A stretch of DNA of 64,000 bases from Squalus acanthias (lineage: Eukaryota). The translations under genes were made by a program, and so were the position numbers. The DNA is taken from contig CM059452.1 of assembly GCA_030390025.1 (NCBI GenBank), positions 10,230,001-10,294,000 on the forward strand, written 5' to 3'. The notes beneath the pieces are model-generated. The model saw only the letters and a list, made by a program, of their open reading frames with translations, made no database searches and was not told where the DNA came from. This document shows positions 1 through 64,000 of the stretch, piece by piece (within the stretch, counting starts at the first letter, position 1; each line of letters starts with the position of its first letter).

Positions 1-250
1 GCCGTCCTTCGATCAGAGGTTTAACCGAGTCCCGCCAGCCAGTTCAGGGAGATGTTAAAGAATCCCCGGCACTACTGGAATAAGAGCGGGAGATTCTTCC
101 GGTGTCTTGGGCCCACATTCCACCCTCAATAAACACCACCCAATAAAAACACATGAGCCGACCTCCCAGCTTATTAATGTGGGGCAAAGGACAGCGGCAG
201 CCTTCGCCGACAGAACAACTCCCCCCTGTACAATGTGGGAGGGGCTTTCA
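1..250 (+). mobile_element. SINE fragment (DeuSINE/SacSINE1-like body)
   Basis: GCCGTCCTTCGA...GATGTTAAAGAATCCCCGGCACTA...GAGCGGGAGATTCT resembles the reverse complement of the SINE body at about 14160-14290. Family name is from recollection. Confidence 0.4.
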
Positions 251-473
251 CATCGGGCTCAGAGACCCAATGAAGCGCCAGAAAACTGCAGGTTATTCTT
301 TAAACCTGTCGCTTATTCACACAACTCACAGCCAGAGATCCGGGAACCGTGCGGCCCATCAGTGATCTCCGGGGCACCGCCCTGTGGAAATCAACTCGAC
401 CCCCTAAAGTATTTCAGTCCAGCTCTGAGGTACAGTCTCCCAGAACAGTCCAGGGCTGCAGTTTCCAGCTCCC

Positions 474-484
474 CGTCATATAAA
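474..484 (+). promoter_or_regulatory. Putative NAR-TCR V promoter (CRE half-site + TATA)
   Basis: CGTCA at 474-478 abuts TATAAA at 479-484, about 25 nt upstream of the leader ATG at 509. Confidence 0.4.
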
Positions 485-508
485 CCATCCGCTCCAGGCA
501 GCAGAACG

Positions 509-989
509 ATGGGAATCCTCCTTGTTTTCACCCTGTGTGTCTGTTTACCCCGTGAGTACCGATCAAACAAACCGACATTGTGTGGATTTAATATAAAGCT
601 GCCCGGGTCCATCAAATTGCGGACACTGTCTGGGTTTTAGCCCTGTTGTGTGGTTCGGCTCTGATGGTCCATTAAACTCTCTCTGTTTAATTTCCAGGCT
701 CTTTCAGTAATTCAGTGGTACAGACCCCGCCAGCGGTGACCAGGGAGGAGTGTCAGTCTCTCACCGTCACCTGTGTTTTCTATGGTGTTTTTTTTGCTAA
801 TCCTTTAACGAGTGGGAATTTCTTCAGACAAACCCAGACCGGGACAGAGCGGGAGCCGATCTCGAGTGAGGAGCGATTTGTTGTGAGGACGAATAAGGCA
901 GACAAGACATTTTCGTTGGAAATTCGGGATGTGCGAGTTGAAGACAGCGCCACCTATTACTGTAAAGCTGAGTACCAGTACGGTAACTA
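509..989 (+). CDS. NAR-TCR V gene segment (IgNAR-like V; leader 509-551, V exon 698-989)
   Basis: Leader MGILLVFTLCVCLP|GTGAGT; acceptor TTTCCAG at 697. V domain ...EECQSLTVTC...FFRQ...FSLEIRDVRVEDSATYYCKAEY lacks the CDR2 region as in IgNAR V and has an extra FR1 Cys. Followed by RSS, D, J and a leaderless V. Confidence 0.9.
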
Positions 990-1027
990 CACAGTGATGG
1001 GCCTCGGCTTCCCGCGATACAAAAACT
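990..1027 (+). promoter_or_regulatory. RSS of NAR-TCR V (two-turn type, 22-nt spacer)
   Basis: CACAGTG 990-996, 22 nt, ACAAAAACT 1019-1027. Confidence 0.9.
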
Positions 1028-1351
1028 CTCATTGCAGATTGTGACAGAAACAAGTGAAAAAGCGGAGTTAATCTGCTGTTAAACCCACAGTTCCGCCTCG
1101 CGCCGTCTGCCCCACAGTCTAGTTTATAATCAGATTGGATTATTGCAGTTAACACCTTGAGTTTTGTAAATGCTGAGTGTGTGCGGGCGGTGACGTCTTT
1201 CCCGGGATTGGTATCAATGAATGGCGTATTGGAATGACTGATCCCAGTTACAAGTCCCGAACACCAGAGTGGATCCTGTTCTAACAGCTGGAACCGGGAA
1301 CCGCGGTCCCCGCCGTGTAACTAATGTCCCCGCGTCTCACCGAGTCCCGGG

Positions 1352-1420
1352 GGATTTGATGCTGACTTGAAACACTGTGTTTCCTGGAACCTCACAGTGG
1401 CTGAGACCTGAGCAAATACC
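1352..1420 (+). other. NAR-TCR D segment (TTTCCTGGAACCT, 1380-1392) with 12/12 RSS
   Basis: GGATTTGAT-12-CACTGTG (1373-1379), 13-nt core, CACAGTG (1393-1399)-12-GCAAATACC (1412-1420). Confidence 0.85.
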
Positions 1421-1735
1421 TGTGTACAATTAAAATATAAATTCCCGGGCCCGGAACCTGAATTGTAGGTTTGATCTTATTATCGCTGTAATCTGGTTTA
1501 ATTTCATTGTAATTTCCTGCTTTCAGTTATCTTTATTTGCTATTTTCTCCGTTTCTATGCAGCGCCCATCTCTGGTCCGTGTTCCTGGGCCATTTTACTG
1601 AGAGCTCAGAGTCTCACAAAGAACAGTTTGAACCGACGGGGACTGTGGAACACGGAATATTGTTTATTGATCCCTGGAATAATTGGGCAGCGCCGACTGT
1701 CTGGTGATGTGTGTCCGGCAGATTGAGGTGTCGGT

Positions 1736-1828
1736 GGTTCTTGTACCGGGGTGACTGAGAGCGGTGTCACTGTGATTATAAATATGATACTGTGGATGGA
1801 TCCGGGACGGTGGTGACTGTCACAGCCG
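1736..1828 (+). other. NAR-TCR J segment (1775-1828) with 23-RSS
   Basis: GGTTCTTGT (1736-1744)-23-CACTGTG (1768-1774). Encodes YKYDTVDGSGTVVTVTA, then phase-1 donor G|GTAAGT at 1828/1829. Confidence 0.9.
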
Positions 1829-2156
1829 GTAAGTGACTCCAAACCCCGCCGTGTTACAGACTGTCCCGGTTAATGTTCACCGTCAGTTTATTATTGTGAT
1901 CACTATCACCTCAAATCCCTTCAAAATCAAAAAGAGCGTTTTCTAATGGGGTGGGGGGGGGTGGAGTTCATTGCAGTTTTAGATTGGGAAGCAGAATATG
2001 AACCGGGTTCGGGTCCGGGTGTGAGTCCGGAGAGAGGAGGTGTGAGACCCCCACGGAACGGCAATAGCGCGAGAGGCAGAACTATTCCTGTGATTGACAA
2101 GTGTCCCCGGTAAACAGCAGCCAAATAAATAACAATATCCCATTTTAATCCTGCAG

Positions 2157-2462
2157 ATTCCAGTTTCTCGGTGTCCCAGGGTCCGCCTCTACAATCCTCT
2201 GCTGCCGGAGACACCGTTACTTTAAGCTGCGAATATTCAGGGTTCTGTCAGCACACAGTACACTGGTACCGTCAGTCCCCAGGGCAGGCTCCGAAATACC
2301 TGCTTCAGAGACACACTTCAGGAGAGGGGAATAAAGAAAACGCTGCCGGGGGCCGAATTTCTGCTTCTGTCGATGGTGCGCAGAAAATCAGCCGGTTAAA
2401 CATCGCGAAACTGCAACTGAGTGACTCCGCTGTGTATTACTGTGCACTGAGTCCGCGCACAG
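2157..2462 (+). CDS. Leaderless supporting TCR-delta V segment of NAR-TCR
   Basis: Acceptor CCTGCAG at 2156, in phase with the J donor; no leader exon seen between J and this exon. DSSFSVSQGPP...LSCEYSGFCQHTVHWYRQ...DSAVYYCALSPRT has an extra CDR1 Cys. Perfect RSS CACAGTG (2463)-23-ACAAAAACC (2493-2501). Confidence 0.9.
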
Positions 2463-2745
2463 CACAGTGATACAGAGCACGGAGAGAGCCGTACAAAAAC
2501 CTGAACAAGGTGAGGATTACAGACACACAGTGATACAGAGCACGGAGAGAGTTCACAAACCTGAACATGGTGGGGATTACAGACACACAGTGATACAGAG
2601 CACGGAGAGAGTTCACAAACCTGAACATGGTGGGGATTACAGACACACAGTGATACAGAGCACGGAGAGAGTTCACAAACCTGAACATGGTGGGGATTAC
2701 AGACACACAGTGACACAGGGCACGGGGAGAGAGTAAAAATATTCT
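2463..2745 (+). repeat. 60-bp tandem repeat made of the V-delta RSS (5 heptamers)
   Basis: CACAGTG at 2463, 2526, 2586, 2646 and 2706. Units 2521-2580, 2581-2640 and 2641-2700 are identical. Confidence 0.95.
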
Positions 2746-3229
2746 TCACGGATGCATTCTCGACGAATCTTAGAGTTTTCCCGAACAGAAACAAGTGATT
2801 AAGCCCATCAAGTCTACACTTTCCTTTTCGCTCCTCACACACTTTAATATTCCCCTCTATCGAGTCTCCTATCCAATTCCAATGTTTAAATATTTCATGC
2901 ATTTATTCCACATTTTCCCCTCCTTCTGTGTAAATAATTGTTTTTCTCAACTGAAACATTTATATTTTGCCGTGTGATATTTCACCCTATGGCTTATATT
3001 TATTGTCCGCCTGTTTTCACAGGGACCAGCAGAGTTTTATCTTTCCTTTTCCTTGGTTCAATCTATCTTTCAACGCTTGGGTTGATGAGCGGTCACCACC
3101 TCCTGGAATTTCCCGGATTCGGTGTCGAATCTGCTGAGAGATTCTCTCCGCTCAACACGACACCCGCAGCCTGTCCGGACCAACAACCCGGCCAGGTCAC
3201 GGCTGAAGGAGGATGGGTTTAGATTCAGT

Positions 3230-3915
3230 GATTTAATGACTCGTCCATGGAGGGCTGCGGCTTCCACAATTCACGGCAGAGAAAAGGCCCATTGTGACAC
3301 GGGCCGGGCTGCATTCTGGGAGAACTGCCCGCACATGCGCAGCTCAGAAAAACCTTTTAATGACATTTTTTTAATTCTCTCGTGAGCCAGAATTTCACTT
3401 TAATTGATTAAGATCGAGCAGTTATTTTGATGGAACCTGAAGTAAATTTTCTTTTCAATCACACAGCGTTTTACGTCACACAAACATGGCCGACTACGTC
3501 ACACAAACATGGCCGCCGCCGGTTTGCCCTGCAGTTGATGACGCCAAAATCCCTCAGCAAGTCACAGCAACGTTATTGGCGGTTTCCCCCATTGATTCAG
3601 GGTCAGGATATCACGGGGCGTCTCCAGCCTCCGCTCAGCGCTAAAGAGCCCCAGTTTGTGGCCCCTGTGACCACTGACTCAGTCCTATGACCAGCAGAGG
3701 GGGCGGGGCAGCACGGGGCCTTTTAAAGGCACCCTGCACTCCATGAGAACCACCGAGCCCGGAGTCAGTGAGAGCCTGGGAACAGGGCAGAGAGACGAGG
3801 GTGACATTAAAGATGATGGAGGCCCCGGATAGAGGGAGGGATGAGAGATTGTAGCAGAGACGGAGTATAAGCACCAACTCCATACATTCCCAATCTCCCT
3901 TCAGACGGTCCATTA
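3230..3915 (+). repeat. Promoter-like dispersed module, inverted homolog of 47280-47885
   Basis: Shared blocks GCACATGCGC, CGTCACACAAACATGGCCGCC, TTTGCCCTGCAGT.GATGACGCCA, CCTGTGACC.CTGACTCAG and AACTCCAT.CATTCCCAA. Confidence 0.7.
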
Positions 3916-3949
3916 ATTCTTCCCTCTCTTAACCCGATGTCATACTTAA

Positions 3950-4270
3950 GGAAACGGTAGCGTAGTGGTAGTGTCACGGGACTAGTAATTTAGAGGCCTG
4001 GACTAATGATCCAGAGACTTGAATTCAAATCCCAACACGGAAGCTGGGGAATTTAAATTAATTTAATTAAATAAATCTGGAAAAATTACTAATATCAGTA
4101 ATGGTAACCATGAAGCTATTGGATTGTCGTAAAAACCCATCTGGTTCACTAATGTACTTCAGGGAAGAAAATCTGCCGTCCTTACCTGGTCCGGCCTATC
4201 GGTGACTCCGGACCCACAGCAATGTGGTTGACTATTAACTGCCCACTGAAATGGCCTAGCAGGCCACTCC
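3950..4270 (+). mobile_element. tRNA-derived SINE
   Basis: A-box-like GGTAGCGTAGTGG and B-box-like GAATTCAAATCCC. A related copy lies on the minus strand at about 8480-8765. Confidence 0.65.
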
Positions 4271-4319
4271 GGACCCCATGAAGTCTCATGGCTTCAGGTC
4301 AAGCATGGGCAAGGAAATG

Positions 4320-6742
4320 TTGATTACCGCCCTCTCTCAGCTGATGAATCAGAGCTCATCCATGTTGAACAACACTTGGAAGAAACACTGAGAGTAGCAA
4401 GGGCACAGAATGTACTCTGGGTGGGGGGCTTCAATGTCCATCACCAAGATTGGCTCGGTAGCACCACTACTGACCGAGCTGGCCGAGTCCTGAAGGACAT
4501 ATCTGCCAGTCTGGGCCTGTGACAGGTTGTGAGAGAATCAACACGAGGGAAATACCTACTTGACCTCGTCCTCACCAATCTACATGTCGCAGATGCAGTA
4601 TTGGTAGCAGTGACCACCGCACAGTCATTGTGGAGACGAAGTCCCGCCTTCACACTGAGGAAACCCTCCATCGTGTTGTGTGGCACTACCACCGTGTTAA
4701 ATGGGATAGATTCAGGACAGATTTGCAGCTCAAAACTGGGCATCCATGAGGCGCTGTGGGCCATCAGCAACAGCAGAATTATATTCCACCACAATCTGTA
4801 ATCTCATGCCCCGGTATATCCCTCACTCTACCATTAGCATCACACCCTGGTTCAATAAGGAGTGTACAGGAGCAGCACCAGGCGTACCTAAAAATGAGGT
4901 GCCAACCTGGGGAAGCAGCAACAAAGCTACAACATACATGCTAAAAAGCGCAAGCAGCATGCTATGGACAGGGCTAAGCGTTCGCACAATCAACGGATCA
5001 GATCAAAGCTGAGTGCAAAAGACATGGCTGAAGCGTTTGCAACCATCTTCAGCCAGAAGTGTCCAGTGGATGATCCATATCGGCCTCCTCCTGAGGTCCC
5101 CACCATCACAGAGGCCAGTCTTCAGCCAATTCGATTCACTCAACGCGATACCAAGAAACGGCTCAGCGCACTGGGTACAGCAAGGGCTATGGGCCCTGAC
5201 AACATCCCGGCTATCCTGCAGAAGACTTGTGCTTATGAACTAGCCGCGTCTCCAGCCAACCTGTTTCAGTACAGCTACAACACTGGCATCTATCCGACAA
5301 TGTGGAAGACTGCCCAGGTATGTCCTGTCCACAAAAAGCAGGACAAATCTAAACCGGCCAATTGCCGCCCCATCAGTCTACGCTCAATCATCAGCAAAGT
5401 GATGAAAGGTTTCATCGACAGTGCTATCAAGCAGCACTTACTCACCAATAACCTGCTCACTGATGCACAATTTGGGTTCCGGCAAGACCACTCGGCACCC
5501 GACCTGATTACAGCCTTGGTCTAAACATGGGAAAAGGAGCTAAATTCCAGAGATGAGTTAAGAGTGACTGCCCTTGACATCAAGGCAGCATTTGGCCGAG
5601 TGTGGCATGAAGGAGCCCTAGTAAAACTGAAGTCAATGGGAATCGGGGAGAAAACTCTCCACTGGCTGGAGTCATAACTATCACAAAGGAAGATGGTTGT
5701 GCTGATTGAAGGTCAATCATCACAGCTCCAGGACATCGCTGCAGGAGTTCCTCAGGGCAGTGTCCTAGGCCCAACCATCTTCAGCTGCGTCATCAATGAC
5801 CTTCCCTCCAACATAATGTCAGTAATGGGGATGTTTGCTGATGAATGCACAGTGTTCAGTGCCATTTTAAAATCCTCAGATAATGAAGCAGTCCATGCCC
5901 GCATGCAACAATATCTGGACAACGTTCAGGCTTGGGCTGATAATTGGCAGGTAACATTCGAGCCATACAAGTGCCAGGCAATGACTATCTCCAACAAGCG
6001 AGAGTCTAACCACCGCCCCTTGACATTCAATGGCATTACCATCTCCGAATCCCCCACCATCAACATACTGGGGATCACCATTAACCAGAGACTTAAGTGG
6101 ACCAGCCACATAAATACTGTAGCAACAAGAGCAGGTCAGAGGCTAGGTATTCTGCGGCGAGTGTCTCACCTCCTGACTCCCCAAAGCCTTTCTACAATCT
6201 ACAAGGCACAAGTCAGGAGTGTGATGGAATACTCTCCACTTGCCTGGATGAGTGCAGCTCCAACAACACACAAGAAGCGCGACACCATCCAGGACAAAGC
6301 AGCCCGCTTGATTGGCACCCCATCTACCACCTTAAACATTCACTCCCTCCACCACTGGCGTACTGTGGCTGCAGTGTGTACCATCTACAAGATGCACTGC
6401 AGCAACCCGCCAAGGCTTCTTCGGCAGCTCCACCCAAACCCGCGACCTCTTCCATCTAGAAGGACAAGGGCAGCAGGCGCATGGGAACACCACCACCTCC
6501 AAGTTCCCCTCCAAGTCACACACCATCCTGACTTAGAAGTATATCGCCGATCCTTCATCGTCGCTGGGTCAAAATCCTGGAACTCCCTCCCTAACAGCAC
6601 TGTGGGAGTACCTTCACCACACGGACTGCAGCGGTTCAAGAAGGTGGCTCACCACCACCTTCTCAAGGGAAATTACGGATGGGCAATAAATGCTGGCCTT
6701 GCCAACGGCGCCCACATCCCATAAACGAATATTTAAAAAAAA
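4320..6742 (+). mobile_element. Non-LTR retrotransposon (Jockey/CR1-L2 group LINE), degenerate endonuclease-RT ORF2
   Basis: ORF fragments LDLVLTN, GPDNIP, RPISL, QFGFR, GVPQGSVLGP, FADE; stops and frameshifts; 3' end AATAAATGCTGGCCTTGCC...A-rich tail. Confidence 0.9.
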
Positions 6743-7125
6743 GTGGTGTTCATCATGGAGGAATACTGATTCATCAGCTGAGGGAGGGCGGTACGTGGTC
6801 ATCAGCAGGCGGTTTCCTTGACAATGTTTGACCTGATGCCACGAGAGTTCAAATGGTCCCGTGTCGACGTTGAGGACTCCCAGTGCCATTCCCTGCCGAC
6901 TGTATACCAAAATGCCGGCACCCCTGGTGGGACTGTCCTGCCGTTGGGACAGGACTTACTCAGGGATGGTGATGGAGGAGTCTGGGACTTTGGCTGAAAG
7001 GTATGATTCTGTGAGTATGACTATGTCAGGCTGATGCTTGACTAGTCTGTGGGACAACTCTCCCAATTTTGGCACAAGACCCCAGATGTTAGTGAGGAGA
7101 ACGTTGCAAGGTCGACTGGATTGTA
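6743..7125 (-). mobile_element. Inverted 5' fragment of the same LINE family (endonuclease N-terminus)
   Basis: Minus ORFs LTNIWGLVPKLGELSHRLVKHQPDIVILTESYL and TTYRPPSADES overlap the sequence at 4325-4370. Confidence 0.75.
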
Positions 7126-8479
7126 TACCTATGTCATGTCGGGAATCCGGTGCCCACATTGATGCTGTTTCGCTGTCCGGTTTTATTCCTATTGGCCCAA
7201 AAATTGCAGTTGGCTGCGTAGCTACGGAGTATGCCGCCGACCTAGAAAAAGAATACGTACTTACTTTGTGCGTGGCCGAGTACGGAGACTTGCACTTCGA
7301 CGCTGCACAGTTGTGCGCGGCGTATTACATCACAGAGGCCAGGAGCGCTGCGCACATCCTATGCGTAAGGCAAGACACGCCCACAAAAGCTGTCAATACT
7401 AAGCCACGCCCACAGAAACTCCTTCCAGTCTCTTCCAGTGAAATTACATTTAAACATTTTTTAGAAGCCTCTAAAAACTTGTTAAAAACTTGTATTTGAT
7501 TGTGAAGAGATACCAGAAAGGTTAGCAATCCTTTCAGACGCACTCAAAGGGTTTCCAATGTTTTACTGCAAGGGCGACTAATAAATTCGACTACTAATAA
7601 GGAGGTTTTAAGAGGACACTGAATGAAATGATCTTAAAGAGGTTTATGTGTCACAGCAAAGTTCAATGTGAATTAAAGTTCGTGGCTACAGCTAAAGTGC
7701 AGTGAATTGTCAGCAGGTCATTTTCACAATCATCCTCACTGTATAACTTCTATTAGATTTTGGAAATAACCCGCATACATAATTTTGCTTTATTTTTTCC
7801 ATCCACATCACAATCTATTAGTCCTTAGATATACAACTTCCTGCTTTGATACTCAGTAAAGCTCTAACAATGTTTCATATCTCCAACAAGTAATGTTGTT
7901 AGAATTCAGAGAGATTCCCAGCCATATTTTCAATGTTAATTTTCAGCCTTAAAATATATAATTCAGACTTCATTTAGACTGGTAATAGTGAAATCTATTT
8001 TCCTTGTTATAAATGCATTATATTGTTTGTTATTGTGAAAGGACAGAATTGGTCGCTGAAATCTGATAGATGTTCACTTTATTTTACCTTCTTATTCAAC
8101 TTCCCAAGTAATTAAAATGAAACTCGACCGACAAAAAATGTTTGCTCCACCAAAACGTACACAATATACAGACACAGATCCTCTTTTAAGATGTGAAACA
8201 GGCTCCTGCGCCTGCTTTCAGGAACCGTAACATTTTCGGACGTCATTGCTGGGCAATTCGCCCAACTCTGCGCCAGCAATGAGTATTTCCCCGTTGGTGC
8301 GGGTCATCTGTCAAGGCGGACCTTGACAGATCGCAAGTTCGGGATTTAACGCACGCGGAAATCCAGAACTTGTAGTACATTTCAAAGGCGGTATGATGGC
8401 ATATTGTATGCCAGAAAACCCACCGCAAAAACTTCCCCATTATACTCTGTCACAGCGGTTTGGTAGATCTGCGCGGCTT

Positions 8480-8765
8480 GCTAGGTCATTTCATAGGGAG
8501 TTAAAAGCCAACCACATTGCTGGGGGTCTGGAGTCAAACATCGGCCAGACCGTCAAAAGTGAAATGGATGTTTTTTTTATAACAATCTTGTAATTTCATA
8601 GCCGCCAGTACTGATACGACTTTTTAATTCCAGATTTATTTAAGGAACTGAAACTGAATTCCCTAGCTGCCTGTGGTGGGATTTGAATTCACAGATTATC
8701 ATAAATCATTAGTTTATGATTCTGGACTACTGGTGTAGTAACATAACCGCTATGCTACTGTCCCC
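8480..8765 (-). mobile_element. tRNA-derived SINE, minus strand
   Basis: Reverse complement contains GTAGCATAGCGGTTATG and GAATTCAAATCCCACC, similar to the SINE at 3950. Confidence 0.55.
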
Positions 8766-9009
8766 GGTTAGTTTAATTGGTCCCGAAACATCTCACTTGG
8801 CAGGTACAGGTAATGCCGGGGAAATAGCCACAGTTTTAATATCAAAAAGAACTTGTTGCTCATTTCAAACTGGAGATTTTGTTCTTGATTTCGCTGAAAA
8901 TCGCGAACAAAGGAACTTTTCACGTAAGCAGACACGGAGCAACTACAGGAATGTTTTCTCTCTGGTCCATTGACAGGGAGAATGGTTTGTGTTCATTAAA
9001 CAGGGACAC

Positions 9010-9093
9010 ACCAGGGTGGCCGAGTGGTTAAGGTGTTGGATTTAAAATCCAAAGGACTGAGTGTTGACCTGGGTTCCAGCTCCGCTCCGGGTA
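9010..9093 (+). pseudogene. tRNA-Leu(TAA)-like pseudogene
   Basis: ACCAGGGTGGCCGAGTGGTTAAGGTGTTGGATTTAAAATCCAA...GGGTTCCAGCTCCGCTCCGGGTA closely follows vertebrate tRNA-Leu(UAA). The T-loop is mutated (GTTCCAG). Confidence 0.6.
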
Positions 9094-9269
9094 ATCCGCC
9101 TCTCAGTGTTGCTTCTCCTTTGTTGCGTAAGGATGTCACGTGATCTGGAGGCAAGGCGGGTAAATGAGGTTGATGGGCAGATCAGCAATGATCTTATTGA
9201 TATTCGGGGCAAGCTCGAGGGGCTGAATAGCCTCCTCCTGTTCCTATAGAAGAAGAATTTATATTAAAA

Positions 9270-10320
9270 GTACAGAGACGGAGAGGGACAGACGGAGAAA
9301 GAGGCAAAGGGAGAGAGAGAGAGAGACTGAGAGAGAGAGAGAGAGAGAGAGAGATAGATTGACAGACAGAGAAAGAATTATCAATTTCCTACAGTAAAAA
9401 GATAGGTTCAGCAGAGAAGGCCACAATCGCAGATTGTTTTAGGAGTTTGTTAAGGCGGGTAAATTGAGTTAAGTAACAGATCAGCGCTGATCGAATTGAA
9501 TTCAGACTCGAGGGTCTGAATGGTCTACTCCTGTTCGTAATGTTTCTAAAGACGAACTTATCTTAAAAATACATAGACAGAGAGAGACAGTTGGAAAAAG
9601 TGGCAGAGGGAAAGAAACAGAGAGAGACAGACAGGCAGAGAGGAACATAAAAAGAGAAGGATAGGCAGAGAGAAACAGAGCGAGAGAGAGCAACAGATAA
9701 GCAGGCAGAGAGGAACAGAGCGAAAGAGAGTAACAGATAAGCAGGCAGAGAGGGACAGAGGAACAGAGGGAGAGAAAGAGGCATAGAGGAACAAACCGAG
9801 AGAGAGAGAGAGCGAGAGACAGATAAGCAGAGCGGTACAGAGAGTGAGAGACAGAGAGAGAGGAACAGAAAGAGAGAAAGAGAGACAGACAGAAAGAGGG
9901 GAACACAAAGAGAGAAAGAGAGACAGACAGACAGCAGAGAGGAACAGAGCCAGAGAGAGTGACGGACAAGCAGACAGAGAGGAACAGAGGGAGAGAGAGG
10001 CAGAGAAGAACATAGCGAGAGAGGAGCGAGAGTCAGATAGGCAGAGAGGTACAGATAGTGAGGGGCAGATAGATAGGCAGAGAGGAACAGAGAGAGACAG
10101 GAATAGGCAGAGAGGAACAGAGCGAGAGAGAGAGAGGCAGATAGGCAGAGAGGTACAGAGAGTGAGAGACAGACAGACAAAGAGGAACACAAAGAGAGAA
10201 AGAGAGACAGACAGACGAGCAGAAAGGATCAGAGAGGGAGAGAGGCAGAAAGGCAGAGAGGGACACAGATGGACAAAGAGTGAGAGAGAGAGGCAGACAG
10301 ACGGAAAAACAGAGGAATAA
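9270..10320. repeat. GA-rich low-complexity/microsatellite tract
   Basis: (GA)n and AGAGAGGAACAG-type repeats; the ORFs here are artefacts. Confidence 0.9.
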
Positions 10321-10853
10321 TTCTCAAATTCCTGTCATAAAAAGGTAAGTTCAGCACAGAAGGCCACACCCGCAGATCAGTTGAGGAGTTTTAAAGGACA
10401 CTTTGTATTGATGTAGTGAAGAGAATTGGGATTAAAATGATTAAATCCTGCCGTGCTTAACAAGATAATGGTGTAAAATGGGCGGGTGAATGAACTCTTC
10501 CTATTTCTGTGTTACACCTTCCTATCTTCTTATAGTGTCACAGCAACAACCAGTAACGGGGAGGTGACCCGGAGTGCCTGAGACTGCCCGCTTTCAAGAA
10601 CCACACATTTCCCACCTTCTAACCTCAATGTCTGAGAGACGCGCACCTGTTAACCGTTTTCTCTGTTCAGTTCCCCATATCCACACAGAACAGTTAAACC
10701 AGCGGTTTCCGCAATGGGGCCGTTGACAGCTCCATGTCCGTCGACCCGTCAAACCCTTATTCAGTTACATTGATATCACACAATAGGACAGGATTTAAAA
10801 ATAAATCTGGAAATCAGAAACCAATTAAGAGGAATAAAAATGCCCCCTCTGTC

Positions 10854-10991
10854 NNNNNNNNNNNNNNNNNNNNNNNNNNNNNNNNNNNNNNNNNNNNNNN
10901 NNNNNNNNNNNNNNNNNNNNNNNNNNNNNNNNNNNNNNNNNNNNNNNNNNNNNNNNNNNNNNNNNNNNNNNNNNNNNNNNNNNNNNNNNNN
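10854..10991. other. Assembly gap
   Basis: Run of N. Confidence 1.
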
Positions 10992-11497
10992 NTCTTTCTC
11001 GCGATTTGTATCTCTCTCCCTCTCTCTCTGTTCCTCTGCCTCTCTATGTGTCTTTTTCTCTCTGTCTCCCTCACTCTATCTCTCTCTCTCCACTTGCCCC
11101 GTCAATCTTTGTCCCCCGTTCTGTCTCTTTCTCTAAATGTAACGGTCTTTTACCCTTTTCTCTCTTTCTCTCTCTCTCTCTCTATCACTCTTTCTATCTA
11201 CTTTTTTGTGTCTTTCTCACTCCCTCTCTGCCGCGCTCTATCTTTATTGTTTGAATGTCAAAAGATGCATTTCCACATTTTTTTAGTTCAGATTTCGAAA
11301 CATTCGCAAATGTCATTTTACTTCAGTCAACTTTTTTTTTCCTGTTACAAACCCATAGCCGGAAACTGTCGGTATCTGATTCTGACCCTGTCAGTGATGA
11401 AGTCTCACTGTACACACATTGAGCTTCCATCCCGCAGGGTATGTTACAATCCAGCCAAAGTTTCCGTACGGGGCCTGTATTAGTTTAAAGCACTGTG

Positions 11498-13189
11498 ATC
11501 TTCAGCACACAATAATACATCGCACTGTCACCCAGCTGTAAACCTGCCAGGGTTAAACTGAAGAAACGATCCGATACTCGGAGGGTAGAAGAGAATCGGC
11601 CTCCCACACGCTCTGGTTTTTGTTCTTCTCCCTCAGAATTCCTTCTGACTAAAAGCACCGGTGCCTCCCCCGTTCTTTGCCGATACCAGAACAGGTCATA
11701 TCGGCGGCTGTCTGTGGAGTATGAACAGGGCAACACCATGCGTTCTTTCTCCACGCAGGGTACTGATGCTGTCGGTTGCTTAATTGTATTCGAATAACAC
11801 ACTCCTGCATAAATAAACAGAAAACAAATAGAGGCTTAGATACCGGAGACACCAATATCTGATCACTCCCTCTGTTTATCCTAGAATCCTGGTATCAGAG
11901 AATGATACAGCACAGAAGGAGGCTATTCGGCCCATCGCGCCTGTGCCAGCTCTTTGGTACAGCTATACAATTAGTCCCACTCCCCTGCTCTTTCCCCGTA
12001 GCCTTGGAAATGTTTTCCCTTCAAGTATTTATCCAATTCCTTTTTGAAAGTTGCTATTAAATCTGCTTCCTCCACACTTTCAGGCAGTGCATTCCCGATC
12101 ACAATGACTCGCTGTGTGAGAAGAATGTTTCCTCATGTCGCCTCTGGTTCTTTTGCCAGTCACCTTAAATCTGTGTCCTCTGGTTACCGACCCTAGTGCC
12201 ACTGGAAACTGTGTCTCCTTATTTACTCTATCAAAACGTCCATGATTTTGAACACCTCTATCAAATCTCCCCTTCTCTGTTCTAAAGAAACAACCCCAGC
12301 TGCCCCAGTCCCTGCACATAACTGTAGTGACTCATTCCTGGTCCCATTCTAGTAAATCGCCTCTGCACCCTCTATAAGGCCTTGACATACTTCCTAAAGT
12401 GTTGTCCTTAATTGAACACAATATTCCAGCTGAGGCCAAGCCAGTGTTTAATAAAAGTTTAGCATAACTTTTTTGGTTTGTACTTTATAACTATTAATAA
12501 AGCTCAATATACCATATGCTTTTTCACAGCCATCTCAACTTGCCCACCTTCAAATATTTGTCTACATACACCCCCAGGTCTCCCTCTCTTCCTGCACCCC
12601 TTTAAAATTGTGTCATTTAGTGTGTATTGCCTCTCTTCATTCTTCCAACCAAAATATATCAATTCACAATTCCCTGCGTTAAATTTAATCTGTGATGTGT
12701 CTGCCCATTTCACCTATCTATTGATGTCCTCTTGAAATCCGTTTCTATCCGCCTCATTCTTTACTACATTTCCTAATTTTGTGTCATCTGCAAACTTTGA
12801 AATTAAGCCCTGTATAACAAAGTCCAATCATTAACTTATATCAAAAAGAGCAGTGGTCCTAATACCGACCCCTGGGGACGACTACTACATACCTCCCTCC
12901 AGTCCAAGCGAATGATCAATCCCACCAATCCATCCATCTATCCGTCCATTCCTCCCTCTCTACCGCGCTCTCTCTCCAACCTTTCGTCCATCCATCATTC
13001 ATTCATCCATCCATCCATCATTCCCTCCATCTATCCAATCCGTCTCTCTCTACATCCAGCCCTCCTTCCATAAGACAAATATTTATTTTCCAAATATTTA
13101 TTTTCCAAATATTTATTTTAATACGAACTAAACTTCTCACCGAATTTCAGAATAAGAATCACAACGACAGCCCCGAAATCCTTTGACAT
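11498..13189 (-). CDS. TCR alpha/delta V gene, apparently intact (leader 13189-13141, V exon 11804-11498)
   Basis: Leader MSKDFGAVVVILILKF G|GTGAG. V exon ...VLPCSYSTDSRRYDLFWYRQ...DSAMYYCVLKI. RSS CACAGTG (11497-11491)-23-ACGGAAACT. Intron is enlarged by a CR1 insertion. Confidence 0.85.
11890..12905 (-). mobile_element. CR1-like LINE 3' fragment in the V intron
   Basis: Degenerate RT C-terminus (KWAD.Q.KFN.G.C) and CR1-type 3' UTR. Confidence 0.8.
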
Positions 13190-13974
13190 TTCGTCAGTTT
13201 GTTCCCTAAGAATCTGATTCTGTGCCAGACTTCGAACTTCTCTAAAAGGCGAAATGGAATCGAACTGCTGACACCTCCCTAAAACTGCCAGTGTTTGAAA
13301 ACTAATATCTGTGCGGTGGGACCGTCCATCTGATGCGAACGGCCACTATCTCTCTTTTATGGAATAGGAGCGCAGACTGAATATGCTGTTCTGAATAAAA
13401 CAGGAAGTAAAAGACCAAAAGGCGCCGATAGCGAAACTGCCCTTCGCACTGAGGCAAAGGCGGTGGTTATAAGTCAGCGCGCTGAAACTGCGCGATGGGA
13501 TTCTCATTTACGATTTACTTAATGCATTAGCCTCAGATTGCTCTTTCTACTCTTCCTCCTATTGTACCGGAAGTGCTCGCCCATTTATAGGAAACGAGTT
13601 AACCCCTTCGCTGAGAGAGCGGAGAAAGGAATATTACAGCCAGCATTTCAGCATCGTTACCCAAGGCTCTCAAATCTCACTATGGTAATTCTAAAGCCCT
13701 TGCTATTGTACAGCTGAGACTATACGGCTCCCACTGTGATAGTCACGGCGATGTGAGATTCCCCACCAGAGATGGGCTCAGTGTTTTTCTGCACTGGGGA
13801 CAGTTTCAAGTATCCGAAACACAAGCAGTAAACAGAACCAGGAGGGAGATTCCAGCAACCGGCAGAGGCTGTCAGTGGAAGGGTCGGGAAGTGATCAAGT
13901 CTGTAATGCGCAAGCAACGTACAACATCCTGACATGGATAATAATACTAGTATAAATAATGATTAAAAAAACAA

Positions 13975-14395
13975 GAAGGATTTGAATTTATACAGCGCCT
14001 TTCACGACTTCAGGACGAGGCAAAGTTCTTTACAGCCAATGAACTGTAATCACTTGTAATGCAGCAACCAATTTGCGCACAGGAAGATCTCACAAACAGC
14101 AACGTGATAATGACCAAATGGTCTTTTTTTAGTGATGTTGGATGAAGGATAAATATTGGACAGGACACATGGGAGAACAATCCTGCTCTTCGAAATAGTT
14201 CCAAGGGATCATTTACGTCCTCCTGAGAGGCCAGATGGTGCCTGGTTTTAACGTCTTATCCGAAAGACGGCACCTCCGACAGTGCAGTAGTCCCTCAGTA
14301 CTGGCGGCCTAGATTTTCAGATCAAGTCTCAGGAGAGGGGCTTGAACCCACGACCATCTGACTCAGAGGTGCGAGTGCTGCCACTGAGCCACGTG
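13975..14395 (-). mobile_element. DeuSINE-like (SacSINE1-like) tRNA-derived SINE
   Basis: Minus strand has tRNA head GTGGCTCAGTGG...GGTTCAAGCCCC and tail GTCGTGAAAGGCGCTGTATAAAT. Confidence 0.65.
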
Positions 14396-14589
14396 GTTCA
14401 ATAATAAAAACAAAAGAAGAATTTTCGCGGCAATAAACACAGACCAGCGGCGGTACAGATTGTAACAAAACACACACAACTAGGCCAGAAGGAGACCCGC
14501 TGGAGAACAACTGGACAAATTACTAATTGGTAGAAAAATGCCTCATTGATATTGCTTTCTTTCCGATCGCCATCGGTACGACGCCCTCA

Positions 14590-15090
14590 CTAGAGAACGT
14601 GCTAAAAAGATTTACAAGGATGACACCAGAACTGAGAGGTTGTAACTATCAGGAAAGGTTGAACAGACTGGGGTTCTTTGCTCCAGAAAATCGGAGATTG
14701 AGTGGTGACATACTGGAGGTCGTTAAAATGATGAAGGAGTTCGATAGCGAAGACGTTGAGAATATGTTTCCGCTTGTGGGGGGAGTCCTAAACCAGGGAC
14801 CATGAATATAAGATAGTCACTAGTAAACCCACTCGGCAATTCAGCAGATACGTCTTTCCCCAGAGAATGGTTAGAAGGTGGAATTGGCTACCACAAGGGG
14901 TAGTTGCGGCGAATAGCACAGATGCCTTTAGAGGAAGCGAGAAAAAGAGGGAGGGATAAAGGAAGAGACGGATATGCTGATAGGTGGAGATGAAGTAGGG
15001 GTGGGAGGAGGCTCGTGTGGAGCATAAACACCGACATTGACCAGTTGGGCCGAATGGCCTGTTTCTGTGCTTTAAATTCTATGTAATATA
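14590..15090 (+). mobile_element. CR1-like LINE 3' fragment
   Basis: RFTRMTPELRG.NYQERLNRLG...RRLSGD motif. Confidence 0.8.
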
Positions 15091-15218
15091 GTTTAATCAA
15101 TGTGCTGTCGGAGGCAATAATACAATTAAATCTTCATTCTCTAACCTAACGGGCAGGTGTCTTGTAAAGAATGACACAGATGATCTTTCTAAAGCAGGCC
15201 GAGTCCCTCCCGAGGCCA

Positions 15219-15257
15219 GTTTTTTGTACAGCGGTGCTGCTCATTGCTGTCACAGTG
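15219..15257 (-). other. Orphan 23-RSS (V remnant)
   Basis: Minus strand GCACT-CACTGTG-23-ACAAAAAAC, with no intact V attached. Confidence 0.5.
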
Positions 15258-15944
15258 AGTGCATCACTTTCTAAACAAGAGCATGCAAGAGAATGTGTTA
15301 TCAATAAAATTTGAAGGAATTAAACGATCAGAAATTACATTTTGAATTTTAAAAAAATGGTGAAAAATAACTGGTGAACATAAACATTTTTTGTGGAATG
15401 CACTTGCAAACATTGACAAAAATGTGTTTTGTATACACTCACACACACACATCACACATATATACAGCAAACACTTCTTGTGTGCGCTCTATTCAGTTGT
15501 TCCTCTTAACCAGATGAGAGCTAAAGAATCGGTGGACATTAGGACCCCGCGGCAGCCCATACGGCGGTGCTGTGAGGTCACGGTTCCAGGCTCTGTCGCA
15601 CAATCAGTGGGTCCCGCGAAAGATCAATAGAAAATACTGCAGGAAAAATAAAGTAATCTTTAACACAACAGCGCTTGCCATTAAGTAGATGAAAGTGCAG
15701 TGCACTATTGCTCACCTTTAGTCCTGTCCCTCAATCCCAGCTCTTCTCTGGGAGCTTGTCACAAGATTCACCCCATCATTTCAACACAAATATTACCGAC
15801 AAACTACCCGATCAATTAGAAATTACACACAGCTGCTGATAGCTATTAACAACAATAAACTTATGCTTCCAACCATAAATGATTGCATCCTCCCACCCGC
15901 TCACATATTGCAGTAACCAAAATTAATATCATACTTTAGGTTAA

Positions 15945-16727
15945 TGTTAGAATATGTATAACACAGCATCAATGTACAGGGTGGAGGTGGCAAATTAATC
16001 CATGCCCTGAGTTAAACGGTAGACAGGTCTGTATTCATTAGACAAGACTAAGATGGTGGGAAATTAAACTGCAGAGTCAGCTGCAGAGTATGACTGGTGG
16101 GAAAATTAGGGAGGATACCTACTCAGCAAGGCAGGATAACACGCATACAAGATAACATACATAAGGATTGAGTGACGATGTGGCCTGAGGTGGCCTTCGC
16201 TTGTTTGTGAAGTTACAACATGGCTGGCCAGAAGACAAAATGGCTTACATCGAAGTCAAGTTGAACTAATTATACTATGCTTGCTTTGCAGAAGTACATG
16301 AGCAGGTCACAAGGTCAGAATCTGTGCTTTGAAGAGATTGTGACTCTCAGACAACACGAATAGATAAGAAAGAAGGCCACGATGATAGAGGGGTTGGGAT
16401 AAGTCAATTAAGCAAAAACATGATTGACTGCAGAATGTGGGAAGAAAGCGTAAAAATGTCACGTGGTAGAAGTAATGGATATAATGGAATACTAGACACC
16501 ATGATGGATAAATTTGTACTCGCCCCTAGGGCAGGATGAGACTGATAAGATTATGTATAAAAATGTAATTTACTAAGCTGTCGTTGGAGTCGGATCCAAG
16601 AACGGTCTTGGAAGGTTCTCCCCAGGCCTGTGAATAAAGACCGTTTTGAACCATCATTCGAAGTCTGTCATCTGTAGTGAAGCTAAGCGTCGACCTTGTA
16701 TATCAATTGGTCCGCTGATTGCTTACA
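15945..16727 (+). mobile_element. Possible solo LTR
   Basis: TGTTA...TTACA ends, TATA-like TATAAAAA at about 16556 and AATAAA at about 16633. No target-site duplication found. Confidence 0.35.
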
Positions 16728-16789
16728 TCACATATATGTATTTTATTTATATTAATACCTGTCTATCCATCTAAAAGAGAAATGGTCTA

Positions 16790-19700
16790 GAACAGTAACG
16801 CAGACATGGTCCAGTGTAATGTAAACAGAGACAGGGTCTAGTGCTGTAATAACTGAGAAGGGTCTAGTGTAACATAAACTGAGAGAGAGTCTAGTGTAAT
16901 ATAAACAGAGACTGGGTCTAGTGTAATATAAACTGAGAGAGAGTCTAGTGCAACATAAACAGAGACATGGTCTAGTGTAATAGAAACCGAGACAGGGTCC
17001 AGTGTAATATAAACAGAGACAGGGTCGAGTGTAATATAAACAGAGACAGGGTCCAGTGTAATATAAACAGAGACAGGGTCTAGTGTAATATAAACAGAGA
17101 CAGGGTCCAGTGTAATGTAAACAGAGACAGGGTCTAGTGTAATATAAACAGAGACAGGGTCTAGTGTAATATAAACAGAGACAGGGTCTAGTGTAATATA
17201 AACAGCAACAGGGACAAATGTAATATAAACAGAGACAGCGTCTAGTGTAACATAAACAGAGACAGGGTCGAGAGTAATATAAACAGCAACAGGGACAAGT
17301 GTAATATAAACAGAAACAGGTTCTAGTGTAATATAAACAGAGACAAGGTCGAGTGGAATATAAACAGAGACAGGGTCTAGTGTAATATAAACAGAGACAA
17401 GGTCTAGTGTAATATAAACAGAGACAGGGTCTAGTGTAATATAAACAGAGACAGGGTCCGTGTAATATAAACAGAGACAGGGTCGAGTGTAATATGAACG
17501 GAGACAGGGTCTAGTGTAATATAAACAGAGACAAGGTCGAGTGGAATATAAACAGAGACAGGGTCTAGTGTAATATAAACAGAGACAAGGTCTAGTGTAA
17601 TATAAACAGAGACAGGGTCCGTGTAATATAAACAGAGACAGGGTCGAGTGTAATATGAACGGAGACAGGGTCTAGTGTAATATAAACAGAGACAGGGTCT
17701 AGTGTAATATAAACAGAGACAGTGTCTCGTGTAATACAAACAGGGACAAGATCTAGTGTAATATAAACAGAGACAGTGTCTAGTCTAATACGAACAGAGA
17801 CAGGGTCTAGTTTAATGTAAACAGAGACAGGCTCTAGTGTAATGTAAACAGAGACAGGGCCTTGTGTAATATCAACAGAGACAGGATCTAGTGTAATATA
17901 AACAGAGACAGGCTCTAGAGTAATATAAACAGAGACAGGGCCTAGTGTAATATAAACAGAGACAGGGTCTAGTGTAATATAAAGAGAGACAGGGTCTAGT
18001 GTAATATAAACAGTCACTGGGTCTCGTGTAATATAAACAGAGACAGTGTCTAGTGTAATATGCTCAGAGACAGGATCTAGTGTAACAGAAACAGCGACAG
18101 GGTCTCGTGTAATCTTAACAGAGACAGGGTCGAGTGTAATATGAACGGAGACAGGGTCTAGTGTAATATAAACAGAGACAGGGTCTAGTGTAATATAAAC
18201 AGGGGCAGGGCCTAGTGTAATATAAAGAGAGACAGGGTCTAGTGTAGTAATAACTGATGCCGGGCCTGGTGTAACATAAACTGAGACAGGGTCCAGTGTA
18301 ATATAAACAGAGACAGGCTCTAGTGTACTATAAACAGAGACAGGATCTAGTGTAATATAAACAGAGACAGGGTCTCGTGTAATATAAAGAGAGACAGGGT
18401 CCAGCGTAATATAAACAGAGACAGGGTCTAGTGTAATACCAACGGGGACAGGGATTAGTGCAATATAAACAGGGACAGGGTATAGTGTAAATATAAACAG
18501 AGACAGAGTCTAGTGTAATATAAACAGAGACAGGGTCCAGTGTCGTGTCAGAGAGTTATACAGCACAGAAAGAGGCCCTTCGAACCATCGTTTCCGCGCC
18601 GCCCATCAAGCCCTGTCTATTCTAATCCCATTTTCCAGCACTTGGTCCGTAGCCTTGTCTGCTATGGCGTTTCAAGTGCTCATCTAAATGCTTCTTGAAT
18701 CTTGTGAGGGTTCCTGCCTCTACCACCCTTTCAGGCAGTGAGTTCCAGATTCCAACCATCCTCTGGGTGAAAAAGTTTTTCCTCAAATTCCCTCTAAACC
18801 TCCTGCCCCTTACCCTGAAACTATGCCCCCTGGTTATTGACCCCTCTACTAAGGGGAAAAGTTCCTTTCTATCTACCCTATCTATGCCCCTCATAATTTT
18901 GTACAGCTGAATCAGGTCCCCCCTCAGCCTTCTCTGCTCTAAGGAAAACAACCCAAGCCTGACCAGTCTCTCTTCATAGCTGAAGCGCTCCAGCCCAGGT
19001 AACATCCTGGTGAATCTCCTCTGCACCATCTCCAATGCAATCACATCCTTCCTATAGTGTGGCGGCCAGAACTGCACAAAGTACTCCAGCTGTGGCCTAA
19101 CTAGCGTTTTGAACAGCTCCATCATAACCTCCCTGCTCTTATATTCTAAGCCTCGGCTAATTAAGGCAAGTATCCCATATGCCTTTTTAACCACCTTATC
19201 TACCTGTCCTGCTGCCTTCAGGGATCTATGTACATGCACACCAAGGTCTCTCTGATCCTCTGTCCTTCCTAGGGTCCTACCATTCATTGTGTATTCCCTT
19301 GCCTTGTTAGTCCTCCCAAAATGCATCACCTCACACTTTTCAGGGTTAAATTCCATTTGCCACTGTTCTGCCATCTGACCAACCCGTCTATATCGTCCTG
19401 TAGCCTGAGGCTTCCCTCCTCGCTATTTACCACTCCTCCAATTTTCGTGTCATCTGCGAACTTACTGATCATACCTCCTACATTCATATCTAAATCATTA
19501 ATGTACACTACAAACAGCAAAGGACTCAGCACCGATCCCTGCGATACACCACTGGACACAGGCTTCCAGTCACAAAAACAACCTTCGACCATCACCCTCT
19601 GCCTCCTGCCACTGAGCCAATTTTGGATCCAATGTGCCAAGTTGCCCTGGATCCCATGGGATCTTACCTTCTTGACCAGTCTCTCATTTGGAACTTTGTC

Positions 19701-20402
19701 AAAAGCCTTACTGATGTCCATGTAGACTACATCAACTTCACTACCCTCATCCACACACCTAGTCACCCCCTCGAAAAAATCAATCAAATTGGTTAGACAT
19801 GTTCTCCCCCTGACAACGCCATGCTGACTATCCTTCATTAATCCTTGCCTCTCCAAGTGGAGATTAATTCTGTCCATCAGAATTTTTTCCACTAATTTCC
19901 CTCCCACGGATGTTAGGCTCACTGGCCTGTAATTCCCTGGTTTATCGCTACTACACTTCCTGTAATATAAACAGAGACAGGGTCTAGTGTTATATAAACA
20001 GAGACAGGATCTAGTTTGATATAAACAGAGACAGGGCCTGGTGCAGTAATAACTGAGACAGGGTCCTGTGTAATATAAACTGAGACAGGGTCTAGTGTAA
20101 TATAAACAGAGACAGTGTCTAGTGTAAAAAAAACAGAGACAGTGTCTAGTGTAATCTAAACAGAGACAGGGTCTAGTGTAATATAAACAGAGACAGGATC
20201 TAGTGTAATATAAACAGAGGCAGGGCCTAGTGTAATATAAACAGAGACAGGGTCTAGTTTAATATAAACAGAGACAGGATCTAGTGTAAAAAAACAGAGA
20301 CAGGGTCTAGTGTAATATAAACAGAGACAGGGTCTAGTGTAATATAAAGAGAGACAGGTTCTAGTGTAATATAAACAGAGACAGGGTCTAGTGTAATATA
20401 AA
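16790..20402. repeat. 27-bp minisatellite (AGTGTAATATAAACAGAGACAGGGTCT)n interrupted by a CR1
   Basis: Direct tandem repeats at 16790-18543 and 19961-20402. Confidence 0.95.
18547..19960 (-). mobile_element. CR1 LINE, 5'-truncated RT (relatively young)
   Basis: ORFs 19326-19922 and 18622-19374 with DISKAFDKV, GVSQGSVL, FADD and RRLRGDLI; one frameshift. Confidence 0.92.
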
Positions 20403-20406
20403 TGTG

Positions 20407-20495
20407 ACAAGTCGCACAACACCATATTATAGTCCAACAGGTTTATTTGAAATTACAAGCTTTCGGAGCGCCGCTCCTTCGTCAGGTGAAGTGAA
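20407..20495 (-). mobile_element. Penelope-like terminal repeat fragment with degenerate hammerhead motif
   Basis: Minus strand CAC-CTGACGA-AGGAGCGGCGCTCC-GAAA-GCTT-GTA (20488-20454); homologous to the 51484-51691 arms. Confidence 0.6.
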
Positions 20496-21082
20496 GAGAT
20501 ACATATAGGCACAGCATATATAATCAGAGCACACAGCCAGATGATTACAATCAGTTCACCAATAACACTTCAATATTAACAATTCATTTTAAAGCACTTT
20601 GGGACATTAAGAAAAGGTTTGAAGCTATAAATTTGGACCAGAAAATTACGTGGTTAAGTAATTTCTAAATATGGCCATAATGGCACCTTATTCCATTCTT
20701 TATATCTCTAAACCAGTTCTCCACGAACCTAAACAAGTCGCACAAAAAAGTACAACCTTTTGAGAAATAAGAGTCTGATTTAACCTCATGTCATAGAGCA
20801 TTGAGCCTAAAAATTGGCATTCAAATTACCAAATTCGGCAACTTCACCGATTCAGCTCTGTCTGCATGATGTACCATGTCCACTCTAACCATATATCCCC
20901 ATCACAGTGACCCCATCAACCTGAGCACATCTCAGTGATGTACTGACCTTACCCGCCCAACTGGTGAACAAATCATTCAGTGTGTGAATGGACTGAATGG
21001 AAAGGCTCTGGGGAGTGCGCATAAAGGAGTTCAGGGCATTTCAATTTGCGACCACAATGTCCAAAACCCACGGGACATATTT

Positions 21083-21348
21083 CACTGTGGCAATGACTTA
21101 CAGTGAATATATGGCGGTAAAAAAAAGTCACAGTTCATGCTCCTTTTATCCGTGAGTTCAGAATGGTGTGACTGCACCAGTCTCACAGAGGAGCAAGGAT
21201 TTAGGTAGGGAAGTGGAAAAATTATGTACCAGTTGATCTGCTTTGTATCCGCATTGATTGAAGTAATTCGGGGGAGGATACATTGAGCGCTTTGTTGTGC
21301 ATGAAAGGACCACATGTTCCAAATATTACACTTGTCTCTTCTCAATCC
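21083..21348 (-). pseudogene. Highly degenerate V-segment relic
   Basis: Minus strand: acceptor-like TCAG, Cys, INWY, SELT, then ACCGCCATATATTCACTGTAAGTCATTGC-CACAGTG (TAIY[Y]CKSL + heptamer). No nonamer. Confidence 0.35.
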
Positions 21349-21766
21349 TGACATGTGCTCGCTTTATATCTTTGAGATGGAGATTCCCCATCACCATAGA
21401 AGGACCATCAGTACCGCGTGGATACCTTCAGGCTTCTCTTCGTGATGTTCAGCTCGTTATAAATGGACACAGTGTGGAGCGAAATGATACAGAAAATCAG
21501 GAAGGACTGGAGTCGCCAGACTGACACAAATGTAAAGGGGCTGCCTCGTGTTGGGAAGTAGAGACTCACAAAGATGAGAATGTGGAACAGCAACTTTCAG
21601 GCCCATCCATCCATCGATTCATCCATTCATTAATCCTTGCATCGATCCATTATTAAAAATTCAGACATCTAACTATCCATCTATTCCTGCATCGCTACAC
21701 CCATCTACACAAACACACATAATTATTTATTTCAGAATGTATCCTCTCTCTGAGGTCCTCTCTGTC

Positions 21767-21944
21767 NNNNNNNNNNNNNNNNNNNNNNNNNNNNNNNNNN
21801 NNNNNNNNNNNNNNNNNNNNNNNNNNNNNNNNNNNNNNNNNNNNNNNNNNNNNNNNNNNNNNNNNNNNNNNNNNNNNNNNNNNNNNNNNNNNNNNNNNNN
21901 NNNNNNNNNNNNNNNNNNNNNNNNNNNNNNNNNNNNNNNNNNNN
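21767..21944. other. Assembly gap
   Basis: Run of N. Confidence 1.
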
Positions 21945-23429
21945 TCAGACGCTGGATATATTTCCTATCTTGAAAGATGGGAACCTTTACACACAGTTAC
22001 ACAACTGAATAATTAAAATTGACTCCAGTACTGTTGCTGGGTAGATTTGTTTATCAATAGGCCTCACTCACAATGTTAAGGCTTTGAAGTTGGCTTTCAG
22101 CCAAGCGGTCAGTAGTGAGGAAACAGATCTTTGATTCACTGCACAGAACCCCCAGATGCTTCCTGTAAATGACATTGGGTTTTCGAGCCTCCCTGACGGC
22201 AGTCAGCTGGGCTGCTGCCAAATACTGAGTGGGGCAGATTGGCGTGAATATGAATTGGGAAACAAGAATGGATTTAACTATTTGAACATTAAATTATTCA
22301 GCAGCGCTCTCACAAGAAAGAAACATTTTACATGGTATAACATCTAAAGAATGACTTTCGGTAAATGACTTGCTCACAATATTATAAAATAGGATGAGAA
22401 AAAAGTAAATTGATCCACATGCTAATTAATTTTAAAAATTCCTATTAAAGACAATTCTAAATAATTCAGTCGGTTTATTCAGCACTGCACGAAGTGCTGG
22501 AGAGAGATTTTATTGACCCCACGCCCACACTGTAATGAGATCAGTGCGAATCGCAAAGTAAATAAAACAATAGTTGGAATTGCCTCGATCCCGCTGCACT
22601 TCCGTGAATATTCTCAGAGTTGTGAGCCTGATTTAAACTCAGGGCTCCCTTATTACTGATTAGCAGCCGCGCACTGTGCAGTTTAATTTTGCTGATTTTG
22701 ATTCCTAAACAATCAATCTCTGAGCCCGGCTACCAATGGGCAGAGAAATGCTCAGTTTGTGATCTGTTTCAGCGGGAGATGGAGCCTTTATTCTTGTGAT
22801 ATTCAGCAACATACCGCTATGTCCTGATATACTGTGTTCCTGATACCAGTGTATGTTACACAGTCGGTCGCTATTAACGTTCGCTACAAGGATTTGGATG
22901 CCGGGGTTTGCTGATCGCATTATCAGTTTAAATTCACCAGCTTCTCTTTACCAAAAGCTGTTCTGAAGCGGGCGGGCCCCAAAATTCTTATGTGTCTCCG
23001 TCAACTCACTCCTTAATTATCAGGCAAGCGAATTTATTTTAAAGCTAATTTTATAAAGGACTGTCTTATGGCCACAGACTCAGTGGCAGTTAGAGAAATG
23101 CAATGAGATACACTTGTATAATGTGAGGGCTTTCTACTCATCTCCGGACCCAAATCGTGTAGCTATAACCATCCACATTGTAAATAGAATCACATTACCC
23201 ATCTCCCGCATTCAGGTACATAGACCTACAGTAATTCATTATACAGGGGATACTTTATTGGTAGAGAGTGAAGGATGGATAGCGGGAGATGCGTAACACA
23301 TACTGGCAGTCTCTTTAGACCCTGATAATGTAATTTAATCTGAGAGATTCACATCCGCTGTGAAGGAGTGAGGAAATAAAGGGATTTAATTGACAGTCCA
23401 GATGTGAGTCCATTCTGTTGGTGATGTGG

Positions 23430-23520
23430 AAGGTGTGACGTGGATCCAGTAGCCGCCTCTATCAGGGAATCAATAGGCGGCGCCTGTAACCTCGCCCCCT
23501 TCTACCGGGTATTTAACTGC
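23430..23520 (+). promoter_or_regulatory. Putative IgH promoter (CRE-like GTGACGTG, TATA-like TATTTAA; no octamer)
   Basis: Motifs lie 90-175 nt upstream of the IgH ATG. Shark IgH promoters are generally described as octamer-less and CRE-containing. Confidence 0.35.
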
Positions 23521-23608
23521 CGGTCACTGGGACCGCAATACAACAGTCCGGGAGCGGGTTTGATCAGTGAGTTCTTGTCAGAACCATTTCCCACACATTG
23601 CCAGGAGG

Positions 23609-24138
23609 ATGAGGTCGGCGATTTCTCTCAGTCTGTTGCTGGCTTTCTTATCCGGTGAGTAGTTTTTATTGTCCAAGTCTCTCACTGTTACTGTCTCAGT
23701 GTTAGTCTCTCTCTGGAATGTTAGAGAGTCTGGAATCATTTCTCCAGGATTAATCCTCGGGGTTTTTGATTGTTTTTACAGGTGTCCAGTCGGATGTCGT
23801 GTTGACTCAGCCAGAGGCAAAGACCAGGAGTCCCGGAGGCTCCCTGAGACTGACATGTAAAACCAGCGGATTCACTCTTGGCAGCTACTTCATGTACTGG
23901 GTCCGACAGGTTCCCGGACAGGGGCTGGAGTGGCTGGTTAGATACTACACTTCATCAAGCAATAACTACGCCCCAGGGATCCAGAGTCGATTTACTGCGT
24001 CCAAAGACATTTCAAACAGCATCTTCGCTTTAGACATGAAGAACCTGAGGACCGAAGACACCGCCATCTATTACTGTGTAGGATACGCACTGGTTATGGG
24101 CTACTGGGGAAAAGGCACCATGGTGACGGTGACGGCAG
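23609..24138 (+). CDS. IGHV: IgM heavy chain leader (23609-23654) and pre-joined VDJ exon (23782-24138)
   Basis: [16 protein letters not shown]|GTGAG, then [12 protein letters not shown]...[13 protein letters not shown]...[29 protein letters not shown]|GTAAG in one open frame with no intervening RSS. The leader intron is retained. Confidence 0.95.
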
Positions 24139-24175
24139 GTAAGAAACATTCACTCTTTCAGCAACTGTTCTATTT

Positions 24176-25450
24176 ATGTCTTTATTTTATATTTCTGTTT
24201 ATTTCAATAATTCATTCATTCACTGAAACTTGGGTTCGATGGATTCTGTATTGAGATTTTTTGCTCTGTTTCATTCGATTCTGCTGCAATGGGATAATAG
24301 ATTTAAACAGTTTCTTCAGAAAAAGTGTTGTTGAGGGATTGAGCCCCTGATTGATGTGATTTGGTGTTTATCTGCTGATGAGACTGTGAGCCTGAGTTAC
24401 TTTAAATACCCAACGGTTGTTGAACTGTTTGGCGATTCTACAATGTTTACTCTCGGTGACATCTAATGGTTGGTGGTTTTCTGATCAAATGTAAACATTA
24501 TGTGACTAAATGTGTTTGAAATAAGATTGCAGACAGAAAACAGAAAGATTTAGCGGTCAAAAATAATCTTAAGATATTTTAATGTATTTTTATTTGTGAT
24601 ATTTACATTATCATCTATTAATCTAATGTTCACCAACGGTCATATTCAATACGTGAAATGTTACTGTAATTTATAACTACATAATCAACACATTTGTCTC
24701 CTGAATGAGATTTAACTTAATATCAATAAAGTTATCATATGTAGTAATATCACCCAATATCACAACAATATCCTATATCAATAGTAATTTATTAACCATG
24801 ATCCGTCTACTCAGAATTCCGCTATCATTATTTTATATTTTTGTTTATTTCAATAATTAATTCGTTCAGTGATAGATGGGTTCGCTGGATTCTGTATTGA
24901 GATTTTTTTGCAAAGTTACATTTGATTCTGCTGAAAGGGTTTGTAGAATGAAGCTGCTTCTCCACAAAACGTTCTGTTGCGGGATTCAGCCCCTCAGTGA
25001 TGTGATTTGCTGTTTATCTGCTGAGGAGAGTGTGTGCCTGGGTTACTTTGAATAAGTAAAGTTTGTGAAACTGTTTGGAGTTTCTGCAATGTTTAATCTC
25101 GGTGACATCGAACTGCTGCAGGTTTTCTGATCTGTTTAAAACTGTTTGAAAGATGATTGTAGGCAGACAACAAGTAGGTTTTATAAATCAAAAATCATTT
25201 AAAAATAATTTAAAGCATGTTTTTATTGAAGTGAGAATTACAGATTAAACTATTAATCTATGGTTTACGGTGCTCACATTTAATAGGTGAAATATTACTG
25301 AAATTACGAATTATATAATTAACAATTGGCAGGTTGAAGGAGAGTTAAATTAATATAACTCAAACGATTATAATGCGGTAATATCGCCCAATATCACTCA
25401 ATATGCTGTAGTAATAATATTAATGTATTAAACATTATTCACCTTCCACA
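24176..25450 (+). repeat. ~650-bp tandem duplication at the start of the J-C intron
   Basis: TTTTATATTT.TGTTTATTTCAATAATT...GGATTCTGTATTGAGATTTTTT at about 24185 and 24831; alignable to ATATC.CCCAATATCAC at about 24787 and 25382. Confidence 0.8.
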
Positions 25451-27639
25451 ATTATGCTGAGCACTGGTCACAATTAACCTGAGCGGCGAATTTTAGAGGC
25501 TGGAGACAATTTCTGATTATGTCTGAAATTATTTTAATAACAGCAGACTGATTCCATCGCAGTGTTCAGTTTAATGAGGGTTTGAAATTAAATATTATCT
25601 CCCTGTTTCACACAGATGAATGACAGATTGTATTTAATTATGCATTAAATGCGAGTATAAAGTTCAGTTTGTAAATGTAATAAATCTGCCGGGTTATTAA
25701 ATTCTTACTGTGCAGCGGAAACCATGTAATTCCTTCAATATTATTTATTGTTTGATAGCGAGACAATTATCACTAAACTAATCTTAAACAGTTTGTAATA
25801 TCATAGGCTGAGCGGTCGCTGGCAGTCAAAGAATTGTTCATATGATTCTATTTAAATTCATGGAAGGTGCAGACTGCGTAAGGCTGGAGACAGACAAATA
25901 ACCCATTGACATCCAAGCAGATTAATTTAATTATAAAATGTTAATATTAGTTTTGAATTTAATAACAACATCCTGACTCCTATAGCTGTGCTGTATACGG
26001 GATAGAATTATAGACAGTGAACAGATTACTTCTGAGAGTTATGTTTAATTCTCATTAATGTTAAATTGATCAACAAAATCTCTCCTCCATTTGCTCATTA
26101 AATTTCAGTGTCGCAGATGGTCTGATTGATTTGTTCTCCTCCAGTTTTACACTGATCATTCTGGAACTGATTTTCAATAAATAGCAGAATATATTTAATA
26201 ATTAATTTACGAGCATTGTGTGAATTACGGGAGTAAAGTATAAAAAGATTGTCTGTTATTAAATAGCGGAGGCTCTGTTACTGACTGCAAACTGGCCGGT
26301 TGTCTTTTAATTCACGAAAATAGTATTTATAGTTAAGATCGAGGACAATGTTTAAACTCGAGAGCCCTGCTTTAGTAAACATACGGTGTTACAGTCCATT
26401 GGTAGTTAGTGAGATGTGACCACGGCCAGACTTTGAACTATTTAAAATAGTCCACTCCTAAATCCATCATGTGAAATCCACTCTGAGAAAAGATGGAGTT
26501 TATGTTGTATCAGAGAGTTCAGAAACATGCATTGTTTACAAGTGTGCAGATAGAGAGCGGGAATGTATTAGAAGTTAGTGACCATTATAAACTATTCAAA
26601 TGTGATTTGATTTAAGTAAAAGTAATATATTTGTCTGAACGTCTTTATCTATTAATATGATTTTTAATATTTTAATATTGATAGGTGTCATGTTAATTTA
26701 ATTGAAACCATATAAGTTCACAAGTTATCAGGCAGAAACAGGATTAAAATTAATATCAACTAATTTTATTATAATGCAGCTAACATCAATATTAACATAG
26801 AATATAATATGAGTGTGAATTTATTAAACATAAATGACCTCCCACATTTGCATTGTATACTGGACAGGATTACAGTTACTGCAAAATCTGAAGGGTTGGA
26901 GAGAATTTTAAATTATGTCTAAAATTAATTTAGAAACAATACATGTCTTACTCAGCTGTGCTCAGCTCGAGAAGGTGTCTCCGCAGATTTTAATGAATTA
27001 ACTTCGTGTTTTGCCTCGATGATTTTACCGGTTATATTTAATTATGAAATTATATTAACCCAGTGGTTCCTAGTTCGTTAAATTCTTACTCTGTCACGGA
27101 GTCCCTGTTATATGCAGCAAATTACCCAGTAATATGAATTATTTCAGTAAACTGGTTTTCAGGGAAACTAAATCTTATTTGTTTGTAAGATTGCAGACAG
27201 GGAGGGAGAAATGGTTTGAAGTCGAAGAGAGTTTTTCAAATAAAGATCAGTTTAATTTCAGAAAACGTGCAGACATGAGGTGGTCGGAAATTGACAAGAG
27301 ATCAATTAGAAATCAGCTTCATTGAAATTGACAGATTGAAGAGATCTATCTGCTGAGAGCACGATTGTTGCACCGTTTGTGTCTGTTCTGTTTCTGTGCG
27401 CCTGCTCACTGTGTGAGAATCAGGAGTCCTCCTGACTGCTTGTAAACCTGCTGGTTTGTTCTCTTGTGTTTCATGGAGTACAATTCGACTCATTTATTTC
27501 AGAAGCTTGTATCTGTGAGAAAAGCGATAGTTTGACTTTCAGTTTGAGGAGGCGCCTCCGAACTGGGATCAGTAATCCAGTTTGAGACAATCAGAAGGAG
27601 CATTTCAGAAACACATCTGGCAGAGAGTAGAAAGAGCTT

Positions 27640-28260
27640 TAATCAGTTTGTAACCCGTGCTGTACCTGCCCTGGGAGTGTTTGATGCGATAGTGTAGACG
27701 GTGCTTTACTCTGTATCTAACCTGTGCTGTACCTACCCTGGGAGTGTTTGATGGGACAGTGTACAGGGAGCTTTACTCTGTATCGAACCTGTGCTGTACC
27801 TGCCCTGCGAGTGTTTGATGGGAAAGTGTAGAGTGAGCTTTACTCTGTATCTAACCCGTGCTGAACTGCCCTGGGAGTGTTTGATGGGACAGTGTAGAGG
27901 GAGCTTTACTCTGTATCTAACCTGTGCTGTACCTGCCCTGGGAGTGTTTGATGGGACAGTGTCGACGGAGCTTTACTCTGTATCTAACCCGTGCTGTACC
28001 TGCCCCGTGAATCTTTGATGGTGCAGTGTAAAGGGAGAATTTACTCTGTATCTATCCCTTGTTGTAGCTGCCTTGGGAATGTTTGATTTTGCAATGTAGT
28101 TGGAGCTTTACTCTGTATTTAACCAGTGCGGTGCCTTACCCGGAGTGTTTGAGAGTGCTGTGCAGACTTGGCGTTGCTCGGAATCAATCCCTTCCTATAC
28201 CCGTCAGTACAGCGCATAGCAGGGCAGTGCAGAGGGAGCTTTACTCTGTATCTGTACTGT
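27640..28260 (+). repeat. 67-bp tandem repeat (GTGCTGTACCTGCCCTGGGAGTGTTTGATGGGACAGTGTAGAGGGAGCTTTACTCTGTATCTAACCC)
   Basis: About 7-8 diverged copies. Confidence 0.9.
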
Positions 28261-29009
28261 AACAGATCTGTGAGTGCTTTGTCCCGTGTTGTTCAAGGAA
28301 CCTTAATGTGCATCCAATTAATAAAGTGTGAGTTCTCCAGCCAGATATATAAAAATAAAACTTTCCATTGCTCCGATGAAACAACCGCGCATTAATTGAG
28401 TTTAACCTCATTGCAAATAAAACTGTCCATTTTTTAATGAATTGAAAAACTTTAAACATTTTGAGCATCAGATAATGATTGCATGAGATTGGCCTGATCC
28501 TGAGTTCACTTTCAGAACAAACAGTTTCAGGAAGTGACTGTAACGCTCCAGAAAGCAGCGCCTGTTCTGATCTGATGGGAGGCGGGAAGTTATTTTGAGA
28601 ATTTAAATGGAGAATGTCGAGACTCCCGCTCCAAATAACCATCCTGGGAACCTTATGTTTGAAAGCATTATATCGTTCAATTGTTTTTTAAAAAGGTAAC
28701 AGGCCGGGACAAACTCGGCTGAGGTTCAGTTATTGGACTGGGTCACAGCACAAGGCTCACAGTCACTGAGCCGCACCTCTGTGAAACATTTAAAGAGAAA
28801 CAGTCAGCCTGCGATGAGTCGTCATTCACAATAAGCGTTAAGACTCTGTGACGGGATCCGATTGAATCATTTGATTCAAATTCCTCAGTTCCTTTATTTA
28901 AACATCCTCTTGTATTATAACAAACAATAAAATAGATCTGATAGAGGTGTTCAACATTATGAAGCCTTTCCTTCCATTAAATCGGGAAGAACTAATTCCG
29001 CTGAGCCGT

Positions 29010-29700
29010 GTAGAATCACAGAATCTCAGAGCACAGAAGGGGCCATTCGGCCCGTCTTGCCTGTGCTGGCTTTGAACGAGCTGTCCAATCAAATCCCAGC
29101 TTTTTCCTCGTAACCCTCCAATGAGTCTCTTCAAGAACATGTCCAGTTGCCTCGTGCATTCCAGAAATTAACAACACTCCGTTTGAAAAAATGAGCCTCA
29201 TTTCCCCTCTAGATATTTTGCCAATTATTTTAATTCTGTGACCTTTGGTTACCGACATACTCGCCAGAAGAAACCGTGTCTCCCGACTTGCTCTGACAAA
29301 ACCTCCCTCAATTTTGAACAGCTCTATTAGGTCTCCCCTTAACCTTCACTGCTCCAAGGAACAATCCCAGCTTATCCAATCTCTCCACATAACTGAAGTC
29401 TCTCATCCCTGGTATCATCCTGGTCAACCTCCTCTGAACCCTCTCCAAGGTCTTGTCATCCTTCCTAAATTGTGGTGTCAGAATTGTGTACACTACTCCA
29501 TCTGATGCCTAACCAGTGATTGGTAAATGTTTAGCAGGACTTCCTTGTTTTTGTATTCAATGCCCCGATTGCAGTGGCAAGTATCCCACACACTTCTGGA
29601 ACCGCCTGATCAACTTGCCCTGCCACCTTCACAGATTTGTGAATAAGCAGCCCAGGTCCCTCTGCTCTTGCTTCCCCCACAAACCAGAAGCCAGAGTTGC
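29010..29700 (-). mobile_element. CR1-like LINE 3' fragment
   Basis: LERVQRRLTRMIPGMRDFSYVERLDKLGLF. Confidence 0.8.
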
Positions 29701-30862
29701 CCATATCAGCAGTCAGCACATTAGTTATTGTTTGTCCTTCCTTGCATAGAACCCACTGTTATCCAATCGATTTATAATGTTTAAGGATTGCCAATATTAG
29801 ATATTTAGAGAAGAAACCTGTGCCGATGTTTAGATTATGTTCGGTACAAACAGCAACAAGAAGTGACTGTAACTTCCCAGAAAGCAGCGCCTGTTCTCAC
29901 TGGTGGGAGGTTGGAAAGTAATTTGGAAAATGAAATGGAGCATTTAAAGAGCATCGTTCCATATAACCGGCTTTGGGAATTGTATTTAATTCGGATTATT
30001 TAATTGAGTGAGTGGGAGGAGGGAACTCAGGAGACATCCATTCAGTAGAATGGGATCGAGCACAAGTCACACAGCATCGCTCTCCCTCCAATTCTGAGAA
30101 GGAAAGAGAGAGACTCGAATCAATCCCGATTCATCTAAAGCTTGAATCTTAGAAACCAGGCTGTGCAAAAGTTCCCTATTCAAAGCTGTGCGCTGAATTA
30201 TTCCGATCACATTTTAAAGGAGACTTCAACCATTTATTGTAAACGTCCTTTATTGTCATGGGAACAAAGACGATTTAGATGAGATCTGATAGAGGGGTTT
30301 GGAATTCTAAAGGGTTTTATGAAGGGATTCGGGAAACATATTTCCCCGGGTCGGTGAGTTGGTGAGTAAACGTCACTGATTGAACATCAGCAACAACAGA
30401 ATGAAGGGCGGGGGTATTATTTTACTTTTATACACAGGGGGCTGTTAAACATGAGATGTCCTATCAGAAAGAGGGCTGCATGCAGAATCCACAACAGCTC
30501 GATAAAATTGCACAGTTGAGAAGATTGGGAATTGGAAGGTGCACGGGATTGGTGGAGAGATCTTACAGAGGGGTGACTGGTCGAATGGCCTCCTTCTGTG
30601 CTGTAAAGTTGTAATATTTTATAATTCTGGTCATGCTCTATAAACATGCTGGGATTTGTTTTAAAGGTAATACAACTAGTAGATCTAGCTGTAGGAGTTG
30701 TGTGATTAGGAGAACTAATCCCACCGCTATTCAAACAAGTCTATCCCCTGAAAACAACAACTTGCATTTATATAGCGCCTTTAACGTAGTAAAACGTCCC
30801 AAGACGATTCACAGGAGCGGAAGCAAATACAATCTGACACCGAGCCACATAAGGAGATATCG

Positions 30863-31617
30863 GCCTAGAAATTCGATTCGGAGGCTGGAGGGGTAAGGAT
30901 CGCGCGCGATATCAGCTACCGCGTCTGCCATTCTTGTTTCCCCACGCAGGAACCTCGGGTCCTGGGCCTCTCCCTCGTGCCGGCGCGCAGTGCTTGCGTG
31001 TTCCAAGGGCGCAGTTAGTGCGATGCGACCCCTGGGATCACGTGGGCCATGGAGAGCCAATGGCAGCAGACCATCTTCAATTCATAGATTTGACAGGAGA
31101 CCTGTCAAATCTGTGACTTGAAATCGGCCCCAAAAGAACAGCTAAACCTCAAATAAAAAAAAACATCACATTAATAAATTAACTATAGTTAAATAAATTA
31201 ACCACTTTAAACAAATATTTAAATTTTTGAAAAAATTAAAATACTTTTTAAAAGTTATAAAAATAAACTTACCTTTTTTAAAGTCTCTAAAAAAGATAAA
31301 CCTGTTGAAATTTTTTTAAAAATTATACTTAATTAACTACTTACCTTGTTCAAAAGGGGTCTTACGCCTCCTTTTTTACCAGCGTCGCTTCTTCAATACT
31401 TACCCTAGCGTTGAAACCTGGAAAAAAAACCTAAGTGTGCTGCGTGCGCGCAGCCTCTAGTGCGTCCGCGGTTCACCTCGGAATCGCCCCATTCGGCATA
31501 CCGGAAGTGCCGGTTTCCCGCGCATGCGCAGTGCATGCAGGAAACCGGCACTTCGGGAATGAATACGGGTGAGTTCGCACTGAGTACTCACCCGAGAACG
31601 GCCGAATTTTTTGGCCA
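30863..31617. mobile_element. MITE-like element with imperfect TIRs, inserted in a SINE-tail-like repeat
   Basis: GGCCTAGAAATTCG ... CGAATTTTTTGGCC, with an internal hairpin at about 31496-31560. Confidence 0.55.
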
Positions 31618-32161
31618 TCATGTTTTCTTTAGTATGGTTGGTAGTTACTCTGACAGTTGAACAAAAGCTTGGTCAAAGAGGTAGGTTTTAAGGCAGCATC
31701 TTACAATGGAGAGATGACGAAACTTTGATATAATGGAATGGCCCGATTCTGTGCTGATAATAAGAGGCTGACAGCAAAAGGATGTAGGGAGGAGCTCAGT
31801 GGACAGAATGTGAAAAAATCTAATGTGAAAGTGGTTGGGGAATGAGGGGAGTGTTCCATAACAGGCGATCAAGAGCTGGAGGAAGTCCACGATACAATAT
31901 TACGGCATTCACTCGGTATAAAGGGGCCTCATGGACAGAATGCCCCTTTCAGACTCCTGACTTTTCTTATGTAGAAGACTGGAGTCACATGAAGGCATTT
32001 CACGTCGTGTCTCACAACTCACAGAAACTCAAATACTGATGTAGGTTTTGATCGACAAATGATGGAATTAGTTGATCCTGTCGTCACATTTCGAGTTGTT
32101 TGGTTATGTTATAAGCACGGATTACAGAGTCTAACTTGTTCAATTGGCCATTCTTTCCCAG

Positions 32162-32461
32162 CGACACAGTCTCCTCCCACCCTCTACGCCCTGCTCTCCT
32201 CCTGTGAACAACCCAACACCGGCGGCCCCGTCACATACGGCTGTTTGGCGATGGACTACTTCCCGGAAATCACCAGCCTTTCCTGGAGTAAAGATAAAGA
32301 GCCGATCACCACTGGATTGAAGACCTACCCGTCAGTGTTCAACAAGAAGGGAACCTACACCCTGAGCAGCCAGTTAACCGTCACCGAGTCAGAGGTGGGG
32401 AGCAGCACAATCTACTGCCAGGTTCGACGAAGTGGGTCGGACTGGATTGTCAAAATGCCAG
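32162..32461 (+). CDS. IGHM: IgM CH1 exon
   Basis: CCCAG|, [17 protein letters not shown]...[10 protein letters not shown]...W...YCQV..KMP G|GTTAGT; 300 nt, phase 1-1, with the light-chain-linking Cys. Confidence 0.95.
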
Positions 32462-32479
32462 GTTAGTGTTGTGGGATAC

Positions 32480-33232
32480 AGGGGGGAAACTGTGAAAAGC
32501 AGAGAAGTTATGTTCAACTGCTATACAACTTTGGTTAGACCAGACTTTGAGTACTGTGTACAGGTCTGGTCTCCATATCACACTTAGAGTACTGTGCACA
32601 GGATGGTCTCCATATCACACTGAGAGTACTGTGTACAGGTCTGGTCTCCAAATCACACTTAGAGTACTGTGTACAGGTCTGATCTCCATATCACACTAAG
32701 AATACTGTGTACAGGTCTGGTTTCCATATTATAAGAATGATACAGAGGCACTGGAGAAGTGCAAAAAAAAGATTTACAGCGACAATACCAGAACTGAAAA
32801 ATTGTAACTGTCAAGAACGGGTTTGGGATCTTTTCTCTAGAAAAGAGAAGGTTGAGGGATGACCGAATAGAGGTCTTTAAAATTATGAAGGGGTTTGAAA
32901 GGATAGATGTAGAGACAATATTTCTGCTTGAGGAGGAGCCCGATACTAGGGGCCATGAATATAAGATAATCACTGATAAATCCAAAGGGAATTCAGGAGA
33001 AACTTCTTTACCCAGAGAGTGGGTAGAATGTGGAACTCGCCACCACATGGAGTAGTTGAGGCGAATAGAATAGATGTGTTTCAGGGGAATCTAGATAGGT
33101 ACAGGAGGGAGAAAGGAATAGAAGGTTATGTTGATGAGGGAGATGAAGTAGGGAGAGAGGAGGCTCATGTGGAGCATAAACACCGACCTGTTGGGCCGAG
33201 TGGCCTGTTTCTGTGTTGTAGATTCTATGTAA
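32480..33232 (+). mobile_element. CR1-like fragment with internal ~37-bp tandem repeat (32545-32725)
   Basis: CR1 RT C-terminal motifs; about five copies of GAGTACTGTGTACAGGTCTGGTCTCCATATCACAC. Confidence 0.75.
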
Positions 33233-33301
33233 GAAACCGCTTTACAGTTCTTATTGTTTGGATTACAACAAATAATCCCAATAAAATGTATCTTCTTGCA
33301 G

Positions 33302-33613
33302 ATCGTGTGGTACATCATCCAACTGTGATCCTCACCCTGAGTTCCAGTGAAGAAATCATCAGCAGCAGGTCTGCAACCGCCGTGTGTTCAATCATCGATT
33401 TCCGTCCAATGTCACTGACGGTGAATTGGCTGAAGAATGGACAACTCATGGATTCGGGCTTCGTCACCTCTCCCGTCTTTAAAGTTAACGGGAACTTCTC
33501 GGCGACCAGTCTGCTGACATTCCCCACCGGGGAATGGTTCGCCGGCTCGGTCTATACCTGCCAGGTCTCTCATCAAGGGGACATCCAAAGCCGAAACATC
33601 ACCAGATCTCCGG
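33302..33613 (+). CDS. IGHM: IgM CH2 exon
   Basis: TTGCAG|, [11 protein letters not shown]...AVCSIIDF...WLKNG...YTCQVSH...RSP G|GTAAG; 312 nt. Confidence 0.95.
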
Positions 33614-33674
33614 GTAAGAGACACAATCCCGAGAAGTCCCAGGTCATTCTGAGCGCCCCACTCAGTCTGGAGTC

Positions 33675-34280
33675 ATAGAGTCATAACGGCACAGAAGGAT
33701 GCCATTCGGCCCATCGAGTCCGTGCCGGCTCTCTGTTGAGCAATCTAGTCAGTCCCATTCCCCTGCTCTATCCCTATAGCCCTGCAAGTTTATTTCCCTC
33801 AAGTGCCGATCTGGTCTCCCCTTGAAAACATTGAGTGTCTCCGCTTCCACCTCTTCCGTTCGCATTCCAGGTTATCACCACTCGCTGCGTAAAAAGGCTT
33901 TTCCACACAACGCCCCTGTATCTCTCGCCCAAAAGCTAAAATCTGTGACCCTAGTTCTTATGCCATCAACTAGTGGGAACAGCCTTTCCCCGTCAAGCCT
34001 ATCCAAACCCGTCATAATCTTGTACACTCTTATCAAATCACCCCTCAACCTCCTTTGCTCTAATGAAAACAAATCCAGCTTCTCCAACCTGTCCTTGTAG
34101 CTAAGACCCCCCATCCCCGGAACCATCCTGGTAAATCTCCTCTGCACCCTCTCAAGGGCCTTCAAATCCTTCATAAAACGTGGTGATCAGAACTAGACGC
34201 AATGCTCCAGTTGTGGCCTAACCAGCGCTTTATAAAGGTTCAGCATAACTTCTCTACTTTTGTAATCAATACCTCTATTG
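33675..34280 (-). mobile_element. CR1-like LINE 3' fragment
   Basis: LERVQRRFTRMVPG...RRLRGDLI. Confidence 0.85.
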
Positions 34281-34569
34281 TTTTGTTGGACTTTTATTGG
34301 AATTAGTAAAAAGCACAGATCTATTTCTAATTTCCAATCATACAGTTTATGTTTCCTTCCGATGTCAGTGCTGACCCAGGGTTCCTCACGGTTCAGGATT
34401 CCAAGCACTTCGCCAAAGGTTTCCCTCAGCTGTGATGTCAGACAGTGAGCGAGGTGTCCGCGGTCTCAGGTTTATCCTGAGTTGGCTGATCATGTTCGGA
34501 GCTGCAGTAGGTGTCTGGAACCCTTTACTGGTAATTGTTTCGGGACCCACTGCTAGAAAGGACATCTGC

Positions 34570-35120
34570 CCTATTTAGAGAACTGCGTTCAATTCTGGGC
34601 ACCACACATCAGGTTGGATATACTGGCTTAAGAGGGGATGCAACGCAAATTCACCCGAATCATACCGGGGCTGAAAGGGTTAAATTATGAGGCCAGGTTG
34701 CACAGAATAGTCTTCTATTCCTTTGAGTATAGAAGATTAAGAGGTGATCTAATTGAGGTGTTTAAGTTGATAAATGAAATTGATGGGGGAGATAGAGAAA
34801 AACTATTTCCTCTGTGGCGGGAGTCCAGAACAAGGGGCATAACCTTCAAATTAGAACCGAGCCGTTCAGGGGTGATGTCAGGAAACACTTCTTCACACAA
34901 AGGACAGTGGAAATCTGGAACTCGCTCCCCCCAAATGCTGTTGAGGCTGGGGGTCAATTGAAAATTGCAAAACTGAGATTGATAGATGTTTGTGAGGCAA
35001 AGGTATCAAGGGTTACAGAAACAAGGCGGGTAGATGGTGTTGAGGTGTAGATCAGCCATGTTCTCATCGAATGTCGGAACAGGCTGGATGGGCTGAATGG
35101 CCTACTCCTGTTCCCATGTT
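34570..35120 (+). mobile_element. CR1-like LINE 3' fragment
   Basis: QRKFTRIIPGLKGLNYEARL...RRLRGDLIEVFK. Confidence 0.85.
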
Positions 35121-35762
35121 GCTATTAATGCCCTGCGGTCATATTTCCTTCTGACTCTCTCACCAGACATGTTAAGTGCTCACTAATGTCAGAAATGAAC
35201 AAACTACTTCACATCGGCATTACACATTATTCTCCACCCAAAGACCCCTTGGAAGTCCATTCTCCCGACCTTTCACTTCTCCTCTGACGGGGCCTGCAAC
35301 TGGTTCCTGGACTGCACCTAAAATCCTGGATATCATTTGACACTCGTTTTGAACCAGCGTAATATTCGTGCAGAGCTCTTGACCCTGGGGGTGGAGCCAT
35401 TATAATGAGCGGAAATGCGTTCGGGCACAAGGATCTATAGACGGGCGTAAAGGAGCAAGGGATTTCAGGAAGAGCGCTACTCAGTGCGTAACACAATTGC
35501 GCCCGGATTTATTCATTTTTTACGCCGGGTATTTGCTTCACAGCCCATTACAGGAGGCTCTGGGAGCAAATACACAGGAAATGTTAAAGAGTCTCCCGGA
35601 ATCGTTGTCAATTCGTTGTCCTTCCAATAACGATGGTGTTTAAGCAGCAACGAGAGGTTAATATCTCAAAGGTGATTTATTCTCCCTGAGAGAGTGAAGG
35701 CTGAATACTGGTGTCCTGATTCTGAAGATGAAGCTTTGCTTGATTTTCATTTCTGTTCACAG

Positions 35763-36071
35763 ATGGTTCCTCATGCAACGATCCAGAAATCACTCTTCCG
35801 CAACCGTCACTAGATCAGGTTTTACTGGAGGCGATGGTGACCTTAACCTGCGTCGTGTCTAATGCTCCTTATGGAGTCAACGTGTCCTGGACCCGAGCAA
35901 AGGAGACTTTGAAATCAGAGATTGCCGTCCAACCCGGAGAGGCTCCCAACAGTGTGATCAGCAACTTAAACATCTCGACACAGTCCTGGCTGAGTGGGGA
36001 TGAGTTCGACTGCGTGGTGAGCCATCAGGATATGCCGACTCCTATAAGAGATTCCATCCACAAGGAAAAAG
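35763..36071 (+). CDS. IGHM: IgM CH3 exon
   Basis: CACAG|, [16 protein letters not shown]...[16 protein letters not shown]...[18 protein letters not shown]|GTGAG; 309 nt. Confidence 0.95.
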
Positions 36072-36589
36072 GTGAGCGGTGAGATTGGAGCAATAAGTGA
36101 GACTCTGTGACTATTTCCGGTGTTTGCACACGGACCAATTCGTTCTATTAAGTGTTTTAATGGACTGCTCTGATAATTCAATGGGCAATTCCACTAACTA
36201 AACCCCCTGGGACCAGAGATGACGCATTTAAAGGGAAGTTGGATAAGTCAATGAGGGAAAAATGAATAGAAGGATATGTTATTAGGGTTAGATGAAGTAA
36301 GGTGGGAGGAGTCTCGTGTGGAGCATAAACAACGGCATTGACCAGTTGGGCCGAATGAACTGTTTCGATGATATAAATTCTATATAATTTTCCAGTCCAA
36401 CTCTTCAAGCTCCCAGAGAGAATGATTGAATCCCCCTCTGCTCCGGGCTGGAAAACCGGACAGGACACAGAGGGGAAAAGGGAATCCTTTAACATTCAGC
36501 GCAAGGCACATTTCTCTCACATCTAACCGCCGGTTTCACTGTCCCTGTAATTTTCCAGTTTATTGACCTTTATTGTGATTGTTCTGCAG

Positions 36590-36981
36590 TTAAAGATGCG
36601 CGGGAACCGTCCGTGTCTGTCCTCCTGCCCCCGGCAGAAGAAGTCTCCGCTCAGAGGTTCGTCACCCTCACCTGCTTAGTGAGAGGTTTCTCCCCCCAAG
36701 AGATCTTCGTCAAGTGGACCGTCAATGAAAAGCCGGTGAATTCCGGCAACTACAAGAACACCGAGGTGATGGCGGAGAACGGCAGCAGTTCCTTCTTCAT
36801 GTACAGCCTGTTATCCATTGCAGCGGAGGAATGGGCCAGCGGCGCTTCTTACTCCTGTGTGGTGGGACATGAAGCGATCCCCTTGAAGATCATCAACAGA
36901 ACGGTTAATAAATCGAGTGGTAAACCCAGTTTTGTCAACATTTCCCTTGTTCTGATGGACACCGTCAATTCTTGTCAATGA
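36590..36981 (+). CDS. IGHM: IgM CH4 exon with secretory tailpiece
   Basis: CTGCAG|, VKDAREPSV...LTCLVRGF...YSCVVGHEA...[24 protein letters not shown]. Internal membrane-form donor G|GTAAAC at 36919/36920. Confidence 0.97.
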
Positions 36982-37009
36982 GAATCTCTCGATTGCATTT
37001 CAGTTCTTG

Positions 37010-37025
37010 AATAAAAACCAATAAA
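37010..37025 (+). terminator. Polyadenylation signals for secreted IgM
   Basis: Two AATAAA hexamers 30-45 nt after the stop codon. Confidence 0.75.
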
Positions 37026-37409
37026 GGCCTTTTCTACCTCTCGTCAGTTACACACACAGCCGCTCAATTAATTGTGTTTCCCAGTTTTGCCAAGGGGGAG
37101 GGCTGTTTATCTGAAGCAGGATATTTGCAAGTCTCGGGCCCAAGGCTTGTACAGCCAGCTCTCCCAGCTCAGATACACCACGGGTTAGAGACAGACTGAA
37201 GCTCTTTCATGACAGGATTCCTCAAAGTTACTTCAGCAACTTTCCTCCCGCTGGGGGAATCAAAAAGTTCCCATTTCCGACAAACAAACGCAGCACATTT
37301 AGATCTCGGTGTCCCTGTTTCTCGTGCTGTCCATCCCTTCAGAATTGGGGCTGGTTTTATTTTGCAGCATCGCAACCTCTGGGATCCGAAATAAGGCCAC
37401 ACACGAACA

Positions 37410-39755
37410 CGAACTGTAACCCCCACTGCCCCACCAGAGAGAGGGGAAAGGGCAATTGTTAACCCACAGTACCTCTCACTCCCCCACCAGAGAGAGGGGA
37501 AAGGGCAATTGTTAACCCACTGTTTCCCCCACTCCACCACCAGAGAGAGGGCAAAGGGCAATTGTTAACCCACTGTACCCCCACTCCCCCACCCGAGAGA
37601 GGGGAAAGGGCAATTGTTAACCCGCTGTACCCCCAGTCCCCACCAGAGAGAGGGGAAAGGACAATTGTTAACCAACTGTAACCCCCACTCCCCCACCAGA
37701 GAGAGGGGAAAGGGCAATTGTTAACCCACTGTACCCACACTCCCCCACCAGAGAGAGGGGAAAGGGTAATTGTTAACCCATAGTACCCCCCACTCCCCCA
37801 GCAGAGAGAGGGGAAAGAGCAATTGTTAACCCACTGTACCTGCCACATCCCCACCCCCCCAGAGAGAGGGGAAAGGGCAATTGTTAACCCACTGTACCCC
37901 CACTCCCCCACCAGAGAGAGGGGAAAGGGAAATTGTTAACCCACTGTCCCCTCACTCCCCCACCAGAGAGAGGGGAAAGGGCAATTGTTAACCCACTGTA
38001 CCTCCCACTCCCTCACCAGGGAGAGGTGAAAGGGCAATTGTTAACCTACTGTACCCACACTCCCCACCAGAGAGAGGTGAAAGGGCAATTGTTAACCCAC
38101 TGTACCTCCCACTCCCCACCAGAGAGAGGTGAAAGGGCAATTGTTAACCCACTGTACCCACACTCCCCACCAGAGTGAGGTGAAAGGGCAATTGTTAACC
38201 AACTGTACCCCCAGTCCCCACCAGAGAGAGTGGAAAGGGCAATTATTAACCAACTGTACCTCCCACTCCCCCACCAGAGAGAGTGGAAAGGGCAATTGTT
38301 AACCCACTGTACCCCAACACCCCCACCAGAGAGAGGGAAAGGGCAATTGTGAACCCACTGTACCCCCACTCCCCCACCAGAGAGAGGGGAAAGGGAAATT
38401 GTTAACCCACTGTCCCCTCACTCCCCACCAGAGAGAGGGGAAAGGGTAATTGTTAACCCACTGTACCCACACTCCCCACCAGAGAGAGGGGAAAGGGCAA
38501 TTGTTAACCCACTGTACCTCCCACTCCCTCACCAGGGAGAGGTGAAAGGGCAATTGTTAACCCACTGTACCTCCCACTCCCCCACCAGAGAGAGGGGAAA
38601 GGGCAATTGTTAACCCACTGTACCTCCCACTCCCCACCAGAGAGAGGTGAAAGGGCAATTGTTAACCCACTGTACCTCCCACTCCCCACCAGAGAGAGGT
38701 GAAAGGGCAATTGTTAACCCACTGTACCCACACTCCCCACCAGAGAGAGGTGAAAGGGCAATTGTTAACCAACTGTACCCCCAGTCCCCACCAGAGAGAG
38801 GGGAAAGGGCAATTATTAACCAACTGTACCTCCCACTCCCCCACCAGCGAGAGGGGAAAGGGCAATTGTTGACCCACTGTAACTCCCACACCCCCACCAG
38901 AGAGACGGGAAAGGGTCATTGTTAACTCACTGTACCCCCACTCCCCCACCAGAGACACGGGAAAGGGTAATTGTTAACCCACTGTACCCCCCATTCCCAA
39001 ACCAGAGAGAGGGGAAAGGGCAATTGTTAACCCACTGTAGCCCCCACTCCCCCACCAGAGAGAGGGGAAAGGGCAATAATTAACCCACTGTACCCCCACT
39101 CCCCCACCAGTGAGGGGAAAGGGCAATTGTTAACCCGCTGTACCTGCCACTCCCCCGCCAGAGAGAGGGGAAAGGGCAATTGTTAACCCGCTGTACCCCC
39201 ACTCCCCCACCCGAGAGAGGGGAAAGGACAATTGTTAACCCACTGTACCTGCCACTCCCCCGCCAGAGAGAGGGGAAAGGGTAATTGTTAACCCACTGTA
39301 CCCCCCACTCCCTCACCAGAGACAGGGAAAGTTCAATTGTTAACCCACTGTACCTCCTACTCCCCCGACAGGGATAGGGGAAAGGGTAATTGTTAACCCA
39401 CTGTACCTCCCACTCCCCCAGCAGAGAGAGGGGAAATGGCAATTGTTAACCCACTGTACCTCCCACCACCCGCCCCCACCACCAGAGAGAGGGAAAGGGC
39501 AATTGTGAACCCAATGTACCCCCACTCCCCCACCAGAGAGAGGTGAAAGGGCAATTGTTAACCCACTGTACCCCCCACTCCCCCACCAGAGAGAGGGGAA
39601 AGGGCAATTGTTAACCCACTGTACCCCCACTCCCCCATCAGAGAGAGGGATAAGGGCAATTGTTAACACACTGTACCTCCCACTCTCCCATCAGAGAGAG
39701 GGAAAAGGGCAATTGTTAACCCACTGTACCTCCACTCTCCCATCAGAGAGAGGAG
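37410..39755. repeat. ~51-52-bp minisatellite (CCCCACTCCCCCACCAGAGAGAGGGGAAAGGGCAATTGTTAACCCACTGTA)n
   Basis: About 45 copies in the CH4-TM1 intron. Confidence 0.95.
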
Positions 39756-40099
39756 AGGTGAACCTATCTCAATTATATAAAGTCAGTTGCCATCTGTAGA
39801 AAGTCAGCTTCTAACTCAATGTCCGAAAACATTAAACTTGCCGCATGGAAATCATGTTGTGATATAAATATTTAGTCAACATATAATCTTTAACAAGTGT
39901 TTGGAGTAAACCTGTCCCTGTTATTCGTAAACTAACAGACTGAATTTTAACAGTCCAATTCTAACTGGTGATTGAATCCTCTGCGGGTTTCTCACGGTTG
40001 TGTCCCTGATGGTTCTGAGGCCCATCGGTTGAATTGTTGCATTCCATCGGTTGACGTCACATTGCGTCTCACACAGAACACATTTACACAGAGCGGGGA

Positions 40100-40625
40100 A
40101 GAATGCGTGTAAAAGTGAGTGTATCTGTGCTTATGTGTAAGTGTGTTTGCGATTTTGTATGAGTGTGTGTGTTTTTGTGTAAGTGCACACTTACACACAA
40201 GCACACAGAGACTTACACATGACCACACACATTAACACACTGACACAGTATATTACACATACCCAGAATATAATACACAGCGTCATTATCAGACCCAGTT
40301 ATTAGTACTCTCTGAAACTTTGAACAATAGCAAAAATACACACACACACGCTTACACAAAACACACACAAACACAAGCATTCACAGACACACGCATGCAT
40401 AAACACAAACAAATACACAATTACACACAAACACACACACATACATGCAAACACACACAGTTGCACTTAAATACGCACGCGCTGACACGTAAATATAGAC
40501 ACACACTTACACAATACACACACACACTTAAACATAAATACACACACACTTACACATCAACACATACATTAACACAGAAACTCAGACTAAACCAAAACAA
40601 AAGTTCGTCATACACACAAACACAA
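40100..40625. repeat. TG/CA-rich microsatellite
   Basis: Degenerate (CA)n and (TG)n. Confidence 0.85.
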
Positions 40626-41271
40626 TCACTAAAGCGCACAAAAAACGTCAGGCTGTCGACTAATGTAGAATAAAAATGCAGTTTTTACGGACAGTCTTCA
40701 ACGATTGTTCTGATAAAATTATTCCTGATAACGTAACATCTCACATTTCTCTATTCTGGTCCTACTCATACACTGAATCACTGTTCTTGTTGGAAACTGA
40801 TACAAGTTAATTTTGTTCAGAGCATTGCCGTAAGAAATAAATGATCAAGATTATAACTCACAGCTGATCTCTTTCCCAGCCCCCTTGACAGTCTCCAAAT
40901 AACTATCTGCATAAAGCTATCGTTAAAATAATCGATATCAGTCAGCAAACATCCCTCGATATTTCATCATATTATTCCCGACTGATGGATCGTACGAAAT
41001 TGATGCAAAATCAATTAGCCTGTGTCATTGAAGAAAAAATGTCATATTTTCCAACACGGACTATAGGAGGATAATAAAGGAAGATCGACTGTGGAGTTAG
41101 GAACAGAGATAGATTGCTGAGAGTGATTACATTAACACAAGATATACCTTGAAAATTAAATTAGAGAATAAACTAATAACTTAAGGAAAAGAAAGGAGAA
41201 TATATAATAATAATATGATATATTGGATTAATAAACGATCTGAATATACTTCCTCCTCTACATCCCCGTAG

Positions 41272-41399
41272 ATTCATCAGACCACATCTTGATTGAAGAC
41301 TATGAGGAAGAGAGCGGCAACATCTGGACAACCGCTTCCACATTCATCATCCTGTTCTTCCTGAGCATTTCTTACAGCGCTGCCGTCACTCTCGTGAAG
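41272..41399 (+). CDS. IGHM: IgM TM1 exon
   Basis: CGTAG|, DSSDHILIEDYEEESGNIWTTASTFIILFFLSISYSAAVTLVK|GTGAGA; CART motif; phase matches the CH4 internal donor. Confidence 0.95.
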
Positions 41400-41404
41400 G
41401 TGAG

Positions 41405-41800
41405 AAGTGGAAGGAGCCGCACCGCGGGATACACTCACTGGAAGGAGACGCGCCCTGGCACACACTCACTGGAAGGAGACGCACCGCGGGACACACTCAC
41501 TGGAAGGAGACACACTAAAAGGAGGACGGGATCCAGGAGCGAGAACGAGGCCCAGGAGCGAGTTCGGGACCCAGGAGCGAGCTCGAGGCCCAGGAGCGAG
41601 GACGAGGCCCAGGGGCGAGGACGGGGCCCAGGAGCGAGATCGAGGCCCAGGGGCGAGGTCGGAACCCAGGAGCGAGAACGGGGCCCAGGAGCGAGGTCGG
41701 GACCCAGGAGTGAGGACGGGGCTCAGGAGCGAGGACGAGCCCAGCAGCGAGGTCGAGATCGAGGCCCAGGAGTGGCGCAGCGTGGACCAGCAGCGGGGTC
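41405..41800 (+). repeat. Short GC-rich tandem repeats after TM1
   Basis: CACTCACTGGAAGGAG-type ~31-bp repeats, then ~19-bp GAGGCCCAGGAGCGAGGAC repeats. Confidence 0.8.
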
Positions 41801-41869
41801 GGGGGGACCACACTGCAGCGTGTGAAACCCAGGCAGAGACGACCTGAGGGAAGGAGGGAGCAGGACAGT

Positions 41870-44800
41870 AGGAGTATGTTTGTGTGTGTGTGCTAGGCCG
41901 ATGTAGCAGAGCCTGGTCTCCAACCGTCTTGGATCCCCTTGCCATTGGACCAAGATCTTGTTCTGTCAAGCCCCTGTGGTAGCTGGTGTGCAACGGCCAC
42001 CCCACATTAAAATAATTCACGCACAGGCATCTTCCACCCTTTAAAATGAAGTCCGGGACCTTGAACGTCAGGACCCTCATGGACAACCCCAACAGCGACA
42101 GACCGGAACGCCATACTGCTCTCTTTGACCGGGAGCTCAGACGTTTGGACATAGTCATCGGTGACCTAAGCGAGACCCGGCGGGCAGGGGATGGCCAGCT
42201 CAAGGAGCAAGGCGGTGGTTACACCTTCTTCTGGAAAGGCAAACCTGAAGAAGACCGCCGCCTCCATGGGGTAGGCTTCACCATACAAAAATAGCTGGTT
42301 GAACGTCTCACAGACTCCCCTTGTGGAATAAACGAACGCCTCATGATTGTACAGCTCACCCTAGCCCGGAACCAGTGCGTTACGGTCATCAGTGTGTACG
42401 CCCCAACACTGGAAGCCACAGACGAGACCAAAGAGGAATTCTACTCCAGCCTCGAACAATCCCTGTCCCGAGTCCCAACGGGCGACAAGCTGATCCTCCT
42501 TGGAGACTTCAACACCAGAGTTGGAAAGGACACAGATCTCTGTGGTGGTGTGATTGGCAGAGAGGGGGTAGGGAAAGCCAACTCCAATGGTACCCTCCTC
42601 CTATCGAAATGCTTAGAACATGGCCTTGTCATAACCAACACCTTGTTCCATCAGAGAGACAAGTACAAGGTTTCATGGCAGCACCCTCGCTTCAAGCACT
42701 GGCATCTGCTGGACTACGTCATCGTCCGAGCGAGGGCCTGCAAGTATATCCATATCACCCGCGCCATGACAGGAGCTGACGAATGCTGGACAGACCACCG
42801 CCTAATCCGCTCTGTCATCTCCATCAATATAGCCCCAAAACAGCGGCAGCAACAGAAACAATGCCGCAGGAAAATCAATGCTGGAGCACTCAAACACCCC
42901 GCTGAGAAAGCCCTATTCAGCCTGCGCCTCACAAACAACGTGACGGCTCCCAGTGATGCAGAGACACAGACTGTCCACAGCGCTTGGTCTGCAGTCAAGG
43001 CCTCCATAATCAGCACCTGTGAAGAGATGCTCGGTCACTCGACCAGGAAACAGCAAGACTGGTTCAACAAGAACGACCAGAAGATCCAGGAGCTAATAAG
43101 CCGCAAGCGCAAGGCATCCCTGATCTGGAAACAGCAACAGAACAAGAGAGCAAGAAAGCAGCTCTACAGACGCCTGAAGGCCGAGGTCCAACAAAAAACT
43201 CGCGACCTAAAGAACATATGGTGGGTGGAGAAAGCACAGGAGATCCAGCAGCTAGCCAACACCCACAACGTGCGTAGATTCTTTAGCGCAGTCAAGACCA
43301 CCTACGGCCCAAGCACCCAAGGTCCTACCCTACTGTGCGCCAAGAACGGAGAGGTACTCATCAAAGACAGAGAGGCAGTCAGTGCCCACTGGAAGGAGCA
43401 CTTCGAAGATCTCCTTAACCGAGACTCTGTCTTCGAAGCGAGTGTCCTCAACTTCATCCCGCAGCATGCTACCCGCCACCACCTCAGCACAACCCCAGCC
43501 CGGCATGTGGTTGAAAAGGCCATCCGAGAACTCAAGAACAACAAGGCCGCAGGAGCAGATGGAATCCCCGCCGAGGCGCTGAAACATGGCGGAGAAGCAC
43601 TATTGGCGCGACTACATGAACTCATTTCTCTTATTTGGAAGAAAGAGAGCATGCCAGGGGATCTCAGAGACGCCATAATGGTAACCATCTTCAAGAAAGG
43701 TGGCAAGTCCGATTGCGGTCATTACAGAGGAGTCGCCCTGCTGTCTGCCACAGGGAAAGTCATCGCAAGAATCCTCCTCAATCGCCTTCTCCCAGTGGCT
43801 GAAGAGCTCCTCCCAGAGTCGCAATGAGGATTCCACCCACTAAGGGGCACAATGGACATGATCTTCACTGCGCGTCAACTACAAGAGAAATGCAGGGAAC
43901 AGCACCAACCGCTGTACATGGCCTTCTTTGACTTCACAAAGGCCTTCGACACCATCAACCGTGAGGAATTATGGAGTGTCCTCCTCAAATTCGGCTGCCT
44001 TCAAAAGTTTGTCACCATCCTCCGCCTGCTTTTACGATGACATGCAAGCCGTGATCCTGACCAACGGATCTACCACAGGCCCAATTCACGTACGGAGTGG
44101 GGTCAAGCAAGGCTGTGTCATTGTATCAATGTGCTTCTCGATCTTCCTTGCTGCAATGCTCCATCTCACCCTCAGTAAGCTCCCCGCTAGAGTGGAGCTA
44201 ATCTACAGAATAAACGGAAAACTGTTCAACCTCCGACGCCTCCAGTCCAGATCCAAGGTCGTCCCATCCTCTGTCATCGAATTACAGTATGCAGACGACG
44301 CTTGCGTCTGCACTCACTCTGAGGCCGAACTCCAAACCATCTTCAACACCTTCACCGAAGCATATGAGAGCATGGGCCTTACACTAAACATCCGTAAGAC
44401 AAAGGACCTCTACCAACCTGCCCCCGCCACACAGTACTGCCCCCCGATTATCAAAATGCATGACGAGGCCTTGGACAACGTGGACCACTTTCCATACCTC
44501 GGGAGCCTACTGTCAGCAAGGGCAGACGTCGATGACGAAGTCCAACACCGCCTTCAGTGTGCCAGTGCAGCCTTCGGTCGCCTGAGGAAGAGAGTGTTTG
44601 AAGACCAGGACCACAAACCCAGCACCATGCTCATGGTCTACAGAGCAGCAGTGATACACGCCCTGCTGTATGCCTCAGAGACATTGACCATGTACAGCAG
44701 GCACCTCAAAGCACTGGAGAGGTACCACCAACGCTGCCTCTGCAAGATCCTGCAAATCCATTGGCTGGATAGGCACACCGACATCAGTGTTCTCGCTCAG

Positions 44801-45292
44801 GCCAACATCCCCAGCATCGAAGCTTTGACCACGCTCGATCAGCTCCGATGGACGGGCCACATCGTCCGCATGCCCGATACGAGACTCCCAAAACAAACGC
44901 TCTACTCGGAGCTCCGACACGGCAAGAGAGCCCCAGGTGGGCAGAGGAAACGCTTCAAGGACACCCTCAAAGCCTCCTTGAAAAAGTGTAATATCCCCAC
45001 CGATACATGGGAATCCCTGGCCGAAGATCACACAAAGTGGAGGAGAAGCATCCGGGAAGGCGCCGAACACCTCGAGTCTCTTCGCCGGGAGCAAGTGGAA
45101 GCCAAGCGCAAACAGCGGAAGGAGCGCACGTCAACCCAAGCACCCCACCCAGCCGCCCCTTCAACCACTGTCTGCCCCACCTGTGACAGAGACTGTAGGT
45201 CCCGCATTGGACTCATCAGTCACCTGAGAACTCATTGTTAGTGTGGAAACAAGTCATCCTCGGTTCCCAGGGACTGCCTGAGATGAGAAGAA
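41870..45292 (+). mobile_element. Near full-length RTE-clade LINE (endonuclease + RT + C-terminal CCHH finger), inactivated
   Basis: TLNVRTL...LSETR, VYAPT, GDFN, WTDH, DFTKAFD, GVKQGC, YADD, CPTC...HLRTH. Stops at about 42292 and 43825, frameshift near 44030. Confidence 0.93.
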
Positions 45293-45418
45293 GTTGAAAA
45301 GACTCAATCCATTCACACTTCGATCTGACTGAAGCGGTTTGACAAAGTCTCACTGATAAAATCCCTGAGATAAATGCCACAAACCACTAAATCTCTACTT
45401 CATTCTTTTATCTCTCAG

Positions 45419-45427
45419 GTGAAGTGA
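45419..45427 (+). CDS. IGHM: IgM TM2 exon (VK*)
   Basis: Polypyrimidine tract ...TCTCTCAG|GTG AAG TGA gives the canonical KVK cytoplasmic tail. AATAAA at about 45490 and 45863. Confidence 0.85.
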   Translation: MK

Positions 45428-46254
45428 ACGGTTGAATTTGGGCGCCGTGGATTTTCCTCATCTGCTTATTAACATCTCTGTGTCATGAAAATAAAATATG
45501 TCCCCTTGGTGATTCTCAGAGTCAAATGACTTCAGTTAATAGATCCGAATCTGTAGCTGAGAAAATCATAACCGGGATTTCCGTCTCTCTGTTTGAAATG
45601 TGTGAGATAATCGTGGCTATAATATAAATGCATCTTACAGTTGTTTGAATGTTTCATGTGTAAATAATAACTTTTCTCGTTTCTAATCCACGATTGTTCC
45701 CTTCCCTTTATGTTGAGCTCCTGGTGTCTGTTACAGTTGTACAGATAGCTGGCAGCTCAGACCGCCTGTATTCTGGTCTCAATGTGACGCTCAGTTGTTA
45801 TACTCACTTTGATGTTAACTTTTTAAAAACTTCTCTGTAAATTGTTCTGTGTGAAATTATTAATAAATCTGGAATGACAAATTAACTAACTTGGACTTTG
45901 CTGAATTCCTTTCTCCAAGGCTCCTCCACACCGCTCCCTTTTGCCTATCACACTTTGTTTTATTTCCCTGACAGGTATTTTTCACCCTTCCTGTCTGGGT
46001 TGTATTTGAACCCATGTCTCTCCCGTTAAGGAGTCACTGCGCCACCCAGTGTCCCATCAGAGTAACGACACCTTTACCCCTGCCTTTTCATGTCAAGGCC
46101 CAGAGGCGGAAAGACTGCACAGCGACCTCGCACTCCCCTCTAATATTATGGTCTGTCACAGTCAGATGACAGGTTCTATTAAAGAGCAGTGCTCTGCTCC
46201 ATCACAGCCCTACAGTACAGTACATGGCAGAGTAAATCTCCCTCTACACTCTCC

Positions 46255-46365
46255 CTACATTACAACAGTGATTACACTTCAAAAAGTACTTAATTGGCTG
46301 TGAAACTCTTTGGGACATCCGGTGGTCGTGAAAGGCGCTATATAAATGCAAGTCTTTATTTTTCT
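46255..46365 (+). mobile_element. DeuSINE-like 3' tail
   Basis: TTTGGGACATCCGGTGGTCGTGAAAGGCGCTATATAAATGCAAGTCTTT. Confidence 0.6.
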
Positions 46366-47279
46366 TTCTTTCCCATCAAACACGCCCAGGGCAGGTACAG
46401 CATGGGTTAGATATCTGACACAGGCACACCAGGAAGCACAAACACTGGGAATGATTCCCAGAGACTGGGCCGAACTGACACACAGACTCTATCGCCATCT
46501 GTTTTGTTTACACACACTCAGACGTCCAAGGCAGAGAGGAAAGAAGGAGAGACTGTATTTGATAGAGAGCAGGTGGGGGATCACGCGGTGTCCACAGGTA
46601 CATTTGGAACTTTCTGCGGCCGGTGGTCACCGCTGAATACAGGTTTTATGAAAGACGGGCAAAATTCAATTATTATGGAACATCATTTTGGTTTTGTTCA
46701 GCCAAGTGTGCGAGTGGAGCCGTCCTCTCGGGGTGGGCACCATAGAATGTATTTTTATTTTGGATTCGCCCCTTTAAAGGAGACCCGAGTCCAAATGTTT
46801 CCCACGGACCGAGGAATAAAGTAGGCCGAGCTCTGTGGTAACCAGATCCAACCCTTCTCCAATCTGAGCCACACACATTAGCCCTCACCCTCTGTCTCCT
46901 GTATCTCTGACGACCTGTCTACCTGCTCTGCTCAATCTACCTGAACTCACCGAACTTCACCCCAGGGATCATTTCTTGCTGCTCTGCTCAATGCCCTCTG
47001 ATACCATCTACCCGAACTCACTGAACATCACTCCAGGGTTCCGTCAGTGACCTTCAGACCTTCTCTCCCTGTTTCAATAAAGTTTCGCTCCTCCTCCTTT
47101 ACCGTCTTATCGGATTGTTTCGGAGCTTCCAGGCCACCTGAACATGTCCCGATGTTTCTCGCCAGGCCCGATTATCTTCCAGAATGTTCCTTCTGCTGGG
47201 GCGCTCCTTTTCCTCGAAACTCCCGGAGTTCAGCCGTGATGTTTCTTGTGTTTGAATAGCACATCAGGGTAAGGGAGGG

Positions 47280-47885
47280 AAGAATTAGCGGCCCTTCTGC
47301 AGGGCTCGGAAGGAAGTTTGGGAATGGATGGAGTTACAATAACTTTTAGCAACCATCACTTTGTCCCCCCGTCCCTGTCCTGACCCCAGGCTCGAGGACT
47401 CTCTGGCGGTGCAAGGCCCCTTTAAGACGCCCCGGGGTGACACATTCCCCCGTGGTCGCAGCCCTGAGTCAGGGGTCACAGGCTGCACAAACTGGAACAC
47501 TTTAGCTTAGAGTGGACGCTGTAGACTTCCTCTGACTCTGTCCGTGACTGAATGTGAAAAGCAGCCAATTACGGTACTGTGACGTTTAGAATGGATTGTG
47601 GCGTCATCCACTGCAGGGCAAAGCGGTGGCGGCCATGTTTGTGTGACGTGCGATGTGACGTGTGACTTCAATTTCCACGAAAGAAAACGTCTCCCTTTCT
47701 TAATAAAAAGGAGAAAATATGCGACAGAGATAAAGATACAGATAGCGACTTTTAACGCGGTTGACGAGTGGCGCATGTGCGAACAGTGCTCCCATTGTGC
47801 AGCGCGGCCCGTGGTCGACAAAGGAGCTTTTCTGGTCCGCTGTGCATTGTGGGAAACTCTGTCCTGCATGGCCGCTTTAATCATT
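47280..47885 (-). repeat. Inverted copy of the promoter-like module at 3230-3915
   Basis: Reverse complement shares CGTCACACAAACATGGCCGCC, GCACATGCGC and TGACTCAG blocks. Confidence 0.7.
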
Positions 47886-48047
47886 GATAGGGTGTGATCC
47901 AACTGAACCACTGAATGGCAATTTATTCCAGCCTCCAGAGGGAAAGCTGAAGCACGGACAGAGCTCATTAAATATCCGGGTTCGAAGGAATACACTGAAA
48001 GAAATAACACACACAGGCAGAATATGGGAACCAGATCCTGTCCTATA

Positions 48048-49231
48048 GGTGAGGTGAGAGTGACTGCCCTTGACATTAAGGCAGCATTTGACCGAGTGTG
48101 GCATCAAGGAGCCCTAGTAAAACTGAAGTCAATGGGAATTGGGGGGAAACTCTCCACTGGCGGGAATCATACCCAGCACAAAGGAAGATGGTTGTGTTGG
48201 TTGAAGGTCAATCAACACAGCCCCAGGAAATCGCTGCAGGAGTTCCTCAGGGCAGTGACCTAGGCCCAACCATCTTCAACTGCTTTATCAATGACCTTCC
48301 CTCCAACATAAGGTCAGAAATGGGGATGTTCGCTGATGACTGCACTGTGTTCAGTGCCATTCACAACTCCTCAGATAATGAAGCACTCCATGCCCGAATG
48401 CAACAAGACCTGGACAACGTTCAGGCTTGGGCTGATAAGTGGCAGGTAACATTCACGCCACACAAGTGCCAGGCAATGACTATCTCCAACAAGCGAGAGT
48501 CTAATCACGGCAATTTGACATTCAACGGCATTACCATTGCCGAATCCCACGCCATCAACATCCTGGGGGGTCACCATTGACCAGAAAATTAACTGGACCA
48601 GCCCCATAAATACTGTGGCAACAAGAGCAGGTCAGAGGCTAGGTATTCTGCGGCAAATATCTCACCTCCTGAATCCCCAAAGCCTTTCTAACATCTACAA
48701 GGCACAAGTAAGGAGTGTGATGGAATACTCTCCACTTGCCTGGATGAGTGGAGCTCCAACAACACTCAAGAAGTTTGACACCATCCAGGACAAAGCAGCC
48801 CGCTTGATTGGCATCCCATCCACCACCTTAAACATTAACTCCCTCCACCACCAGAGTACCGTGGCTGCAGTGTGTTCATCTACAAGATGCACTGCAGCAC
48901 CTCGCCAAGGCTTCTTCGACAGCACCTCCCAAACCCGCGACCTCTACCACCTAGAAGGACAAGGGCAGCAGGCGCATGGTAACACCACAACCTGCAAGTT
49001 CCCCTCCAAGTCACACACCATCCTGACTTGGAAATGTATCACCGATCCTTCATCGTCGCTGGGTCAAAATCCTGGAACTCCCTGCCGAACAGCACTGTGG
49101 GAGTACCATCACCACACGGACTGCAGCGGTTCAAGAAGGCGGCTCACCACCACCTTCTCAAGGGCAACTAGGGATGGGCAATAAATGCTGGCTTTGCCAG
49201 CGACGCCCACATCCCATAAACGAATAAAAAA
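48048..49231 (+). mobile_element. 5'-truncated LINE, same family as 4320-6742
   Basis: ALDIKAAFDRVWH, GVPQGS, FADD; near-identical to 5560-6742 including the 3' tail. Confidence 0.9.
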
Positions 49232-49615
49232 ACGGAGCGACCAGCAGGAAGTTCCTGGCGCTGTCAGCAACCTCTTTCTCGGAGCTGATCTGAACATCGA
49301 TCTATGACTTTAAGGGAAAACAGCTGATCAGAAGCAGAAAGGACAGTTTAACCGGTCGGTTCATTCTGTGATCGATCTTTCGGGCCGATTGGATTCTGCA
49401 GTTTGTTTTCTCGGCCTCTCCTGGGAACAGTTGGGTGACAGTTTGATCCGAGGTTAATTTGGTTTCCTCTCGGTGTGTGTTTGAGCGCCTGACAGCGCGC
49501 TGCTCATTGTGGCTGCATCTGCCCGCGATTCCACACAACCCCAACAGACAGGAGCTCCGCCCTACAGTCCAATGGCAGTTTTTGTACAGGGCTGAGACTG
49601 CTTTCCATCACTGTG

Positions 49616-50078
49616 AGTCCAGGGCGCAGTAATACACGGCAGCGTCAGTCAGCTGCAGCCCGGAGATGGTTAAACTGGTGAATTTAGTCGAGGTCTGGAG
49701 CTCAGCAGAGAAACGGGTTTTAGCAAAATCTGCTTTATCTTCAGAACCGCTCGAGTGTTTCCACAGTATAAACTCGGGCTGTGTGTCTGGGTGTTGCCGG
49801 TACCAGTATAAATAATAGCCGCTCTGTGTAGTATCATAGGTACAGCTTAAAGTCACCGCTTCTCCTTCTGTCTTAACTCCTGAGGACAGCGGCTGAGTGA
49901 CAGAATCTCCAAGACTCAGATCTGAAAAACATGTTCAAACAGGAAAAGATCAGACCGGCGGGTGTTTAAAATTCAGATTCAAACCATGTTAGAAATGAGA
50001 GAAAAGATGAGATGTGTTTGGTCCACAATTACCTGTCAGAAATGCCCCCCACACAGCCCAGATGCTGAGTAGCCGCAT
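49616..50078 (-). CDS. TCR alpha/delta V gene, intact (leader 50078-50033, V exon 49921-49616)
   Basis: MRLLSIWAVWGAFLT|GT; DSVTQP...LSCTYDTTQSGYYLYWYRQ...DAAVYYCALDS. RSS CACAGTG (49615-49609)-23-ACAAAAACT. Confidence 0.92.
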
Positions 50079-51483
50079 TGTCGCTGTCCGCTCTGTAAAA
50101 GGGGGGTTGGATATTTGAAGACACCCGTTCTAATCCCCGCCCTCAATAATCTGCTGTCGTGTCTCAGGATGCTCTCACCTCACTTCCTTGTGTCCCCAGT
50201 GGTGCTGTGAGACCGGTAGGTGGTGAGCTGGCTGCCAGTGAATGGGGACACCCCGAGCTGGGCTACAGTCAGTGTCCTTATAAGGGAATGGTTCCGCTTT
50301 TAGAGACCGGGGTGGGAATGAAACCCTTGGCTGTTCATTCAGAACGGAAAGCACATCATTGCGAATAGGTTTGTTTTATTCCGCGAGCCATTCGTTAGTT
50401 TTACCGACTCCAGTGAGCTTTCCCTCACGGGTCAGTGAACTCATGAACTAATGATCCCGTCTGTTCTCGGAGTGGTTTATGGAGCCGGGATATTAGAACG
50501 ATGACGTCTGCTGTTACTGAGCAAACAATTGAACAGACTGAAAGAATAAACTCTCCCTGTAATTTAAACAGCGTTTCGAACACCGACCGCTTCTGTGGTT
50601 TGTATTTAAAATGCTGTTGAAATTCTATCTGATAATTTCTTTGCGACTGAAATGATTTATTTACTGATCCATAATCTTCAGATTTTGGATTTGCAATGGG
50701 CGAGAATGGAGGGGCGCCACATTGGCCTTTTAATGCAATTTACCGCACATCTGCTTAAATTGCCCGCGAGCAGAGGAGGGCGTGAGAAACTCCTCACAAC
50801 TTTCACTCGTATTAGAAAAGGATGTGGCGCAGAAAACGCAACAAAATACAGGCGGTTTCAGTTTGTTTTTCGCCCCTTTAACATCGATCGCCACCATCGG
50901 TACAGTTAATGGCTTCAGAAATCAGATCCCATGCTGTGTCTTTCATTCACATTTTAATATTCCTTTTCTCATCTTCCACACCCTTCCACTCACTTGTCCC
51001 GCTCACTGGTTAGTATTAGAATTCAGTCCTTCGATATGATGGATGCCTTTTGTGATGATTATTGCCAGATGTACCGACCCAGCGCATTGTGGATTTCAAA
51101 TATTAATCTTCAATTTATTCCAAAATTAACACAACTGGTGGAGAAACAGCATTTAACTCACTGCCCGGGGTCTGACCCACAAAAGGAATATTGTGACCTG
51201 GCGCCCTCTGGTGGATATTCTGTGAACTGTTCAGATGTCGGTACACAGATGCGATAGATTTTGGCCCAAAAATTCGTCTCGGACGGTGGCGCAAGACGGG
51301 CGGTATCGGATCGGCCGCCGGTTACACGCAGCGTCTGATATTCAGTTCCATGGACCGAGACGAATCTCTAGGCCACTGAGTTTATTGACTGCCCTGTCTG
51401 CAGTTCCTGCTTTTGGGAAGCTGGGTTGGAGCGGTTCTGAATTCATATGTCGAGCAGAAGCAAAGGTTTTACATCGTTAAACT

Positions 51484-51691
51484 AAAATGAGAAGTCGCAC
51501 AACACCAGGTTATAGTCCAACAGTTTTATTTGAAATTACGAGCTTTTGGAGCTCTGCTCCTTCGTCAGCTACAGTGAGGGAATACAATTGTATTCCCTCA
51601 CTGTACCTGACGAAGGAGCAGAGCTCCGAAAGCTCGTAATTTCAAATAAAACTGTTGGACTATAGCCTGGTGTTGTGCGACTTCTCATTTT
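51484..51691. mobile_element. ~205-bp near-perfect palindrome of Penelope-like terminal repeats
   Basis: Arms are inverted about ACAATTGT (centre about 51587) and homologous to 20407-20495. Confidence 0.75.
51604..51638 (+). ncRNA. Minimal type I hammerhead ribozyme motif
   Basis: TAC-CTGACGA-A-GGAGC AGA GCTCC-GAAA-G-CTC-GTA: core CUGANGA and GAAA, stem II, palindromic AGCT stem III, CUC cleavage triplet, 3-bp stem I. Confidence 0.6.
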
Positions 51692-52061
51692 TGTCCACCC
51701 CAGTCCAACACCAGACTCTCCGCATCATGATCGTTAAACTAAACACTGGACGAAGAAAGTTCATACGATTGTGGGTAAAAAGTGGAGACAGGGGACAAGA
51801 AGGGACAGGAAGGCACGGAAAGGGCATCGAAAGACAAAAGGCGCCGCAGATGCTTTTGCGCAATGTATTTTTATTATAAATGCGAGTTAAAATCACCAAC
51901 TAATATAATTCCGCCGGTGGACGTCACCGGTTCTTGTGCGTTGTGTTCCATTGGCCTTTTAAGAAGGTCCCTGTGACTCTCACTGTGGAGGCTGAATGAT
52001 CGCTGCTGTTTATCGATGTGAGAGCGCCCTCTGGTGAGCACTAACTGGAACTCTCAGTGTG

Positions 52062-52556
52062 GGTTTTTGTGCGGGATCCGCTGTGTCTCTGCAGCAGTGT
52101 GGGGTCATGGTACAGAAATATCGGAGATCAGGGCGTTGCCGATCGTTAGCTTGGTAATCTTGGTAGTTTTATTAAAAGTAGAAGAGAATGGGTCAGTGAA
52201 GTCGGGGTTCCAGTTTACTATCCCTGCACTAATATAAACCACTTACTTTGGGGTCTGCCCGGGGCGCTGACTATACCAGAACACATAAAGGTTAGTAGTG
52301 CATGTTTTCAAGGTGCAGCTTAGGGTGACATTACTTTCATCTTCAACCGTCATTTCAAGGACCGGCTGTTCCACTGTGTCTTGGTGGCTCCATTCTAACA
52401 TAAAATCATAGTAATATACATCATCATCAGCAGCAGCAGCAGCATTTCACCAATAATAACATCTGGGTTACAGCAGTCAGAATGGATTTTACTGGGAAGG
52501 AAATACTTACTGAGAAGTGATATAATGATGAGGAGCGGTAGTAGACGGTTCTGCAT
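52062..52556 (-). pseudogene. TCR V pseudogene (chimeric 3' end)
   Basis: Leader MQNRLLPLLIIISLL|GTAAGT (52556-52511), exon from 52394. TAA after QTPK, YYC deleted. RSS CACACTG-24-ACAAAAACC. Confidence 0.85.
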
Positions 52557-53295
52557 GATGTCCCCTGAGTCTGTAACTCTGCAGTCCGGCAAATACTATG
52601 TCAGAGCAGAATTACAGATTCCCTCTCCACTGCACTGCTGATCCAACCCATGCCAAACAGGGAACAGCGGCAGCAATCTCTCCAATTACACAGGGCAGGC
52701 AAGGCGGGTCAGAGCGAGAGCAGCAAACGGAAGCAGTGGGTGGGGCTGCCGCGGGCGGTGTTGTCACACGTGGGATCGACCTGTGAGGAACTGAATTCAA
52801 TAATAATGTCCGCTTCGCATATGATATCACTCTGCTTCTCGATAGGGCTTTGTCACTTTCGCATTCGTTACAAATTCGGGGCAAGCAGGCTCGCGATAGG
52901 AATAGCAGAATTATTATATTCTTCAATAGTTATCACAATATTCAACAGTGAAGTGAGTTAAAACCAGGTTTTCTAGCGGTGAGAAATAGAACAAAATGGC
53001 AAGTAATCCGAATGTTCTGGAGATGCACATCTCGTTTCCACTTAACTAAGTTCTGAAATTATGAAACTGTAAATTAATGTAAAGTATTAATAAGCATAAA
53101 TGTGAGATCAAAAGCAATTTCACGTTAAGTTATATTGAGAAAGCGTCAGTCAGTATTGGTTCATGTAACATGACCTGCGGTGTGAATCCGCGCTCTGTCA
53201 GCGCCACCTGGTGGCCGGGTTTAAAGTATCTCCTTTGAGCTGATCTCACAGAACACGGTTTCTGTACGAGGTGTCCAGAGGCCCTTCTCACTGTG

Positions 53296-54224
53296 GGCCT
53301 CAGTGCACAGTAGTACACGGCGCTGTCAGCGAGCTGCAGCTCAGTCAAGTTGAAAACACCGATAGTTTTCGACTTTTCCAGAATGACAGAGAAACGACCG
53401 TTAATTTCGTGCTTTCCAAAGGAATGTGCCTGAATTACGAAAGTCGGAGCCTTGTTCTGGCTCTGACGATAAAGCTGCAGGGAATAGCTCACTTCTGACG
53501 TTGAATAGTTACAATTAATGCTCATCGTCGTTCCTTCCAGATATTGGGCTTCTGTTGGCCACTGATCGACGGAGTCTCCATAACACAGTCCTGCCAAAAA
53601 CATTCCTGGTTACCCGTGGAAACAGGGAGAAGCACAGATCACATATTTCTCATTCTTTAAGAATATATCTCTCCATCTCTCTCTGTATACACAGGGAGAC
53701 AAAGAGACAGAAAGAGATAGCATCGGTTTAATGGCTAGATAAAGATAGATAGACAAGTTGATAAACAAACAGACAGACAGAGAGGCATAAAGGCAGACAG
53801 AAAAACAGAAAGATAGCAGAGGGACAGATATAGAGACAGAAAAGCAGGCAGATAGACAGACAGTCAGACAGACGGACAGAGAGACACAGACAGACAGAGA
53901 GCGAGACAGACAGGCAGACAGACAGATAATTAGACAGACAGGTGGATAGTCCTAGAGATCGATGAATAGAAGAGAGGGAGGGAGATAGAGAGAGAGACAA
54001 AAAGAGAGAGAGACAGAGAGAGGGCCTGAGAGAGCGAGACAGAGAGATTGACAGAGAGACAGAGGGATTAACAGAGAGAGAGAACGGGGCAGACCTAGAG
54101 ATAGATGAATAGAATGCAGTTGTGTCAATAGTGGAATGGACAGACAGACACAGATGTATAAATAAATAAACCAACCGAATAACAACGTTGTTAGGCCCCA
54201 AACAATCAAAACCCCAAACTCCAT
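53296..54224 (-). CDS. TCR alpha/delta V gene, open frame but conserved Trp replaced by Leu (leader 54224-54176, V exon 53590-53296)
   Basis: MEFGVLIVWGLTTLLF G|GT; GDSVDQWP...INCNYS...LQLYRQ...DSAVYYCALRP. RSS CACAGTG (53295-53289)-23-ACAGAAACC. Confidence 0.8.
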
Positions 54225-54889
54225 AATGGCCGCAGTCTCCCCACACCGGGATCCCGCACTTCACCCGGTGCCTCCTCTCAGTTGCAGCTCTCGGACTGAA
54301 GCGGAGAATTTGAAGTGTTTCTGTCAGCACACGGAGTCCCCGTCATTTCCTGAATCAAACCAAGAGCCTGGTTTCAATGAGCTGCCGGTGATCATTGTCG
54401 CTGTCTGTGTTCATCATCACTGCCCGCGGCCCCGGCACACAGGCTCCCTGTGCTGTTCTGCTTTGTCCCGTACATCTGATCATCTGATCCCGGGGATAGA
54501 TGAGGATTCTGTCTGACCATTACCGGTGTTTTGAAACCGATGCTCACGGTTAATGAGGAATCGATTTTAAGGTTTTCTTGTTGTTGGAAAATGTTCCATT
54601 AGATAGATAAAACCTGACACGATGTTGTCTCAATGTCACTAACCCGGAATTCCAATTAACGACAGTTTACTCTCGAACGTTTTGTCTGTATTTGTGTGTG
54701 TTTATCTGAGCATGTCGGTCTGCGTCTCTCTGTTTGTGTCCAATGCTCTATGTCAGGCTTGCAGTGGACACAGGAGGGGGCTTTCTGATCACTTGTTCAA
54801 GGTCATTCGTCTGAAAAAACTTTCAGCTGAATATACATCAATGACCTCCAAGCATTTACCCATTTTGTGTATCTGGGATCACTTTGACA

Positions 54890-56075
54890 CGTGGATGCAT
54901 GTATATGTCTGTGTCTGTGCTTATGTCTGTGTTTATGTCTTTATGTATGATTCTGTGTTTGTGTCTCTGTGTGTATATCTCTATGTGTGTATATATGTTT
55001 CTGTTTATGTCTGTGTGTATGATTCTCTGTTTGTGTCTCTGTGTGTATACGTCTGTGTTTATGTCTGTGTGTATGATTTTGTGTTTGTGTCTCTGTGTGA
55101 ATTTCTGTATGTGTGTATATGTCTGTGTTTATGTCTGTGTGTATGATTCTGTGTTTGTGTCTCTGTGTGTATATGTCTGTGTGTGTATATATGTTTGTGT
55201 TTATGTCCGTGTGTATGATTCTCTGTTTGTGTCTCTGTGTGTATATGTCTGTGTGTATGATTCTGTGTTTGTGTCTCTGTGTGTATGTCTGTATGTGTGT
55301 ATATGTCTGTGTTTATGTCTGTGTGTATGATTCTGTGTTTGTGTCTCTGTGTGTATAGGTCTGTGTGTGTGTGTATGTCTGTGTTTATGTCTGTGTGTGT
55401 GATTCTGTGTTTATGTCTGTGTGTGTGATTCTGTGTTTGTGTCTCTGTGTGTATATGTCTGTGTGTGTGTATATGTCTGTGTTTATGTCTGTGTGTGTGA
55501 TTCTGTGTTTGTGAATCTGTGTGTATATGTCTGTGTGCGCTTATGTCTGTGTATGTGTATGTGTGTGCGTATACTGACCAAGGCTTCTTCGGCAGCACCT
55601 CCCATACCCGCGACCTCTACCACCTAGAAGGACAAGGGCAGCAGGCGCATGGTAACACCACAGCCTGCAAGTTCCCCTCCAAGTCACACACCATCCTGAC
55701 TTGGAAATGTATCACCGTTCCTTCATCGTCACTGGGTCAAAATCCTGGAACTCCCTCCCTAACAGCATTGTGGGAGTACGTTCACCACGAGGACTGCAGC
55801 GGTTCAAGAAGGCGGCTCACCACCACCTTCCCAAGGGCAATTAGGGATGGGCAATAATGCTGGCCTTGCCAGCGACGGCCACATCCTGGAACGAACAAAA
55901 AATGTGTCTCTGCGTGCACCAGTCTGTGTGTATGTCAATGTTTCTGTGTGTGTCTATGTGCATGCATATTTCTTTACGTGTGTGTATGTGTTTGTATGTG
56001 TATATATCAGTGTGTATGTGTGTATGTATATATCTGTATGTGATATGTATGTATATGTCTGTGTCTGTGTTTCCA
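54890..56075. repeat. TG-rich minisatellite interrupted by a LINE 3' end (55577-55900)
   Basis: TGTGTATGATTCTGTGTTTGTGTCTC repeats; the insert matches 48905-49231. Confidence 0.85.
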
Positions 56076-56291
56076 ATGCTTGTACTGTCCACAGGAGGGC
56101 GCTCTCTGATCACTTGCTAAAGGATATGATCCCCAACTACAGGAAGTGGTTGGTTCGAGGGATACAAATGGGCGGGGAGAAGAAATCCTAGCCGATCTGA
56201 TGAGATCACCGCGCTGTTTCAGTTCTTCCCGTTCCAGGCCCGGTACAAGCAGTGATCACAGTCTCTTGTTTCTGGAGTTCAGACTGGAACC

Positions 56292-56814
56292 ATGGAAGTG
56301 ACACTCTGCCTAACTCTGATTATTGTCCTGATCACAGGTGGGTGATATTGGAGCATTCCTACAACATTGCTAATTGCTCAGACAATTTCCCATCTCCATC
56401 TCCGGGAGATTATTCTCTTTCTGTTACTCCGTCTCACCCGCTGTGTGCCCGCTGTTAATTTTCAGAGACGAGTAACGGAGACTCGGTGTTCCAGTCAGAA
56501 TAAGGTGTCGGATCAGAAGAGGGTTCAGATTCAGCAATAACCTGCAGTTACTCTGTCTCGGGATCAACTACATTCTATAACCTATTCTGGTATCGACAGT
56601 TCCCCAACCAAGCCCCTCAGTATCTGCTCAGAGCCGATAGTCATGGGAATAACGAGACAGCTCCGAGCTTTGAACACTTCAGCGGGAATCCCAACCGGAC
56701 ACAAGGCACTTTTCACTTATCCTTGAAAGGCTTGAAGGTCACAGAAAGCGCCGTGTATTAATGTGCCCTGAGACCCACAGTGAATAAGGATCCCTTGGAC
56801 CTCATACAAAAACA
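56292..56814 (+). pseudogene. TCR V pseudogene with intact RSS
   Basis: Leader MEVTLCLTLIIVLIT|GT (56292-56337), exon from 56466. TAA at 56501 and 56759. CACAGTG (56776)-23-ACAAAAACA. Confidence 0.88.
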
Positions 56815-57291
56815 TGGCACAGGTCGGCATAGGGGAAGGAGGGTGAGATGGGATGGATTGTCAGGAAAATACCAGGGATTGACTCCACGAGAGGTTGTAC
56901 AGAAAATGATTAGGAAAATACAGCCTGATCCGTTCGGGTTTCTCCAGTTAAAGTCAGTGCTGTCAGTGTTGGGATAAGAGAAATTTCTCATCCATTTTAA
57001 CACAGGGTCAAATTCAGATATTTCCACCCCAGTGTTAGCACAGACCTTCAGATTTCTGGGATGAATAACAGGATCAAGCACTAAAAGTAAAAGTCCTGGA
57101 AGTAGTACCGATCCAGAAGATCACATTTTAAAAGCTCTCTCACAGGTGCCGAGGGCTGTCCACTTGTCATGTCCCTCGTAGTCTTGAGGCTATGACTATC
57201 AATGGAGCTCATTAGCTGTGGAGAAGACTCAGTGATACCGGTGATCGAGACTGGTTTAGATTATATGTCGCTTTTCACCTTACTGAGAGAA

Positions 57292-57323
<32 letters not shown>

Positions 57324-57434
57324 TGAGAGACACACACATTTAAACAGTGAGTGACACCGAAATAGAGAAAGAGACAGACAGACAGAGAGAAAGGGAAAGA
57401 GAATGACACCAGTGAGTGACACCGAGGCAGAAGA

Positions 57435-57474
<40 letters not shown>

Positions 57475-57727
57475 TAGATACTCACATAGCAAGGCTTGGA
57501 ATAGATTTGTAGGGAGGCATCAGTAATTGGTCCACAACTAACACTGATTGGTGCACAGCTGGTGTCAGTTCTGAGAGACCAGCCAATCCTGTCCCTGGGA
57601 AACGCCCCCCAGTCTCCCAATAAGTGAGGTCTGCCCCTGATCTGAGTTTACTCTTTAATATAAGAACAGAAGGGTCAACATATTTAAAACGATCTGCTAT
57701 TTTCTGTCTAAATCTAAACCAGACACC

Positions 57728-58158
57728 ATGGGCTCCCCGTGTTCCTTACTGATAATAATGGTCGTGCTGCCCGGTGAGTCTATGTTTAAAGGGTCAGTGT
57801 GTGTTCCAAGGGTTATATTCACTCCAGACTTTTGACACATTCTGTGTTTTGTTACAGGAACGAGTGGCAAAGTATCGGTGTCCCAGGATCCGTCTGAATT
57901 AGCGGTTCAGGAAGGACAGACCGTAATACTGAACTGCAGTTATTCGGAAGCTAGTTCAACTCTGTTCTGGTACATTCAGTATGCCGGTGAAGCTCCGAGA
58001 CATTTACTGAAGAGATATAGCTCGGGGTCGGGAGATCAGTCTACAGATTTACCAGACAGGTTCTCTGCTGTTTTGCACAAAGAAATCAAAACCTTTCCTT
58101 TAAATATCACCACGGTTCTTGTCTCCGACAGCGCCGGGTATTTCTGTGCCATGAACCC
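57728..58158 (+). CDS. TCR alpha/delta V gene, intact (leader 57728-57773, V exon 57858-58158)
   Basis: MGSPCSLLIIMVVLP|GTGAGT; VSQDP...LNCSYS..LFWYIQ...DSAGYFCAMNP. RSS CACACTG (58159)-23-ACAAAAACC. Confidence 0.9.
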
Positions 58159-58429
58159 CACACTGCTACAGAGATAGAGCGGTCCCGTACAAAAACCCAT
58201 ACTGAGAGTTCCAGTTATCGCTGACCAGAGGGCGCTCTCACAGCGATAAACAGCAGCGATCATTCAGCCTCCAGAGTGATCCTCTTAAAAAAGAAACAAA
58301 ACACAGCTCTCAACAACTACAAGTCAGGTCCACTGGCGGAATTTTTTGATGATGTAAACTCGTATTTATAATAAAAATGAACTTCACAAATTATGTCTGT
58401 GACGCCTTAACTCCCCTTTTGTCCTTTCT

Positions 58430-58900
58430 CCATTGTGTACAATTCTGGGCACCATAGCTCAGGAAGGATGTCAAGGCCCTGGAGACGGTACAGAGGAGGT
58501 TTACCTGGATGATGCCAGGGATGAGGGAGTTCAGTTTTATGGAGAGATTGCAGAAGCTGGGATTCTTCTACTTAGAGCAGAGAAGTTCATGGGGAGACCT
58601 AATATAGGTGTCCAAAAATATGAGAGCAAATCGGGAGAACCTGATTCCTCTGAGAAGTGGGTCAGTAACCAGAGGTTACAGATTTAAAATAATTGGCAAA
58701 AGAACTAGAGGGGAAATGAGGAGACACTTCTTCACCAGAAGGGTTGTTAAGATCTCGAATGCATTACCTGAAAGGGTTGTGGAATCAGATTCGATCGGAA
58801 CTTTCAAAAGGCAATTAAACATGTACTTCAAGAGAACTAGTTTGCAGGGTTAAGGAGAAGAAGCTGGGGTGTGGGGCTAAATTGGACTGCTCTTTCAGGA
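58430..58900 (+). mobile_element. CR1-like LINE 3' fragment
   Basis: TRGYRFKIIGKRTRGEMRRHFFTRRVV. Confidence 0.8.
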
Positions 58901-59096
58901 CACTGACTGTAGCCCAGCTCGGGGTGTTTCCATTCACTGGCAGCCAGCTCACCACCTACCGGTCTCACAGCACCACTGGGGACACCAGGAAGTGAGGTGC
59001 GAGCATCCTGAGACACGACAGCAGATTATTGAGGGCGGGGATTAGAACGGGTATCCTCAAATATCCAACCCCCCTTCTGCAGAGAGGACAGCGACA

Positions 59097-59277
59097 ATGC
59101 GGCTACTCAGCATCTGGGCTGTGTGGGGGGCATTTCTGACAGGTAATTGTGGACCAAACACATTTCATCAATTCACCAGTTTAACCATCTCGGGGCTGCA
59201 GCTGACCGACACTGCAGTTTATTACTGCCCCCTGAGACCACACTGATGGAAACCAGTTAAACCCTGGTTCAGAAACA
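59097..59277 (+). pseudogene. Internally deleted V pseudogene (inverted paralog of 49616-50078)
   Basis: Identical leader at 59097-59142; the intron is fused directly to FR3 (AATTCACCAGTTTAACC). RSS CACACTG-23-TCAGAAACA. Confidence 0.88.
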
Positions 59278-59948
59278 CTCGCCGCTTTGTAGATCAGAGG
59301 CTCCGCCTGCTGAAGCCGGATATAAGGCTCACTTTGTGCTGTTTGCGATACGGCCATCCTGAGAACTGTTCCCAAAGTCTCTCATTTGTCGGTTGGGTTC
59401 AGTCTGTGCAGTTTCCGCGTTGTTTTCCCTGTTACTCACTGGGAACTGTCTCTCCTGAATCACTGCCACCTTCATCTTCAGACTATTGACAGCTGCTCTT
59501 TTGCCTGTTTTCTGAACAGTTTTCTCTGAGTTTGCGCACCAGCTGGGGAATGGGAGTCTCGCGGGGTCACAGTTCAGCCGAGACTTCTTTGTTCTGAAGG
59601 GTTTTTGACTCCTCGATGGTTTATTACATCGTTACTGAATGTGTTCCCTCCGTTCAGTTCATTTCCTGCCGACTGGAGCGCCAGGTCTGAGTGCGATTCT
59701 GACACGGAATGAGAACTGGTTTATATTTGTTTCACTAAGTTTGAAAGTTGAGGTGCCCGTTACATGAAAAGGGTTTGGAATCACCGTCCCATCGAATAAT
59801 AAACATGATGTTTCCTGTTCTGTACTGTTAGTTGGATAGCGATTGATCTGTCAGTTTTTACACGGACACTGTCCTGTGAGAAGTACTGACAGTCCACGTT
59901 TCTCCTCACACTGCCCGCTATCCACTTGTCCTTGTCACATGTCGGCAT

Positions 59949-60147
59949 TGTTTTTGGACCAGGCCCCCTCTGGTTCCTGTCACTGTGTCTCTCAGCCCGC
60001 ACTGATACACCGCGCTGTCAGACAGCCGTAGGTCGCCGATGGTGAAATTCCCCATACTTTCTGAAATGTCGAGAAATGCGGAAATTCGAGCCCCCGCGTC
60101 CTCTGCTTTGAAAACATCTCCGTAGGATGGGATATAGATCAGCAATG
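59949..60147 (-). pseudogene. 5'-truncated TCR V fragment
   Basis: LIYIPSYG...DLRLSDSAVYQCGLRD, then CACAGTG (59987-59981)-23-CCAAAAACA. FR1/FR2 are replaced by a CCAAT-rich repeat. Confidence 0.8.
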
Positions 60148-60824
60148 ACGAATGAATTAAAAGTAACTCCTAACATGTTTGCAGAGAGTTGATGACAGAT
60201 TTGAACAGAACGGGTTAAACCGGAAGTATTTTAGTCAAGACTTGGGAAGCTGGTGGATGATATCCGGCGTCTCTGCCGATTGGTTTATTCCTGACCAAGT
60301 CAAGAGGTGAGATCCAATCAGCTCACAGTTCCATTTTACCCCAATTCTTCCAATCAACTCACAGCTACTTTGTTCTCCAATTCGTCCAATCAGCTCATAA
60401 CTCCTTTGTTCGTCACTTCATGACGTTTGTTTTCAAAATGCTCTTGCTTACTGAACAAGCGACTGGGAGGACATAGAGTGAGTGCGTAATTAAGGGATTA
60501 TACCGCATCAGAAATAATGAGCGGCTTTAATCAGCTATAATCTTGATCTTTGAGAGCCAATAGCTGGCAATCGGGTTTTTATATATGACCAAAAACCTTA
60601 AATCTCCTCAATGACCTCATTCTAAGGCTTAGGTAATACAATGCGCCAGCAGAAGGCGCCGAACTCAAGAATGATCATTAGAAAGTCATGTGATGCAAAC
60701 GCCAAGGCCAACAGCAATCGAAGCCTGAATGAGGTCACAATGGGGACGCCCCCTGCAGTGTGTGGGTGGAACAATGAGCTGAACAGCCCGGGTTACTGCT
60801 CTCCTTCTCAATCTCTGTCTCATT

Positions 60825-61205
60825 GAAGCATACCAAATTATTACAGGGCTTGATAGGGTGGATGCTGGGAGAATGTTTCCCTTGGCTGGGGAGTCTAGAA
60901 CCAAGGGCCACAGCCTCAGGATAAAGGTTAGGCCATTCAGGACTGAGATGAGAAGAAATTTCTTCACACAGAGGGTGGTGAATCTTTGGAATTCTCTACC
61001 CCAGAGGGTTGTGGAGGCTCAGTCATTGGATATATTCAAAACAGAAGTCGATAGATTTCTGACTAGTAAGGGCATCAAAGAATATGGCGATAAGGCCGGT
61101 GAATGGAATTGAGGCAGAAGATCAGCCATGATCTCATTGAATGGCGGAGCAGGCTCGAAGGGCCGAATGGCCTACTCCAGCTGCTATTGCTTATGTTCTT
61201 ATGTT
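60825..61205 (+). mobile_element. CR1-like LINE 3' fragment
   Basis: [35 protein letters not shown]. Confidence 0.85.
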
Positions 61206-61226
61206 CCATCAATTCCAAGTCACTGT

Positions 61227-61771
61227 GAGAGATTCAGTCAATTTCTAATAATACTGGCGGCTGTGTTGAACAGTAAGTATTGGATTCTATTTAAAACACA
61301 GGTTAGCTGGTTGATGCAAAGAGCGTGTGCAGGGATTTAGTGCAATTATCGATCAGAAATATCCACATGATGGACAGCTGTACAGATAGACACAAGTTTC
61401 GATTTAATCTTCTGCTCTTCTGTTCCCCTATCTTCACAGGCGGGCTGTGTGCAGATCCAGTAACTCAGTCTCCGGTGACAATTGCCGTGTCAACAGGGGG
61501 TTCGGTGCAGTTAGATTGTGAATATAAAAGCCCGGATATTGACTACATGCAATGATATCGGCAGAAACCGGCACAGCCACCAAGCTGGATAATTAGCAAA
61601 GTGGTAGCACTGAAGGGAGACGAAATCTCAGGACAATATCTGGCAGCTGCTAACACGTCTAGAAAGGACGGTTACCTCAATATAAGCAGCCTGAGTGTGG
61701 AGGACGGAGCGGTCTATTACTGTGCAGTGAGGCACAGCGTCAGATAAAAGCAAAGGCCCCGGACAAAAACC
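61227..61771 (+). pseudogene. TCR V pseudogene (Trp to TGA, leader ATG lost)
   Basis: Leader remnant ERFSQFLIILAAVLN|GTAAGT; exon from 61440 with TGA at 61553; DGAVYYCAVR; CACAGCG (61733)-23-ACAAAAACC. Confidence 0.85.
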
Positions 61772-61849
61772 TCAGCGAGAATTTACAGCTCCATTAAGTG
61801 TTCTTTTGTGCTGCTTTCTGTGGGGTTAATTTGATCCCAAACCCACGGA

Positions 61850-62255
61850 GACTAAAGACAGCCAGGTTTCTATTTCAACGAGTTGTATTTGTGTCTGTGT
61901 CTTTGCCCAAATCAGCGGAGAACCGGTCTGGGAAATCTGGAGACTTCACTCCCTGCCCCGAGCTGTATCTCCTCATTAAATATCTCGGATCTTCCCCGCG
62001 GACACTGGTTGTACCAGAAGAGGTAGGGAAATCTATCGGCTGTGGAGTAACTAGAGTTCAGTATTAAGATCTGTCCTTCCTGAACCGTTAATTCAGGTGG
62101 ATCCTGGGAAAATGAGGCTTCGCCATTGTAACAAAATACTGAATCTGTCAGAAGTCTGGGAGTAAATATAACCCATGAAATACATACGATATTTTAAACA
62201 TAGACTCACCGGGCAGCACGACCATTATTATCAGTAAGAAACATGGGGAGCGCAT
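61850..62255 (-). pseudogene. TCR V pseudogene, paralog of the V at 57728
   Basis: Leader MRSPCFLLIIMVVLP|GTGAGT (62255-62210). Acceptor deleted, first Cys to Ser, frameshift, no 3' end or RSS. Confidence 0.8.
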
Positions 62256-63139
62256 GGTGTCTAGTTTAGATGGGAGTCTCCGGCTCTGATACCAGAACAA
62301 CATCAACTATTGGTCACTGGCCCCATCTCACAGACTGACGCTGTTAAAGGGCGAACATTGGCTTTAATCCTCGTGCAGTTCTGAGGGGAACAATTTCACT
62401 CCGTTCTCTGATCCCCGCTCTGACGTCATGAATTGGCGAACAACGTAGCTGTGAGCTGATTGGTTGAATTGGAAAACAAAGGAGCTGCAAACTGATTGGA
62501 TAAATTGGAGAACAAAGGACCGAGAGCTGATTGAATGTGATCTGCTGACTCTGTCGCGAACGGACCAATCGGCAGATAGACCGGATATTACTCAACATCT
62601 TCCCAATTCTTGACAAGACAATTTCAGCTTCAAACCGTTCTGTTCAAATCCACCACCAACTCTCCGCAAATATGTTGGGTGTTACTTTTTATTTATTCGT
62701 CACAGCTGCAGCTCTCTTAACTGATAAGTTCACAAGTTACACAGCACTGTGTTTCACATCTGTATCATACATTATATTTAATCGGCCAGTTCCCTGAACA
62801 CATGAATATCAATAGATTGATCCGAAGTGAAGAAAACATCTGGATCCACCTTGACTCAACACTGAACACTGTTTGGGGAAACTCGACAAACTCCCTCAGT
62901 GAATAAAAGCGGATGAGTTAAGGTGAGATTACAGGCGAATGGCAGACAGACAAGCCCGTCGGCGTCAATGACGGACATTGACAGACACACGAGTCTTAAA
63001 CCAACAGACAGTTTGAAGCTTTCCCTTCACATCACAAGAGGTGAAGGTGAGGAACTGATCCCGTTGGAAGGTGCTGAAGGTTCATTAAAGGGTGTTGATT
63101 CAGTCGATCCCAGCGCCATCCCGTGAGCAGCCCCTGAGC

Positions 63140-63361
63140 TGTGGGGATATATATTTATGTTCAACTGCCCTGATTTGCTTCACAGGTAAGTGTTGGGGGT
63201 GACGGGCTGATTCTGGGCAGTAAACACAGTGAAGTGATATTGTTTAATTTAATATCGCTCTGGGCTCTTGTGGGACATGGGCGAGGAGACTCCGGTTCAC
63301 AGACACCGGCTGCAACCACAGTAAATGAAGGAGACGATGTTCAGTTGTATTGTAATTATAC
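63140..63361 (+). pseudogene. TCR V (probable pseudogene) running into a gap
   Basis: Leader-like ..ALICFT G|GTAAGT without ATG; GDSGSQTPAATTVNEGDDVQLYCNY; no AG acceptor. Confidence 0.55.
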
Positions 63362-63583
63362 NNNNNNNNNNNNNNNNNNNNNNNNNNNNNNNNNNNNNNN
63401 NNNNNNNNNNNNNNNNNNNNNNNNNNNNNNNNNNNNNNNNNNNNNNNNNNNNNNNNNNNNNNNNNNNNNNNNNNNNNNNNNNNNNNNNNNNNNNNNNNNN
63501 NNNNNNNNNNNNNNNNNNNNNNNNNNNNNNNNNNNNNNNNNNNNNNNNNNNNNNNNNNNNNNNNNNNNNNNNNNNNNNNNNNN
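63362..63583. other. Assembly gap
   Basis: Run of N. Confidence 1.
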
Positions 63584-64000
63584 GTGAAAGTCTTTCCTAG
63601 AGGTAACCAGGCTGATGACTGAAAGACAGATGGACAGCGGCCTGTCTGGGCCTCGGTCGCTTGTTCTCCCTGAGCAGGGGGACCAGTTTGTATCAGGGTT
63701 ACCACAGTGCGGAGACACAGAGAAAGGAATCACTGGACACCGGGAAATGCAGGAAGAAAAATATACTGACTGTCTGGAGCCTGTGCACACAGGTCACGAG
63801 CATCTGGCACCAGTAGAACTGAAAGGAAATGAAAGTCAGTTGTTGTGAATGTGGGTTGTGAGTTGGGTTTTTTTCAGATCAGGAAGGGTTAAATCTGCGA
63901 GCGCAAGCTGTCAATTTCCGAGCTCGAATTCATCTGATTAATGTTTCTGTCGCTGTAAGTGTTGATGTAAAAGGCTCTACATTCGCCATCAGCATCACCG

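Follow-up and report, generated by a model that had tools for sequence, protein, structure and literature searches.

An IgM heavy-chain gene with V, D and J in one exon

The 64-kb window analyzed here, a single stretch of a Squalus acanthias assembly, contains on its forward strand, between 23609 and 45427, a complete IgM heavy-chain minicluster in the V(D)J-C cassette form, whose isotype is confirmed as mu (Table 1). One V-set domain (Pfam E 8e-20) is followed by exactly four constant exons, each of which is recognized as a C1-set domain (Pfam E 3e-9 to 3e-23). An earlier note on this DNA had described every exon as open, with GT-AG sites in compatible phases, and the present analysis bears this out: all seven acceptors carry AG and all seven donors GT, and the secreted form runs for 1713 nt, or 571 codons, across six exons without a stop or frameshift. 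A membrane form is predicted from the cryptic donor in CH4 and the TM1 and TM2 splice sites; joined in this way, CH4, TM1 and TM2 would keep the frame over 1788 nt, or 596 codons. AATAAA hexamers are present for both forms, as had been claimed; with 116 occurrences in the window, this motif is weak evidence for polyadenylation sites.

The assignment to IgM is consistent throughout the constant region. The domain cysteines are complete and the tailpiece is present, the translated secretory tail containing an NIS motif, an N-glycosylation site, and a Cys before the final Gln. Over residues 6-128, CH4 plus the tail can be aligned with IgM heavy constant mu chains in the PDB as far as their C-terminus, tailpiece included, and 8 of the 11 best rows there bear the name "heavy constant mu"; the best protein identity for CH4 is 81-89%. 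When CH1-4 and TM1 were used as tblastn queries against the 64-kb window, only the four constant exons and their mutual paralogy were recovered, and no further constant or TM exon, or TCR constant exon, was found. The CH1 exon also encodes a Cys ahead of the domain, at the position used for light-chain pairing.

Table 1. Features of the antibody gene and of its TCR-type neighbours, in window coordinates
Feature	Position	Strand	Details
NAR-TCR cassette, unrearranged, with V-delta (left flank)	676-2485	+	RSS scan
NAR-TCR V	within 676-2485	+	23-RSS at 990
NAR-TCR D	within 676-2485	+	12-RSS on both sides, 1379/1393
NAR-TCR J	within 676-2485	+	23-RSS at 1774; donor near 1829
Leaderless supporting V-delta, after NAR-TCR J	within 676-2485	+	acceptor near 2156; perfect 23-RSS at 2463
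Nearest left-hand V, TCR alpha/delta-type	11488-11835	-	23-RSS at 11497
IgM leader exon	23609-23654	+	ATG at 23609; phase-1 donor, GT at 23655
Fused VDJ exon, V-set	23782-24138	+	357 nt; CDR3 VGYALVMGY; J motif present; donor GT at 24139
CH1 exon, C1-set	32162-32461	+	Pfam E 3e-14
CH2 exon, C1-set	33302-33613	+	Pfam E 3e-17
CH3 exon, C1-set	35763-36071	+	Pfam E 3e-9
CH4 exon, C1-set, with mu-type secretory tailpiece	36590-36978; stop 36979-36981	+	Pfam E 3e-23
Cryptic donor in CH4 for membrane form	G/GT after 36919	+	from sequence
Two AATAAA hexamers	37010-37025 (at 37010 and 37020)	+	29-39 nt past secretory stop
Minisatellite in CH4-TM1 intron	37413-39753		53 bp x 44.6 copies
TM1 exon, acidic spacer and transmembrane segment	41272-41399	+	AG acceptor before 41272
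Decayed LINE in TM1-TM2 intron, sense orientation	42343-45241	+	endonuclease/RT ORFs in two frames; 2.9 kb
TM2 coding part, Val-Lys-stop	45419-45424; stop 45425-45427	+	AG acceptor before 45419
AATAAA past TM2	45490	+	hexamer match
Nearest right-hand V, TCR alpha/delta-type, intact	49611-49934	-	23-RSS at 49615; 4.2 kb from TM2 stop
Eight further right-hand TCR-type V loci	52101-62139	both	listed below
TCR-type V with in-frame stop(s)	52111-52386	-	
TCR-type V, open	53296-53609	-	
TCR-type V with in-frame stop(s)	56402-56911	+	
TCR-type V, open	57836-58158	+	
TCR-type V fragment	59157-59240	+	
TCR-type V fragment	59945-60127	-	
TCR-type V with in-frame stop(s)	61430-61744	+	
TCR-type V fragment	61890-62139	-	

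The V, D and J elements of the gene are contiguous in one exon, whose reading frame stays open between the leader junction and the J donor. Each flanking V that has an end carries a heptamer/nonamer signal, but an RSS scan of 23609-24300 found none. The VDJ exon therefore cannot rearrange, and the gene would thus yield one invariant mu chain if transcribed. The closest relatives of its V region are shark IgH V sequences (80% identity to Chiloscyllium punctatum and 77% to Heterodontus francisci HV01, with all 24 candidates at E<=0.001), and the leader is also similar to that of HV01. In a tree that took 12 of these 24 matches together with 14 of the 36 matches to a flanking V, the V region falls inside the IGH clade with an SH-aLRT support of 98.

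Germline V-D-J joining stems from RAG activity in the germ cells of an ancestor. A somatic B-cell rearrangement captured by the assembly would be indistinguishable from such a join by its junction sequence alone, but one clone should contribute a negligible share of the reads, so an assembler would be expected to keep the majority configuration. Moreover, genome-derived gene models with a fused VDJ exist in three other sharks, the whale shark, Mustelus asterias and Scyliorhinus torazame (P0004, P0013 and P0018), and germline-joined VDJ clusters have long been known, are well established and are standard in elasmobranch biology (PMC5192425, PMC4279169). Somatic capture is, in our judgement, extremely improbable, and we infer a germline origin for the fused exon by reasoning on assemblies rather than from a DNA test.

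TCR alpha/delta-type V segments on both sides of the gene

The intact, pre-joined IgM gene is physically interspersed with V segments of TCR alpha/delta type. Besides the IgM V, the window holds 12 V-like loci, and 23-RSSs are present at 11 sites. The nine TCR V genes or pseudogenes that the earlier note had placed to the right of the gene resolve into three open loci, three with in-frame stops and three fragments, and the TCR V genes and NAR-TCR cassette it had placed to the left were also found. That the flanking Vs are TCR alpha/delta-type segments, a point on which the note's interpretation depended, is supported by several lines of evidence in addition to their 23-RSSs. Their best single-domain PDB chain matches are TCR alpha and V-delta1, the ranking of V domains being confined to single-stretch rows because multi-domain scFv and diabody chains inflate whole-sequence ranks. 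Among the 36 matches of a flanking V at E<=0.001 (of 44 candidates), four are named "T-cell receptor alpha/delta variable" and none is named as an Ig chain, with a best protein identity of 71%, and the tree described above sets the flanking Vs apart from IGH. On the left flank, the NAR-TCR V, whose best PDB matches are VNAR domains, occurs together with a leaderless supporting V-delta, a combination that is a signature of TCR-delta. C-delta, C-alpha and PSMB5 were all found to be absent from the 64-kb window, the constant exons by tblastn.

The window contains only three runs of N, at 10854-10992, 21767-21944 and 63362-63583. The linkage of the IgM gene to the right-hand Vs is gap-free, as had been stated, because no N occurs between 21945 and 63361; two of the runs intervene between the gene and the NAR-TCR side. 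These two runs, and the LINE fragments that lie between TM2 and the first right-hand V at 47.9-49.2 kb, are what could be expected if the juxtaposition of IgM and TCR V sequences were an assembly misjoin through repeats. However, the unbroken sequence on the right and the publication of the same interspersion for four elasmobranch chromosome-level assemblies (PMC12227049) make a misjoin highly improbable.

The physical interspersion with TCR Vs raises a different possibility, namely that the gene functions as an Ig/TCR hybrid, being opened and transcribed in thymocytes or having its VDJ exon spliced to TCR-delta constant exons. Trans-rearrangements of shark IgH V to TCR-delta, which are discussed in PMC12227049, would be in keeping with such a function. 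Yet the VDJ exon, having no RSS, could not rearrange to a TCR D or J, its donor faces the gene's own CH1 8 kb downstream in a window without a TCR constant exon, and precursor T cells hold Ig transcripts, if any, at extremely low levels according to Malecek et al. (2008). We regard a hybrid function as very unlikely.

Structural integrity and RNA evidence

Two large repeats lie within the introns of the gene, a minisatellite between CH4 and TM1 and a decayed LINE between TM1 and TM2, the latter in sense orientation, so that it could disturb the membrane form. These repeats, together with the broken state of six of the nine right-hand Vs, are compatible with the gene being a silent, recently duplicated relic that is structurally intact but unused and is heading towards pseudogene status, as are many of the surrounding Vs. 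The region upstream of the leader is also without a promoter octamer, the sole match in the window lying at 26846 on the reverse strand and being at chance level (at least one match arises in 94 of 100 shuffles). In addition, CDR3 VGYALVMGY is not demonstrable in any RNA run or contig, among 14 runs and 32 contig pieces listed. Specifically, none of the 14 runs contains at least half of 35 sampled words from the VDJ exon, the top shares being 0.40 and 0.37, and no piece spanning the CDR3 (24079-24105) is present among the 32 matches listed, with 7423 further, from the contigs of four runs on 23300-24500. The CDR3s at two loose contig ends, 24078 and 24083, differ from that of this gene.

Against the relic stand 571 codons over six exons without a stop or frameshift, splice sites that are all canonical, and the retention of every domain cysteine and of the tailpiece. 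At an identity of at least 95%, the 5'UTR, leader and frameworks are matched by contigs of V genes that are related or identical, and 23845-23923, a stretch that includes CDR1, is reproduced by a piece from run X1 with no difference; leader-to-V splice joints at the IgM gene are seen in RNA-like contigs of related V genes. The contigs of the four RNA runs break at CDR1, CDR2 and CDR3, as is expected for a mixed V repertoire, and in two runs, pieces covering 24112-24175 continue unspliced through the J donor, with 2 differences. Absence from Logan contigs weighs little because these drop rare variants. Collectively, we consider the relic possible but doubtful. The gene may be transcribed in B cells.

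A probable germline-joined IgM gene of the antigen-receptor complex

Earlier work on germline-joined clusters, from the Litman and Hsu laboratories, relied on phage and BAC clones, which gave no view of the chromosomal surroundings. The present gene shares with the germline-joined IgH clusters known from sharks, skates and ratfish an in-frame VDJ exon, no RSS, a normal constant region and an invariant CDR3 (PMC5192425, PMC4279169), and there is no difference in kind between them, although here the TCR V neighbourhood is visible. It also resembles nurse shark IgM1gj, in which a germline-joined VDJ is found on a mu-type constant region and would mean an innate-like fixed specificity; IgM1gj, however, is missing C-mu2 and has three constant domains (PMC5192425, PMC4279169). 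The CH2 exon of the present gene is intact and is recognized as a C1-set domain. It is therefore not an IgM1gj-type gene, and this assignment is ruled out.

TAILV and VH-delta segments are rearranging Vs that carry RSSs and are used with the D, J and C of TCR-delta. They represent IgH-like Vs in TCR-delta loci, TAILV in the nurse shark and VH-delta in frogs, birds and the coelacanth (PMC12227049), and the present locus is like them in placing a V domain of the Ig heavy-chain type among TCR alpha/delta Vs. In contrast to these segments, the V here is pre-joined, carries no RSS and comes with a complete C-mu gene of its own, and the missing RSS and the dedicated C-mu gene rule out a V of the TAILV/VH-delta type.

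The arrangement is instead like that of the elasmobranch antigen-receptor complex (AgRC), in which IgM, IgW and IgNAR miniclusters show linkage with TCR alpha/delta. According to Flajnik et al. (Sci Adv 2025; PMC12227049), IgH clusters adjoin TCR alpha/delta, and V exons of TCR type are interposed; the window likewise combines an IgM minicluster with TCR alpha/delta-type Vs to its left and right and a NAR-TCR V not far away. The main text of that paper, however, places no germline-joined IgM cluster in the complex and uses the term once, for a ratfish V. We found no published statement of a germline-joined IgM cluster within a TCR V array in a search that lay mostly outside subscription journals. 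The novelty that the earlier note had suspected is nevertheless not sustained, since IgH/TCR V interspersion was published in 2025 for sharks and rays (PMC12227049) and germline-joined clusters have long been known. Thus, what remains of its hybrid Ig/TCR locus is the physical interspersion of an intact, pre-joined IgM gene with TCR Vs and not the claim to be new; the shared chromatin that the note had proposed stands as a conjecture.

We consider it likely that the gene is a conventional four-domain IgM minicluster, with V, D and J joined in the germline, within the elasmobranch antigen-receptor complex. RAG activity in ancestral germ cells would have joined the V, D and J of a minicluster that would sit in this complex, where IgH clusters alternate with TCR alpha/delta-type V segments. 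Transcription, if any, would then give a single invariant mu chain, with use of a polyadenylation site past the CH4 tailpiece producing the secreted form and splicing of the cryptic CH4 donor to TM1 and TM2 producing the membrane form. Other shark and skate genes that are joined in the germline suggest, by analogy, that the fused-VDJ gene may have an early-life or "innate-like" role.

A more novel proposal would be that the gene encodes an "innate" mu chain that is conserved and independent of RAG, the four-domain equivalent of IgM1gj, and that it is regulated by its chromatin position among the TCR alpha/delta Vs, for example through an early-life or thymus-associated opening of the region. 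We regard this as distinctly unlikely. If it is true, then the locus is a natural case in which a single chromatin domain serves a B-cell receptor that is fixed and T-cell receptor segments that rearrange.

For the likely reading, a conventional germline-joined minicluster, the IgM gene at 23609-45427 leaves the current picture of Ig and TCR loci unchanged. Relative to the main text of PMC12227049, the detail added is that a fully pre-joined, apparently intact IgM cluster can have a TCR alpha/delta-type V at a distance of only 4 kb. The locus could be used as an annotated reference for the antigen-receptor complex and as a candidate for early-life expression of germline-joined IgM genes. Furthermore, the window shows at base level how Ig and TCR sequences are interspersed, an arrangement on which current ideas about a common origin of antibody and TCR loci rest.

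Anatomy and isotype of the IgM gene

The interval from 23609 to 45427 on the plus strand holds one complete immunoglobulin heavy-chain gene, here called the IgM gene, and every structural detail named in the earlier note, which had described it as complete and intact, was borne out. The VDJ exon follows the leader across an intron of 127 nt and is open throughout: it takes up the last residues of the leader peptide, continues into framework 1, and closes with the J motif and a GT donor. AG acceptors were found by script at seven of seven positions, as were GT donors (7/7), and a G/GT donor within CH4, after 36919, is compatible with the AG acceptor of TM1. The gene was searched exon by exon, and adding up the exon lengths (not a spliced model) puts the secreted form at 1713 nt (571 codons) and the membrane form at 1788 nt (596 codons).

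Pfam identifies the VDJ exon as V-set (E 8e-20) and finds a C1-set domain in CH1, CH2, CH3, and CH4 (E 3e-14, 3e-17, 3e-9, and 3e-23). Residues 6-128 of the CH4 exon, tail included, align to IgM heavy constant mu chains in the PDB at their C-terminal end, and "IgM heavy constant mu" is the name of 8 of the 11 best PDB rows for this exon. Four constant exons, a mu tailpiece, and TM1/TM2 thus make this an IgM gene. The same features rule out IgW or IgNAR, whose domain counts appear in review passages. In a protein search with the V region, all 24 candidates lay within E 0.001 and none reached 90% identity; the closest are shark IgH V regions, with 80% identity to a Chiloscyllium punctatum model and 77% to both Heterodontus francisci HV01 and a Scyliorhinus torazame model. 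For CH4, where 18 of 23 candidates passed, identity is 81% to a C. punctatum fragment versus 64% to a Callorhinchus milii "immunoglobulin heavy chain." By eye, the leader peptide matches that of H. francisci HV01 (P0002) in 14 of 16 residues, and the Chiloscyllium and whale shark models have different leaders; this likeness is a hint at family or species but not proof.

Features of the IgM gene and its flanks
Feature	Position	Strand	Remark
NAR-TCR cassette	676-2485	+	unrearranged
VNAR-like domain	691-1041		
NAR V signal	990		23-type; RSS scan
NAR D signals	1379/1393		12-type on either side; RSS scan
NAR J signal	1774		23-type; RSS scan
NAR J donor	near 1829		
Acceptor of leaderless V	near 2156		
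Signal of supporting V-delta	2463		perfect, 23-bp spacer
Tandem repeat	2440-2745		
N run	10854-10992		
N run	21767-21944		
Leader exon	23609-23654	+	ATG at 23609
VDJ exon	23782-24138	+	357 nt, GT donor at end
Octamer match	26846-26853	reverse	J-CH1 intron
Repeat	27627-28152		67 bp x 7.9; J-CH1 intron
CH1	32162-32461	+	
CH2	33302-33613	+	
CH3	35763-36071	+	
CH4	36590-36978	+	stop codon directly after
Minisatellite	37413-39753		53 bp x 44.6 copies, 88% matches; CH4-TM1 intron
TM1	41272-41399	+	compatible with TM2
Open frame	41289-41825	+	
LINE	42343-45241	+	TM1-TM2 intron
TM2	45419-45424	+	stop 45425-45427
V	49611-49934	-	open, 23-bp-spacer signal
V	52111-52386	-	in-frame stop
V	53296-53609	-	open, 23-bp-spacer signal
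V	56402-56911	+	in-frame stop
V	57836-58158	+	open, 23-bp-spacer signal
V	59157-59240	+	fragment
V	59945-60127	-	fragment
V	61430-61744	+	in-frame stop
V	61890-62139	-	fragment
N run	63362-63583		

The pre-joined VDJ exon

A heptamer-spacer-nonamer scan found no recombination signal (RSS) at 23609-24300, whereas one stands behind each flanking V that has an end, indicating that V, D, and J are fused in frame; rearrangement is therefore impossible, and a single CDR3 is encoded. That the assembler captured a somatic rearrangement is unlikely on general grounds. Genome-derived models from whale shark, Mustelus asterias, and S. torazame (P0004, P0013, and P0018) also run uninterrupted from V through CDR3 into J, two of them continuing past J into CH1, and joined genes are thus common in shark assemblies. 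A TAVG motif opens CDR3 in both P0013 and P0018. Review passages describe many clusters whose segments are joined in part or in full in the germline, apparently via RAG expression in germ cells, and the best-known germline-joined case, nurse shark IgM1gj, is without C-mu2 (PMC5192425, PMC4279169). In contrast, CH2 is intact here, which excludes an IgM1gj-type gene. A pre-joined VDJ is a classical trait of cartilaginous-fish Ig genes.

A search of sequencing runs with 35 sampled words of the VDJ exon listed 14 runs from five studies, none with RNA on record; the best word shares were 0.40 and 0.37, and none of the 14 contained at least half of the words. Contigs of four of these runs (three organisms), aligned to 23300-24500, cover the 5′ untranslated part, leader, and frameworks at very high summed depth, show splice joints from leader to V, and diverge into other sequences at CDR1, CDR2, and CDR3, as expected if the IgM repertoire were mixed and came from the same or a closely related species. 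In run X1, a piece at 23845-23923 spans CDR1 with no differences, and in run X2 a piece at 23917-23979 spans CDR2 with one. None of the 32 contig pieces listed, out of a set with 7423 more, crosses CDR3 (24079-24105), although contigs cannot show absence; other junctions occur on loose contig ends at 24078 and 24083, and pieces from two runs (24112-24175) cross the J donor unspliced. A V gene like that of the IgM gene thus occurs in those runs and is probably expressed, and the fixed junction itself may or may not be used.

The main live alternative, that the gene is a silent relic, appears possible but rather unlikely. No octamer precedes the leader, and the sole match in the window, in reverse orientation within an intron, reflects a count at chance level. 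A LINE in sense orientation, with two long decayed frames (endonuclease-RT, RVT_1), accounts for the 4-kb length of the TM1-TM2 intron and might hamper production of the membrane form, and a 2.3-kb minisatellite occupies much of the CH4-TM1 intron. None of these three features breaks the IgM gene. Skipping the TM1 donor would leave ~140 further codons without a stop (41400-41825) across GC-rich 19/31/57-bp repeats, probably meaningless repeat sequence.

TCR-type V segments and the NAR-TCR cassette

With the window's own V domains as queries, tblastn found 13 V-like loci. Nine lie to the right of the IgM gene, the number of TCR V genes or pseudogenes counted in the earlier note, and no N intervenes, so that the right-hand linkage it proposed is indeed contiguous. 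The nearest is 4.2 kb from the TM2 stop. Five are on the minus and four on the plus strand, and six of the nine are broken, unlike a tidy translocon V array. Their assignment to the TCR alpha/delta type is supported by three comparisons. Among PDB chains with one matched V domain, to which the ranking was confined, TCR alpha chains and a V-delta1 chain rank highest; multi-domain scFv/diabody chains head the lists because several domains add up. For the nearest V, at 49611, the only specific names among its relatives (36 of 44 candidates) are "T-cell receptor alpha/delta variable" (n = 4, carp and Sinocyclocheilus), and none of the 36 bears an Ig-chain name. Finally, a quick maximum-likelihood tree of 33 rows (7 window Vs, with 12 of the 24 IgM-V relatives and 14 of the 36 found for the 49611 V) places the IgM V within the IGH group (SH-aLRT 98) and the five TCR-like window Vs opposite it, together with the 49611-V relatives; the NAR V forms a long branch of unsettled placement. 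Both reference groups are matches to the window's own V queries, and the tree is thus not fully independent.

At the left end lies a NAR-TCR arrangement of TCR-delta, as reportedly defined by Criscitiello et al. in 2006. Its first domain best matches shark VNAR domains (PDB), the J donor points toward a supporting V-delta that has no leader, and the signal logic is heavy-chain-like. The cassette that the earlier note placed to the left is present with V, D, and J signals, but two N runs stand between it and the IgM gene. Right after the supporting V-delta, translation of the minus strand gives a repeated peptide unit, which reflects a short tandem DNA repeat containing heptamer-like sequence.

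Relation to the published antigen-receptor complex

Misassembly is an unlikely source of the juxtaposition of IgM and TCR Vs: the sequence is gap-free, and the same pattern, IgM genes nested among TCR alpha/delta V and named the antigen-receptor complex, is described in passages of Flajnik et al. (Sci Adv 2025, PMC12227049), which also mention a NARTCR V. The suspected novelty of the nesting is thereby removed; of the proposed hybrid Ig/TCR locus, the physical mixing is correct and already published. The idea that the hybrid is functional, with T cells using the gene or its transcript joined to a TCR-delta constant region, finds no support: the VDJ exon has no RSS, its own C-mu lies downstream, and no TCR C exon occurs within the 64-kb window. 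The main text of PMC12227049 uses "germline-joined" once, for a ratfish V in a tree, so the combination seen here is not spelled out in that text, although its table S1, a list of coordinates, may contain clusters of this sort or even the present one. Our literature search, which covered few subscription journals, found no other paper on a germline-joined IgM cluster among TCR Vs. Specific to this locus is one well-preserved IgM cluster with four constant domains and a pre-joined VDJ, lying 4 kb from a TCR-type V.
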